Counted from the first letter of the stretch, positions 1 through 64,000 are shown. The stretch: DNA of 64,000 nt from Mobula hypostoma (GCF_963921235.1 NC_086129.1:35836001-35900000), one strand, 5' to 3'. Numbers and translations are program-made. Notes: a model not told the origin generated them from the sequence alone.

Positions 1-89
1 ATGTTTTAACCAAACTTTGCAATACTAGTGACGTAACTGTTTTCTAGTAAATCCCTCTACTACTTTTATGTTCCTGCTCATGAGATTTT

Positions 90-1075
90 TAGCAGGTGAG
101 CTTATTTGTATAGTACTTTCCAAACACAAGGCAGTTCAAAGTGCTTTACATAGAACAAGATATAAAAATCAAGCATCAAATTTCAGAATATATAGGAGAA
201 TAAAATCGCACAGAAAGTAGGATAAATAGAAGTTACAGTGCAGGAAATTCTAATTAAAAGCTACACCAAAAAGAAAAGTTTTAAGCCCCAATTTAAGGGA
301 GCTTAAAGTTGGGGCAGATTTCAGATCCTCTGGAAGATTATTCCAGATATATGGAGCATAGTACTGAAAGCTGCTTCACCATGTTTAGTTTTGACCCTGG
401 GGATGGTAAGCAGACCTGCCCTAGATGACCCGAGAGCTCAGGAAGATTCATAATGCAGCAAAAGATCAGAGATATATCTTGGCCCTAGACCATTAAGTGC
501 TTTATAAACCAGTAGTAACATTTTAAAAAGTCAATCACCTGATAGACAGGAAGCCAGTATAGCAAAGTGAAAACTGGAATGATATGTTCTACTTTCTTGG
601 GTCTTAATGAGAACTCTAGCAGCAGTGTTCTGAATGAGCTCCAGCTGTCTAATGGACTTTTTACAGAGACCCGTGAAAATGCCATTACAGTAGTCAAGCC
701 TACTAAAAATAAATGTATGGATGTGTTTTTCTAGATCTTGCTGAGACATAAGCCCTTTAACTCTTGCTATATTTTTAAGATGGTAGTAGGCTGACTTTAC
801 AATTGTCTTAATGTAGCAGTTAAAATTCAAGTCGGAGTTCATCCCAACACTAAGGTTTCTGGCTTAGTTTGTGGTCTATAATGACAGGGATTCTAAGTAA
901 GCACTGACTTAATTGTTCTTTGACACCAAAAAAAATTATTCCAGTTTTTTCTTTGTTTAACTGGAGGAAATTTTGGCTCATCCAATCAGTGATTTGTTCA
1001 ATAGTTTTTTTATAGTGATTAGTGGGACCATAGTCACTTGATAACACATACAAATCTGAGTGTCATCTGTGTAAT
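90..1075 (-). mobile_element. Degraded L2-type LINE 3' fragment (end of RT domain) in a ZPR1 intron
   Basis: ORFs 531..842 and 850..1053 give WMSQNFLQLNKEKT and FIFSRLDYCN, typical of L2-clade RT C-termini; ends approximate. Confidence 0.75.
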
Positions 1076-1659
1076 TAAGATTTTTAGTTATCTATTAGTG
1101 TGTATCCTTGTCTCCTTCTGTAATTTGATGCTTGCATTACATTTCTCACACATTATACATGGGATACAATGCTTTCTATTTATTCATTTAAAAATTGGGA
1201 AAAGATGGGCAAGTATCATGAATGATATACATAGGCAGAAATCCATCAGTGAACTTTCAGGCTGGAGCTTCATTAATGTACAGACATTTTCCAATATTTT
1301 CAGCCAAACCCAGTGCAGCTGAAGGACCCTTCCATAATGAGCCCAAGTTTAACTGTTCTAATAGAAATCTGAGAATTAAATTTGAGAACTGTCACAAAAT
1401 CTTCTCAGTCAGATTGGTCAATCAAATTTTCTTCTATTGTGTGTTATTTTTGCTGCTATAAGTATTCCTTTAAATAATTGCCCAAGTTTTCTTGAATTAA
1501 TTTTACTAGGATTACTGGGATGTGGTATCATTTGGAAGGTCACCAATTATTGCCCACTTCCAGTCCCCCAAACAGAGTAAAGATTTAAAATGACTATTCC
1601 ATATAGAGATTAAACAGACCCTAACAATTTAACTCACACACCTGTGGCAATGTGCCTAC

Positions 1660-1782
1660 CTGCAAACCCAACATACTGTCCTGTTTAGCATTTCGCTTGT
1701 AATGAGTAATCATTAAGGCTTCATCTTTCTGAGGGGCATATGGATTTTCAACGAAGCTGTTTCCAGATGGATCGTCAATAAC
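1660..1782 (-). CDS. ZPR1: ZPR1 exon 6 ([20 protein letters not shown]...DSMLGLQ); gene continues beyond the window start
   Basis: Conserved [11 protein letters not shown] motif; CAG acceptor, GTAGGC donor; 123 nt. Confidence 0.95.
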
Positions 1783-3041
1783 CTGTACAGCATAACAATA
1801 AAGTAAATGCAACAGAAAATCTGTTATTGTTGGTGTTTATCACATGTTGCACTGCAATCTACATCTTTCTTATTCATTCTGATCTTCAACCAGCTACGGT
1901 AATACTGCCCGACTTTCAATCACAATCTTTAATAATGCATTCCACTGTCACCATTAAGATAAATTACTGTGCTATATCCCAAATTAAATATGGAAGATTA
2001 GTGATTACAGTCCTTAAGCACATGAAGTGTCTACTTCTAAAAACCATCTCCTATCCTCTTATCAATATACCAAATCAACCCAATTTCCAACAAAAATCAG
2101 TGGCACCAAATGTTTTAAGACTTTTTCCATCTGCAGGATTTAAATATACAGTAAAATTCAATTAACCTGGCACACTCAGGATTTTGGTGCTAGACTGATT
2201 CGATTTTACGAGCATTCCTCAGTATCACACTTGGTCAAATACTGATGACATCAAGAGCCATTTCTCATCACTTCTGGAATTCAGGTGTTTTTGTCCATGC
2301 TTGGAGCAAGACTGTAGTCACCTCTGGAGCCAAGTGGTTCCAGCAAAACACCAATTGAGCATCAACACCGCTCATTAGCATTGTAACTTTTTTAATAATA
2401 CCCCCCATTTTTCTGTTAATTGAAAACATAACATGGTAACTATCCAGATTGAACTCATTTTTTATATAAGACAGGATACCCAGCTACGTAATATACTAAA
2501 ATGCCAAATTTAGACCACTGTCTTCAGCTCTGCAACTAAATGATGAATGTAAACAGCAAACAGATTCCCAGAGGATACCCTACACACTTAAAATCATTCA
2601 ATCTTAACACCTATTCTACCTTTAACAAATGTGTGGTGCTTCATCGATGCTTCCTGAAAATCATACACTACACCACAGATCCTTTCTTCATCCATCATCT
2701 GCTGTATTATCACTAACTCTTGCCCTCACCAGGTTTCTCAATCATCTGGATAATATACCATCAGCGTCAAAACAAACCTGTGCATTAGTTCATGCAGTAG
2801 TCAGCAGGCTTTCAACCTGTAGCAGGATTGCTACAACTAAGTGATCAGAGAAGTTCACTCCTTAAGAACATGGTGCCCTGCAGATAGTGCCATAGCTATC
2901 ACTAATAATCTTCCATGATTTATTTGTATTACATGTAAAAGGAGCAATCAAATTATTTCCCAATAGCAAAATGAGGAATCTAACAGACTCCCCGTGAAAG
3001 AATATCAGCAGTCCATCACAAGAAGGTAGCAAATTATTTAC

Positions 3042-3128
3042 CAGTGTGAATGCAGTCTCAAGTTCCTTCAGCTTTTTTAGTTTCTCAATAAATTCCTCAA
3101 CCTTAGAAGCCACAACAGGATCAGTTGC
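3042..3128 (-). CDS. ZPR1: ZPR1 exon 5 (ATDPVVASKVEEFIEKLKKLKELETAFTL)
   Basis: Inside ORF 2862..3149; CAG acceptor, GTAAAT donor; 87 nt. Confidence 0.93.
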
Positions 3129-3749
3129 CTGCAATTGATAGAGGTACATGGATAAAAAAAATATTTCATGAGGTCACATTCTTGAATGAGATTGCATAAT
3201 ATAGGTCAAGTCTAAATGTTGGGACGTTTACAGTTGGCCCAAGTCTGGATTACTAGTTTCTTGGGACTCCACAAGCTTTTTACTTGAGAGTCAATCTCCC
3301 CCCCTCATTTCTAGCCCCCATTCTCTTTCCAGAATGCTTCAATATCTCTAATTTATTCACATTGTTCTAAATACCAAATCCCTAAATATTCTAGCTCCTC
3401 TTGAACTCTATGCACTCATCCTATGAATACTTCATTGAGCATCAACATAGGTTGGAATTAAGGCTCAAGGCAGTCTTTCTTATACTAACTTTTCTCCATA
3501 GCTTCAAAACAGCATTCCTCCTTCCCAAGCATCACACGCTTCTACAATAACCCAAATTTTTACTTTTAAAAAATCATTTCTGCCAATAGTGAATGTTCAG
3601 CTAGTTGTCCAAATGATGGAAGTTTTGATCAAGCAGATGAGAAGCAGAGATTCATTTTACTCAAGTTTCTTGGATTCAGATTTTAAACTGGTTCTAAAAA
3701 GGCCAAAGGCATGAAGAATAAGAAAAAACCGTAACACAAAAGCAGTTAC

Positions 3750-3820
3750 CTTCCTTGCAGGCTGGTTTTGCTCTAAACCCCCAACCGCTCTGTCAATCAA
3801 ACCCTCAATAGTAGAAAGAG
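3750..3820 (-). CDS. ZPR1: ZPR1 exon 4 (ALSTIEGLIDRAVGGLEQNQPARK)
   Basis: Manual translation; CAG acceptor, GTAAC donor; 71 nt, phase compatible with exon 3. Confidence 0.95.
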
Positions 3821-5666
3821 CTGCAGCAACAAGAATAGCTTGGTGTAAGTACTAGCTTTTCAGTTTGTTAGAAAGTGAATCAATATCTTCAAGACAACAG
3901 TCACTATTACACATTCATCACAACCTACATACAAATGTGATCCTTGGAAGTCCTTAATTTTATAGGCTGGTATAGCCAACTGCAAATCATAATCTCTGAA
4001 CAGGGAACATTGAACAATATGCATACAACTTTAGAAAAGGAGTAACAGCTCCACTTCGATTTATTTATAACAGATTTTCACATGATTGCTGTTAGAAGGA
4101 ATTAAAACCTAATACTCCAAACCTTTACCATTGTCATTTGCTAACATCTGCTTGCTTTGCTTCAAGCAGCTGTGACTGCCTGTGGAACCTGGCATGCTAG
4201 TAAACAGTCTAATTGGAGTCTTGTTTAACCCCAGTGGACAATGCTCACAGACTGCAGTGCAAAATATGAACTCTAGTGGTCTATTCTCTAATAGTATTCA
4301 TTTATGATGATTCAGCAATTGAGGAAAAAGTACAGCAAAAAAAATAAACTGCCAGAAGAAAGATGAAAGAAATCAGTGCATCAAGCAGCATCTCTGGAAG
4401 TATAGGATCCCAGAGACCCTGCAACAGAACTGAGGGTGTAAAAAGATCAGCAATATATAGGAGAGGGAGGTGTGAGAGAATGGTAGGTGATGGATGGAAC
4501 AAGATGAAGGGGTAGGGGTGAAGGAGAAGGGAGAGGTTTGATGGGCAAATAGAGCCAGGTGGAGAAGGGTGATGAGTCTAGGTGACGAGGAGGGAGGGAC
4601 AGAAAAGGTGAACAAAGGAGAAAGCTAGGGTGAACTGGTGGAAGTAGGAAAAGAACACGTGGGTGTATGGATTGCAAAATTCAACATTCATGCTATTGAA
4701 CTGTCAGCTCCCCAAGCAGAATAAGGAGGAAAAAAAAATCAGTGGAAGAAGAGCTCAACATCCTATCAATGAAGTGTGGGTGCAAGGGTACAATGGTGAG
4801 GCCTCTGCTGAGCACTGACTGCTCAGCATCAAGAGTGAGAGGTCATGGGAGATGGTGAAGACAATGACAGGGGTTGGAACTGAGATGAATTGTGGGGTCA
4901 GAAAGCAGAGAGAGGTGTCAAGGTCAAGTGTGTTGTTGGGGATGGGATACGAGATCAGAGATCAGAGATGATGGGGCAAGGTAACTTTGGAGAGACTGGC
5001 AAGTGGTGGGATGTGCAGAAGTTGAGTGCCTAGACCTGGAGCCAGTGGGAAAGTGAGGAGGTACACATGGTAAACGTATAGGAACTGCTTCTCTACACAG
5101 CATACCTTCCAATTATAGTTACAACCCTCTACACTTTATTAGTCATGAGCTTATGTTTCTGTCAAAGGAGTATCCCAATACATGGAGAGTGCACATCCTG
5201 CCCCCCAGTCCTTACATTCCATTTTCAACCAAAATCAAAAAAATGTTGGAAGCTTTCAGCAGGTCAAAAGCATCTGTGGAATGAGAAATGGAGCCAATAT
5301 ATTTCACAGTGAAGACCCTTAACAAGTATGACCAGCATTTTCTATTTTTACTTCAGATTTCCAGCACCAGCAGTTTCAATTGGATTTTCATCCTAATAAA
5401 CCAAACGTTTTCACTCTACACTCTGCAATCTTGTCTTCATTAAGCCTCTCAATTGTGATGCAGGATTTCAACAATACCTCTACCCCCTCAGATGCTGCTC
5501 AACCCAGAGTTTCTCCAGCAGATTGTCTTTCAACTCACGTTTTTCGAAAGCAATCATTCCTGATACTTCCAACAAATAACTAAGGTCAGGCATCATAGTG
5601 GTCAAATTCTTTTGCACTTCAGTTTTGGAACTAGTTATAGGCACCACAACCTAATGGTACACTTAC

Positions 5667-5757
5667 CTCCTTTCTGCGTAAATGGTGGAATCTCAAAGTC
5701 AAGTTCAGGAATTTTGGTCGTTGCACTGTCCGCTTTCACAACCTCGCGATTCAGGTC
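5667..5757 (-). CDS. ZPR1: ZPR1 exon 3 ([30 protein letters not shown])
   Basis: Manual translation matches the ZPR1 A domain; AAG acceptor, GTAAGT donor; 91 nt. Confidence 0.95.
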
Positions 5758-5971
5758 CTTTGGAACATAGAGTCAAACAAGATTAATGATACACCGGATT
5801 AAGTTTGAAGATGCAATTAAAAGATGGGTTAATAAATATCAACATGGCAACTTTTTCCCGTAACATCTGATTCTCAGTACCAGAACATATGGCTGCTTAT
5901 GGCACCGTTATTAGATCTCAGCCTAAACAACAAGAATTGGTAGGTTATTCAACTTCAGACACCACACCTCT

Positions 5972-6608
5972 GTGGTTAAGAAGGCGTACAGTGTATTGGC
6001 CTTCATTAATCGTGGAATTGAATTCAGGAGCCAAGAGGTAATGTTGCAGCTATATAGGACCCTGGTCAGACCCCACTTGGAGTACTGTGCTCAGATCTGG
6101 TCGCCTCACTACAGGAAGGATGTGGAAGCCATAGAAAGGGTGCAGAGGAGATTTACAAGGATGTTGCCTGGATTGGAGAGCATGCCTTATGAGAACAGGT
6201 TGAGTAAACTCAGCCTTTTCTCCTTGGAGCGACGGAGGATGAGAGGTGACCTGATAGAGGTGTATAAGATGATGACAGGCATTGATCGTGTGGATAGTCA
6301 GAGGCCTTTTCCCAGGACTGAAATGGTTGCCACAAGAGGACACAGGTCTAAGGTGCTGGGGAGTAGGTACAGAGGAGATATCAGGGGTAAGTTTTTTTAC
6401 TCAGAGAGTGGTGAGTGCATGGAATGGGCTGCCGGCAACAGTGGTGGAGGCGGATATGATAGGGTCTTTTAAGAGACTTTTCGATAGGTTCATGGAGCTT
6501 AGTAAAATAGAGGGCTATAGGTAAGCCTAATAATTTCTAAGGTAGGGACATGTTCGGCACAACTTTCCGGGCCGAAGGGCCTGTATTGTGCTGTAGGCTT
6601 TCTATGTT
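5972..6608 (+). mobile_element. CR1-type LINE 3' fragment in ZPR1 intron 2
   Basis: LYRTLVRPHLEYC..WSPHYRKD, ERRRMRGDLIEVYK motifs and TTCTATG-type tail. Confidence 0.9.
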
Positions 6609-6862
6609 TACAAGTACATCACCTTTCCTCAATAATCATTGAAACTGCTTAAGGGATTAAAAAAAAAAATGAAATCACTGCTCAGCAATCAGAGAACAGT
6701 CTGATATTTATCCTCTGGTCCCAAACCAATTTCGTACAACTTCCACCCAGCACACAAACCACGAACCAAACCCAAAATATGACTCACCACATCATCAGTA
6801 ACAATTATTTATCCTGTACAGGAAATCCTGCAAACACCTCAAAATGTTCCAATGGTGTGGTG

Positions 6863-7287
6863 ACTTACTTACTTTCTGCCCTTTATGCCGCTGGCATTTA
6901 GGACAGCAATGAAGATCCTCCATCTATGGTGGTGTTCAGGGCTTCCTTCATTATGTCAGTAGCTTCCTCTCAGTTTTCACTACTGTCAGTCACGCAAATC
7001 CTGGGTGGAGGCTCAGGAATACCGTCTCACTCAGATGTAAAAGGATTCTTCATTGCTGTTTCCGTAACAATTTTCTTTTTAAACCAGTCAGGGTTGTTAG
7101 CCCTGAGCTGAACCCCTGAACCTGGAGGACCAGTATTAGTCTGGCCTCTACCCTTTGCCCTGTTTGGCATGGGTGACTATATCAAGAGCCAAAGTATAAA
7201 GTCCTGACTCCAGACAACATAGCTCGCCGGGTCATCAAGTCATGCAAGCATCCAACCCATGACAAGGATGTAGCTCTCTTGGAGGAA
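6863..7287. mobile_element. Probable RTE-related non-autonomous retroelement remnant
   Basis: Starts with a short (ACTT)n repeat; flanked by similar AATGGTG(T/C)GGTGA motifs (about 6851 and 7286) resembling a target-site duplication; family assignment is an inference. Confidence 0.45.
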
Positions 7288-8155
7288 TGGTGCGGTGAAT
7301 CAAATCAAAAAATTTGACAACAGACCAGGTCAAGAAATATTAGGGCAAGTGACCTAAAATTCAGAAAGACACATAAAAAACAAAAGGAACTTCAGCAACG
7401 GAACTTGTGAGGGAGTCAGGGGTAAAGTCAGATGGTGCTGTGTAGGTTTTAGCAATGGCAATAAGCTTCAGCAAAGGGGAAGGGAAATAACAGTGTCCAT
7501 ATAAACAGATCCACATCTCCAGCTGAAATTCCAGTCCATCCCAAATGAAAGGTACTGGAGTGTCAGGAGAGGAGGATATTGTGATCAACTACATTCTTCT
7601 CAACCTGCAGCCTTTGGATGCCAGCTTAACTTTAATCACAGTTACACTGAACAGCTTGTGTTTGAAAATCATGGCAAAGCAAACGTGCTTGGAAAGACGT
7701 AAACCTGGTCTAGCTGAAAAATGACAACTCATTCAGGGAATGGAGGAAAAAATTAAGTTTGAAGACAGAGCAGCAGTTTACATGACAGGGATCGAGATTG
7801 TTTTGGTGGTGGGGGGGGGGAAAGAAGTGTGATAATTGCAGACAAAGGAGTGAGAAATAGCACCAAAGAGAGAAAATAACTAGCAAACAGACAGAGGTCC
7901 GGAGACGGTCTGCGTGGGGGTTGGAGGACTGTGTGGATGGGTGGGAGAAAGGGAAGAAACTTATTTTGCTGTTATTCTACAAACGCGATGAGTATGCTGT
8001 TGTTGTCGGAATGTGTGACAACACTTCTGCACTTCCCCTACTGCATCCTTTTCTGTACTACCTCTGAAAAGGACATCAAACTGACACCAGGGCTAAAGTA
8101 ATATAAACACTGATGAATTGGTGGAAGAGTCTAGGATTGTTCATGAGAGGCTCAC

Positions 8156-8317
8156 CCGTCTGGAAGAAACATGGACTGTGTAGCGTACTCCCTGTTCCTG
8201 GATCTTCCCAGCTGACTGGATCTCATTGTTCACCCAACCACAGTTGTCACAGGCGAATGAACTAACAATAATCTCTCTGAAGAATGGAATTTTAGTCAAC
8301 AGCAACCTGGTTATCCC
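8156..8317 (-). CDS. ZPR1: ZPR1 exon 2 ([46 protein letters not shown]...)
   Basis: Hallmark ZPR1 zinc-finger sequence; AG/GT boundaries; 162 nt, phase 0-0. Confidence 0.96.
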
Positions 8318-9139
8318 CTTTAACATGAGAACAAAAGTAGAAGGGAATTATCAATGCCTACCATCCAGCATACAAAAAAAAGGATAAAAGGCATGAAACT
8401 CTTAAGATGAATCATCCAATACAGTTATAAAATTACAATTAATGTGATGATTTCCAAAAAAAAAGTAAGCAACAAACTGCACTTCCTGCTGCACTCAGTT
8501 GTAAAATAAAATTTATCTAAAAACAATGAGCAGGAGGGAAGAGGAAGTATAACTTGTCAACAGAAATACTTCAGCCTGTAAAAAGTATTTACATTTTAAA
8601 TAGTGCTACGATTCACAGCCCACAGTAGTATTTATAAGGTGGCTTAGCTTCATCCAACAGAAGAGACATTTTTGGCTTGTACGGTATTAAATAGTTCCCC
8701 ATTTTAACAACATTCCCCACAGAGACAAGAAACAGAATTAAGCAGGAGTGAACATCTGCAGTCTGCAACTTCCTCCTCAATCACAACACCTCAGCACTTC
8801 ACGTTCCCAAAAACCCATCTTCAATATCAACCCGACAATATTCCCCAAAACACCCAAGATCCTAAACTTATTCTCTATAATCCCAATAGCCACTTCCATA
8901 CAACTCCCACCTTGTACCTTATCCCTAACCCCCTTCCCCCACCCTAGACCTCGGTTCCCACGCCCTATCCCGTAACCGCCTACCCCGTTCCCCCAGCCTT
9001 CTTCCCCACCCGTCGACTAGTACCTTCACCAAAGCTCAGAACCATAATCCTCACGCCTCCCCCACCTCGGCCTTCTTCCAACCCATTATCACCCTCTCCA
9101 CAAACAAGAGACAATCTGCAGATGCTGGAAATCCAAGCA

Positions 9140-9287
9140 ACACACACAGAAGGCTGGAAGAACTCAGCATCAAGGCAGCATTTATGGAGAAGAGTACAGT
9201 CGGTATTTCGGGCCGAAACGTCGACTGTACTCTTTTCTATAGATGCTCCCTGGCCTGCTGAGTTCCTCCAGCATTTTTGTGTGTGTG
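9140..9287. repeat. Palindromic interspersed repeat in ZPR1 intron 1
   Basis: Arms ACACACACAGAAGGCTGGAAGAACTCAGC...GAGTACAGTCG and CGACTGTACTC...GCTGAGTTCCTCCAGCATTTTTGTGTGTGT are near-complementary. Confidence 0.75.
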
Positions 9288-9339
9288 CGTGTGTGTCACT
9301 CTCCTCCCACCGTCACTTCCTTTTCCAGCCCAGACTCAC

Positions 9340-9465
9340 ATTCTGGTAGCAATTCATGCACAAGCTCTCAATTTGAGTCGGGCCGAAATCCTCCGAATCT
9401 TCAGCACTCAGATCCGGAAAAACCGGCCCATTTCCTTGGCCGTTCTCATTGCAGCTCAGCGCCAT
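9340..9465 (-). CDS. ZPR1: ZPR1 zinc finger protein, coding exon 1 (MALSCNENG...QIESLCMNCYQN)
   Basis: ATG at 9465-9463; ZPR1 N-terminal motif IESLCMNC; GTGAGT donor after 9340; CpG-richer context. Confidence 0.9.
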
Positions 9466-10607
9466 CTCCCCGGCCTCGGTCACGTTCAGCAGCTCCGCCA
9501 ATCAGTTCAGCAAGGAACTAAGGGCACAAGCAAGAGTTTCCCCTCCACCTCGCACTGACTCCCGTTACTGCCTCCCTGCTGGAGGACCAATCTCTTCCAG
9601 ACTTGCAGTAATATTTTGATATTGCACATGATTGGGGGAGGGGGAAGTAAATGCAGAAATATCTACCTTGAGGGCAAAGGTGCAATGCAGAGTAATTTTT
9701 AAATGGAATGGTATTAAAGTTCAGAGAGACTGGTGAATATTGAAAGTTAGCTTATGGGTCAGCATTTCAGAAAGCAAATGTTATTGGCCTTCATTGCAAG
9801 AGTATTTGAGTGCAAGAGTAAAGACATCTCACTGAAATTATATAGAGCCAGAGAACTCAACCAGAATATTATGTATAGCTTTGATCTCCCTCATGTACTT
9901 GGGATAGGGGGAGTACATGAAGGCACACCAGACTGATTTTAAGGCAATGGGATTTTGATATGAGGGGAGATTAAACAGAATAGACCTCTGTTTTATAATG
10001 TGATCGTGTTGTTACAAAATTATATGGCTTGAAACAATGCATGCAGGGAAGATATTTCTCTAACATAAAATGAAAAGGTAAATACTGATAATACTCTGGC
10101 CACAATTGGAAAATACAAACAAATTTAACTTTTTCCCCCCAACAGTGTCTTTGACCTGAAATGTTAGCTTTTTTTTGCCTTTCAACAAAAGCCTAGCCTG
10201 CAGTGTGGCCTTTCTGCCTTTATTGTAGACTTCCAGCCTCTACAATTTTTTTTAAATTACGAATATTTTCCCTGGTTCTACTGTCTAGAAACTGGGGTCA
10301 TCATATCAAAATAAGGCATTGATCATTAAGATGTTTTTACACCTAGAAGCTAGTGCCTCCTGGAATTTACTACCTTTTGAGCATTTGGAAGGCACAGTTG
10401 CTGAGCACATTCAAGACAGATCAACACAGTTTTGGATATTATGGGCATCAAGGGGTATAAGGTCAAAGGTGACAAGCAGTACTGAGGTAAAAGATTAGCT
10501 CAGCCTTATTGAACAATGTGAGTCCTGCGTCTATTTCTTCTGAGTTTATAATATAAAAATATCCTCTTGCTCACCTGCACTGATTTGATTAACATTTTAA
10601 TGCAATT

Positions 10608-11210
10608 GGTTTCTAAGATTGTCATAGCCAGGGATGGTAGTGAGGATAAGCTCCCACTACCTATGAAGTGCTCCAAATGGCATGCGACTCTTAACAGCCT
10701 CTGACAACCAAGTCCATCTCTTGGCCTTCACATGTGGCTTAGCTACTAGGCCCGGCAAAACTGTTTCTACTGACAAGAGAAGGGGTAAAGGTGGACCACT
10801 GGCCCCTCAAAACTAGTTGCTTTGGGCAGGTGGGGCTCATCAGCCTTGGACAGCAGCACACCTGGGAGAAGGAAAACTCTGATTTTAAACTTCCACTGCC
10901 TTGCGGCCAGACCCACCCATGGGAATAGCTTCAGGAGTAAACCCCAAGGAAGAAATCCGGAGCCGGGGTCCCTAAGGCAGTTTGATGTTGTTTACAACTT
11001 CACTCTGGAAACCTGTGACGACACTGGTGCCAAGCTGTATTGGTGCTTGCCCTTCCCTTGGACTATATCAGTGACGTGGAGAGGGGGAACCCACTGCATT
11101 GGCAACAGCCAGTTCTTCAAATCTTCCTGCCCAGGCTTGCGCCCTGGAGAGGATACAGTCTACCAGAGGCACAAACCCATCATCTCCTGGGATTGACGGC
11201 TGCCAACTAC
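10608..11210 (+). mobile_element. About 600-bp non-coding retroposed element with an 11-bp target-site duplication
   Basis: TTAATGCAATT at 10597-10607 and 11211-11221; ends in ACTAC; GC-richer than its flanks. Confidence 0.6.
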
Positions 11211-12504
11211 TTAATGCAATTAGTCCCTGCATTTAAAGAGCAACTGAAGCAGGGGTGCACCTTATCACCTTAGGGTGTTTCAAAAGATGTTTGGCATCTG
11301 AGGTATTTCCTTTCAAGTTCAGGCCTGAAGTAAATTGGAGGAATTCAGCACCCACCTCTCACACAGGAAGTTCCCACAAATAGCAAATTGCTCTATTCTG
11401 ACCTTGGCTGAAAAAAAAGACTGTTGACAAGAAGAGAAAAAGACTAAACTTGTACTAAGGTTTCCAGAAGACTATTAACAAAAATAGTAACCATGATGTA
11501 TAGATAGAGTATTTGCTGACCATATTGTTTTCTGATTTGCAAGATGTGGCAAGTAATGTGTTTGTAGGGAGACACGGGAGAACTGCAGATGCTGGGATCT
11601 GGTGCAAAAAGTAGACTGCTGAGAAACTCAACAAATCAAGCATAATCTTGGAGGAAAAGGGGTGGTCAACATCTTGGGTCAAAACTGAGAGTGTAGAGGT
11701 AAGATGGCCAGTATGGAGAAGTGGGAGGTAGGGCTGAGACAAAGGCTGATTGGTGAGAGGTGGAAACAAGAAAGGGGTGAAACAAAAGTGGTGATATATT
11801 GCAAAGCTCTGAGGTGTTGCAGTCTCGAGGTGTTGTGGTATCGGGGTATCCCAGTGAATGACTCGTATGCAAGGGTAACATAAAGTTATCATTAACAGAA
11901 TGTTATTGCCTTGGGCCTTTGTTGCAAGTGCAGTAGAGCGCTTGAACAGAATTCAAAAGTAGAATAATTATACTTCCATTGGAGTATTGGTGAGACCACG
12001 TGTTGAGTATTATGTGTGCTATTAATGTTCTTATTTGAGGAACAATGTGAATACATTTGTAGCAGTTTAGTGAATTATCATCTGGAATGGCAAGTTGGCT
12101 TAGTCGGAAAGATGGGGCATGCTAAGTCTTATCAGAAGAATGAGGAGTCTTGATTTAAACTTGTAAGATTCTGAGAGTGGCCATGGAGAGGTTACCTCTA
12201 GTGGGACAATCTGGAACTCAGAGTCACTGCTAAAAAAAAAAAGGATTCTGCATTTAAAACATCAATGCAATGAAGTTCTTTTCTCTGAAAGGGTTATAAG
12301 TTTTGTCAAAGGGCAGTGGTAACAGAGTCTATGAATATTTGTAAGGCAAATGTAGATCAATATTTGATAAACGAAGGGAACAAAATTAACTAGGTATAAG
12401 TGGGAATGTGGAGCTGAGGTGGAGAAGTTTCAACCTCGATCTCATTAAATAGCAGAAATGGCTTGAGCAGCCAAGTGGCTTGCTCTTATTCCTAATTTAC
12501 ATTT

Positions 12505-12732
12505 TTATTTATTTACTTAGAGATACAGCACGGTAACAGGCCGTTCTGGCCCAACAAGCCTGTGCCACCCAAATTACACCCATGCGACGAACTAATCTAC
12601 AAACCTGTATGTTTTTGGAATGTGGGAGGAAACCCACACCGTCACGTTGAGAACATACAACAGTGGCATTGAGTTTGGGTCGCTGACACTATAATAGCAT
12701 TACGCTAACTACGACACTGCCATGCCACCCCT
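12505..12732 (-). mobile_element. tRNA-derived SINE remnant
   Basis: (TTTA)n tail at left; shares blocks with 13380-13672 including CCATGCCACCC at the right end. Confidence 0.55.
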
Positions 12733-13369
12733 AAACATTAAACCAGCCTGAATTTGTTCAAATCATCTTCTTATGTCCACGGACTGTCTATACATGGCCC
12801 AGCCAGAACTAGACACATTTTTGCGCCTTGTTGTTGAATTCGGCAAGATCTGCAACAGTACAGGGTTTCTCTAGCAATGGGCATTGCAAGAGATGTTGAA
12901 TAGTTTGTGGCTCAGTTCCACATTCACAAATTGTCGGGCTGGTTGTATAGCCCCTTAGTGACACCTTTGAACAACCTACACCAGTCCTAAGTCTGTTACG
13001 GCACTTCCAGGTTGCCTAGTTGCAATCAGCTCCTGGGGGAAGGCTTTCATCCGGTGGAATTTCCATCGTTGGGGGTTGTTTGAGACTGGCCAGCCGGTCT
13101 TTTCACAAGGCAAGGTGAGCTTGTACACTGAGGTCACTACTACTTTGCTCAGCTCTCCAGTTAGAATTTCGATGAGGCCAAGGTAGAAGCATTCACGTCG
13201 CGGCCCTGTTTCAACCAATTCTACCACCACCATGTGCAGCAAGAAGTGTATTCAACATTTTTAAAAATTTGTTCAAATGCGTATTGATGAATGAAAGCAA
13301 AACTGTATTATTGGTGTGTGGAACATTGTTTTGACCAAGGCATAGATGGCTACAGACCATATGTGGGTA

Positions 13370-13672
13370 TTTTTTTTTAATCTATTGAGATACAGCTCAG
13401 AACAGCACTTCTGGCCCTTCAAGGTACACTTCCCAGCTATTCCCTGATTTAACTGTAGCCTAATAATGGGACTATTTACAATGACCAACTAACCTACCAA
13501 CCGGTACATCTTTGGACTGTGGGATGAAATGAAACTAGAGCACACGGGGAAAATCCACGTGGTCACGCAGGAGGAGGGGACATACAAACTCTGTACAGGC
13601 AGTGGCAGGAATTGAACCCAGGTCACAGGTACTGCAAAGCATTATGCTAACCATTATACTACCATGCCACCC
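13370..13672 (-). mobile_element. tRNA-derived SINE remnant
   Basis: B-box-like GGGTTCAATTCC on the minus strand near 13607-13619; T-rich tail at left. Confidence 0.6.
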
Positions 13673-14222
13673 CATAGTACTTGTTTAGATAAGCACCATG
13701 TTGGCATGGACATGTCAGTCTGAGTGGGCTGTTTCTGTATTGTGTGAGCCTATGACTTAAGGAACATATCTGGTTCATTGTACAGGAAATCTTACTCTAG
13801 CCAAATTGTATACATTACTAACTGCTAACTGGAGGAATACAGGTCCTCTCCAGCTTCCCATCTTCTGCTGAGTGGGAACTGCATTTCTAACTTGCAAATT
13901 GTTTGGAAACCACCCTAATCTGGGGACAATCTGGATTGAACTGAACTGGTAAGCATCAAAATACTGAAAATTCAGAAGAAGCATTAATTATAGGCCTTAT
14001 ACAATCCTACTGGAAGTACATTAGGCAACAGGGATTACATACTTGTTAGAATGATTGTAGCTGAATCTTTCGATCATTATATTCACTGCCTTAATTCCCC
14101 TCATCTTTCTTTGGTTCTTATTTAATTATCACCAAACACACTTACTCTATCAAAATACATAGAATATTCAACTGTTGCATGTTATCAAAGTACGGCCTTT
14201 GTACGGAGACATGCCATTTGAT

Positions 14223-14433
14223 TGGAGTTTGCCCCTGTCAATTGAGATGGAGACATATTGAAGGAAACACATCACAGTTCAGAGTGACAGTGTGGTTGGA
14301 AGCTCCACTTTGTCTTGGGTGGCAGGGAAAGTCCACCAACTGAAGCAGACTAACTGGTCATCAACTGCTGATAAAGTACCTTTAAAAACAGGCAGGTCTG
14401 TGGTCTGAGACACAGCTTCAAGAGAAGAGGAAG
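14223..14433 (+). promoter_or_regulatory. Type-A promoter and non-coding exon 1 of apolipoprotein copy 1
   Basis: HNF4-like sites (14223-14236; GAAAGTCCA 14327-14335), TGATAA 14369-14374, TTTAAAAA 14381-14388, donor AAG|GTGAG after 14433; colinear with type-B promoters. Confidence 0.7.
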
Positions 14434-14812
14434 GTGAGAGAAGCCCTGGATACACCATCTGTGTGATGGGGTCTAATTAAGGGGCACAGTGTATGCACAC
14501 TTAGCTGTGCATCTGTTCAGCAAATGTCTTTGCATAAAGTCAAATGTACTGTGTCAAGAATTCAGCTTTCTGTTTTCAATTGTGTGGCAGGGTACAATTG
14601 TCTGCTACAGTATGCAGTGGGAGATAAGAATACACGGGATGCCATTTATACAAGTCAGGGTTCTCATTTATCAGTGAGAAAATGTTCCACTTAAAAATGA
14701 ATAACTGTTGATGAAGGAATAGGTGTTGAATATTGATCTAAATCTTTTCATTTTTTTTTCACAGAATTTTTGAAAAGAGAGCAGGAATTCTACTTAGTGT
14801 GTGAAATCCATC

Positions 14813-16983
14813 ATGAATCAAGGGATGATCCTTGTATTAGCTGCTGCTATTTTCATGACAGGTATGAGATTCTATATCTAATCCTTTGTTTTAAATATTT
14901 TTTACACTGTTAGGTGTTTAGTGTTTCTCTTGAGCTTGCGCACCTTGGACACCAGATGTGCACACAACTGTTGAGCCCAATTTTAAGGTCAAGGTCTGAG
15001 CTTAGCAACCATTGGTTCTACAATTTGGTTCCTCTTTGGTGAAAGACTTGATTCGACACTCAGTCTGGAAAGATTTTAAACCAGGTCCCAAAAGACAAAT
15101 TATTTTACTCTAAAATCATCTAACCTCATCTCCTGAGAGGAGTACCTGATTATCCCTTCAATACGGAGTGTGTTATGGTGAAGTTGCATGGGCCTTACAA
15201 ACTGATTGCCTGCTAAATGAATAATAGGTATATTGAACTTGTTCCTGTGTTGCCACTGTGAAATGCTGCATTCCTTTTCTTTCATACAGGTTCCCAAGCT
15301 GAACTCAATAGATAGTAGATTCGAGATGCATTCTGGGATTACATCAGCCAATTGACCAACAATGACCTAAATGAAGGCTCAGAAATCAGCCAACAAGTCA
15401 AGTGAGTGTCAGCAATATTAGGAATAGTTACAGAAGTTGTGCTAGCTGGGACACACCTGGACATAGCAGTACAGGAAAATATTGACCGAAAAGCTAAAAT
15501 AGGGCTTTCTCTGCCAGTTTGAGATCAAATAGCAATGAGGCTGGTGTTTGAAATAACAGATGTTGCTTCTGGCACATGCTGAAAGTATCTCAGCAAAGTA
15601 ACGTTTATTCGTGTAATGAAATCAGATCAATGCATATAGCTATGTGTATAAGCAGGTATACCTTCAGGCATAGGAACAGCTTTATGTGAAGCCAGATGCA
15701 GCTACAGTTTATTTAAACTACAGTCATGTACAGACATGGAAAATGTAGATCTAAATAGATCTGTGTGCAGGAAGTAGCAGATATCAGATACAAGCCTTCA
15801 ACCATACCAAGGCTGTATCTGATATCTGCCACTTCCTCAACACAGATCTATTTAGGCCAACATTTCCCATGTCTGTACATGACTGTAGTTGCATCCTGTC
15901 CTGTGTTACTAAAGAACATGTGCAATTAATTCCAAAAGGTATTCTGATCCCAATGTCTTTCTTATTGTAAACCATCCAATCTTCTGCATGGTATGTTTGA
16001 CAATTGGACTTGCAAGGTGCTCTGTCTAAATGTATCTCTTTCCTGTAACGAGAATAAGAAACAACTGTCTCTTCTTTTCCAGTCACCTTATTCAGGATAA
16101 TCTGCAGGCCGTCAATGACTATGCTGAGGATCTCCGACAGAAGTTGGCTCCTTACACCGATGGTCTTCATGAGAAGATGACAGTAGACATTGAGAGCCTT
16201 CGCCAGCAGATAAGAGAACAGCTGGAAGACCTGAGGGAGAAACTTGCTCCATCTGCTGATGGAGTTCATCAGAAGATCAGCAGGAACATTGAAGAATTTC
16301 ATCAGAAGTTGACCACTTTTGCTGAAGACCTGGGCCAACAGCTGCGTAAGAATGCAGAGGAACTTGGGCAGAAGTTGACTCCCTTTACTGAAGAGCTACA
16401 GGCCAGATTGGAAGTGAGCACAGAGAACCTGAGGGAAGTCCTGACTCCCTACGCTGAGGAGCTCCAGATGAAGATTGATGAAAACATGGACACCCTCAGG
16501 CAGGATGTGGCTGCCAAAGCTGCTGAATTCCGCTCCAGGTTTAATAAGAATGTCCAGGAGCTTCGCAATAGCTTGGCCCCCTATGCCAAGGATGTCCAGA
16601 TCAAGATGAACCAACAAATTGGAGAAATGTCCCAGATGGTTGAACCATATGCCGAGAAGCTCCAGGCAAAAGTCAATGAGCATGTGGATGTTCTGAACCA
16701 AAGGCTGAACCCTTACATCGTCGAACTGAAGGCTAAACTTAACGAGAACATGGACCAGAACCTGGGCCCATTCATTGAAAATTTCAACACCAACGTTAAC
16801 CAGGGAATCGAGGAGTTCCATCAGAACCTGGCTCCCTACACTGAGCAGCTGAAACAAATCATCAGTCAGAATGTGAAGGAGATGCAGGAGAGACTTGTCC
16901 TGGGTGGAGGTAATGTTCAGCAGGATCTTCAGACCCAGCTCACCAATTTATGGGGCAACTTCTGGCAGCATCTGCAGAACTAA
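14813..16983 (+). pseudogene. Apolipoprotein A-IV-like copy 1, probable pseudogene; coding exons 14813-14861, 15290-15401, 16083-16983
   Basis: Signal peptide MNQGMILVLAAAIFMTG; exon 3 reads SQAELNR**IRDAFWDYISQL with TAG TAG at 15313-15318; exon 4 is open; AATAAA at 17143-17148. Confidence 0.85.
15716..15890. repeat. Long inverted repeat (about 80-bp arms, about 10-nt loop) in intron 3 of copy 1
   Basis: AACTACAGTCATGTACAGACATGG...GCAGATATCAGATACA pairs with TGTATCTGATATCTGC...CCATGTCTGTACATGACTGTAGTT. Confidence 0.85.
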
Positions 16984-17569
16984 TTGAGATGTAGAATGTG
17001 GCTCTATCAAACTGTGTGTCAAGACTCAGGGGTCCTCTTACTATCTCAAATGGTAATATGCCGAAATTATTTATTGTTTTTTGACTGAAAAGTATTAAAA
17101 TCAAATACTGAAACTTTGGAGCGTGAACTATAAAATACCTGCAATAAAACTTTAATATCTGAGAAGTTTTCCTTGCCGTACTACATGGTCGAAAATAGTT
17201 ATCACTAGAACTATGTAAATCATACTGCACAGAACAAAGCAATTCATCTAATTCATCCAACACACTACATCCCATTTTCCCACACGTTTCCCCAATTACT
17301 GCAAATATCTCTGACAAGCATTGGTGCAATGCAATTTTTGGAGATACTTATTGAAATCACACCTGCCCTATTCTGACATATCTTTGATGGAAATCTGCTC
17401 CTTCTGCAGCTTGGACAGCCTTCATAAAGTCTTTCGACCATACTTAACATCAGTAATTCAATCAGTGTTTCAAAGATTCTAACATAACTTCAATCCTATA
17501 TGTATTATTGAACAGGTCATTTCATCAGGCCACTGAACCTGCTAACTTTAATGTCTGCAGTGCAAGATC

Positions 17570-18100
17570 CGTAAGACATAGGAACAGAATTAGGCCACTT
17601 GGCACATCAAATCTGCTTCATCATTCAATCATGGCTGATTTATTTGCCTTCTCACCTGATTCTCCTGCCTTCTCCCTGAAACCTTTGACACAGCTACTAA
17701 TAAAGAATTGACCTACCTCCACTTTAAATATTCCCAATTACTTGGCCTCCATACCTGCATGTGGTAATGAATTCCACAGATTAACCACCCTATGGCTGAA
17801 GATATTCCTCCTCATCTCTGTTCTAAAGGGATGTCCTTCTATTCTGAGTCTGTGCCCTTTGGTTCTAGAGTCTTCGACAATTGGAAACATCCACTTCAGA
17901 AGCACTCCCTTTAAGTCTTGCAATATTTGTTAGATTTCAATCAAATTCCCCCGCAATCTTCTGAACTCCAGTGAGTACAGGTCCAAAGCCATCAAACGCT
18001 CCTCATATGTTAGCACTTTCATTCCCAGGATCATTCTTGTGAACCTCCTCAGGACCCTCTCCAACTGCCAGCACATCCTTTTCTAAATACAGGGCCCAAA
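17570..18100 (-). mobile_element. Old CR1-type LINE 3' fragment
   Basis: ORF 17738..17923 RTKGHRL...FRTEMRRNIFSHRVVNLWNSLP is a CR1 ORF2 C-terminus. Confidence 0.75.
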
Positions 18101-19864
18101 CCCATACATACACACCATATCTGTATACACACTGTCCCACACCACACCAGAACCATGTTTGGGTACCTGATATTATGACCATATGTTCTGTGCAGGTGAC
18201 TGTGGATCTCTGATGAACACTTACCCATTCATGCCAGCTGCTTATTACAAGCTTGTTTAAAGCCTGAAGATAACTACGATCAGGTACTGGACAGTGGGAA
18301 CGAGAGTTTATGCTCAGCGCAAGGAATAAGGTGTCTAGGTGCAATTAAAAGATCAGAGAGTGAGAATCGATGGAATTGGAGCAAGTGCAAACAGAGAGTT
18401 TAAGGATGCAGATAATCCAGTGGAGCAGAAAAGAAGTCATTTCAAGCGAGACAGATACAGATTCAGATTTATTTATCACATTTGTGTTAACAATGAACAC
18501 AACCCAAGGGTGTGCTGAGGCAGCCCGCAATTGTTTCCACACATTCCATCACAAACATTACTGGCCCAATATGTTCCAATAAATAACACAAGGAGCAACG
18601 ACAGCAAATTAGAAGAGACAATAGCAACAAAACAAACCCCTTTTCTATCCATTCACCCATTCACACACCCTGACAGGCCTCCAAACCCAGAGTAGTTCAC
18701 CCTTGGGCCTCCAGGCCTTGTCTCTGGATTCTCAGACTCACAGGCATCGGGCCTCCAACTTCAGACTTCACAGGACACTGATCATAGGTTTGACCTTCAG
18801 ACCTCAACTTCCAGACTTGCACAGATTTCTCACCCTGGTAACCCGTGTCTTCATGATTCCTTTGGACTCCCATGACTATTTTGAGCCCCTACTTCTACCT
18901 TCAGGCTTATAACTTTGGTTTTTCCCTCGGTACTTTGCCGGGTTTGAACCTGGAGCTTCTACTTCCACGTCAGTGGAATTTTCCATATCTACTGCTATAT
19001 CAGAGTCATGGGTTCCCACCCTAAATACATCATTGATTTTAAGTGGTGTTCAGCTTTGAGCACCAGAGAACAGAATAATTCTTCAGGCAAGTTGCCCAGA
19101 GCCAAGTCCATGACACTGGTCACGACTCAGCCACATGAGTTGAAGGTAGAAAGGGCACAAGCCCATAGTGACGGTTAATTTAAGACTTAGAAGGTCAGAT
19201 TGGGATTTCTGCAGTCATAAATGTGATCACAGTTTGACGTCTCAACTCACTTGTGCCAAAGCTAAGGACAGACTCAGGCAATAATATCCTGTTAATTCTC
19301 CCAGGCCGTTCTGTTGTAGCCAAAACATTGTGAAGCAGCCTAATCCTAGAGAGAAGGTCCATAACACTCGCCAGTGTAAATCAAGTAGTTTTTCAATATA
19401 AAGAGGGTTTCTCCTTCTGTTACCCTTTTGGACAGCGAGTTCGAGACACTTAACACCCTCGAGGTGAAAACCATTTCTCATCTCCCCTCTATGCCACTTG
19501 GCTTTTGTTGCTCTTTGAAGAAAAAAAAAGGAAAAAAAAAAAATTCGGTCCTACCTCTTTACTGTAGATCCTCATAATTTTACACCCCTCAGTCAATTCC
19601 CAAAGAAAACAACCCAAGCTTCTCTTCTCAAAGCTGAAATGATCTGGTTCTGTCAAGAGTCTTGAAAGAAGTGGCAAGTGAGAATTGATACAATGGTTTT
19701 AATTTTCCAAAGTTTTTTAGATTTGGGAAGGTTACTATTTCTTAGTCACTCATTTCAGTATTGAGCAGACTACACCTCTGTGACTGCTTCATATGTTTAC
19801 GTCCTTTCTGTGGGACGGTGGTGGAATGTTATCATTAGTACTCATAGTGTTCTGTTAAATATAT

Positions 19865-21837
19865 TGTCGCGCTCTGGTCGTGGTGGGTGGAGGGGGCATG
19901 TGGTCCTGGCCAGAACTCCTAGCAGCCAGCACTATTTATTGTACTTGTTTAAAATGCTTTCGTGGGATTATAGTGGGATGTTCAAGTTAATTTATTGTTA
20001 CCTTTCAGCTCGGGTTATTCTAATGTGCGTTTGTGGGTCACCCTGACAGTAACCAAGGTTTGTAATAATCACCTCCCCTGTCTGTGTGTGATTGAGTGGC
20101 TTCTCTCCCCGGGCCATAGTGCCTGGTCAGTTTTTGTGCTTGTCACAATAAAACTGGTAGTTGAGCATTTCTCATCTGTCATCATGGACCGAATGCTCAC
20201 CTCGCTGGTGTCAGGAGTGGGATTAGAAATTGACGGCGAGATTGAAGAACTACGACGTCAAATAGAACGCCTTAAAATCTGGGGAATAAGTCGAAGGACC
20301 GAGTAGTATGCCTCTCCCGCACCCTCAGACCAGGCTCTCGAAGACGGGACGCAGACCCAGAGGGAGGACTTGGGAACCGAGCATGGTGCTTTTCCAAGGA
20401 TCCCCGATGGGGCGAGCGTACCCAGGCTCCAAACTCTGGGGCACACAGTGGAGCATATCACCTGCCTCACTCTCAGCCCATGCAGAACCCAAGACGTCGC
20501 AGCCATGGAAGGACGGGCAATATGGCAGGCACCACCGATGCCCCTGGAACAAGAGGACAACCAAATGGCCTCAGGAGTTCACACCACAAGGTCCATCATG
20601 AAGCTCCCAGATACAATGGTACCAGCCGCTTGGAGCCTTACATGGCGCAAGTGAAACTTACGACATGGCACAGCAGATGGAGCCCCATCAAGACGACAGT
20701 ACACCTTGCCCTGGCACTGGAGGGGATGCCCTGCAGGCCCTTCTCGACCTAATATCGGCTGAGCAGCGTAACTACAGGGCCCTTATCATGGTGCTTCGAG
20801 CTGAGGCCATTGGAGGAAGCATTGAGGGAAGAACTGGGCAGCAGGCAGAACCATGTGAGAGAAAGCCTGGGGGCACTTGCAGCAGATCTCCACCACTGTG
20901 CTTGGCATGACTACCCCCAGTTCCCTCCTGCAACCCAGAAAGAGCTTGCCCTTCACACCTTTCTAAAGGTGCTGATACCCAAGTGCATTCAGAAGCAAGG
21001 CACCAGCAAAGGCAGAGAGGGCAAAACCAATTTTAGCCCCCAAAGTGTTCCAGCATCACCCCGCACACCACGAGCCCAGGCTTCTGTCACCAAGTCAGAG
21101 GAGGAAACAGACAAGCAGGAGCCAGTGAGACAGGTATAACCAGCGCTGTGCAGACCCTGCCATAGGCCACGGAACAATCTCTGCTACCAATGTGGCAAAG
21201 CAGGCCACGTGGCCAGGAATTGCCCAGCACCAGCGCCACACCGCAGCCCAGTGCAGCCAATGGGAAATGCCAAGTGGGTGGCAATACCTGAGACTTCCAG
21301 CAGAATCCTTCCGTTGTTGCCTCTCCGGGTGGGCCATTTGGATGAGGAGCATGGCTTGTACGTGGACTGCGTGGTGGAGGGCATCAGATGCCGTGCATCA
21401 GTAGGCACGGAGTCAACCAGCACCATCATCTGTCCCGGAGTCCTCCCCAGCAGGGACCAGCCAATCCTGCCTGCGTGTACAACGATGGCGGTCCAGCTGG
21501 CTACGGTCACAGGTGACTGTGCAGCGATGTGAAGAAAGAGGTGGCTGTGCATCGCAGTGGGGAAAAACACAGTGAAGCATGAGGTGTGGCCAGCTGACTT
21601 CTAGGAGTCCTGCATAATTGGCTGGACCTGCTGTCCCACTGGGGGGGGGGGGGAGGGCATGTGTGGATGTGCCAGGGGCAACTCCCTACCTCCGTGCAGA
21701 AGCCACAGTCTCCGCCAGGGAAGCTCCAGGATGCAGACGCGTTGGGGGCAGCAACAGCTACCATCGATCTCACAGCGGCCCGCGTTAGTGCAGCACAACC
21801 CACAGTGGCCCACAGCAAACCAGAGGCAATTGGCAGC
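19865..21837 (+). mobile_element. Truncated Gypsy-type LTR retrotransposon: 5' LTR, tRNA-Leu primer-binding site, degenerate gag and protease
   Basis: TG start at 19865, AATAAA at 20147, PBS TGGTGTCAGGAGTGGGATT 20206-20224, zinc knuckle CYQCGKAGHVARNC 21182-21223, decayed protease motif (RASVGTESTSTII); absent from the homologous spacer at about 55995-56180. Confidence 0.85.
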
Positions 21838-22227
21838 AACCACTATTTGAAGAAGAGAACTCTAAAGATTCAAAATCTGCTAAGACAAAACCCTTATTCT
21901 AACACTAATTCCAGTTCCAGATATCCCACAAGGCAAAAATATCCTCTCCCATTTATCCTGTCAAGATCCCTTATATGTTTCAATCAGGCCACCTCCCAGT
22001 TTTCTAAAGTGCACACACAAAAGATAACCGGTTCAGTCTTTCCTCATGAGACAACCCACCTATTTCAGATATTGTCTCCACTGAGCAGCTCCTGTCCTTG
22101 TTTAATTGAACTATTCACACCATTCCAGATGTGGTCTCACTCATACCCCATCGAACTGAAGAATAATCTGCCCACTAGTGAATGTAACCCCTCTGACAAT
22201 AAATAATACTCCATTTTATGAGCTTTC

Positions 22228-22577
22228 TCAGGTGTATAAGATGATAAGAGGCATTGATCGTGTGGATAGCCAGAGGATTTTCCTCAGGGCTGAAATGACT
22301 AGCACGAGGGGCATAGTTTTAAGGTGCTTGGAAGTAGGTACAGAGGGAATGTCAGGGGCAAGTTTTTCCACACAGAGTGGTAGGTGTGTGGAATGCACTC
22401 CGTCAGCGACGGTGGTGGAGGCAGATACAATAGGGTGTTTCAAGAGACTCTTAGGTACATGGAGCTGAGAGAAATAGCGGGCTATGGTAATCCTAGGCAG
22501 TTTCAAGAGTAGATTACGTGGTCGGCACAACATTATGGGCTGAAGGGCCTGTAATGTGCTGTAGATTTCTATGTTCT
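22228..22577 (+). mobile_element. CR1-type LINE 3' fragment specific to spacer 1
   Basis: VYKMIRGIDRVDSQR motif and TTCTATGTTC tail; missing at the homologous site near 56560. Confidence 0.85.
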
Positions 22578-23191
22578 TATTTACTGGCTGTAGCTTTATT
22601 TTCATCTTTTCTGATCCATGCTGTAGGACACCAAGATCCTTCTGTATCACCAAAACCCACCAATTACATCGTGTACTGCATATCTTTTATTTTTCCTACT
22701 AAAAAGGACAATTTCCACCATACATTTTGTCACCTCTTACATCCTCTTCACAACTTGCTTTCACACCAGTTGTGTCACTGACAAATTTAACACCGTAACT
22801 TTATCCAGGCCAGTTGTACTCGTTTTAAGACACACTGAGACACACAAGCCATCTCATCCTTCTGACCAGAAAAGTACCATTTATGCGAACTCTTGGCTTT
22901 TTCTGTTAACTATCCTGTTTTCTATATGAAACATTACCTCTTCTGTCAGTAAATTTTATTTTCACAGTAATATTTGATGTGGCACTTTATCAGTTTATCA
23001 ACTTGCAGACTTGTACCATGTGTCCCACTTTGTTCAGTTCAAGCAATAAGCTGACTTGAATGTGTATTTGATCTGAATGGTTGCCTTGACAACAGTACTG
23101 TGGCTTCCTGACTTTCACATAACCAAGTCCCACTGAAAAAGATACTTACTTTGCCCAGTCAGTTGGTTTACATGCAGTACATGCATTCATA

Positions 23192-23357
23192 TCTGCATCT
23201 AGCAAAGAACAAAATTCCCTCGTGGTTTTTGATAGTTTTTTCACAGAAATGCTAATTTTACACATGATATTCAGTCTGCATCTAGCAAAGAACAAAATTC
23301 CCTCGTGGTTTTTGATAGTTTTTTCACAGAAATGCTAATTTTACACATGATATTCAG
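23192..23357. repeat. Perfect 83-bp tandem duplication
   Basis: TCTGCATCTAGCAAAGAAC...CACATGATATTCAG at 23192-23274 and again at 23275-23357. Confidence 0.9.
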
Positions 23358-25101
23358 TGTGAGCCTGAGTGAGATCAAGTGTAAGTGTACAGATAACTGC
23401 TAAATCTCAGAGGATCCCACAATTAGCAATTTGCAGGTTATTCCATTCAGTGATGATTTCTCCAATTCCTTCCTTCGATTGGCTCTTAGTTTTAGTTACC
23501 AGATTTATAGCTTTAGACAGTTTCTGAAGGCACTGGATTAAAGTGAGTGCCTAATATCGTAACTGCCTCAGTGAGTAGATCAAATACTTACCAATAAATG
23601 AAATACCACTGTTCAAATTAATTTCTACATACTAGTTTTCTTTCTTGAGTAAATCGCCCTGTTCTGCTCATTTTCTCCTCTTTCCACTGCACTATAATAT
23701 CATTACCGCAGGGGGAAAAAAATCTCCATTTGCTTCAAGTATGCATTAAACAATCCTGCGTCTTGTCACAATTTAACCTTCCAATATATCCAGCCATACT
23801 CCAGTCTACCATTTTCCTCAAGTATCATTTACCTGAACAACCTGTTCATGTAATTTGATGTCTGGACGCAGTGCCACATTTTCAGTTTCCCCAAACTCAT
23901 TTAGTGTCACGTCCCATACTTTTGCAGCCTTGCCAATAACTCACAACAGGCATCAGCCACTTGACACAGTATTCACAGGTCAACTCTGCATCGAGTGGAG
24001 CTACTGTCCCACAGTGTCCCCATCTGGGTTCAACCCTGACCTTGAGCACTGTCAGCTTCAGATCCATCTATACATCATGTGTAGATCAAAACAGACATTT
24101 CCGTTAACAGCCAACACAATCTACGGCAGCCTGCAAGTGTCGCTATGCATTCCAACACCAACACAACATGCCCACAACGCTTGGCAGAGCAAGACAAAAC
24201 ACACAAGCAACAAAACAACTACAGCAAAACAATCCCTGTTCCTCCCTCCCACACACACAAACAAACTGTTGTCCAACCCCAGGACAGGCCTCTGGGCCTC
24301 CAGCGTCCAGTGAACTTGTAGATTCACAGACACTGGGCTTTGTTTTCCCCATTGGATTCGCAGTGGACTCAGGGCTCTGTGTGCAGTTTGCACGTTGTAC
24401 ATGAAGCAAAGTGGGTTTTCTTCAAATGCTCCTTTTCCTGACACACCTCAAAGTCAGACAGGTTGGTAGGTTATTGGACATTGTAAATTGCCGATAGACG
24501 GTTAGGATATGGGGAGATTTGAATGGAATGTGGGAAGAATTTAAAAATGCAGTTAATATAGTGTTAATGTAGGCTGTTGTTTGTCAAGGACTCCATTGGC
24601 CAAAGGCCTGTTTCTGTGCTGTGTGACTCTGTGACCATGAGGTCGCAGGTTTAAGCAACAGTGATTGTCTTGTGTGAATATGTTCACATGGAGAACTTTT
24701 AAGGCCTTAGCAGGTAAAACGATACAAAATCATAGATTCTTTTATCTCAGACAGGTCCTTGTTAGGCCCAGCATTTCTGTCTAAGGAATTAATTCCAATC
24801 ATCACACTTTCCACATGGCTTTACAATTTGCTTCCTCTCAATCTATTTGCGGAGGCAAGGGGAGATTCTTTCCATCCACTCCACAAGATTCATTCCAGAC
24901 GCCAGCAACTCATTATTCCGACATCTCCAATCTGCTTCCTTTGCTGATGATCTCGAATCAATGTCCTCAGGTTACCTAACCTGCTGCCAATGATGACAGA
25001 CTCTCCCTGTCATTAAAAATACCTCACCCCAAGTCCATAGAGTGATCTAATGTTACAGAGGTAACAAATCATGGCCTTTGGAATGAAAATTTAATCTTGA
25101 A

Positions 25102-25321
25102 TGGAATTTGCCCTCTCAGGTTGAGTTGGAGTCATGGTGAAGGCAGCAGTTCAGAGTAACATTCTTGTTGGAAGCTCCACATTCTCCTGGTTTTCAGGGA
25201 AAGTCCACGAGTCGAACACAAATGTACCAACTTTGTTATCAGCTGCTGATAAGGTGCCCTTATATACAGTGAGCGTCTGTGGGCTGCACACAGATCTCCT
25301 GGAAGAACACAGCAGAAACAG
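25102..25321 (+). promoter_or_regulatory. Type-B promoter and non-coding exon 1 of copy 2
   Basis: HNF4-like sites, inverted GATA pair TTATCAGCTGCTGATAA, TATATA at 25261, donor CAG|GTGAG after 25321. Confidence 0.75.
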
Positions 25322-26129
25322 GTGAGAGGAGCCCTGACGCTCACTTTCCTCCACCCCAGCGAGCTTGCCTGCTTATCCTTTTAACTACTCTCTATGGACA
25401 GCTTCACTGATCAGGCAATTGGTCAAGGCATAGAAACTAAAGAACAGCTTTCTGTTTCTGTACTGTTACAGGGTATAATTAACTGGGAGTTTGATAGGTT
25501 CTTCATTAGTATGGGATCAAAGTTTATGGGGAGAATGTAAGAGAATGGGGCTGAGAGAGAAACTAAATCAGTTTTGACTGAATGGACGAGCAAATTCGAT
25601 GGGCCAAAAGGCTCAATTCTGCTCCTGTGATTTATGGTTTTATTATTGACACGTCACAGGCTAGATGTATAGAGGATACTTTCTCTGGCTGAAGAGTTCA
25701 GGATCCCAGGGTGGGGTCAGAGTTTCAGAGCAAGGGGTGTGCCATTAAGGACATCAAAAAGAAGGAATATTGTAAATTAGAGGTCCGTAGGACTTTGGAA
25801 GTCTGGAGGGCTCAGTCACTGAGCACATTCAAAGCAGAAATGGATATATATCTGGTTGCCATGGGAACTTAGGGATATTGATACAGTGCAGGAAAATGGT
25901 GGTGAGCTCAAAGATCAGCTTTGATCTCAATAACTGAACAGGTTCAAAGGGCTGGATGCTGACTCCTTGTATAACAAATAGAGTTCAGAAGGGGGCAGTA
26001 ATACTCGGGTAGATTTTCCATGTGGGTTTAAACCCTGGACTAACTCTGATCGTTATTTCTTTTCACAGATTGACTGCAAAGGGATACAGAAATAATCTGC
26101 CATACTCAGTATCATTTGAGAACACCACC

Positions 26130-26178
26130 ATGTTTCCCAAAGCAATCCTCCTGCTTCTGGCTGCTGCCTTTCTCACAG
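26130..26178 (+). CDS. APOA4: ApoA-IV-like copy 2, exon 2 (signal peptide MFPKAILLLLAAAFLTG)
   Basis: CACCACCATG Kozak context; 49 coding nt; GTATGA donor. Confidence 0.9.
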
Positions 26179-26608
26179 GTATGAGATTCAAATATTCCTG
26201 TTCTCTTATTCTGGGACGATGACTGGGTTTTATTGCCATTTCCAGTCTTCAAAGGTGGTTCTTGATTGACCTTGGACTCACTAGCTTCACTTCACTGATG
26301 TGCACCTGATTTTAGCTCTGATCTGAATTCTGGAGCCCCTTGCATTGTCCATTCCTCCACACCTCAGCTCCTGGGTGCAACTTGTTCCTCCCCTTACTGG
26401 GTTTGTTTTAAGTCCCCGTTACAAATAATCAAAGACCTGGGATTTTACTCAACGACTCATTCAGCTACAGTATACCCCCAAAGAGGAGTGATCAGCAAGA
26501 TACAGAGTGAAATCTTGTTACGCATCATTTGGTTGAATGAACAGTAGATGTTGTGGAATGTTCCTGCTGTGTTCCTACTCTGATCACCTCAAATTTTCCT
26601 TCCCATAG

Positions 26609-26735
26609 GCTGTCGGGCTGAGAGCAATGGAGATCAGGTTCGAGATGCCTTCTGGAATTACATCAGCCAAATGACTGAGGAAGCCCAGGATAGTGTCGAG
26701 CTGATCCAGAGCTCAGAAATCGGACAGCAACTCAA
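26609..26735 (+). CDS. APOA4: ApoA-IV-like copy 2, exon 3 (CRAESNGDQVRDAFWNYISQMTEEAQDSVELIQSSEIGQQLN)
   Basis: 127 nt, phase 1-2; resembles the ApoA-IV N-terminus (DQVATVMWDYFSQL...SELTQQLN). Confidence 0.9.
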
Positions 26736-27489
26736 GTGAGCATTTGGGGTTTTAATGGGTACTAAGAATAGATCAGCAACATCTATTGAGCAAGGAGCTG
26801 GCCAGGCATGCCTTAGGACTGGAGCACTGCAACAGTCCACGAGGTTCTTTACAATTATTTTATAGAATCTGATCCTCACCAACATTATTGTCCAGCTCTA
26901 TTTGTTAATTGACCAGTTTAAGATGCCAGTGAAGTCTCAACTATGGACACAGATTTCCTTCCCTTAAGGACATTATGGACTTCTATAATAACACAGTCAA
27001 TCTGCTATAACAAGAGTGATATTTTGAATTCCAGATGTATTATTTATCTACTCTAATGTAAGTGTTTTTCACGAGGAGCTGAATTCATTACTTCAGATTA
27101 ATCGTCATGGTTTTGTAGATTGGTTTTACCAGGAACATAACCACTGTGCTGTAATATTAAAGTGAAGGTTCCCCAGCAAGTTTAAAAACAAACAAGAATG
27201 AGAATAAATGATAAAAGGGGTAAACTCATCAGGGCTTGTGGAACAGATACCCAGCAAAACTTAACAGATAGGTAATAATAGATTGAATGAAAACTATTGT
27301 GTGACTCACATCGTCCCTCTGCAATGAACATCTACAGTTATCCTTAGAAGATTTTGTGATCCAAAATGTCCTTTATAAGCTCTCCTTTCCAGTGTACATT
27401 TGTTTCAGAACCAGCCTTGTACGTAGCTCTGTCTAAATGTACCTCTTTCCTGTAACGAGAATAAGAAACAACTGTCTCTTCTTTTCCAG

Positions 27490-28390
27490 TCACCTTATTC
27501 AGGATAATCTGCAGACTGTCAATGACTATGCTGAGGATCTCCGACAGAAGTTGGCTCCTTACACCGATGGTCTTCATGAGAAGATGACAGTCGACATTGA
27601 GAGCCTTCGCCAGCAGATAAGAGAACAGCTGGAAGACCTGAGGGAGAAACTTGCTCCCTTTGCTGATGGAGTTCATCGGAAGATCAGCAGGAACATTGAA
27701 GAATTTCATCAGAAGTTGACCCCTTTTGCTGAAGACCTGGGCCAACAGCTGCGTAAGAATGCAGAGGAACTTCGGCAGAAGTTGACTCCCTTTACTGAAG
27801 AGCTACAGGCCAGATTGGAAGTGAGCACAGAGAACCTGAGGGAAGTCCTGACTCCCTATGCTGAGGAGCTCCAGATGAAGATTGATGAAAACATGGACAC
27901 CTTCAGGCAGAATGTGGCTGCCAAAGCTGAAAAATTCCGCTCCAGGTTTAATGAGAATGTCCAGGAGCTTCGCAATAGCTTGGCCCCCTATGCCAAGGAT
28001 GTCCAGATCAAGATGAACCAACAAATTGGAGAAATGTCCCAGATGGTTGAACCATATGCCGAGAAGCTCCAGGCAAAAGTCAATGAGCATGTGGATGTTC
28101 TGAACCAAAGGCTGAACCCTTACATCGTCGAACTGAAGGCTAAACTTAACGAGAACATGGACCAGAACCTGGGCCAATTCATTGAAAATTTCAACACCAA
28201 CGTTAACCAGGGAATCGAGGAGTTCCATCAGAACCTGGCTCCCTACACTGAGCAGCTGAAACAAATCATCAGTCAGAATGTGAAGGAGATGCAGGACAGA
28301 CTTGTCCTGAATGGAGGTAATGTTCAGCAGGATCTTCAGACCCAGCTCACCAATTTATGGGGCAACTTCTGGCAGCATCTGCAGAACTAA
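27490..28390 (+). CDS. APOA4: ApoA-IV-like copy 2, exon 4; full protein 358 aa
   Basis: Proline-punctuated 22-aa amphipathic repeats; CTTTTCCAG acceptor; AATAAA at 28550. Confidence 0.92.
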
Positions 28391-29061
28391 TTGAGATGTA
28401 GAGTGTGGCTCTATCAAACTGTGTGTCAAGACTCAGGGGTCCTCTTACTATCTCAAATGGTAATATGCCGAAATTATTTATTGTTTTTCGACTGAAAAGT
28501 ATTAAAATCAAATACTGAAACTTTGGAGCGTGAACTATAAAATACCTGCAATAAAACTTTAATATCTGAGAAGTTTTCCTTGCCGTACTACATGGTCGAA
28601 AATAGTTATCACTAGAACTATGTAAATCATACTGCACAGAACAAAGCAATTCATCTAATTCATCCAACACACTACATCCCATTTTCCCACACGTTTCCCC
28701 AATTACTGCAAATATCTCTGACAAGCATTGGTGCAATGCAATTTTTGGAGATACTTATTGAAATCACACCTGCCCTATTCTGCCATATCTTTGATGGAAA
28801 TCTGCTCCTTCTGCAGCTTGGACAGCCTTCATAAAGTCTTTCGACCATACTTAACATCAGTAATTCAATCAGTGTTTCAAAGATTCTAACATAACTTCAA
28901 TCCTATATGTATTATTGAACAGGTCATTTCATCAGGCCACTGAACCTGCTAACTTTAATGTCTGCAGTGCAAGATCCGTAAGACATAGGAACAGAATTAG
29001 GCCATTTGGCACATCAAATCTGCTTCAGCATTCAATCATGGCTGATTTATTTGCCTTCTCA

Positions 29062-30289
29062 ACTATTCCACTGCCACAATAACATAATTTGGTCAGCCAG
29101 GCTGTTTTCAACTGCAGCATCTCAGTATTCTTCATGCCCACTTTCATTCCTGACTGCAACTCAATTGTATTTCTGCGGTTTCCAATGAAACAGTGATTTC
29201 CACTGCTCATTGGAATGTAAGCTGCGCCTCAGTTAGGAGCTGCTGAGGAATACTTTCTTTTAAGATTACACAAACTAAGCAATCTCTCAGTGCATCATTA
29301 AGCCCATCATGGAAGGCAGTCTCTTCAATTCAGCCACCCATGCCAAAATGGGCTCCCCTTCTTTTTGATTCTCCTTATGAAATCTAAAGTGTTCTGCAAT
29401 AAACAATGGCCTGGGTTCTCAGTGTTCCTGCATCACTTTTATAATAGCGGCAAAACTCAGACTTGATAGTTTGGTTGGAGCAGTCAAACGTCGAAGAAAA
29501 CTGTATGCCTTTAAACCCAATACATTTAGCAAAACTGGCACTCGCTTCTCATTGGCTATTTCATTTGCATCAAAATACTGTCCCAATAGTTCAGTAAACA
29601 GTACATGAGCCATTTGAGTAATCAAACTCGTCAATCTTTCCGAAGCTACCAGCCATTTCTGATTTTTTTTAATGCGTAGTATCACTCGCTACTCACAGTT
29701 TATGATCCCCAAATTCTTCCGTTTACTCCATTTTAAAAAAACCTCGATCGTGCGTTCCCTTCCGAAAAGCACGTGCTGGCTGCATTCGCTTTAAATTGGG
29801 CCGTCTCTCCTCACGTTGGGGTGGATTTTCACTCGACGGTGCACCTGCTGTGTTTATTTTATTTTGAACGGTTCGCTGCGCTTAACAGGTTGGTAGAGGG
29901 CTCGGGTTCGTTTTAAAATACCTAATCAGCACCGTTATGTTTTCTAACTTCAAAACTTGAAGTAATTCAAAGAAAGATACAGAGTCCGAAATATAGCTCT
30001 CGCTTTGCCTTTAAGCGAGGCGCTCTTGTATCACGTGATAGCGTGATGACAGTCACAATTAATGCATTTTTACATGAAACCGTAATTAATTATTTAAACG
30101 AACAGGATTACTTCATCAATCTGCATATATCATTTTATTTTATATATATACACACACACACACATATATAATAACAACACAATTATTTAAACGAACAAAA
30201 TACTTAAATCAAACTATATATATATATATATGTATGTATTTTCACACACAAGATTACTCAAGTATAATTGAAATATTAAATACAAAACA
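29062..30289 (-). mobile_element. Truncated Gypsy-type element (one LTR at about 29933-30289 plus degenerate gag), spacer 2
   Basis: ORF 29419..29685 YFDANEIANEKRVPVLLNVLGLKAYSFLRRLTAP resembles a Gypsy gag N-terminus; starts with TG on the minus strand; absent from spacer 1. Confidence 0.7.
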
Positions 30290-30775
30290 ATCAAGTCTCT
30301 AGGTGCAATTAAAAGGTCAGAGAGTGAGAGTGAATGGAATTGGAGCAAGTGCAAACAGAGTTTCTGGATGCATATAATCCAGTGTAGCAGAAAAGAAGGC
30401 ATTTCGAGAGAGACAGATGCAGATTTATTTATCACATGGTCATCCTCCATTATTTGCGTTAACACCCAACACAACCCAAGGGTGTGCTGAGGCAGCCCGC
30501 AATTGTTTCCACACATTCCATCACAAGCATCACTGGCCCAATATGTTCCAATAAAGAACACAAGGAGCAACGACAGCAAATTAGAAGAGACAATAGCAAC
30601 AAAACAAACCCCTTTTCCATCCATCTCAGTGTCACCAACTGGGTTCAACCCTGAACTTAGACACCGTGAGATTCAGATCCATCTATTTATCACTTCTACT
30701 TCAAAACAAATGTTTGCATTAACAGCCAACACAATCTACAGCAGCCCGCAAATGGTGCCATGCATTCCAACACCA

Positions 30776-33268
30776 GAATCAGAATCAGGTTTATTATCAC
30801 TGGCATGTGACGTGAAATTTGGTAACTTAGCAGCAGCAGTTCAATACAATGCATAATCCACAGAGAGAGAGGAAAAAATAAATTAAAAAACATGATAATA
30901 AATAAACAAGTAAAACAATTATGTATATTGAATAGATTATTAAAAAATGTGCAAAAAGAGAAATACTATATGTTAAAAAAGTGAGGTAGTGTCCAAAGCT
31001 TCAAAGTTCAGTTGAGAAATGGATGGCAGAGGGGAAGAAGCTGTTCCTGAATCACTGAGTGTGTGCCTTCAGGCTTCTGTAGCTCCTACCTGATGGTATC
31101 AGTCAGAAAAGGGCATGCCCTGGGTGCAGGAGGTCTTTAATAATAGATGCTGCCAGGAGATAAAAGATTTGAGCTATGGATAAAGAAAGGTCTTACAACC
31201 TACCTCTCATTTATAGATAAAAGAGTATTACAAAGTTTCCAAATCCTGCAGGACAAACATGGCCTAGAACATAATGACTTTTCTAGGTACCTTCAAATAC
31301 GAAACTATGTTAACCAGAGTTGTAGATATACAGACCTATCAACAGTAGAATTAGAATTTTTCAAGATTCTGAATTCGGCTTGCAGTTCAATACCTAGTAA
31401 ATCAGTTTCTCGCCTATATAATGCACTCTCCTATGCTAAAAATGTAAATACACTGTATATTAAAGAGAAGTGGGAGAAAGAAGCGGGGTTGGTACTTTCA
31501 GAGGAGGCTTGGGGGAAAATCTGCAGCTTTCAATGGTCCTCGACTAACTCTTTGACTTGGAGAGAACATTGTTGGAAAAACATTATAAGATACTTCAAGA
31601 CCCCATATCAGGAAAAATATAAAGATACAAATGTGATGTGTTGGAGAAGGTGCGGCTCCAAGGAGGCAAATCATTTTCATATTTTCTGGGATTGCCCTAA
31701 ATTAAGTCTATTTTGGGAAGGTATTCATAGAACATTAGTTAAGGTACGTAGGTCCCAGATACCCCTGAACTTTGAGACGCTCTATTTGGGGCATGTATTG
31801 TTCCTTGAACAGAAGGAAGATATAAAGTTGCTGCAGGCCCTCTTAGCGGCAAGTAAGAAATCAATCACTAGAAAATGGCTAAATCCAATACCACCTACAT
31901 TAGAAGATTGGTACGAAATTATCTTGGAAATATTTAAAATGGAAAAGTTGACTTACTCCCTGAGAACTCAAAAAGAAACATTTTATTAAATCTGGAATAA
32001 ATGGATTGAATATATAACCCCAATGCGAGCAGACTTTAGATGACTCTCCTAATGATTTATATTGCTCTTCTCATCAACACAGTAATATTGCTAACGTAAG
32101 CACCCCTAGTCTAAATGTTTGTTGTTTTTTTTGGAAAATAGAGAATTAACACAAGTAAAGGGAAAGATTTGGTAAAGGGATAAAAAAAAATGAAAAAATT
32201 AAGTAAATAAGTACATAGGGATTGGATAATTATGTCTGCGGGCAGGAACAAGCACGAACAAATTGGGATATAAACACCTACAATGGTTGGTATATAGGCT
32301 TATATGCAACATTTTGGACCAGTGGAAATGGTCCAGAAGGGTTGTATGGAAACTATTATTACCATTTTTCTTAACAACTAATTTCATTACTTAGCCTAAT
32401 AGGTTAGATTTACCACAGTACATAAATGTTTATTTTCCTTTTATATCATCTCAATGTGTACTTAAGAATGTATAAATAATTGTAGTTTTATACGTATAAA
32501 AAAATGGAAAAGGTTATATGTGTGAAAAAAGTACATGATAATTGTGAATTCCTTATCCAAATAAAAATTAAAAAAAAAAATAATAGATGCTGCCTTTCTG
32601 AGACACCGCTCCCAAAAGATGTCCTGGGTACTTTGTAGGCTAGTACCCAAGATGGAGCTGACAAGATTTACAACCTTCTGCAGCTTCTTTCAGTCCTGTG
32701 TAGTAGCCCCTCCATACCAGACAGTGATGCAGCCTGTCAGAATGGTCTCTATGGTACAACTATAGAAGTTTTTGAATGTATTTGTTGACATGCCAAATCT
32801 CTTCAAACTCCTAATGAAGTATAGCCACTGTCTTGCCTTCTTTATGATGACATCAATATGTAGGGATCAGGTTAGATCCTCAGAGATCATGACACCCAGG
32901 AACTTGAAGCTGCTCACTCTCTCCACTTCTGATCCCTCGAAGAGGATTGGTATGTGTCCCTTCGTCTTACCCTTCCTGAAGTCCACAATCAGCTCTTTCG
33001 TCTTACTGACATTGAGTACCAGATGTTGCCACGGCACCACTCCACTGGTTGGCATATCTCACTCCTGTATGCCCTCTCGTCACCACCTGAGATTCCACCA
33101 ACAATGGTTGTGTCGTCAGCAAATTTATAGATGGTATTTGAGCTATACCTAGGCACACAGTCAAGTGTATACAGAGATAGAGCAGTGGGCTAAGCACACA
33201 TCCGAGGTGCGCCAGTGTTGATCGTCAGCGAGGAGGATATGTTTTTACCAATCCGAACAGACTGCGGT
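30776..33268 (-). mobile_element. Rex1/Babar-like LINE 3' fragment interrupted by an L1
   Basis: LVLNVSKTKELIVDFRK and VERVSSFKFLGV motifs; (AGAATC)n tail; CACCA at both ends; empty site at about 24156. Confidence 0.75.
31155..32580 (+). mobile_element. 5'-truncated L1-clade LINE (ORF2 C-terminal zinc-binding region, 3'UTR, poly-A)
   Basis: CWRRCGSKEANHFHIFWDCPKL motif; AATAAA plus A-tail; target-site duplication (AA)TAATAGATGCTGCC at 31139-31154 and 32579-32594. Confidence 0.92.
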
Positions 33269-34212
33269 CACCAACCTAACATGCCCACAACGCTCGGCAG
33301 AGCAAGACAAAACACACAAGAAACAAAACAACTACAGCAAAACAATCCCTGTTCCTCCCTCCCACACACACAAACAAACTGTTGTCCAACCCCAGGACAG
33401 GCCTCTGGGCCTCCAGCGTCCAGTGAACTTGTAGATTCACAGACACTGGGCTTTGTTTTCCCCATTGGATTCGCAGTGGACTCAGGGCTCTGTGTGCAGT
33501 TTGCACGTTGTACATGAAGCAAAGTGGGTTTTCTTCAAATGCTCCTTTTCCTGACACACCTCAAAGTCAGACAGGTTGGTAGGTTATTGGACATTGTAAA
33601 TTGCCGATAGACGGTTAGGATATGGGGAGATTTGAATGGAATGTGGGAAGAATTTAAAAATGCAGTTAATATAGTGTTAATGTAGGCTGTTGTTTGTCAA
33701 GGACTCCATTGGCCAAAGGCCTGTTTCTGTGCTGTGTGACTCTGTGACCATGAGGTCGCAGGTTTAAGCAACAGTGATTGTCTTGTGTGAATATGTTCAC
33801 ATGGAGAACTTTTAAGGCCTTAGCAGGTAAAACGATACAAAATCATAGATTCTTTTATCTCAGACAGGTCCTTGTTAGGCCCAGCATTTCTGTCTAAGGA
33901 ATTAATTCCAATCATCACACTTTCCACATGGCTTTACAATTTGCTTCCTCTCAATCTATCTGCGGAGGCAAGGGCAGACTCTTTCCATCCACTCCACAAA
34001 TATTCATTCCAGATGCCAGCAACTCATTATTCCTACATCTCCCATCTGCTTCCTTTGCTGATGATCTCGAATCAAAGTCCTCAGGTTACCTAACCTGCTG
34101 CCAATGATGACAGACTCTCCCTGTCATTAAAAATACCTCATCCTAAGTCCATAGAGTGATCTAATGTTACAGAGGTAATAAACCATGGCCTTTGGAATGA
34201 AAAATTAATCTT

Positions 34213-34479
34213 GAATGGAATTTGCCCTCTCAGGTTGAGTTGGAGTCATGGTGAAGGCAGCAGTTCAGAGTAACATTCTTGTTGGAAGCTCCACGTTCTC
34301 CTGGTTTTCAAGGAAAGTCCACAAGTGGAACACAAATGTATCAACTTTGTTATCAGCTGCTGATAAGGTGCCCCTATACAGAGTGAACTTTGTTATCAGC
34401 CACTGATAAGGTGCCCTTATATAGAGTGAGCGTCTGTGGGCTGCCACACAGATCTCCTGGAAGAACGCAGCAGAAACAG
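34213..34479 (+). promoter_or_regulatory. Type-B promoter with internal 43-bp duplication, and exon 1 of copy 3
   Basis: AACTTTGTTATCAGC...GAGTG at 34343-34385 and 34386-34428; donor after 34479. Confidence 0.75.
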
Positions 34480-35288
34480 GTGAGAGGAGCCCTGACGCTC
34501 ACTTTCCTCCACCCCAGCGAGCTTGCCTGCTTATCCTTTTAACTACTCTCTATGGACAGCTTCACTGATCAGGCAATTGGTCAAGGCATAGAAACAAAAG
34601 AACAGCTTTCTATGTTTCTGTAATGTTACAGGGTATAATTAACTGGGAGTTTGATAGGTTCTTCATTAGTATGGGATCAAAGTTTATGGGGAGAATGTAA
34701 GAGAATGGGGCTGAGAGAGAAAATAAATCAGTTTTGACTGAATAGACGAGCAAATTCGATGGGCCAAAACGCTCAACTCTGCTCCTGTGATTTATGGTTT
34801 TATAACTGACATGTCACAGGCTAAATTTATGGAGGATACTTTCTCTAGCTGAAGAGTTTAGGATCCCGGGGTGGGGTCAGATTTTCAGAGTAAGGGGTGT
34901 GCCATTAAGGACATCAAAAAGAAGGAATGCTGTAAATTAGAGGTCAGTCGGTCTTTGGAAGTCTGGAGGGCTCAGCCCCTGAGCTCATTCAAAGCAGATA
35001 TGGATATATTTCTGGTTGCCTTGGCACCTAGTGATATTAATACAGTGCAGGAAAATGGTGGTGAGCTCAAAGATCAGCTTTGATCTCAATAACTGAACAG
35101 GTTCAAAGGGCTGGATGCTGACTCCTTGTTTAACAAATATAGTTCAGAAGGGGGCCGTAATAAGCAGGTAGATTTTGCATGTGGGTTTAAACCCTGGACT
35201 AACTCTGATCATTATTTCTTTCCACAGATTGACTGCAAAGGGATACAGAAATAATCTGCCATACTCAATATCATTTGAGAACACCACC

Positions 35289-35337
35289 ATGTTTCCCAAA
35301 GCAATCCTCCTGCTTCTGGCTGCTGCCTTTCTCACAG
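35289..35337 (+). CDS. APOA4: ApoA-IV-like copy 3, exon 2
   Basis: Same signal-peptide exon as copy 2; GT donor. Confidence 0.9.
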
Positions 35338-35775
35338 GTATGCGATTCAAATATTCCTGTTCTCTTATTCTGGGACGATGACTGGGTTTTATTGCCATTT
35401 CCAGTCTTCAAAGGTGGTTCTTGATTGACCTTGGACTCACTAGCTTCACTTCACTGATGTGCACCTGATTTTAGCTCTGATCTGAATTCTGGAGCCCCTT
35501 GCATTGTCCATTCCTCCACACATCAGCTCCTGGGTGCAACTTGTTCCTCCCCTTACAAGGTTTGTTTTAAGTCCCCTTTACAAATAATCAAATAATCAAA
35601 GACCTGGGATTTTACTCAACGACTCATTCAGCTACAGTATGCCCCCAAAGAGGAGTGATCAGCAAGATACAGAGTGAAATCTTGTTACGCATCATTTGGT
35701 TGAATGAACAGTAGATGTTGTGGAATGTTCCTGCTGTGTTCCTACTCTGATCACCTCAAATTTTCCTTCCCATAG

Positions 35776-35902
35776 GCTGTCAGGCTGAGATCAATGGAGA
35801 TCAGATTCGAGATGCCTTCTGGAATTACATCAGCCAAATGACTGAGGAAGCCCAGGATAGTGTCGAGCTGATCCAGAGCTCAGAAATCGGACAGCAACTC
35901 AA
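35776..35902 (+). CDS. APOA4: ApoA-IV-like copy 3, exon 3
   Basis: 127 nt open exon CQAEINGDQIRDAFWNY...; AG/GT boundaries. Confidence 0.9.
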
Positions 35903-36656
35903 GTGAGCATTTGGGGTTTTAATGGGTACTAAGAATAGATCAGCAACGTCTATTGAGCAAGGAGCTGGCCAGGCATGTCTTAGGACTGGAGCACTGCAAC
36001 AGTCCGAGAGTTTCTTTACAATTATTTTATAGAATCTGATCCTCACCAACATTATTGTCCAGCTCTCTTTGTTAATTGACCAGTTTAAGATGCCAGTGAA
36101 GTCTCAACTATGGACACAGATTTCCTTCCCTTAAGGACATTATGGACTTCTATAATAACACAGTCAATCTGCTATAACAAGAGTGATATTTTGAATTCCA
36201 GATGTATTATTTATCTACTCTAATGTAAGTGTTTTTCACGAGGAGCTGAATTCATTATTTCAGATTAATCGTCATGGTTTTGTAGATTGGTTTTACCAGG
36301 AACATAACCACTGTGCTGTAATATTAAAGTGAAGGTTCCTCAGCAAGTTTAAAAACAAACAAGAATGAGAATAAATGATAAAAGGGGTAAACTCATCAGG
36401 GCTTGTGGAACAGATACCCAGCAAAACTTAACAGATAGGTAATAATAAATTGAATGAAAACTATTGTGTGACTCACATCCTCCCTCTGCAATGAACATCT
36501 ACAGTTATCCTTAGAAGATTTTGTGATCCAAAATGTCCTTTATAAGCTCTCCTTTCCAGTGTACATTTGTTTCAGAACCAGCCTTGTACGTAGCTCTGTC
36601 TAAATGTACCTCTTTCCTGTAACGAGAATAAGAAACAACTGTCTCTTCTTTTCCAG

Positions 36657-37557
36657 TCACCTTATTCAGGATAATCTGCAGACTGCCAATGACTATGCTG
36701 AGGATCTCCGACAGAAGTTGGCTCCTTACACCGATGGTCTTCATGAGAAGATGACAGTCGACATTGAGAGCCTTCGCCAGCAGATAAGAGAACAGCTGGA
36801 AGACCTGAGGGAGAAACTTGCTCCCTTTGCTGATGGAGTTCATCGGAAGATCAGCAGGAACATTGAAGAATTTCATCAGAAGTTGACCCCTTTTGCTGAA
36901 GACCTGGGCCAACAGCTGCGTAAGAATGCAGAGGAACTTCGGCAGAAGTTGACTCCCTTTACTGAAGAGCTACAGGCCAGATTGGAAGTGAGCACAGAGA
37001 ACCTGAGGGAAGTCCTGACTCCCTACGCTGAGGAGCTCCAGATGAAGATTGATGAAAACATGGACACCCTCAGGCAGGATGTGGCTGCCAAAGCTGCTGA
37101 ATTCCGCTCCAGGTTTAATAAGAATGTCCAGGAGCTTCGCAATAGCTTGGCCCCCTATGCCAAGGATGTCCAGATCAAGATGAACCAACAAATTGGAGAA
37201 ATGTCCCAGATGGTTGAACCATATGCCGAGAAGCTCCAGGCAAAAGTCAATGAGCATGTGGATGTTCTGAACCAAAGGCTGAACCCTTACATCGTCGAAC
37301 TGAAGGCTAAACTTAACGAGAACATGGACCAGAACCTGGGCCAATTCATTGAAAATTTCAACACCAACGTTAACCAGGGAATCGAGGAGTTCCATCAGAA
37401 CCTGGCTCCCTACACTGAGCAGCTGAAACAAATCATCAGTCAGAATGTGAAGGAGATGCAGGACAGACTTGTCCTGAATGGAGGTAATGTTCAGCAGGAT
37501 CTTCAGACCCAGCTCACCAATTTATGGGGCAACTTCTGGCAGCATCTGCAGAACTAA
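36657..37557 (+). CDS. APOA4: ApoA-IV-like copy 3, exon 4
   Basis: 22-aa helical repeats, open to TAA; AATAAA at 37717. Confidence 0.92.
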
Positions 37558-38228
37558 TTGAGATGTAGAGTGTGGCTCTATCAAACTGTGTGTCAAGACT
37601 CAGGGGTCCTCTTACTATCTCAAATGGTAATATGCCGAAATTATTTATTGTTTTTCGACTGAAAAGTATTAAAATCAAATACTGAAACTTTGGAGCGTGA
37701 ACTATAAAATACCTGCAATAAAACTTTAATATCTGAGAAGTTTTCCTTGCCGTACTACATGGTCGAAAATAGTTATCACTAGAACTATGTAAATCATACT
37801 GCACAGAACAAAGCAATTCATCTAATTCATCCAACACACTACATCCCATTTTCCCACACGTTTCCCCAATTACTGCAAATATCTCTGACAAGCATTGGTG
37901 CAATGCAATTTTTGGAGATACTTATTGAAATCACACCTGCCCTATTCTGCCATATCTTTGATGGAAATCTGCTCCTTCTGCAGCTTGGACAGCCTTCATA
38001 AAGTCTTTCGACCATACTTAACATCAGTAATTCAATCAGTGTTTCAAAGATTCTAACATAACTTCAATCCTATATGTATTATTGAACAGGTCATTTCATC
38101 AGGCCACTGAACCTGCTAACTTTAATGTCTGCAGTGCAAGATCCGTAAGACATAGGAACAGAATTAGGCCATTTGGCACATCAAATCTGCTTCAGCATTC
38201 AATCATGGCTGATTTATTTGCCTTCTCA

Positions 38229-39456
38229 ACTATTCCACTGCCACAATAACATAATTTGGTCAGCCAGGCTGTTTTCAACTGCAGCATCTCAGTATTCTTC
38301 ATGCCCACTTTCATTCCTGACTGCAACTCAATTGTATTTCTGCGGTTTCCAATGAAACAGTGATTTCCACTGCTCATTGGAATGTAAGCTGCGCCTCAGT
38401 TAGGAGCTGCTGAGGAATACTTTCTTTTAAGATTACACAAACTAAGCAATCTCTCAGTGCATCATTAAGCCCATCATGGAAGGCAGTCTCTTCAATTCAG
38501 CCACCCATGCCAAAATGGGCTCCCCTTCTTTTTGATTCTCCTTATGAAATCTAAAGTGTTCTGCAATAAACAATGGCCTGGGTTCTCAGTGTTCCTGCAT
38601 CACTTTTATAATAGCGGCAAAACTCAGACTTGATAGTTTGGTTGGAGCAGTCAAACGTCGAAGAAAACTGTATGCCTTTAAACCCAATACATTTAGCAAA
38701 ACTGGCACTCGCTTCTCATTGGCTATTTCATTTGCATCAAAATACTGTCCCAATAGTTCAGTAAACAGTACATGAGCCATTTGAGTAATCAAACTCGTCA
38801 ATCTTTCCGAAGCTACCAGCCATTTCTGATTTTTTTTAATGCGTAGTATCACTCGCTACTCACAGTTTATGATCCCCAAATTCTTCCGTTTACTCCATTT
38901 TAAAAAAACCTCGATCGTGCGTTCCCTTCCGAAAAGCACGTGCTGGCTGCATTCGCTTTAAATTGGGCCGTCTCTCCTCACGTTGGGGTGGATTTTCACT
39001 CGACGGTGCACCTGCTGTGTTTATTTTATTTTGAACGGTTCGCTGCGCTTAACAGGTTGGTAGAGGGCTCGGGTTCGTTTTAAAATACCTAATCAGCACC
39101 GTTATGTTTTCTAACTTCAAAACTTGAAGTAATTCAAAGAAAGATACAGAGTCCGAAATATAGCTCTCGCTTTGCCTTTAAGCGAGGCGCTCTTGTATCA
39201 CGTGATAGCGTGATGACAGTCACAATTAATGCATTTTTACATGAAACCGTAATTAATTATTTAAACGAACAGGATTACTTCATCAATCTGCATATATCAT
39301 TTTATTTTATATATATACACACACACACACATATATAATAACAACACAATTATTTAAACGAACAAAATACTTAAATCAAACTATATATATATATATATGT
39401 ATGTATTTTCACACACAAGATTACTCAAGTATAATTGAAATATTAAATACAAAACA
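38229..39456 (-). mobile_element. Duplicate of the truncated Gypsy-type element, spacer 3
   Basis: Same sequence as 29062-30289, offset 9167. Confidence 0.7.
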
Positions 39457-39942
39457 ATCAAGTCTCTAGGTGCAATTAAAAGGTCAGAGAGTGAGAGTGA
39501 ATGGAATTGGAGCAAGTGCAAACAGAGTTTCTGGATGCATATAATCCAGTGTAGCAGAAAAGAAGGCATTTCGAGAGAGACAGATGCAGATTTATTTATC
39601 ACATGGTCATCCTCCATTATTTGCGTTAACACCCAACACAACCCAAGGGTGTGCTGAGGCAGCCCGCAATTGTTTCCACACATTCCATCACAAGCATCAC
39701 TGGCCCAATATGTTCCAATAAAGAACACAAGGAGCAACGACAGCAAATTAGAAGAGACAATAGCAACAAAACAAACCCCTTTTCCATCCATCTCAGTGTC
39801 ACCAACTGGGTTCAACCCTGAACTTAGACACCGTGAGATTCAGATCCATCTATTTATCACTTCTACTTCAAAACAAATGTTTGCATTAACAGCCAACACA
39901 ATCTACAGCAGCCCGCAAATGGTGCCATGCATTCCAACACCA

Positions 39943-42435
39943 GAATCAGAATCAGGTTTATTATCACTGGCATGTGACGTGAAATTTGGTAACTTAGCAG
40001 CAGCAGTTCAATACAATGCATAATCCACAGAGAGAGAGGAAAAAATAAATTAAAAAACATGATAATAAATAAACAAGTAAAACAATTATGTATATTGAAT
40101 AGATTATTAAAAAATGTGCAAAAAGAGAAATACTATATGTTAAAAAAGTGAGGTAGTGTCCAAAGCTTCAAAGTTCAGTTGAGAAATGGATGGCAGAGGG
40201 GAAGAAGCTGTTCCTGAATCACTGAGTGTGTGCCTTCAGGCTTCTGTAGCTCCTACCTGATGGTATCAGTCAGAAAAGGGCATGCCCTGGGTGCAGGAGG
40301 TCTTTAATAATAGATGCTGCCAGGAGATAAAAGATTTGAGCTATGGATAAAGAAAGGTCTTACAACCTACCTCTCATTTATAGATAAAAGAGTATTACAA
40401 AGTTTCCAAATCCTGCAGGACAAACATGGCCTAGAACATAATGACTTTTCTAGGTACCTTCAAATACGAAACTATGTTAACCAGAGTTGTAGATATACAG
40501 ACCTATCAACAGTAGAATTAGAATTTTTCAAGATTCTGAATTCGGCTTGCAGTTCAATACCTAGTAAATCAGTTTCTCGCCTATATAATGCACTCTCCTA
40601 TGCTAAAAATGTAAATACACTGTATATTAAAGAGAAGTGGGAGAAAGAAGCGGGGTTGGTACTTTCAGAGGAGGCTTGGGGGAAAATCTGCAGCTTTCAA
40701 TGGTCCTCGACTAACTCTTTGACTTGGAGAGAACATTGTTGGAAAAACATTATAAGATACTTCAAGACCCCATATCAGGAAAAATATAAAGATACAAATG
40801 TGATGTGTTGGAGAAGGTGCGGCTCCAAGGAGGCAAATCATTTTCATATTTTCTGGGATTGCCCTAAATTAAGTCTATTTTGGGAAGGTATTCATAGAAC
40901 ATTAGTTAAGGTACGTAGGTCCCAGATACCCCTGAACTTTGAGACGCTCTATTTGGGGCATGTATTGTTCCTTGAACAGAAGGAAGATATAAAGTTGCTG
41001 CAGGCCCTCTTAGCGGCAAGTAAGAAATCAATCACTAGAAAATGGCTAAATCCAATACCACCTACATTAGAAGATTGGTACGAAATTATCTTGGAAATAT
41101 TTAAAATGGAAAAGTTGACTTACTCCCTGAGAACTCAAAAAGAAACATTTTATTAAATCTGGAATAAATGGATTGAATATATAACCCCAATGCGAGCAGA
41201 CTTTAGATGACTCTCCTAATGATTTATATTGCTCTTCTCATCAACACAGTAATATTGCTAACGTAAGCACCCCTAGTCTAAATGTTTGTTGTTTTTTTTG
41301 GAAAATAGAGAATTAACACAAGTAAAGGGAAAGATTTGGTAAAGGGATAAAAAAAAATGAAAAAATTAAGTAAATAAGTACATAGGGATTGGATAATTAT
41401 GTCTGCGGGCAGGAACAAGCACGAACAAATTGGGATATAAACACCTACAATGGTTGGTATATAGGCTTATATGCAACATTTTGGACCAGTGGAAATGGTC
41501 CAGAAGGGTTGTATGGAAACTATTATTACCATTTTTCTTAACAACTAATTTCATTACTTAGCCTAATAGGTTAGATTTACCACAGTACATAAATGTTTAT
41601 TTTCCTTTTATATCATCTCAATGTGTACTTAAGAATGTATAAATAATTGTAGTTTTATACGTATAAAAAAATGGAAAAGGTTATATGTGTGAAAAAAGTA
41701 CATGATAATTGTGAATTCCTTATCCAAATAAAAATTAAAAAAAAAAATAATAGATGCTGCCTTTCTGAGACACCGCTCCCAAAAGATGTCCTGGGTACTT
41801 TGTAGGCTAGTACCCAAGATGGAGCTGACAAGATTTACAACCTTCTGCAGCTTCTTTCAGTCCTGTGTAGTAGCCCCTCCATACCAGACAGTGATGCAGC
41901 CTGTCAGAATGGTCTCTATGGTACAACTATAGAAGTTTTTGAATGTATTTGTTGACATGCCAAATCTCTTCAAACTCCTAATGAAGTATAGCCACTGTCT
42001 TGCCTTCTTTATGATGACATCAATATGTAGGGATCAGGTTAGATCCTCAGAGATCATGACACCCAGGAACTTGAAGCTGCTCACTCTCTCCACTTCTGAT
42101 CCCTCGAAGAGGATTGGTATGTGTCCCTTCGTCTTACCCTTCCTGAAGTCCACAATCAGCTCTTTCGTCTTACTGACATTGAGTACCAGATGTTGCCACG
42201 GCACCACTCCACTGGTTGGCATATCTCACTCCTGTATGCCCTCTCGTCACCACCTGAGATTCCACCAACAATGGTTGTGTCGTCAGCAAATTTATAGATG
42301 GTATTTGAGCTATACCTAGGCACACAGTCAAGTGTATACAGAGATAGAGCAGTGGGCTAAGCACACATCCGAGGTGCGCCAGTGTTGATCGTCAGCGAGG
42401 AGGATATGTTTTTACCAATCCGAACAGACTGCGGT
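39943..42435 (-). mobile_element. Duplicate of the Rex1/Babar-like LINE fragment
   Basis: Same as 30776-33268, offset 9167. Confidence 0.75.
40322..41747 (+). mobile_element. Duplicate of the nested L1 fragment
   Basis: Identical 280-aa ORF and target-site duplication, offset 9167. Confidence 0.92.
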
Positions 42436-43379
42436 CACCAACCTAACATGCCCACAACGCTCGGCAGAGCAAGACAAAACACACAAGAAACAAAACAACT
42501 ACAGCAAAACAATCCCTGTTCCTCCCTCCCACACACACAAACAAACTGTTGTCCAACCCCAGGACAGGCCTCTGGGCCTCCAGCGTCCAGTGAACTTGTA
42601 GATTCACAGACACTGGGCTTTGTTTTCCCCATTGGATTCGCAGTGGACTCAGGGCTCTGTGTGCAGTTTGCACGTTGTACATGAAGCAAAGTGGGTTTTC
42701 TTCAAATGCTCCTTTTCCTGACACACCTCAAAGTCAGACAGGTTGGTAGGTTATTGGACATTGTAAATTGCCGATAGACGGTTAGGATATGGGGAGATTT
42801 GAATGGAATGTGGGAAGAATTTAAAAATGCAGTTAATATAGTGTTAATGTAGGCTGTTGTTTGTCAAGGACTCCATTGGCCAAAGGCCTGTTTCTGTGCT
42901 GTGTGACTCTGTGACCATGAGGTCGCAGGTTTAAGCAACAGTGATTGTCTTGTGTGAATATGTTCACATGGAGAACTTTTAAGGCCTTAGCAGGTAAAAC
43001 GATACAAAATCATAGATTCTTTTATCTCAGACAGGTCCTTGTTAGGCCCAGCATTTCTGTCTAAGGAATTAATTCCAATCATCACACTTTCCACATGGCT
43101 TTACAATTTGCTTCCTCTCAATCTATCTGCGGAGGCAAGGGCAGACTCTTTCCATCCACTCCACAAATATTCATTCCAGATGCCAGCAACTCATTATTCC
43201 TACATCTCCCATCTGCTTCCTTTGCTGATGATCTCGAATCAAAGTCCTCAGGTTACCTAACCTGCTGCCAATGATGACAGACTCTCCCTGTCATTAAAAA
43301 TACCTCATCCTAAGTCCATAGAGTGATCTAATGTTACAGAGGTAATAAACCATGGCCTTTGGAATGAAAAATTAATCTT

Positions 43380-43646
43380 GAATGGAATTTGCCCTCTCAG
43401 GTTGAGTTGGAGTCATGGTGAAGGCAGCAGTTCAGAGTAACATTCTTGTTGGAAGCTCCACGTTCTCCTGGTTTTCAAGGAAAGTCCACAAGTGGAACAC
43501 AAATGTATCAACTTTGTTATCAGCTGCTGATAAGGTGCCCCTATACAGAGTGAACTTTGTTATCAGCCACTGATAAGGTGCCCTTATATAGAGTGAGCGT
43601 CTGTGGGCTGCCACACAGATCTCCTGGAAGAACGCAGCAGAAACAG
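43380..43646 (+). promoter_or_regulatory. Type-B promoter with 43-bp duplication, and exon 1 of copy 4
   Basis: Same as 34213-34479, offset 9167. Confidence 0.75.
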
Positions 43647-44455
43647 GTGAGAGGAGCCCTGACGCTCACTTTCCTCCACCCCAGCGAGCTTGCCTGCTTA
43701 TCCTTTTAACTACTCTCTATGGACAGCTTCACTGATCAGGCAATTGGTCAAGGCATAGAAACAAAAGAACAGCTTTCTATGTTTCTGTAATGTTACAGGG
43801 TATAATTAACTGGGAGTTTGATAGGTTCTTCATTAGTATGGGATCAAAGTTTATGGGGAGAATGTAAGAGAATGGGGCTGAGAGAGAAAATAAATCAGTT
43901 TTGACTGAATAGACGAGCAAATTCGATGGGCCAAAACGCTCAACTCTGCTCCTGTGATTTATGGTTTTATAACTGACATGTCACAGGCTAAATTTATGGA
44001 GGATACTTTCTCTAGCTGAAGAGTTTAGGATCCCGGGGTGGGGTCAGATTTTCAGAGTAAGGGGTGTGCCATTAAGGACATCAAAAAGAAGGAATGCTGT
44101 AAATTAGAGGTCAGTCGGTCTTTGGAAGTCTGGAGGGCTCAGCCCCTGAGCTCATTCAAAGCAGATATGGATATATTTCTGGTTGCCTTGGCACCTAGTG
44201 ATATTAATACAGTGCAGGAAAATGGTGGTGAGCTCAAAGATCAGCTTTGATCTCAATAACTGAACAGGTTCAAAGGGCTGGATGCTGACTCCTTGTTTAA
44301 CAAATATAGTTCAGAAGGGGGCCGTAATAAGCAGGTAGATTTTGCATGTGGGTTTAAACCCTGGACTAACTCTGATCATTATTTCTTTCCACAGATTGAC
44401 TGCAAAGGGATACAGAAATAATCTGCCATACTCAATATCATTTGAGAACACCACC

Positions 44456-44504
44456 ATGTTTCCCAAAGCAATCCTCCTGCTTCTGGCTGCTGCCTTTCTC
44501 ACAG
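44456..44504 (+). CDS. APOA4: ApoA-IV-like copy 4, exon 2
   Basis: Same as copy 3 exon 2. Confidence 0.9.
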
Positions 44505-44942
44505 GTATGCGATTCAAATATTCCTGTTCTCTTATTCTGGGACGATGACTGGGTTTTATTGCCATTTCCAGTCTTCAAAGGTGGTTCTTGATTGACCTTG
44601 GACTCACTAGCTTCACTTCACTGATGTGCACCTGATTTTAGCTCTGATCTGAATTCTGGAGCCCCTTGCATTGTCCATTCCTCCACACATCAGCTCCTGG
44701 GTGCAACTTGTTCCTCCCCTTACAAGGTTTGTTTTAAGTCCCCTTTACAAATAATCAAATAATCAAAGACCTGGGATTTTACTCAACGACTCATTCAGCT
44801 ACAGTATGCCCCCAAAGAGGAGTGATCAGCAAGATACAGAGTGAAATCTTGTTACGCATCATTTGGTTGAATGAACAGTAGATGTTGTGGAATGTTCCTG
44901 CTGTGTTCCTACTCTGATCACCTCAAATTTTCCTTCCCATAG

Positions 44943-45069
44943 GCTGTCAGGCTGAGATCAATGGAGATCAGATTCGAGATGCCTTCTGGAATTACATCAG
45001 CCAAATGACTGAGGAAGCCCAGGATAGTGTCGAGCTGATCCAGAGCTCAGAAATCGGACAGCAACTCAA
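44943..45069 (+). CDS. APOA4: ApoA-IV-like copy 4, exon 3
   Basis: Same as copy 3 exon 3. Confidence 0.9.
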
Positions 45070-45823
45070 GTGAGCATTTGGGGTTTTAATGGGTACTAAG
45101 AATAGATCAGCAACGTCTATTGAGCAAGGAGCTGGCCAGGCATGTCTTAGGACTGGAGCACTGCAACAGTCCGAGAGTTTCTTTACAATTATTTTATAGA
45201 ATCTGATCCTCACCAACATTATTGTCCAGCTCTCTTTGTTAATTGACCAGTTTAAGATGCCAGTGAAGTCTCAACTATGGACACAGATTTCCTTCCCTTA
45301 AGGACATTATGGACTTCTATAATAACACAGTCAATCTGCTATAACAAGAGTGATATTTTGAATTCCAGATGTATTATTTATCTACTCTAATGTAAGTGTT
45401 TTTCACGAGGAGCTGAATTCATTATTTCAGATTAATCGTCATGGTTTTGTAGATTGGTTTTACCAGGAACATAACCACTGTGCTGTAATATTAAAGTGAA
45501 GGTTCCTCAGCAAGTTTAAAAACAAACAAGAATGAGAATAAATGATAAAAGGGGTAAACTCATCAGGGCTTGTGGAACAGATACCCAGCAAAACTTAACA
45601 GATAGGTAATAATAAATTGAATGAAAACTATTGTGTGACTCACATCCTCCCTCTGCAATGAACATCTACAGTTATCCTTAGAAGATTTTGTGATCCAAAA
45701 TGTCCTTTATAAGCTCTCCTTTCCAGTGTACATTTGTTTCAGAACCAGCCTTGTACGTAGCTCTGTCTAAATGTACCTCTTTCCTGTAACGAGAATAAGA
45801 AACAACTGTCTCTTCTTTTCCAG

Positions 45824-46724
45824 TCACCTTATTCAGGATAATCTGCAGACTGCCAATGACTATGCTGAGGATCTCCGACAGAAGTTGGCTCCTTACACCG
45901 ATGGTCTTCATGAGAAGATGACAGTCGACATTGAGAGCCTTCGCCAGCAGATAAGAGAACAGCTGGAAGACCTGAGGGAGAAACTTGCTCCCTTTGCTGA
46001 TGGAGTTCATCGGAAGATCAGCAGGAACATTGAAGAATTTCATCAGAAGTTGACCCCTTTTGCTGAAGACCTGGGCCAACAGCTGCGTAAGAATGCAGAG
46101 GAACTTCGGCAGAAGTTGACTCCCTTTACTGAAGAGCTACAGGCCAGATTGGAAGTGAGCACAGAGAACCTGAGGGAAGTCCTGACTCCCTACGCTGAGG
46201 AGCTCCAGATGAAGATTGATGAAAACATGGACACCCTCAGGCAGGATGTGGCTGCCAAAGCTGCTGAATTCCGCTCCAGGTTTAATAAGAATGTCCAGGA
46301 GCTTCGCAATAGCTTGGCCCCCTATGCCAAGGATGTCCAGATCAAGATGAACCAACAAATTGGAGAAATGTCCCAGATGGTTGAACCATATGCCGAGAAG
46401 CTCCAGGCAAAAGTCAATGAGCATGTGGATGTTCTGAACCAAAGGCTGAACCCTTACATCGTCGAACTGAAGGCTAAACTTAACGAGAACATGGACCAGA
46501 ACCTGGGCCAATTCATTGAAAATTTCAACACCAACGTTAACCAGGGAATCGAGGAGTTCCATCAGAACCTGGCTCCCTACACTGAGCAGCTGAAACAAAT
46601 CATCAGTCAGAATGTGAAGGAGATGCAGGACAGACTTGTCCTGAATGGAGGTAATGTTCAGCAGGATCTTCAGACCCAGCTCACCAATTTATGGGGCAAC
46701 TTCTGGCAGCATCTGCAGAACTAA
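45824..46724 (+). CDS. APOA4: ApoA-IV-like copy 4, exon 4
   Basis: Translation identical to copy 3; AATAAA at 46884. Confidence 0.92.
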
Positions 46725-47395
46725 TTGAGATGTAGAGTGTGGCTCTATCAAACTGTGTGTCAAGACTCAGGGGTCCTCTTACTATCTCAAATGGTAATAT
46801 GCCGAAATTATTTATTGTTTTTCGACTGAAAAGTATTAAAATCAAATACTGAAACTTTGGAGCGTGAACTATAAAATACCTGCAATAAAACTTTAATATC
46901 TGAGAAGTTTTCCTTGCCGTACTACATGGTCGAAAATAGTTATCACTAGAACTATGTAAATCATACTGCACAGAACAAAGCAATTCATCTAATTCATCCA
47001 ACACACTACATCCCATTTTCCCACACGTTTCCCCAATTACTGCAAATATCTCTGACAAGCATTGGTGCAATGCAATTTTTGGAGATACTTATTGAAATCA
47101 CACCTGCCCTATTCTGCCATATCTTTGATGGAAATCTGCTCCTTCTGCAGCTTGGACAGCCTTCATAAAGTCTTTCGACCATACTTAACATCAGTAATTC
47201 AATCAGTGTTTCAAAGATTCTAACATAACTTCAATCCTATATGTATTATTGAACAGGTCATTTCATCAGGCCACTGAACCTGCTAACTTTAATGTCTGCA
47301 GTGCAAGATCCGTAAGACATAGGAACAGAATTAGGCCATTTGGCACATCAAATCTGCTTCAGCATTCAATCATGGCTGATTTATTTGCCTTCTCA

Positions 47396-48621
47396 ACTAT
47401 TCCACTGCCACAATAACATAATTTGGTCAGCCAGGCTGTTTTCAACTGCAGCATCTCAGTATTCTTCATGCCCACTTTCATTCCTGACTGCAACTCAATT
47501 GTATTTCTGCGGTTTCCAATGAAACAGTGATTTCCACTGCTCATTGGAATGTAAGCTGCGCCTCAGTTAGGAGCTGCTGAGGAATACTTTCTTTTAAGAT
47601 TACACAAACTAAGCAATCTCTCAGTGCATCATTAAGCCCATCATGGAAGGCAGTCTCTTCAATTCAGCCACCCATGCCAAAATGGGCTCCCCTTCTTTTT
47701 GATTCTCCTTATGAAATCTAAAGTGTTCTGCAATAAACAATGGCCTGGGTTCTCAGTGTTCCTGCATCACTTTTATAATAGCGGCAAAACTCAGACTTGA
47801 TAGTTTGGTTGGAGCAGTCAAACGTCGAAGAAAACTGTATGCCTTTAAACCCAATACATTTAGCAAAACTGGCACTCGCTTCTCATTGGCTATTTCATTT
47901 GCATCAAAATACTGTCCCAATAGTTCAGTAAACAGTACATGAGCCATTTGAGTAATCAAACTCGTCAATCTTTCCGAAGCTACCAGCCATTTCTGATTTT
48001 TTTTAATGCGTAGTATCACTCGCTACTCACAGTTTATGATCCCCAAATTCTTCCGTTTACTCCATTTTAAAAAAACCTCGATCGTGCGTTCCCTTCCGAA
48101 AAGCACGTGCTGGCTGCATTCGCTTTAAATTGGGCCGTCTCTCCTCACGTTGGGGTGGATTTTCACTCGACGGTGCACCTGCTGTGTTTATTTTATTTTG
48201 AACGGTTCGCTGCGCTTAACAAGTTGGTAGAGGGCTCGGGTTCGTTTTAAAATACCTAATCAGCACCGTTATGTTTTCTAACTTCAAAACTTGAAGTAAT
48301 TCAAAGAAAGATACAGAGTCCGAAATATAGCTCTCGCTTTGCCTTTAAGCGAGGCGCTCTTGTATCACGTGATAGCGTGATGACAGTCACAATTAATGCA
48401 TTTTTACATGAAACCGTAATTAATTATTTAAACGAACAGGATTACTTCATCAATCTGCATATATCATTTTATTTTATATATATACACACACACACACATA
48501 TATAATAACAACACAATTATTTAAACGAACAAAATACTTAAATCAAACTATATATATATATATGTATGTATTTTCACACACAAGATTACTCAAGTATAAT
48601 TGAAATATTAAATACAAAACA
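47396..48621 (-). mobile_element. Third copy of the truncated Gypsy-type element, spacer 4
   Basis: Near-identical to 29062-30289; one (TA) unit shorter and at least one substitution. Confidence 0.7.
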
Positions 48622-49804
48622 ATCAAGTCTCTAGGTGCAATTAAAAGGTCAGAGAGTGAGAGTGAATGGAATTGGAGCAAGTGCAAACAGAGTTTCTGGA
48701 TGCATATAATCCAGTGTAGCAGAAAAGAAGGCATTTCGAGAGAGACAGATGCAGATTTATTTATCACATGGTCATCCTCCATTATTTGCGTTAACACCCA
48801 ACACAACCCAAGGGTGTGCTGAGGCAGCCCGCAATTGTTTCCACACATTCCATCACAAACATTACTGGCCCAATATGTTCCAATAAATAACACAAGGAGC
48901 AACGACAGCAAATTAGAAGAGACAATAGCAACAAAACAAACCCCTTTTCTATCCATTCACCCATTCACACACCCTGACAGGCCTCCAAACCCAGAGTAGT
49001 TCACCCTTGGGCCTCCAGGCCTTGTCTCTGGATTCTCAGACTCACAGGCATCGGGCCTCCAACTTCAGACTTCACAGGACACTGATCATAGGTTTGACCT
49101 TCAGACCTCAACTTCCAGACTTGCACAGATTTCTCACCCTGGTAACCCGTGTCTTCATGATTCCTTTGGACTCCCATGACTATTTTGAGCCCCTACTTCT
49201 ACCTTCAGGCTTATAACTTTGGTTTTTCCCTCGGTACTTTGCCGGGTTTGAACCTGGAGCTTCTACTTCCACGTCAGTGGAATTTTCCATATCTACTGCT
49301 ATATCAGAGTCATGGGTTCCCACCCTAAATACATCATTGATTTTAAGTGGTGTTCAGCTTTGAGCACCAGAGAACAGAATAATTCTTCAGGCAAGTTGCC
49401 CAGAGCCAAGTCCATGACACTGGTCACGACTCAGCCACATGAGTTGAAGGTAGAAAGGGCACAAGCCCATAGTGACGGTTAATTTAAGACTTAGAAGGTC
49501 AGATTGGGATTTCTGCAGTCATAAATGTGATCACAGTTTGACGTCTCAACTCACTTGTGCCAAAGCTAAGGACAGACTCAGGCAATAATATCCTGTTAAT
49601 TCTCCCAGGCCGTTCTGTTGTAGCCAAAACATTGTGAAGCAGCCTAATCCTAGAGAGAAGGTCCATAACACTCGCCAGTGTAAATCAAGTAGTTTTTCAA
49701 TATAAAGAAGGTTTCTCCTTCTGTTACCCTTTTGGACAGCGAGTTCGAGACACTTAACACCCTCGAGGTGAAAACCATTTCTCATCTCCACTCTTTGCCA
49801 CTTT

Positions 49805-51600
49805 GAGGAACAGAATAAAATAGGCTCAAGTCAACATAGATTCCTTAGGGGGAAACGTTGTCTGACAAATCTGTTGAAATACCAGGCAGAATAGACAAAG
49901 AGCATGTGGTATTACAGAAAAGGTACTAGCATGGACAAAGATTGGCTGACTGGCAGTGGGGTAAGATTGGGATTAAAGAGGTGCTTACTGGTTGGCTGCT
50001 GGTGTTCCACAGGGGCCGGTGTTAGGTTCACTATGTGAGATGCCAATGATATGGATGACAGAATTAATGGCATTGTGGTAAAGTTTGCAGACAAAACAAT
50101 AATAGGTGGAAGATGTAGACAGTGTTGAGGAAGGGGGAGTCTGCAGAAGGATATGGACTGATTGGGAGAATTGGCAAAGAAACAGCAGATGGAATATAGT
50201 GTAGGGAAGTATATGATCATGCACATTGGTAGAAGGAATAAAGGCGTAGACTCATTTCTGAATGGAGAGCAAATTCAAAAATCAGAGATGCACAGGGTCT
50301 TTAAGAGTGCTAGTGAACGATTTCCCCAAAAGTCAATTTGCAGCTTGAGCTGGTAATAAGGAAAGCAAATGTAATGTTAGTAGAAAGAGGACTAGAGTAT
50401 AAAGACAAGAATGTAATATTGAGGCGTTCTAAGTCATGTATCAGATGGCAAGCTGGAATATTGAGCTGCTTTGAGCCCCATATCTAAGAAAGGATGTCAG
50501 GGAGCCATTGTCGAGGGTCCAGAGAAGGCTTACAAAAATGAACCCAGGAATGAAAAGACTGACATGTGATTTGTTTGATGGCTCTGGGCCTGTATCCACT
50601 GCAGTTTAGGAGAATGTGTGGGACATCATTGAAACCAACCCAATATGGAAAGGAGCAGATAGGGTGGACATTCAGGGCATATTTCCAATCTACTTAAAGC
50701 AGAGGTATTAGTGGTGGACCAGTCGAATCGGGGAGGGGGGGGAGAGGGAGCTTTGCACAGGTCGTGGAGAAGAGTTTTTTTAAAAAAGGAGCATTTTGCA
50801 GAGCTCGGCACATTAGCGGCAGACCAATCGATTCACGATTCATTAGCAGGAGCAAATAAAAGTAAAGCAGGGTCAAAGTGGAGCAGCCATTGTGTGAGGA
50901 GACCAGTGAGGGAGTGGGAACTTGAAGCTTTGGCGAGGAGGCGCAGCTAAGTAGCAAGTAAGGCTTTTGTGGTGGTTGAATAAAAGGTCACTAAATTACA
51001 GCTAATTAAATAAATGGATGATGCAGGATCAGGTGATGTGCTGTAGCTGCATGATGTGGGAGCTGGTGGACCTCATTGTGGTTCCTGGTGATCACGGCGA
51101 ATGTCACGCCACTGTTCAGAAAAGAATGCAGGCAAAAGGCAGGTAACTATAGGCCAGTTAGTTTAGCATCTGTAGTTGGGAAAATGTTGGAAGTTATCAT
51201 TAAAGAAGAAATAGCGAGGCATCTGGGAAGAAATGGGTCCATCAGGCAGACGCAGCATGGATTCAGCAAAGGCAGGTCCTGTTTGACAAACTTGGTCCTG
51301 GTCTTATTTCTTATGATATGTACTTAATTAATAAGACTGCCTTAGATTATGGGGAGAAGACACAAGAATAAGTTGAGGTGGAAAATGAATCAGTCATGAT
51401 CAAGTGGAGAAGGCCCAATGGACTAATTCCATTCTGAGTCTTAAGGAAATTCCTTTTTCGCTACCCTATGTACTTGTGCAGAGAACTTCAGTAAACTCTG
51501 CAGCACTGGTGCCTTGCATTGACTGCATGTGACCTGCACTGGCTTGATGGTGCAAAATACACTTGCCGTTCCTCGCCCTATTTCCTGACTAGTCAGATAT
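49805..51600 (+). mobile_element. Cluster of degraded CR1-type fragments
   Basis: Decayed RT/C-terminal remnants at 49805-50680; ANVTPLFRK..GNYRPVSLASVVGKMLE..QHGFSKGRSCLTNL at 51090-51295. Confidence 0.7.
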
Positions 51601-51603
51601 TTT

Positions 51604-54600
51604 TAGAACATAGAACATAGAATAGTACAGCACAGTACAGGGCCTTTGGCCCACAATGTTATGCCGACCCTCAAACCCTGCCTCCCATATAACCCCCCAC
51701 CTTAAATTCCTCCACATACCTGTCTAGTAGTCCTTAAATTTCACTAGTGTATCTGCCTCCACCACTGATTCAGGCAGTGCATTTCACGCACCAATCACTC
51801 TCTGAGTAAAATACCTTCCTCTAATATCCCCCTTGAAATTCCCACCCCTTACCTTAAAGCCATGTCCTCTTGTACTGAGCATTGGTGCCCTGGGGAAGAG
51901 GCGCTGGCTATCCACTCTATCTATTCCTCTTATTATCTTGTACACCTCTATCATGTCTCCTCTCTTCCTCCTTCTCTCCAAAGAGTAAAGCCCTAGCTCC
52001 CTTAATCTCTGATCATAATGCATACTCTCTAAACCAGGCAGCATCCTGGTAAATCTCCTCTGTACCCTTTCCAATGCTTCCACATCCTTCCTATAGTGAG
52101 GCGACCAGAACTGGACACAGTGTGGCCTAACCAGAGTTTTATAGAGCTGCATCATTACATCGCGACTCTTAAACTCTATCTCTCAACTTATGAAAGCTAA
52201 CACCCCATAAGCTTTCTTTACTACCCTATCCACCTGTGAGGCAACTTTCAGGGATCTGTGGACATGTACCCCCAGATCCCTCTGCTCCTCCACACTACCA
52301 AGTATCCTGCCATTTACTTTGTACTCTGCCTTGGAGTTTGTCCTTCCAAAGTGTACCACCTCACACTTCTCTGGGTTGAACTCCATTTGCCACTTCTCAG
52401 CCCACTTCTGCATCCTATCAATATCTCTCTGCAATCTTTGACAATCCTCTACACTATCTACAACACCACCAACATTTGTGTCATCTGCAAACATGCCAAC
52501 CCACCCTTCTACCCCAACATCCAGGTAGTTAATAAAAATCACGAAAAGTAGAGGTCCCAGAACAGATCCTTGTGGGACACCACTAGTCACAATCCTCCAA
52601 TCTGAATGTACTCCCTCCACCACGACCCTCTGCCTTCTTCAGGCAAGCCAATTCTGAATCCACCTGGCCAAACTTCCCCGGATCCCATGCCTTCTGACTT
52701 TCTGAATAAGACTACCGTGTGGAACCTTGTCAAATGCCTTACTAAAATCCATATAGATCACATCCACTGCACTACCCTCATCTATATGCCTGGTCACCTC
52801 CTCAAAGAACTCTATCAGGCTTGTTAGACACCATCTGCCCTTCACAAAGCCATGCTGACTGTCCCTGATCAGACCATGATTCTCTAAATGCCCAGAGATC
52901 CTATCTCTAAGAATCTTTTCCAGCAGCTTTCCCACCACAGACGCTCCTGGTCTATAATTACCTGGACTATCCCTGCTACCTTTTTTTGAACAAGGGGACA
53001 ACATTCGCCTCCCTCCAATCCTCTGGTACCATTCCCGTGGACAACGAGGACATAAAGATCCTTGCAATCTCTTCCCTCACCTCGTGGAGCAGCCTGGGGA
53101 ATATTCCGTCAGGCCCCGGGGACTTATCTGTCCTAATGTATTTTAACAACTCCAACACCTCCTCTCCCTTAATATCAACATGCTCCAGAACATCAACCTC
53201 ACTCATATTGTCCTCACCATCATCAAGTTCCCTCTCATTGGTGAATACCGAAAAGAAGTATTCATTGAGGACCTCGCTCACTTCCACAGCCTCCAGGCAC
53301 ATCTTCCCACCTTCATCTCTAATCGGTCCTACCTTCACTCCTGTCATCCTTTTTTGCTTCACATAACTGAAGAATGCCTTGGGGTTTTCCTTTACCCTAC
53401 TCGCCAAGGCCTTCTCATGCCCCCTTCTTGCTCTTCTCAGCCCCTTCTTAAGCTCCTTTCTTGCTTCCCTATATTCCTCAATAGACCCATCTGATCCTTG
53501 CTTCCTAAACCTCATGTATGCTGCCTTCTTCCACCTCAGTGGGTCTATTGAGGAATAGATTTTCCACCTCACTTGTCACCCATGGTTCCTTCACCCTACC
53601 ATTCTTTATCTTCCTCAAGGGACAAATTTATCCCGAACATCCTGCAAGAGATCTCTAAATATCGACCACATGTCCATAGTACATTTCCCTGCAAAAACAT
53701 CATCCCAATTCACACCCGTAAGTTCTAGCCTTATAGCCTCATAATTTGCCCTTCCCCAATTAAAAATTTTCCTCTCCTCTCTGATTCTATCCTTTTCCAT
53801 GATAATGCTAAAGGCCAGGGAGCAGTGGTCACTGTCCCCCAGATGCTCACCCACTGAGAGATCTGTGACCTGACCCGGTTCATTACCTAGTACAAGATCT
53901 AGTATGGCATTCCCCCTAGTCAGCCTGTCCACATACTGTGACAGGAATCCGTCCTGGACATACTTAACAAACTCTGCCCCATCTAAACCCTTGGAACTAA
54001 TCAGGTGCCAATCAATATTAGGGAAGTTAAAGTCACCCATGATAACAACCCTGTTATTTTTGCAACTTTCCAGAATCTGCCTCCCAATCTGCTCCTCTGT
54101 ATCTCTGCTGCTACCAGGGGGCCTATAGAATACCCCCAATAGAGTAACTGCTCCCTTCCTGTTCCTGACTTCCACCCATACTGACTCAAAAGAGGATCCT
54201 GCTACATTACCCACCCTTTCTGTAGCTGTAATAGTATCCCTGACCAGTAATGCCACCCCTCCTCCCCCTTTTCCGCCCTCTCTATCCCTTTTAAAGCACT
54301 GAAATCCAGGAATATTGAGAATCCATTCCTGCCCTGGTGCCAGCCCAGTCTCTGTAATGGCCACTACATCATAATTCCATATATGTATGATGCTTCTTGC
54401 ACTGAGGTACATACATTTCAGCCCTTCTACCTTACTGTCTTTACAACGTTTATTCTGCTTCTCTTTCCTCAAAGCCTCTCTATATGTTAGATCTGGCTTT
54501 ACTCCATGCACTTCTTTCACTGCTCTATCGCTCTGGGTCCCATCCCCCTTGCAAATTAGTTTAAACCCTCCCGAACCATGCTAGCAAACCTACCTGCAAG

Positions 54601-55560
54601 GATATTGGTCCCCCTCGAGTTTAGGTGCAACCTATCCAATCTGTACAGGTCCCACCTTCCCCAGAAGAGATCCCAATGGTCCAAAAATCTAAAACCCTGC
54701 TCCCTGCACCAACTCCTCAGCCACGCATTCAACTGCCATCTCCTCCAATTTTTACCATCACTGTCACGTAGCACTGGCAGCGATCCTGAGAATGTCACCC
54801 TTGAGGTCCTGTTCTTCAGCCTTCTGCCTAGTTCCCGAAACTCAAACTTCAGGACCTCATCCCTCTTCCTGCCTATGTCGTTGGTCTCAACATGTATCAC
54901 GACTTCTGGTTGCTTTCCCTCTCGTACCAGGATGTCGTGCACCCGGTCAGAGACATCCCGGACCCTGGCACCCGGGAGGCAACAAACCATGCGGGTGTCC
55001 TTCTCACGTCCACAAAATCTCCTGTCTACTCCCCTGACTATAGTGTCCAATGACAACAGCTCTCCTCTTCTCCGTCCCACCCTTCTGCACCACCGGGTCA
55101 GACAAAGTGCCGGAGGCCCTGCCACCGTGGCTCACACCTGGTCGGTCGTCCCCGCCAACAGTATCCAGGACAGTAAAGTTATTATTCAGGGGAATGGCTA
55201 CAGGAGTGCTCTGCACTACCTGTCTGCTCACCTTCGCTTTCCCCCTCTGACTGTCACCCAACGACCAGCTTCCGACAGCCTAGGTGTGACTACCTCCCAG
55301 TAGCTCTGATCTGTGACTGCCTCATTCTCCCTTATGAGTCGAAGGTCATCCAGCTGCTGCTCCAGATTCCTTACACGGTCTTCCAGATCGCCCAGCCGTA
55401 TGCACTTCTGGCAGATGTGACTCTGCGGGACAGGGGAGTTCCCCCAAGACTGCCACATCTCACATGAGAGGCACATCACCGTCTCAGGAGGCATTCTAAA
55501 GAGTAACTGTGAGCAAGCTTGTCCTCTGCCTCTTCTCATCGAAGCCTCTCGAGTCAAAGC
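51604..55560 (-). mobile_element. Near full-length, frameshifted CR1 LINE (ORF1 zinc finger/coiled coil and SGNH esterase; ORF2 AP endonuclease and RT)
   Basis: ORFs 55228..55596, 54556..55125 (VCCLPGARVRD, HVETND, LHLN), 53615..54520 (GDFNFP, SDH), 52183..53572 (DFSKAFDKVPH, GVPQGSVLGP, FADD), 51784..52155; (TTCTATG)n tail. Confidence 0.95.
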
Positions 55561-58500
55561 AATTTTGCAAATCATTATGATCTGCTTCACTATCAATGGG
55601 ACCCCTAATTAATAGTAAGAGAAAAATGGAGGGCTATGGGTAACCCTAGGTAATTTCTAAGGTAATTACATGTTTGGCACAGCTTTGTGGGCCGAAGGGC
55701 CTGTATTGTGCTGTAGGTTTTCTATGTTTCTAAGTCCCAAAGAAAACAACCCAAGCTCCCCTTCTCAGAGCTGGAATGTTCTGGTTCTGTCAAGAGTCTT
55801 GAAAGAAGTGGCAAGTGAGAATTGATACAATGGTTCTAATTTTCCATAGTTTCTTGGATTTGGGAAGGTTACTATTTCTTAGTCACTCATTTCAGTATTG
55901 TGCAGACTACACCTCTGTGATTGCTTCATATGTTTACGTCCTTTCTGTGGGACGGTGGTGGAGTGTTATCCTTAGTACTCATTGTGCTCTGTTAATTATT
56001 TAAATCAACAGCAGAGTTAGACCACTTGAGCCTGCTTCCTGATTTAATGAGGTCATGATGGATTTAATTGTAACTCTGCACAGTTTTTAATCTAGTCCCA
56101 GTAATCTATCACTCCATTGCTTGTCAAGTTTCAATATACCCTGTAACTTGGCCTTAGGAAAATTCAGATCTCTGCTTCAACCACTATTTGAAAAAGAGAG
56201 CTCTAAAGACTCAAAGTCCTCGAAGACAAAACATTCGATGACCCCTTATTGTGAAGCAGTGATTCCAGTTCCAGATAACCCATGAGGAAACATCCTCTCT
56301 CGTTGATCCTGTCAAGATCCCTTATATGTTTCAATCAAGCAATCTCCCAGTTTTCTAAAGTGCACACACAAAAGATAACCGGTTCAGTCTTTCCTCATGA
56401 GACAACCCACCTATTTCAGATATTGTTTCCACTGAGCAGTTCCTGTCCTTGTTTAATTGAACTATGCACACCATTCCAGATGTGGTCTCACTCATACCCC
56501 ATCTAACTGAAGAATAATCTGCCCACTAGTGAATGCAACCCCTCTGACAATAAATAATACTGCATTTCTTATTTATTTGCTGTAGCTTTATTTTCATCTT
56601 TAGTAATCCATGCTCTCAGACACCAAAATCCATTTGTATCTCTAAGCTGTAACATTAACACCAATTACATCATGTACTGCATATCTTTTATTTTCCCTAC
56701 TAAAAAGGACAATTCCACAATTTCCACCATACATTTTGTCACCTCTTACATCCTCTTCACAACTTGCTTTCACACTAATTGTGTCACTGACAAATTTAAC
56801 ACCGTAACTTTATCCAGGCCAGCTGTACTCGTTAAAGTAAAGATGAAGTTACACCCGTGTTTCTTTGCCTGGCCATTTTGCTTACATGCAGTACATACAT
56901 TCATATCTGCATTTTGCACCGAACAGAACTCCCTCGGGTTCTTTGATGGTTTTTTCACAGCAATGCCAATTTTACACTCTATTAAATATGAGCTTTGGTG
57001 CAGTAAAAGCCTGAGCCTGAGTGAGATCAAGTGTAAGTGTACAGATAACTGCTAAATCTCAGAAGATCCCACAATTAGCAATTTGCAGGTTATTCCATTC
57101 AGTGATGATTTCTCCAATTCCTTCCTTCGATTGGCTCTTAGTTTTAGTTACCAGATTTATAGCTTTAGACAGTTTCTGAAGGCACTGGATTAAAGTGAGT
57201 GCCTAATATCGTAACTGCCTCAGTGAGTAGATCAAATACCTACCAATAAATGAAATACCACTGTTCAAATTAATTTCTACATACTAGTTTTCTTTCTTGA
57301 GTAAATCGCCCTGTTCTGCTCATTTTCTCCTCTTTCCACTGCACTATAATATCATTACCGCAGGGGGAAAAAAATCTCCATTTGCTTCAAGTATGCATTA
57401 AACAATCCTGCGTCTTGTCACAATTTAACCTTCCAATATATCCAGCCATACTCCAGTCTACCATTTTCCTCAAGTATCATTTACCTGAACAACCTGTTCA
57501 TGTAATTTGATGTCTGGACGCAGTGCCACATTTTCAGTTTCCCCAAACTCATTTAGTGTCACGTCCCATACTTTTTGCAGCCTTGCCAATAACTCACAAC
57601 AGGCATCAGCCACTTGACACAGTATTCACAGGTCAACTCTACATCGAGTGGAGCTACTGTCCCACAGTGTCCCCATCTGGGTTCAACCCTGACCTTGAGC
57701 ACTGTCAGCTTCAGATCCATCTATACATCATGTGTAGATCAAAACAGACATTTCCGTTAACAGCCAACACAATCTACGGCAGCCTGCAAGTGTCGCTATG
57801 CATTCCAACACCAACACAACATGCCCACAACGCTCGGCAGAGCAAGACAAAACACACAAGCAACAAAACAACTACAGCAAAACAATCCCTGTTCCTCCCT
57901 CCCACACACACAAACAAACTGTTGTCCAACCCCAGGACAGGCCTCTGGGCCTCCAGCATCCAGTGAACTTGTAGATTCACAGACACTGGGCTTTGTTTTC
58001 CCCATTGGATTCGCAGTGGACTCAGGGCTCTGTGTGCAGTTTGCACGTTGTACATGAAGCAAAGTGGGTTTTCTTCAAATGCTCCTTTTCCTGACACACC
58101 TCAAAGTCAGACAGGTTGGTAGGTTATTGGACATTGTAAATTGCCGATAGACGGTTAGGATATGGGGAGATTTGAATGGAATGTGGGAAGAATTTAAAAA
58201 TGCAGTTAATATAGTGTTAATGTAGGCTGTTGTTTGTCAAGGACTCCATTGGCCAAAGGCCTGTTTCTGTGCTGTGTGACTCTGTGACCATGAGGTCGCA
58301 GGTTTAAGCAACAGTGATTGTCTTGTGTGAATATGTTCACATGGAGAACTTTTAAGGCCTTAGCAGGTAAAACGATACAAAATCATAGATTCTTTTATCT
58401 CAGACAGGTCCTTGTTAGGCCCAGCATTTCTGTCTAAGGAATTAATTCCAATCATCACACTTTCCACATGGCTTTACAATTTGCTTCCTCTCGATCTATT

Positions 58501-58753
58501 TGCAGAGGCAAGGGGAGACTCTTTCCATCCACTCCACAAGATTCATTCCAGACGCCAGCAACTCATTATTCCGACATCTCCAATCTGCTTCCTTTGCTGA
58601 TGATCTCGAATCAATGTCCTCAGGTTACCTAACCTGCTGCCAATGATGACAGACTCTCCCTGTCATTAAAAATACCTCACCCCAAGTCCATAGAGTGATC
58701 TAATGTTCCAGAGGTAACAAATCACGGCCTTTGGACTGAAAATTTAATCTTGA

Positions 58754-58973
58754 ATGAAATTTGCCCTCTCAGGTTGAGTTGGAGTCATGGTGAAGGCAGC
58801 AGTTCAGAGTAACATTCTTGTTGGAAGCTCCACATTCTCCTGGTTTTCAGGGCAAGTCCACGAGTTGAACACAAATGTACCAACTTTGTTATCAGCTGCT
58901 GATAAGGTGCCCTTATATAGAGTGAGCGTCTGTGGGCTGCCACAGATCTCCTGGAAGAACACAGCAGAAACAG
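58754..58973 (+). promoter_or_regulatory. Type-B promoter and non-coding exon 1 of copy 5
   Basis: Single GATA-GATA-TATA module (TTATATAG 58913-58920); donor after 58973. Confidence 0.75.
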
Positions 58974-59430
58974 GTGAGAGGAGCCCTGACGCTCACTTTC
59001 CTCCACCCCAGCGAGCTTGCCTGCTTCTCCTTTTAACTACTCTCAATGGACAGCTTCACTGATCAGGCAATTGGTCAAGGCACAGAAACAAAAGAACAGC
59101 TTTCTGTTTCTGTAATGTTACAGGGTATAATTAACTGGGAATTTGATAGGTTCTTCATTAGTATGGGATCAAAGTTTATGGGGAGAATGTAAGAGAATGG
59201 GGCTGAGAGAGAAAATAAATCAGTTTTGACTGAATGGACGAGCAGATTTGCTGGGCCAAAAGGCTCAATTCTGCTCCTGTGATTTATGGTTTTATAACTG
59301 ACACGTCACAGACTAGATGTGTGGAGGATACTTTCTCTGGCTGAAGAGTTCAGGATCCCGGGGTGGGGTCAGAGTTTCAGAGTAAGGGGTGTGCCATTAA
59401 GGACTTCAAAAAGAAAGAATGTTGTAAATT

Positions 59431-60542
59431 GTTCAAAAAAGGTAGTAGGAATAGTCCGGGTAATTATAGACCAGTGAGCCTTACATCTGTGGTGGGAAGT
59501 TTGGCCAGGTGGATTCAGAATTGGCTTGCCTGCAGAAAGCAGAGGGTCGTGGTGGAGGGAATACATTCGGATTGTAGGGTTCTGAGACCTCTACTTTTCA
59601 TGATTTTTATTAATGACCTGGATGTGGGGGTAGAAGGGTGGGTTTGCAAGTTTGCAGATGACACAAAGGTTGGTGGTGTTGTAGATAGTGTAGAGGATTG
59701 TTGAAGGTTGCAGAGAGACATTGATAGGATGCAGAAGTGGGCTGAGAAGTGGCAGATGGAGTTGAACCCGGAGAAGTGTGAGGTGGTACACGTTGGAAGG
59801 ACAAACTCCAAGGCAGAGTACAAAGTAAATGGCAGGATAATTGGTAGTGTGGAGGAGCAGAGGGATCTGGGGTACACGTCCATAGATCCCTTAAAGTTGC
59901 CTCACAGTTAGATAGGGTATTTACGAAAGCTTATGGGGTGTTAGCTTTCATAAATCGAGGGATAGAGTTTAAGAGTCGCGGGGTAATGATGCAGCTCTAT
60001 AAAACTCTGGTTAGGCCACAGTTGGAGTACTGTGTCCAGTTCTGGTTGCCTCACTATAGGAAGGATATTGAGGCATTGGAAAGGGTACAGAGGAGATTTA
60101 CCAGGATGCTGCCTGGTTTAGAGAGTATGCATTATGATCAGAGATTAAGGGAGCTAGGGCTTTACTCTTTGGAGAGAAGGAGGATGAGAGGAGACATGAT
60201 AGAGGTGTACAAGATAAAAAGAGGAATAGATAGAGTGGATAGCCAGCGCCTCTTCCCCAGGGCTCCACTGCTCAGTAGGAGAGGACATGACTTTAAGGTA
60301 AGGGGTGGGAATTTCAAGGGGGATATTAGAGGAAGGTTTTTTACTCAGAGAGTGGTTGGTGCTTGGAATGCACTGCCTGAGTCAGTGGTAGAGGCAGATA
60401 CACTAGTGAAATTTAAGAGACTACTAGACAGGTATATGGAGGAATTTAAGGTGGGTGGTTATATGGAGGCAGGGTTTGAGGGTCGGCACAACATTGTGGG
60501 CCGAACGGCCTGTACTGTGCTGTACTGTTCTATGTTCGATGT
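59431..60542 (+). mobile_element. Internally deleted CR1 fragment inserted in intron 1 of copy 5
   Basis: Interrupts TGTAAATT|AGAGGTC, which is contiguous in copies 2-4; FADD and LVRPQLEYC motifs; 3' tail. Confidence 0.92.
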
Positions 60543-60893
60543 TTAGAGGTCAGTAGGTCTTTGGAAGTCTGGAGGTCTCAGTCACTGAGCTCATTCAAAG
60601 CAGAAATGGATATATTTCTGGTTGCCATGGGCACCTAGGTATATTGGGAGAATGCAGAAAATGGTGGTGAGCTCAATGATCAGCTTTGATCTCAATAACT
60701 GAACAGGTTCAAAGGGCTGGATGCTGACTCCTTGTATAACAAATAGAGTTCAGAAGGGGGCAGTAATACTCGGGTAGATTTTCCATGTGGGTTTAAACCC
60801 TGGACTAACTTTGATTGTTTTTTTTTCCATAGATTGACTGTAAAGGGACATAGAAATAATCTGCCATACTCAATATCATTTGAGAACACCACC

Positions 60894-60942
60894 ATGTTTC
60901 CCAAAGCAATCCTCCTGCTTCTGGCTGCTGCCTTTCTCACAG
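60894..60942 (+). CDS. APOA4: ApoA-IV-like copy 5, exon 2
   Basis: Signal-peptide exon, Kozak context, GT donor. Confidence 0.9.
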
Positions 60943-61373
60943 GTATGAGATTCAAATATTCCTGTTCTCTTATTCTGGGACGATGACTGGGATTTTATTG
61001 CCATTTCCAGTCTTCATAGGTGGTTCTTGATTGACCTTGGACTCACTAGCTTCACTTCACTGATGTGCACCTGATTTTAGCTCTGATCTGAATTCTGGAG
61101 CCCCTTGCATTGTCCATTCCTCCACACATCAGCTCCTGGTTGCAACTTGTTCCTCCCCTTACTGGGTTTGTTTTAAGTCCCCGTTACAAATAATCAAAGA
61201 CCTGGGATTTTACTCAACGACTCATTCAGCTACAGTATATCCCCAAAGAGGAGTGATCAGCAAGATACAGAGTGAAGTCTTGTTACGCATCATTTGGTTG
61301 AATGAACAGTAGATGTTGTGGAATGTTCCTGCTGTGTTCCTACCCTGATCACCTCAAATTTTCCTTCCCATAG

Positions 61374-61500
61374 GCTGTCAGGCTGAGATCAATGGAGATC
61401 AGATTCGAGATGCCTTCTGGAATTACATCAGCCAAATGACTGAGGAAGCCCAGGATAGTGTCGAGCTGATCCAGAGCTCAGAAATCGGACAGCAACTCAA
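61374..61500 (+). CDS. APOA4: ApoA-IV-like copy 5, exon 3
   Basis: 127 nt open exon; AG/GT boundaries. Confidence 0.9.
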
Positions 61501-62254
61501 GTGAGCATTTGGGGTTTTAATGGGTACTAAGAATAGATCAGCAACGTCTATTGAGCAAGGAGCTGGCCAGGCATGCCTTAGGACTGGAGCACTGCAACAG
61601 TCCACGAGGTTCTTTACAATTATTTTATAGAATCTGATCCTCACCAACATTATTGTCCAGCTCTATTTGTTAATTGACCAGTTTAAGATGCCAGTGAAGT
61701 CTCAACTATGGACACAGATTTCCTTCCCTTAAGGACATTATGGACTTCTATAATAACACAGTCAATCTGCTATAACAAGAGTGATATTTTGAATTCCAGA
61801 TGTATTATTTATCTACTCTAATGTAAGTGTTTTTCACGAGGAGCTGAGTTCATTATTTCAGATTAATCGTCATGGTTTTGTAGATTGGTTTTACCAGGAA
61901 CATAACCACTGTGCTGTAATATTAAAGTGAAGGTTCCTCAGCAAGTTTAAAAACAAACAAGAATGAGAATAAATGATAAAAGGGGTAAACTCATCAGGGC
62001 TTGTGGAACAGATACCCAGCAAAACTTAACAGATAGGTAATAATAAATTGAATGAAAACTATTGTGTGACTCACATCCTCCCTCTGCAATGAACATCTAC
62101 AGTTATCCTTAGAAGATTTTGTGATCCAAAATGTCCTTTATAAGCTCTCCTTTCCAGTGTACATTTGTTTCAGAACCAGCCTTGTATGTAGCTCTGTCTA
62201 AATGTACCTCTTTCCTGTAACGAGAATAAGAAACAACTGTCTCTTCTTTTCCAG

Positions 62255-63155
62255 TCACCTTATTCAGGATAATCTGCAGACTGCCAATGACTATGCTGAG
62301 GATCTCCGACAGAAGTTGGCTCCTTACACCGATGGTCTTCATGAGAAGATGACAGTCGACATTGAGAGCCTTCGCCAGCAGATAAGAGAACAGCTGGAAG
62401 ACCTGAGGGAGAAACTTGCTCCCTTTGCTGATGGAGTTCATCGGAAGATCAGCAGGAACATTGAAGAATTTCATCAGAAGTTGACCCCTTTTGCTGAAGA
62501 CCTGGGCCAACAGCTGCGTAAGAATGCAGAGGATCTTCGGCAGAAGTTGACTCCCTTTACTGAAGAGCTACAGGCCAGATTGGAAGTGAGCACAGAGAAC
62601 CTGAGGGAAGTCCTGACTCCCTACGCTGAGGAGCTCCAGATGAAGATTGATGAAAACATGGACACCCTCAGGCAGGATGTGGCTGCCAAAGCTGCTGAAT
62701 TCCGCTCCAGGTTTAATGAGAATGTCCAGGAGCTTCGCAATAGCTTGGCCCCCTATGCCAAGGATGTCCAGATCAAGATGAACCAACAAATTGGAGAAAT
62801 GTCCCAGATGGTTGAACCATATGCCGAGAAGCTCCAGGCAAAAGTCAATGAGCATGTGGATGTTCTGAACCAAAGGCTGAACCCTTACATCGTCGAACTG
62901 AAGGCTAAACTTAACGAGAACATGGACCAGAACCTGGGCCAATTCATTGAAAATTTCAACACCAACGTTAACCAGGGAATCGAGGAGTTCCATCAGAACC
63001 TGGCTCCCTACACTGAGCAGCTGAAACAAATCATCAGTCAGAATGTGAAGGAGATGCAGGACAGACTTGTCCTGAATGGAGGTAATGTTCAGCAGGATCT
63101 TCAGACCCAGCTCACCAATTTATGGGGCAACTTCTGGCAGCATCTGCAGAACTAA
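62255..63155 (+). CDS. APOA4: ApoA-IV-like copy 5, exon 4, followed by a unique 3'UTR
   Basis: 22-aa helical repeats; AATAAA at 63306-63311. Confidence 0.92.
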
Positions 63156-64000
63156 CTGATAAGTAGAATTTACTTTGTTGTCCTCTTGGTGCACAGATAA
63201 AGGAATGCTTAAATGTAACTCTCCCCACTCTCTTTATTTTTTGCAAAGAGGAATATATCAATATCATTGATTATATTTTTGAGTCTGAATTTCTGAAGTA
63301 TGTACAATAAAAGTTTGAATTACCTTTTGATCCATCACATTTGCATGTTTTATTTTCATAATAGAAATCGTCTCTTCGTATACTTACATTTTTGTAAATA
63401 TTATAAGAAATTCACTCATGTAACACATTTCCTTCAGTGTTGTACCATTGGTAATTAACATTATCTGGACTGAGCCCTGGAAATGACCACTTCTCAATGA
63501 TTTTGCATCACTTCAGATTTTCAATTCAGACCCTCCTTAGTCTGAGACATCCTTGTTGAATTGGTGCCATTTCTGGTTTTGTCTATCTCAGACTTATATT
63601 TTTTGCTATTCTCCCTCAGGAGCATTTGAGGAAAACCGGAATATTTTTCCCCAGAGGCAACTCTCTGTGGGCACTTCTCAACCCAAGGCATGCTGCTAAA
63701 TAGATTGAGACTCCTAAACAATGAATCTTTTACTTATTTTGTGTCTTCAGGCTTGTCTGCAATATGGTACAGTCCTCCCACTATGACAGGTGTCCAAAGG
63801 TTGAGGCATTGCTTTTCAAATGATTGCACACTCCTTACATGGTGATGTATATGCTCACTCCAGATTCAAGCTAGTTTATTGTCATATACAGCAGGGTGCA
63901 ATGAAATTCCTCACTCGTGTGATGTTCACTGTGTAAGCAGTATACATATACAATAACAAATACTACAATGGTAATAATACATAACGTATGGTCCATGTCT

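Follow-up and report, generated by a model that had tools for sequence, protein, structure and literature searches.

The locus described here raises the question of how tandem apolipoprotein genes in the ray Mobula hypostoma came to combine the 5' part of one gene type with the 3' untranslated region (3'UTR) of another. The window, by which we mean the whole 64-kb stretch of DNA that was analysed, holds n = 5 ApoA-IV-like genes in tandem on the plus strand, each with an intact exon-4 open reading frame (ORF; 16030-16983, 27437-28390, 36604-37557, 45771-46724 and 62202-63155). The genes and their 3'UTRs are laid out as follows.

14153..17161, plus strand: copy 1, with the type-A 5' part and 3'UTR UA; promoter block and exon 1 to 14433, exon 2 at 14765-14861 (ATG 14813), exon 3 at 15290-15401 (in-frame TAG TAG at 15313-15318, the stops being read directly from the sequence), exon 4 at 16083-16983, AATAAA at 17143
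24156..28568, plus strand: copy 2, with the type-B 5' part and UA; end of exon 2 at 26178, exon 3 at 26609-26735, exon 4 at 27490-28390
33269..37735, plus strand: copy 3, with the type-B 5' part and UA; TATA and exon 1 to about 34478, exon 2 at 35228-35337 (ATG 35289), exon 3 at 35776-35902, exon 4 at 36657-37557, AATAAA at 37717
42436-46902, plus strand: copy 4, the sequence of copy 3 at +9167
57809..63330, plus strand: copy 5, with the type-B 5' part and 3'UTR UB; intron 1 interrupted by a repeat insert (59431-60542), end of exon 2 at 60942, exon 3 at 61374-61500, exon 4 at 62255-63155
16984..17669, 28391-29075, 37558-38242 and 46725-47409, plus strand: UA 3'UTR with its flank, at 98.7% identity with 6 fixed differences
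From 63156, plus strand: UB, with AATAAA at 63306; found as a loose end in RNA and as UB words in sequencing runs

The original prediction of a five-gene ApoA-IV-like array is borne out by the five intact exon-4 ORFs, by the Pfam domain PF01442 (Apolipoprotein A1/A4/E domain; E = 1.5e-66 for copy 3 and 1.5e-69 for copy 1, with scores of 224-234 bits at a cut-off of 90) and by the closest solved relative, which is human ApoA-IV (2.4e-58, followed by ApoA-I at 1.4e-22 and ApoE at 1.6e-08). Database matches named APOA5 (birds) or ApoA-IV (medaka) show just 25-30% identity, and a search of a collection of 5.8 billion proteins returned distant matches only (25-35% identity; birds, medaka and one metagenomic protein), with no cartilaginous-fish relatives among them. 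Judged from sequence, the genes of the array appear to be nearer to ApoA-IV than to ApoA-I or ApoE. The gene model has four exons and GT..AG introns, the signal peptide being encoded by exon 2 and most of the protein by the last exon; each of copies 2-5 has an intact spliced ORF of 358 aa, and the splice joint between exons 3 and 4 was confirmed in RNA contigs. The proline spacings of 33, 22, 22, 22, 44, 22 and 22 correspond to proline-punctuated 11/22-residue repeats. In tetrapods, the APOA5/A4/C3/A1 cluster adjoins ZPR1. A minus-strand ORF at 2862-3149 has ZPR1 (2qkd) as its top solved match, albeit a weak one (E = 0.022); a Pfam search with this ORF gave no match, and a search of the window against Rfam gave none either.

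Copies 2-5 have the type-B 5' part in common, and the 5' part of copy 1 is of an old and divergent type A. UA with its flank is common to copies 1-4, copy 5 alone carrying UB. This distribution, which had been predicted, was confirmed by motif searches of the window, in which the UA motif TAATTGAGATGTAG occurs at 16981, 28388, 37555 and 46722 and the UB motif TAACTGATAAGTAG only once, at 63153. It was likewise confirmed by self-BLAST: copies 2-4 match copy 5 across the whole 5' part up to 63167, copy 1 and copies 2-4 have 16019-17669 in common at 98.2-98.6% identity, and copies 1 and 5 have only 16019-16997 in common. In the internal genes, a 5' part of the type that lies downstream is joined to a 3' part of the type that lies upstream, and these genes are flanked by both parental types, as expected of an anti-Lepore hybrid, so that their predicted hybrid anatomy stands. 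Transcripts joining a B-type 5' part to UA, which the original prediction had proposed to look for, are present: run X10 yielded a spliced mRNA contig of 1339 nt with B-type letters in exon 3, the letters of copies 2-5 in exon 4 and the letters of copies 2-4 in UA, and this contig ends 18 nt past AATAAA. Two RNA-like runs contain the hybrid mRNA and lack the sampled UB words, while a third run has both; in run X3, UB was found as a loose end at 16997.

The part of the genes that is common to all five copies is a single module.

16019..16983, plus strand: homogenised exon-4 module, delimited by self-BLAST; a contig of organism B spans exactly 16019-16983

Exon 4 is 98-100% identical among the five genes, amid homologous flanks that are anciently diverged. 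The left border of the module, 64 nt upstream of exon 4, is at 16018/16019, with 12 differences in 15991-16018 followed by 1 in the next 89 nt, and the right border lies directly past the stop codon (stop+1 to stop+14); both homology borders are at homologous positions. Upstream of 16019, copy 1 and the B-type genes have only short matching blocks of 63-69% identity in common. Between A and B, coding identity is 51% in exon 2 and about 75% in exon 3, the introns being saturated. Since the last 120 nt of intron 3 in A and B are still collinearly alignable (z = 6), and since promoter and exon 1 are strongly conserved (alignment z = 47), the left border is best regarded as the boundary of a homologous exchange. 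The same collinear 120 nt rule out an illegitimate junction at this place. At 13 of the 13 copy-1-specific sites in exon 4 the hybrids equal copy 5, and from 16984 on they equal copy 1; a search for a crossover switch point inside exon 4, using diagnostic sites across the five copies, found none. The crossover can therefore be traced only to 16904-16984, an interval that coincides with the end of the homogenised module, or else it was erased by gene conversion.

We favour the view, to which we assign a probability of about 0.72, that the array is an ordinary, long-lived tandem family of ApoA-IV-like genes that evolves in concert, and in which anti-Lepore-type exchanges have been overprinted by later ones. 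There would have been two old types, A with its own promoter, exons 1-3 and UA, and B with its own promoter, exons 1-3 and UB. Gene conversion would keep the large last exon near-identical, its tracts ending with the loss of homology at 16019 in intron 3 and directly past the stop codon, and unequal homologous crossing-over would use this near-identical exon 4 as its substrate. Recombination of the upstream A exon 4 with the downstream B exon 4 would yield A - [B 5' / A 3'] - B with a duplicated spacer, which is the anti-Lepore topology. Later unequal exchanges, within exon 4 as well as within the spacers, may then have changed the copy number and reshuffled segments, the latest of them giving rise to the exact 9167-bp unit of copies 3 and 4. 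The resulting hybrids appear to be intact, spliced and polyadenylated at the UA site. This order of events is what we infer. The anti-Lepore origin from an A-B pair that had been predicted is thus supported in part, by the hybrid anatomy, the duplicated spacer, the homologous borders and the hybrid mRNA, but the mosaic nature of copy 1 and the missing switch in exon 4 point to a messier history than was proposed.

The two 3'UTRs bear on an unlikely alternative, according to which there are no hybrids at all: a B 5' part with UA would be ancestral, copy 1 would have arisen by fusion or conversion of an A-type 5' part onto a B body in intron 3, and copy 5 would have acquired another 3' end. It would account for the finding that, from the sharp border at 16019, exon 4, UA, flank and spacer of copy 1 are 98-100% like those of the internal genes, for hybrids that equal copy 5 throughout exon 4, and for the multi-copy B 5' parts and UA that relatives already have. 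However, UB is a working 3'UTR. Its AATAAA lies 153 nt after the stop codon, a distance similar to the 162 nt in UA, the alignment of UA with UB is weak but significant (z = 4.3, or z = 3.1 without the first 16 nt), UB is transcribed, and UB words are conserved in other species. UB therefore looks like an old paralogous UTR rather than a captured one, and the sequence comparison suggests that UA and UB are old paralogous 3'UTRs. We also considered UB as a repeat inserted after the stop codon, which is unlikely in view of its single occurrence in the window, its own poly(A) signal and its contiguous transcription with exon 4. Furthermore, an ancestral B/UA gene would require two independent chimeras instead of one, and run X3 pairs A-type exon 3 transcripts with a UA variant, 17067G, that is found in none of the four UA copies of the window and is also present in relatives. 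Together with the logic of position, this variant, although unlinked, suggests that UA is native to the A type.

The later exchanges that the favoured reading invokes are reflected in the spacers and in the divergence between the copies.

17670..24155: spacer S1, which separates copy 1 from copy 2 and matches spacer S4 piecewise by homology; high-copy repeats lie at about 17560-18200, and 19862-21837 is a GC-rich insert
29076..33268: spacer T, which separates copy 2 from copy 3 and recurs at 38243-42435; contains a 5'-truncated LINE-like ORF at 31147-31989
47410..57808: spacer S4, resembling T as far as about 48799 and identical to S1 (18540-19404) from there on
49804-55731, minus strand: LINE interrupting S4, with endonuclease and RT ORFs
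27954..48221, plus strand: perfect tandem repeat with a 9167-bp period, 27954-39054 being identical to 37121-48221

S1 (18325-25778) and S4 (48621-59430) are homologous in six pieces with 87-100% identity, and at about 48799-48840 S4 passes from T-like to S1-identical sequence; S4 is thus a recombinant spacer that reveals further exchanges. The block consisting of exon 4, UA, flank, spacer, B 5' part and next exon 4 is present twice (16019-27425 and 45760-62190). In their B 5' parts, copies 2, 3/4 and 5 have diverged to much the same extent (2.1-2.9%), with 29, 55 and 40 unique substitutions, respectively, at about 3330 sites, which argues against a simple late amplification. In particular, the 5' part of copy 2 differs by 84 substitutions (2.5%) from copies 3/4 and by 69 from copy 5. 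The predicted amplification of the hybrid after its formation was therefore not sustained, as copy 2 and copies 3/4 are as far apart in their 5' parts as they are from copy 5. Copy 2 also has 7 private substitutions that are clustered in a 95-bp stretch inside exon 4 (27859-27953). By sequence, only the unit of copies 3 and 4 seems to be recent, the two copies having zero differences within an exact run of 11,101 bp (11.1 kb) at offset 9167.

Copy 1 is not a plain representative of the A type. Its exon 4 is ~98.7% B-like, as are the last 77 nt of its intron 3, so that copy 1 is itself a mosaic and the window has no pure A gene. The original prediction that A is dead applies to this copy, which carries TAG TAG, but not to the A type: in the RNA-like run X3, exon 4 is joined by splicing to an A-type exon 3 that has no stops, and GAG CAG takes the place of TAG TAG in RNA of the same species label and in the DNA of two relatives, which implies that the A type is alive. 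Since the A-type intron contigs of run X3 differ from copy 1 at 21/503 positions, there is likely to be a further A-type gene. We infer that copy 1 of the window is a pseudogene copy of the A type and that an intact A gene, which probably sits outside the window, is expressed from another copy or allele. This has practical consequences for annotation, because copy 1 seems intact from its long last exon and yet has two stops, while an expressed A-type gene exists that is not contained in the window.

These findings make it quite unlikely that the array arose strictly in two steps, with one exon-4 crossover in a two-gene A-B ancestor, late amplification of the resulting hybrid and death of A. 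Such a history would explain the gene order (A/UA, three times B/UA, B/UB), the duplicated spacer and the TAG TAG in copy 1. It is contradicted by the B-like exon 4 of copy 1 (98.7%, without a switch point), by the 5' part of copy 2 being no nearer to copies 3/4 than to copy 5, by the recombinant S4, by the spliced, stop-free A-type exon 3 of run X3 and of two relatives, and by the further A-type gene that the intron differences imply.

In contigs of two relatives the borders are the same, and exon 4 and UA are multi-copy instead of reflecting a two-gene state; the hybrid state is therefore old rather than private to this genome. Organisms B and C both have a junction of the A intron to exon 4 and a B-type junction, each at 16019. 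In organism B, where contig depths are a rough proxy for copy number and the relatives' DNA contigs do not join 5' type to 3' type, the A 5' part had depths per contig of about 54-64, the B 5' part about 236, exon 4 about 274 and the UA flank about 208; relative to single-copy flank, exon 4 comes to about 5x, and the UA flank and the B 5' part come to about 4x each. The exact 11.1-kb repeat could in part be an assembly miscount, and the identical copies 3 and 4 are inseparable by short reads. Nevertheless, it is unlikely that perfect 9167-bp units over-count a one- or two-copy hybrid, as the exact repeat and the zero differences between copies 3 and 4 might suggest, because the 2.5% divergence of copy 2 from copies 3/4 in the 5' part implies at least two distinct hybrids and the depth ratios of organism B fit a similar copy number.

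The reading of a tandem family evolving in concert can be compared with several known systems. ApoA-I and ApoA-IV are the apolipoproteins reported in cartilaginous fish (PMC6854765). Zebrafish has several ApoA-IV genes (apoA-IVa, b.1, b.2 and b.3), three of which are very closely related (PMC4348566). The ray array resembles this cluster in having several ApoA-IV genes, some of them near-alike; however, a hybrid 5'/3'UTR structure is not described for zebrafish, and the zebrafish genes are syntenic with human APOE, whereas the ray array adjoins a weak ZPR1-like exon. A literature search for hybrid ApoA-IV genes, or for this locus in cartilaginous fish, found no description.

Anti-Lepore haemoglobin genes are beta-delta fusions that lie between normal delta and beta genes, and L/M opsin arrays also hold hybrids. 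The ray array is like both in that genes which take their 5' part from the downstream parent and their 3' part from the upstream one stand between both parental types, in its duplicated intergenic spacer, and in the exchange at homologous positions within a highly similar exon. It differs from them in that the ray parents are anciently diverged outside one homogenised exon, that no diagnostic switch marks the crossover, and that later exchanges overprint the first event. Moreover, the anti-Lepore state is a rare variant, whereas the ray state is fixed or old, its borders and copy depth being common to two relatives. The swap of 3'UTRs may affect regulation, in that genes whose B promoter and protein are nearly alike would be expressed differently through UA or UB, and the array would have been kept across at least three species as combinations of promoter and 3'UTR on one homogenised coding exon; we regard this as possible, though doubtful.

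Gene conversion tract behaviour and the evolution of gene clusters by unequal crossing-over are treated in published reviews (PMC3924818, PMC6060901). The hybrids are an ordinary product of these two processes in a tandem family, with no new mechanism. The array resembles families under concerted evolution by gene conversion in that its exon 4 is 98-100% identical next to saturated introns, with borders where homology collapses. Unlike in usual concerted evolution, the ray module doubles as a recombination substrate that swaps promoter and signal peptide against the 3'UTR. The locus is a clear and well-resolved example of a tandem family in which a homogenised exon is the recombination hot spot and promoter/signal-peptide modules are shuffled relative to those of the 3'UTR, and it comes from a lineage for which few descriptions of apolipoprotein loci exist.

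The window contains five exchangeable-apolipoprotein genes, all on the plus strand, and the last-exon reading frame of 317 codons is intact in each of them. This frame matches PF01442 (E-values of 1.5e-66 and 1.5e-69) and has human ApoA-IV as its closest solved relative (2.4e-58; ApoA-I, 1.4e-22; ApoE, 1.6e-08), while the prolines of the encoded protein are spaced by 22, 33 and 44 residues. In cartilaginous fish, the apolipoproteins reported comprise ApoA-I and ApoA-IV (PMC6854765). The following exons were modelled for copy 1, which has the type-A 5' part, and for copy 3, which carries the type-B 5' part of copies 2 to 5.

14765-14861, plus strand: copy 1 (A type), exon 2
15290-15401, plus strand: copy 1, exon 3
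from 16083, plus strand: copy 1, exon 4
35228-35337, plus strand: copy 3 (B type), exon 2, with the ATG at 35289
35776-35902, plus strand: copy 3, exon 3
36657-37557, plus strand: copy 3, exon 4

The copy 3 model, with GT..AG introns, encodes a product of 358 aa, and the same frame is intact in copies 2, 4 and 5, copies 3 and 4 being identical. Exon 3 of copy 1 is 15 nt shorter than its B counterpart and contains an in-frame TAG TAG (15313-15318). The A and B types are old paralogues: identity is 51% in the coding part of exon 2 and about 75% in exon 3, the introns are essentially saturated, and strong conservation is limited to the promoter and exon 1 block (z = 47). A short minus-strand ORF at 2862-3149 has ZPR1 as its best, albeit weak, solved match (E = 0.022), which fits the previous placement of the array beside ZPR1.

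The hybrid make-up of the internal genes was confirmed: among the five genes, copies 2 to 4 combine the B 5' part with the 3'UTR of copy 1 (UA), and the two predicted 3'UTR motifs were found as stated, that of UA four times and that of the copy 5 3'UTR (UB) once. Copy 5 diverges from the other copies right after the stop codon (from 16984/63156). UA and UB align weakly, but above 500 of 500 shuffles (z = 4.3, or 3.1 without the first 16 nt), and their AATAAA signals lie 162 and 153 nt from the stop codon, respectively; this is the pattern that old paralogous 3'UTRs would show. Contig depth at 17400-18200 was extremely high in all four runs, indicating a high-copy interspersed repeat, which marks the end of the flank common to copies 1 to 4 (17669).

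At 16019, 64 nt before exon 4, copy 1 abruptly becomes 98-99% identical to copies 2 to 5, with 12 differences in 15991-16018 and a single one in the following 89 nt. Since intron 3 of the A type and that of the B type still align collinearly over their final 120 nt (z = 6), this border is the edge of a homologous exchange. An illegitimate junction at 16019 was rejected on the same alignment.

The original prediction derived the array from an A-B gene pair by unequal crossing-over in exon 4, of the anti-Lepore type, and subsequent amplification of the hybrid. The region from copy 1 exon 4 to copy 2 exon 4 (16019-27425) is piecewise homologous to that from copy 4 exon 4 to copy 5 exon 4 (45760-62190), and this homology extends beyond the genes, its pieces being separated by lineage-specific repeat insertions. 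Such a duplicated block, bounded by homologous positions of one exon, is the hallmark of an unequal homologous recombination in which exon 4 of an upstream gene paired with exon 4 of a downstream one. An array formed in this way must have internal genes with a downstream-type 5' part and an upstream-type 3' part, and that is the make-up observed.

Copy 1 itself is a mosaic. Its exon 4 has only 13 fixed differences from the other copies in 979 bp, and the hybrids match copy 5 (which has one private exon-4 site) at all 13, including the last four (16769-16904). The crossover can therefore be placed only within 16904-16984, the extreme edge of the homogenised module, or else conversion has erased it. 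Exon 4 of copy 2 has seven private substitutions within 95 bp (27859-27953), five of which alter amino acids, and one additional site in common with copy 5; this cluster resembles a short tract of conversion whose donor was a family member absent from the window.

Late amplification of one hybrid was not borne out. Unique substitutions in the B 5' parts (about 3330 sites) number 29 in copy 2, 55 in copies 3/4 and 40 in copy 5, a near-star pattern in which copies 3/4 are no nearer to copy 2 than copy 5 is. The only recent unit is the exact repeat of 11,101 bp at an offset of 9167 (27954-39054 and 37121-48221). The spacer after copy 4 has a recombination junction at 48799-48840: its sequence on the left matches the copy 2-3 spacer without differences, and that on the right, over about 900 bp, does the same with the copy 1-2 spacer. 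This is a crossover or conversion in the spacer. Mosaic copy 1, the star, the recombinant spacer and the copy 2 cluster together describe a family that is still evolving in concert, and not the outcome of two separate events. The anti-Lepore analogy is apt for the duplicated block and the hybrid make-up, but the simple two-event history fails on these points; overall, the original interpretation has partial support. In the core promoters of copies 3 and 4 only (34343-34428 and 43510-43595), a 43-bp insertion, a tandem duplication, repeats the TGAACTTTG and GATA-like motifs; neither copy 2 nor copy 5 has it (indel at copy-2 position 25245).

Mobile-element sequences, in part putative, were located as follows.

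49804-55731, minus strand: LINE-like element whose ORFs encode an endonuclease (PF03372, PF14529) and a reverse transcriptase (PF00078)
5972-6608, 22230-22577 and 59494-60543: related 3' fragments, the last in copy 5 intron 1
31147-31989 and 40314-41156: ORF of 280 aa lacking any Pfam match, in the spacers that follow copies 2 and 3
19862-21837: GC-rich insert (55%) with many overlapping ORFs, in the copy 1-2 spacer only

The reading frame of the LINE-like element is broken into several ORFs. The 280-aa ORF has a Cys/His-rich motif resembling the C-terminal part of L1-type ORF2 and is therefore probably a 5'-truncated LINE; the GC-rich insert, which had no match in Pfam, is possibly a retroelement fragment.

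Apart from the UB words, the evidence on expression and relatives consists of contigs. In RNA-like run X10, bearing the same species label as the window (organism A), a 1339-nt contig skips the introns, has B-type exon 3 letters (GGA GAT CAG), copy 2-5 letters at every copy-1-specific exon-4 site and copy 2-4 letters in UA (16996G, 17082C), and ends at 17161, 18 nt past AATAAA. It represents an mRNA of the copy 3/4 type, spliced and polyadenylated, that joins the B 5' part to UA.

Run X3 of organism A, of very high depth, contains the UB continuation at 16997, a B-type exon 3, and a stop-free A-type exon 3 (AGA GAG CAG) spliced to exon 4 across a GT..AG intron (15401 to 16083). Of 503 positions in the A-type intron contigs of this run, 21 depart from copy 1, and at least 11 of these letters are common to a relative, organism B. 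Its exon-4 contigs mix copy-1 letters (16185A, 16251A, 16271A, 16769C) with others, and its UA variant (17067G, extra A after 17072) is found in none of the four UA copies of the window. The private letters of copy 1 (16253C, 16315A, 16366G, 16903-4 GG, 17082T) were absent from every run. Most simply read, these data point to an A-type gene, intact and expressed, that is distinct from copy 1; this gene would lie beyond the window as a paralogue, a deep allele being less likely. The view that A is dead thus holds for the TAG TAG of copy 1, but not for the spliced A-type exon 3 in X3.

In the DNA of organism B and a second relative, organism C, exon 3 reads GAG CAG, and both the A-intron-to-exon-4 and the B-type junctions at 16019 are present; one organism B contig covers exactly 16019-16983. 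Per-contig depths were 54-64 (A 5' part), 236 (B 5' part), 274 (exon 4) and 208 (UA flank) in organism B, and 4.7, 11.5, 20.3 and 12.8, respectively, in organism C. As a rough guide only, the values point to a comparable array of several copies in which UA outnumbers the A 5' part. All sampled UB words were present in X3, organism B and a further organism F, and none in runs X10 or X11. In organism F, four small runs contain all of these words (63170-63330) and are not among the runs with matches to the gene body; this could reflect a conserved UB beside a coding exon that has diverged further, or have some unrelated cause.

Hybrid ApoA-IV genes were not described in any paper found by our literature search. 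In zebrafish there are four apoA-IV paralogues, and three are very alike (PMC4348566). The present array is a fresh example of an already known kind of event, and its mechanism is textbook.
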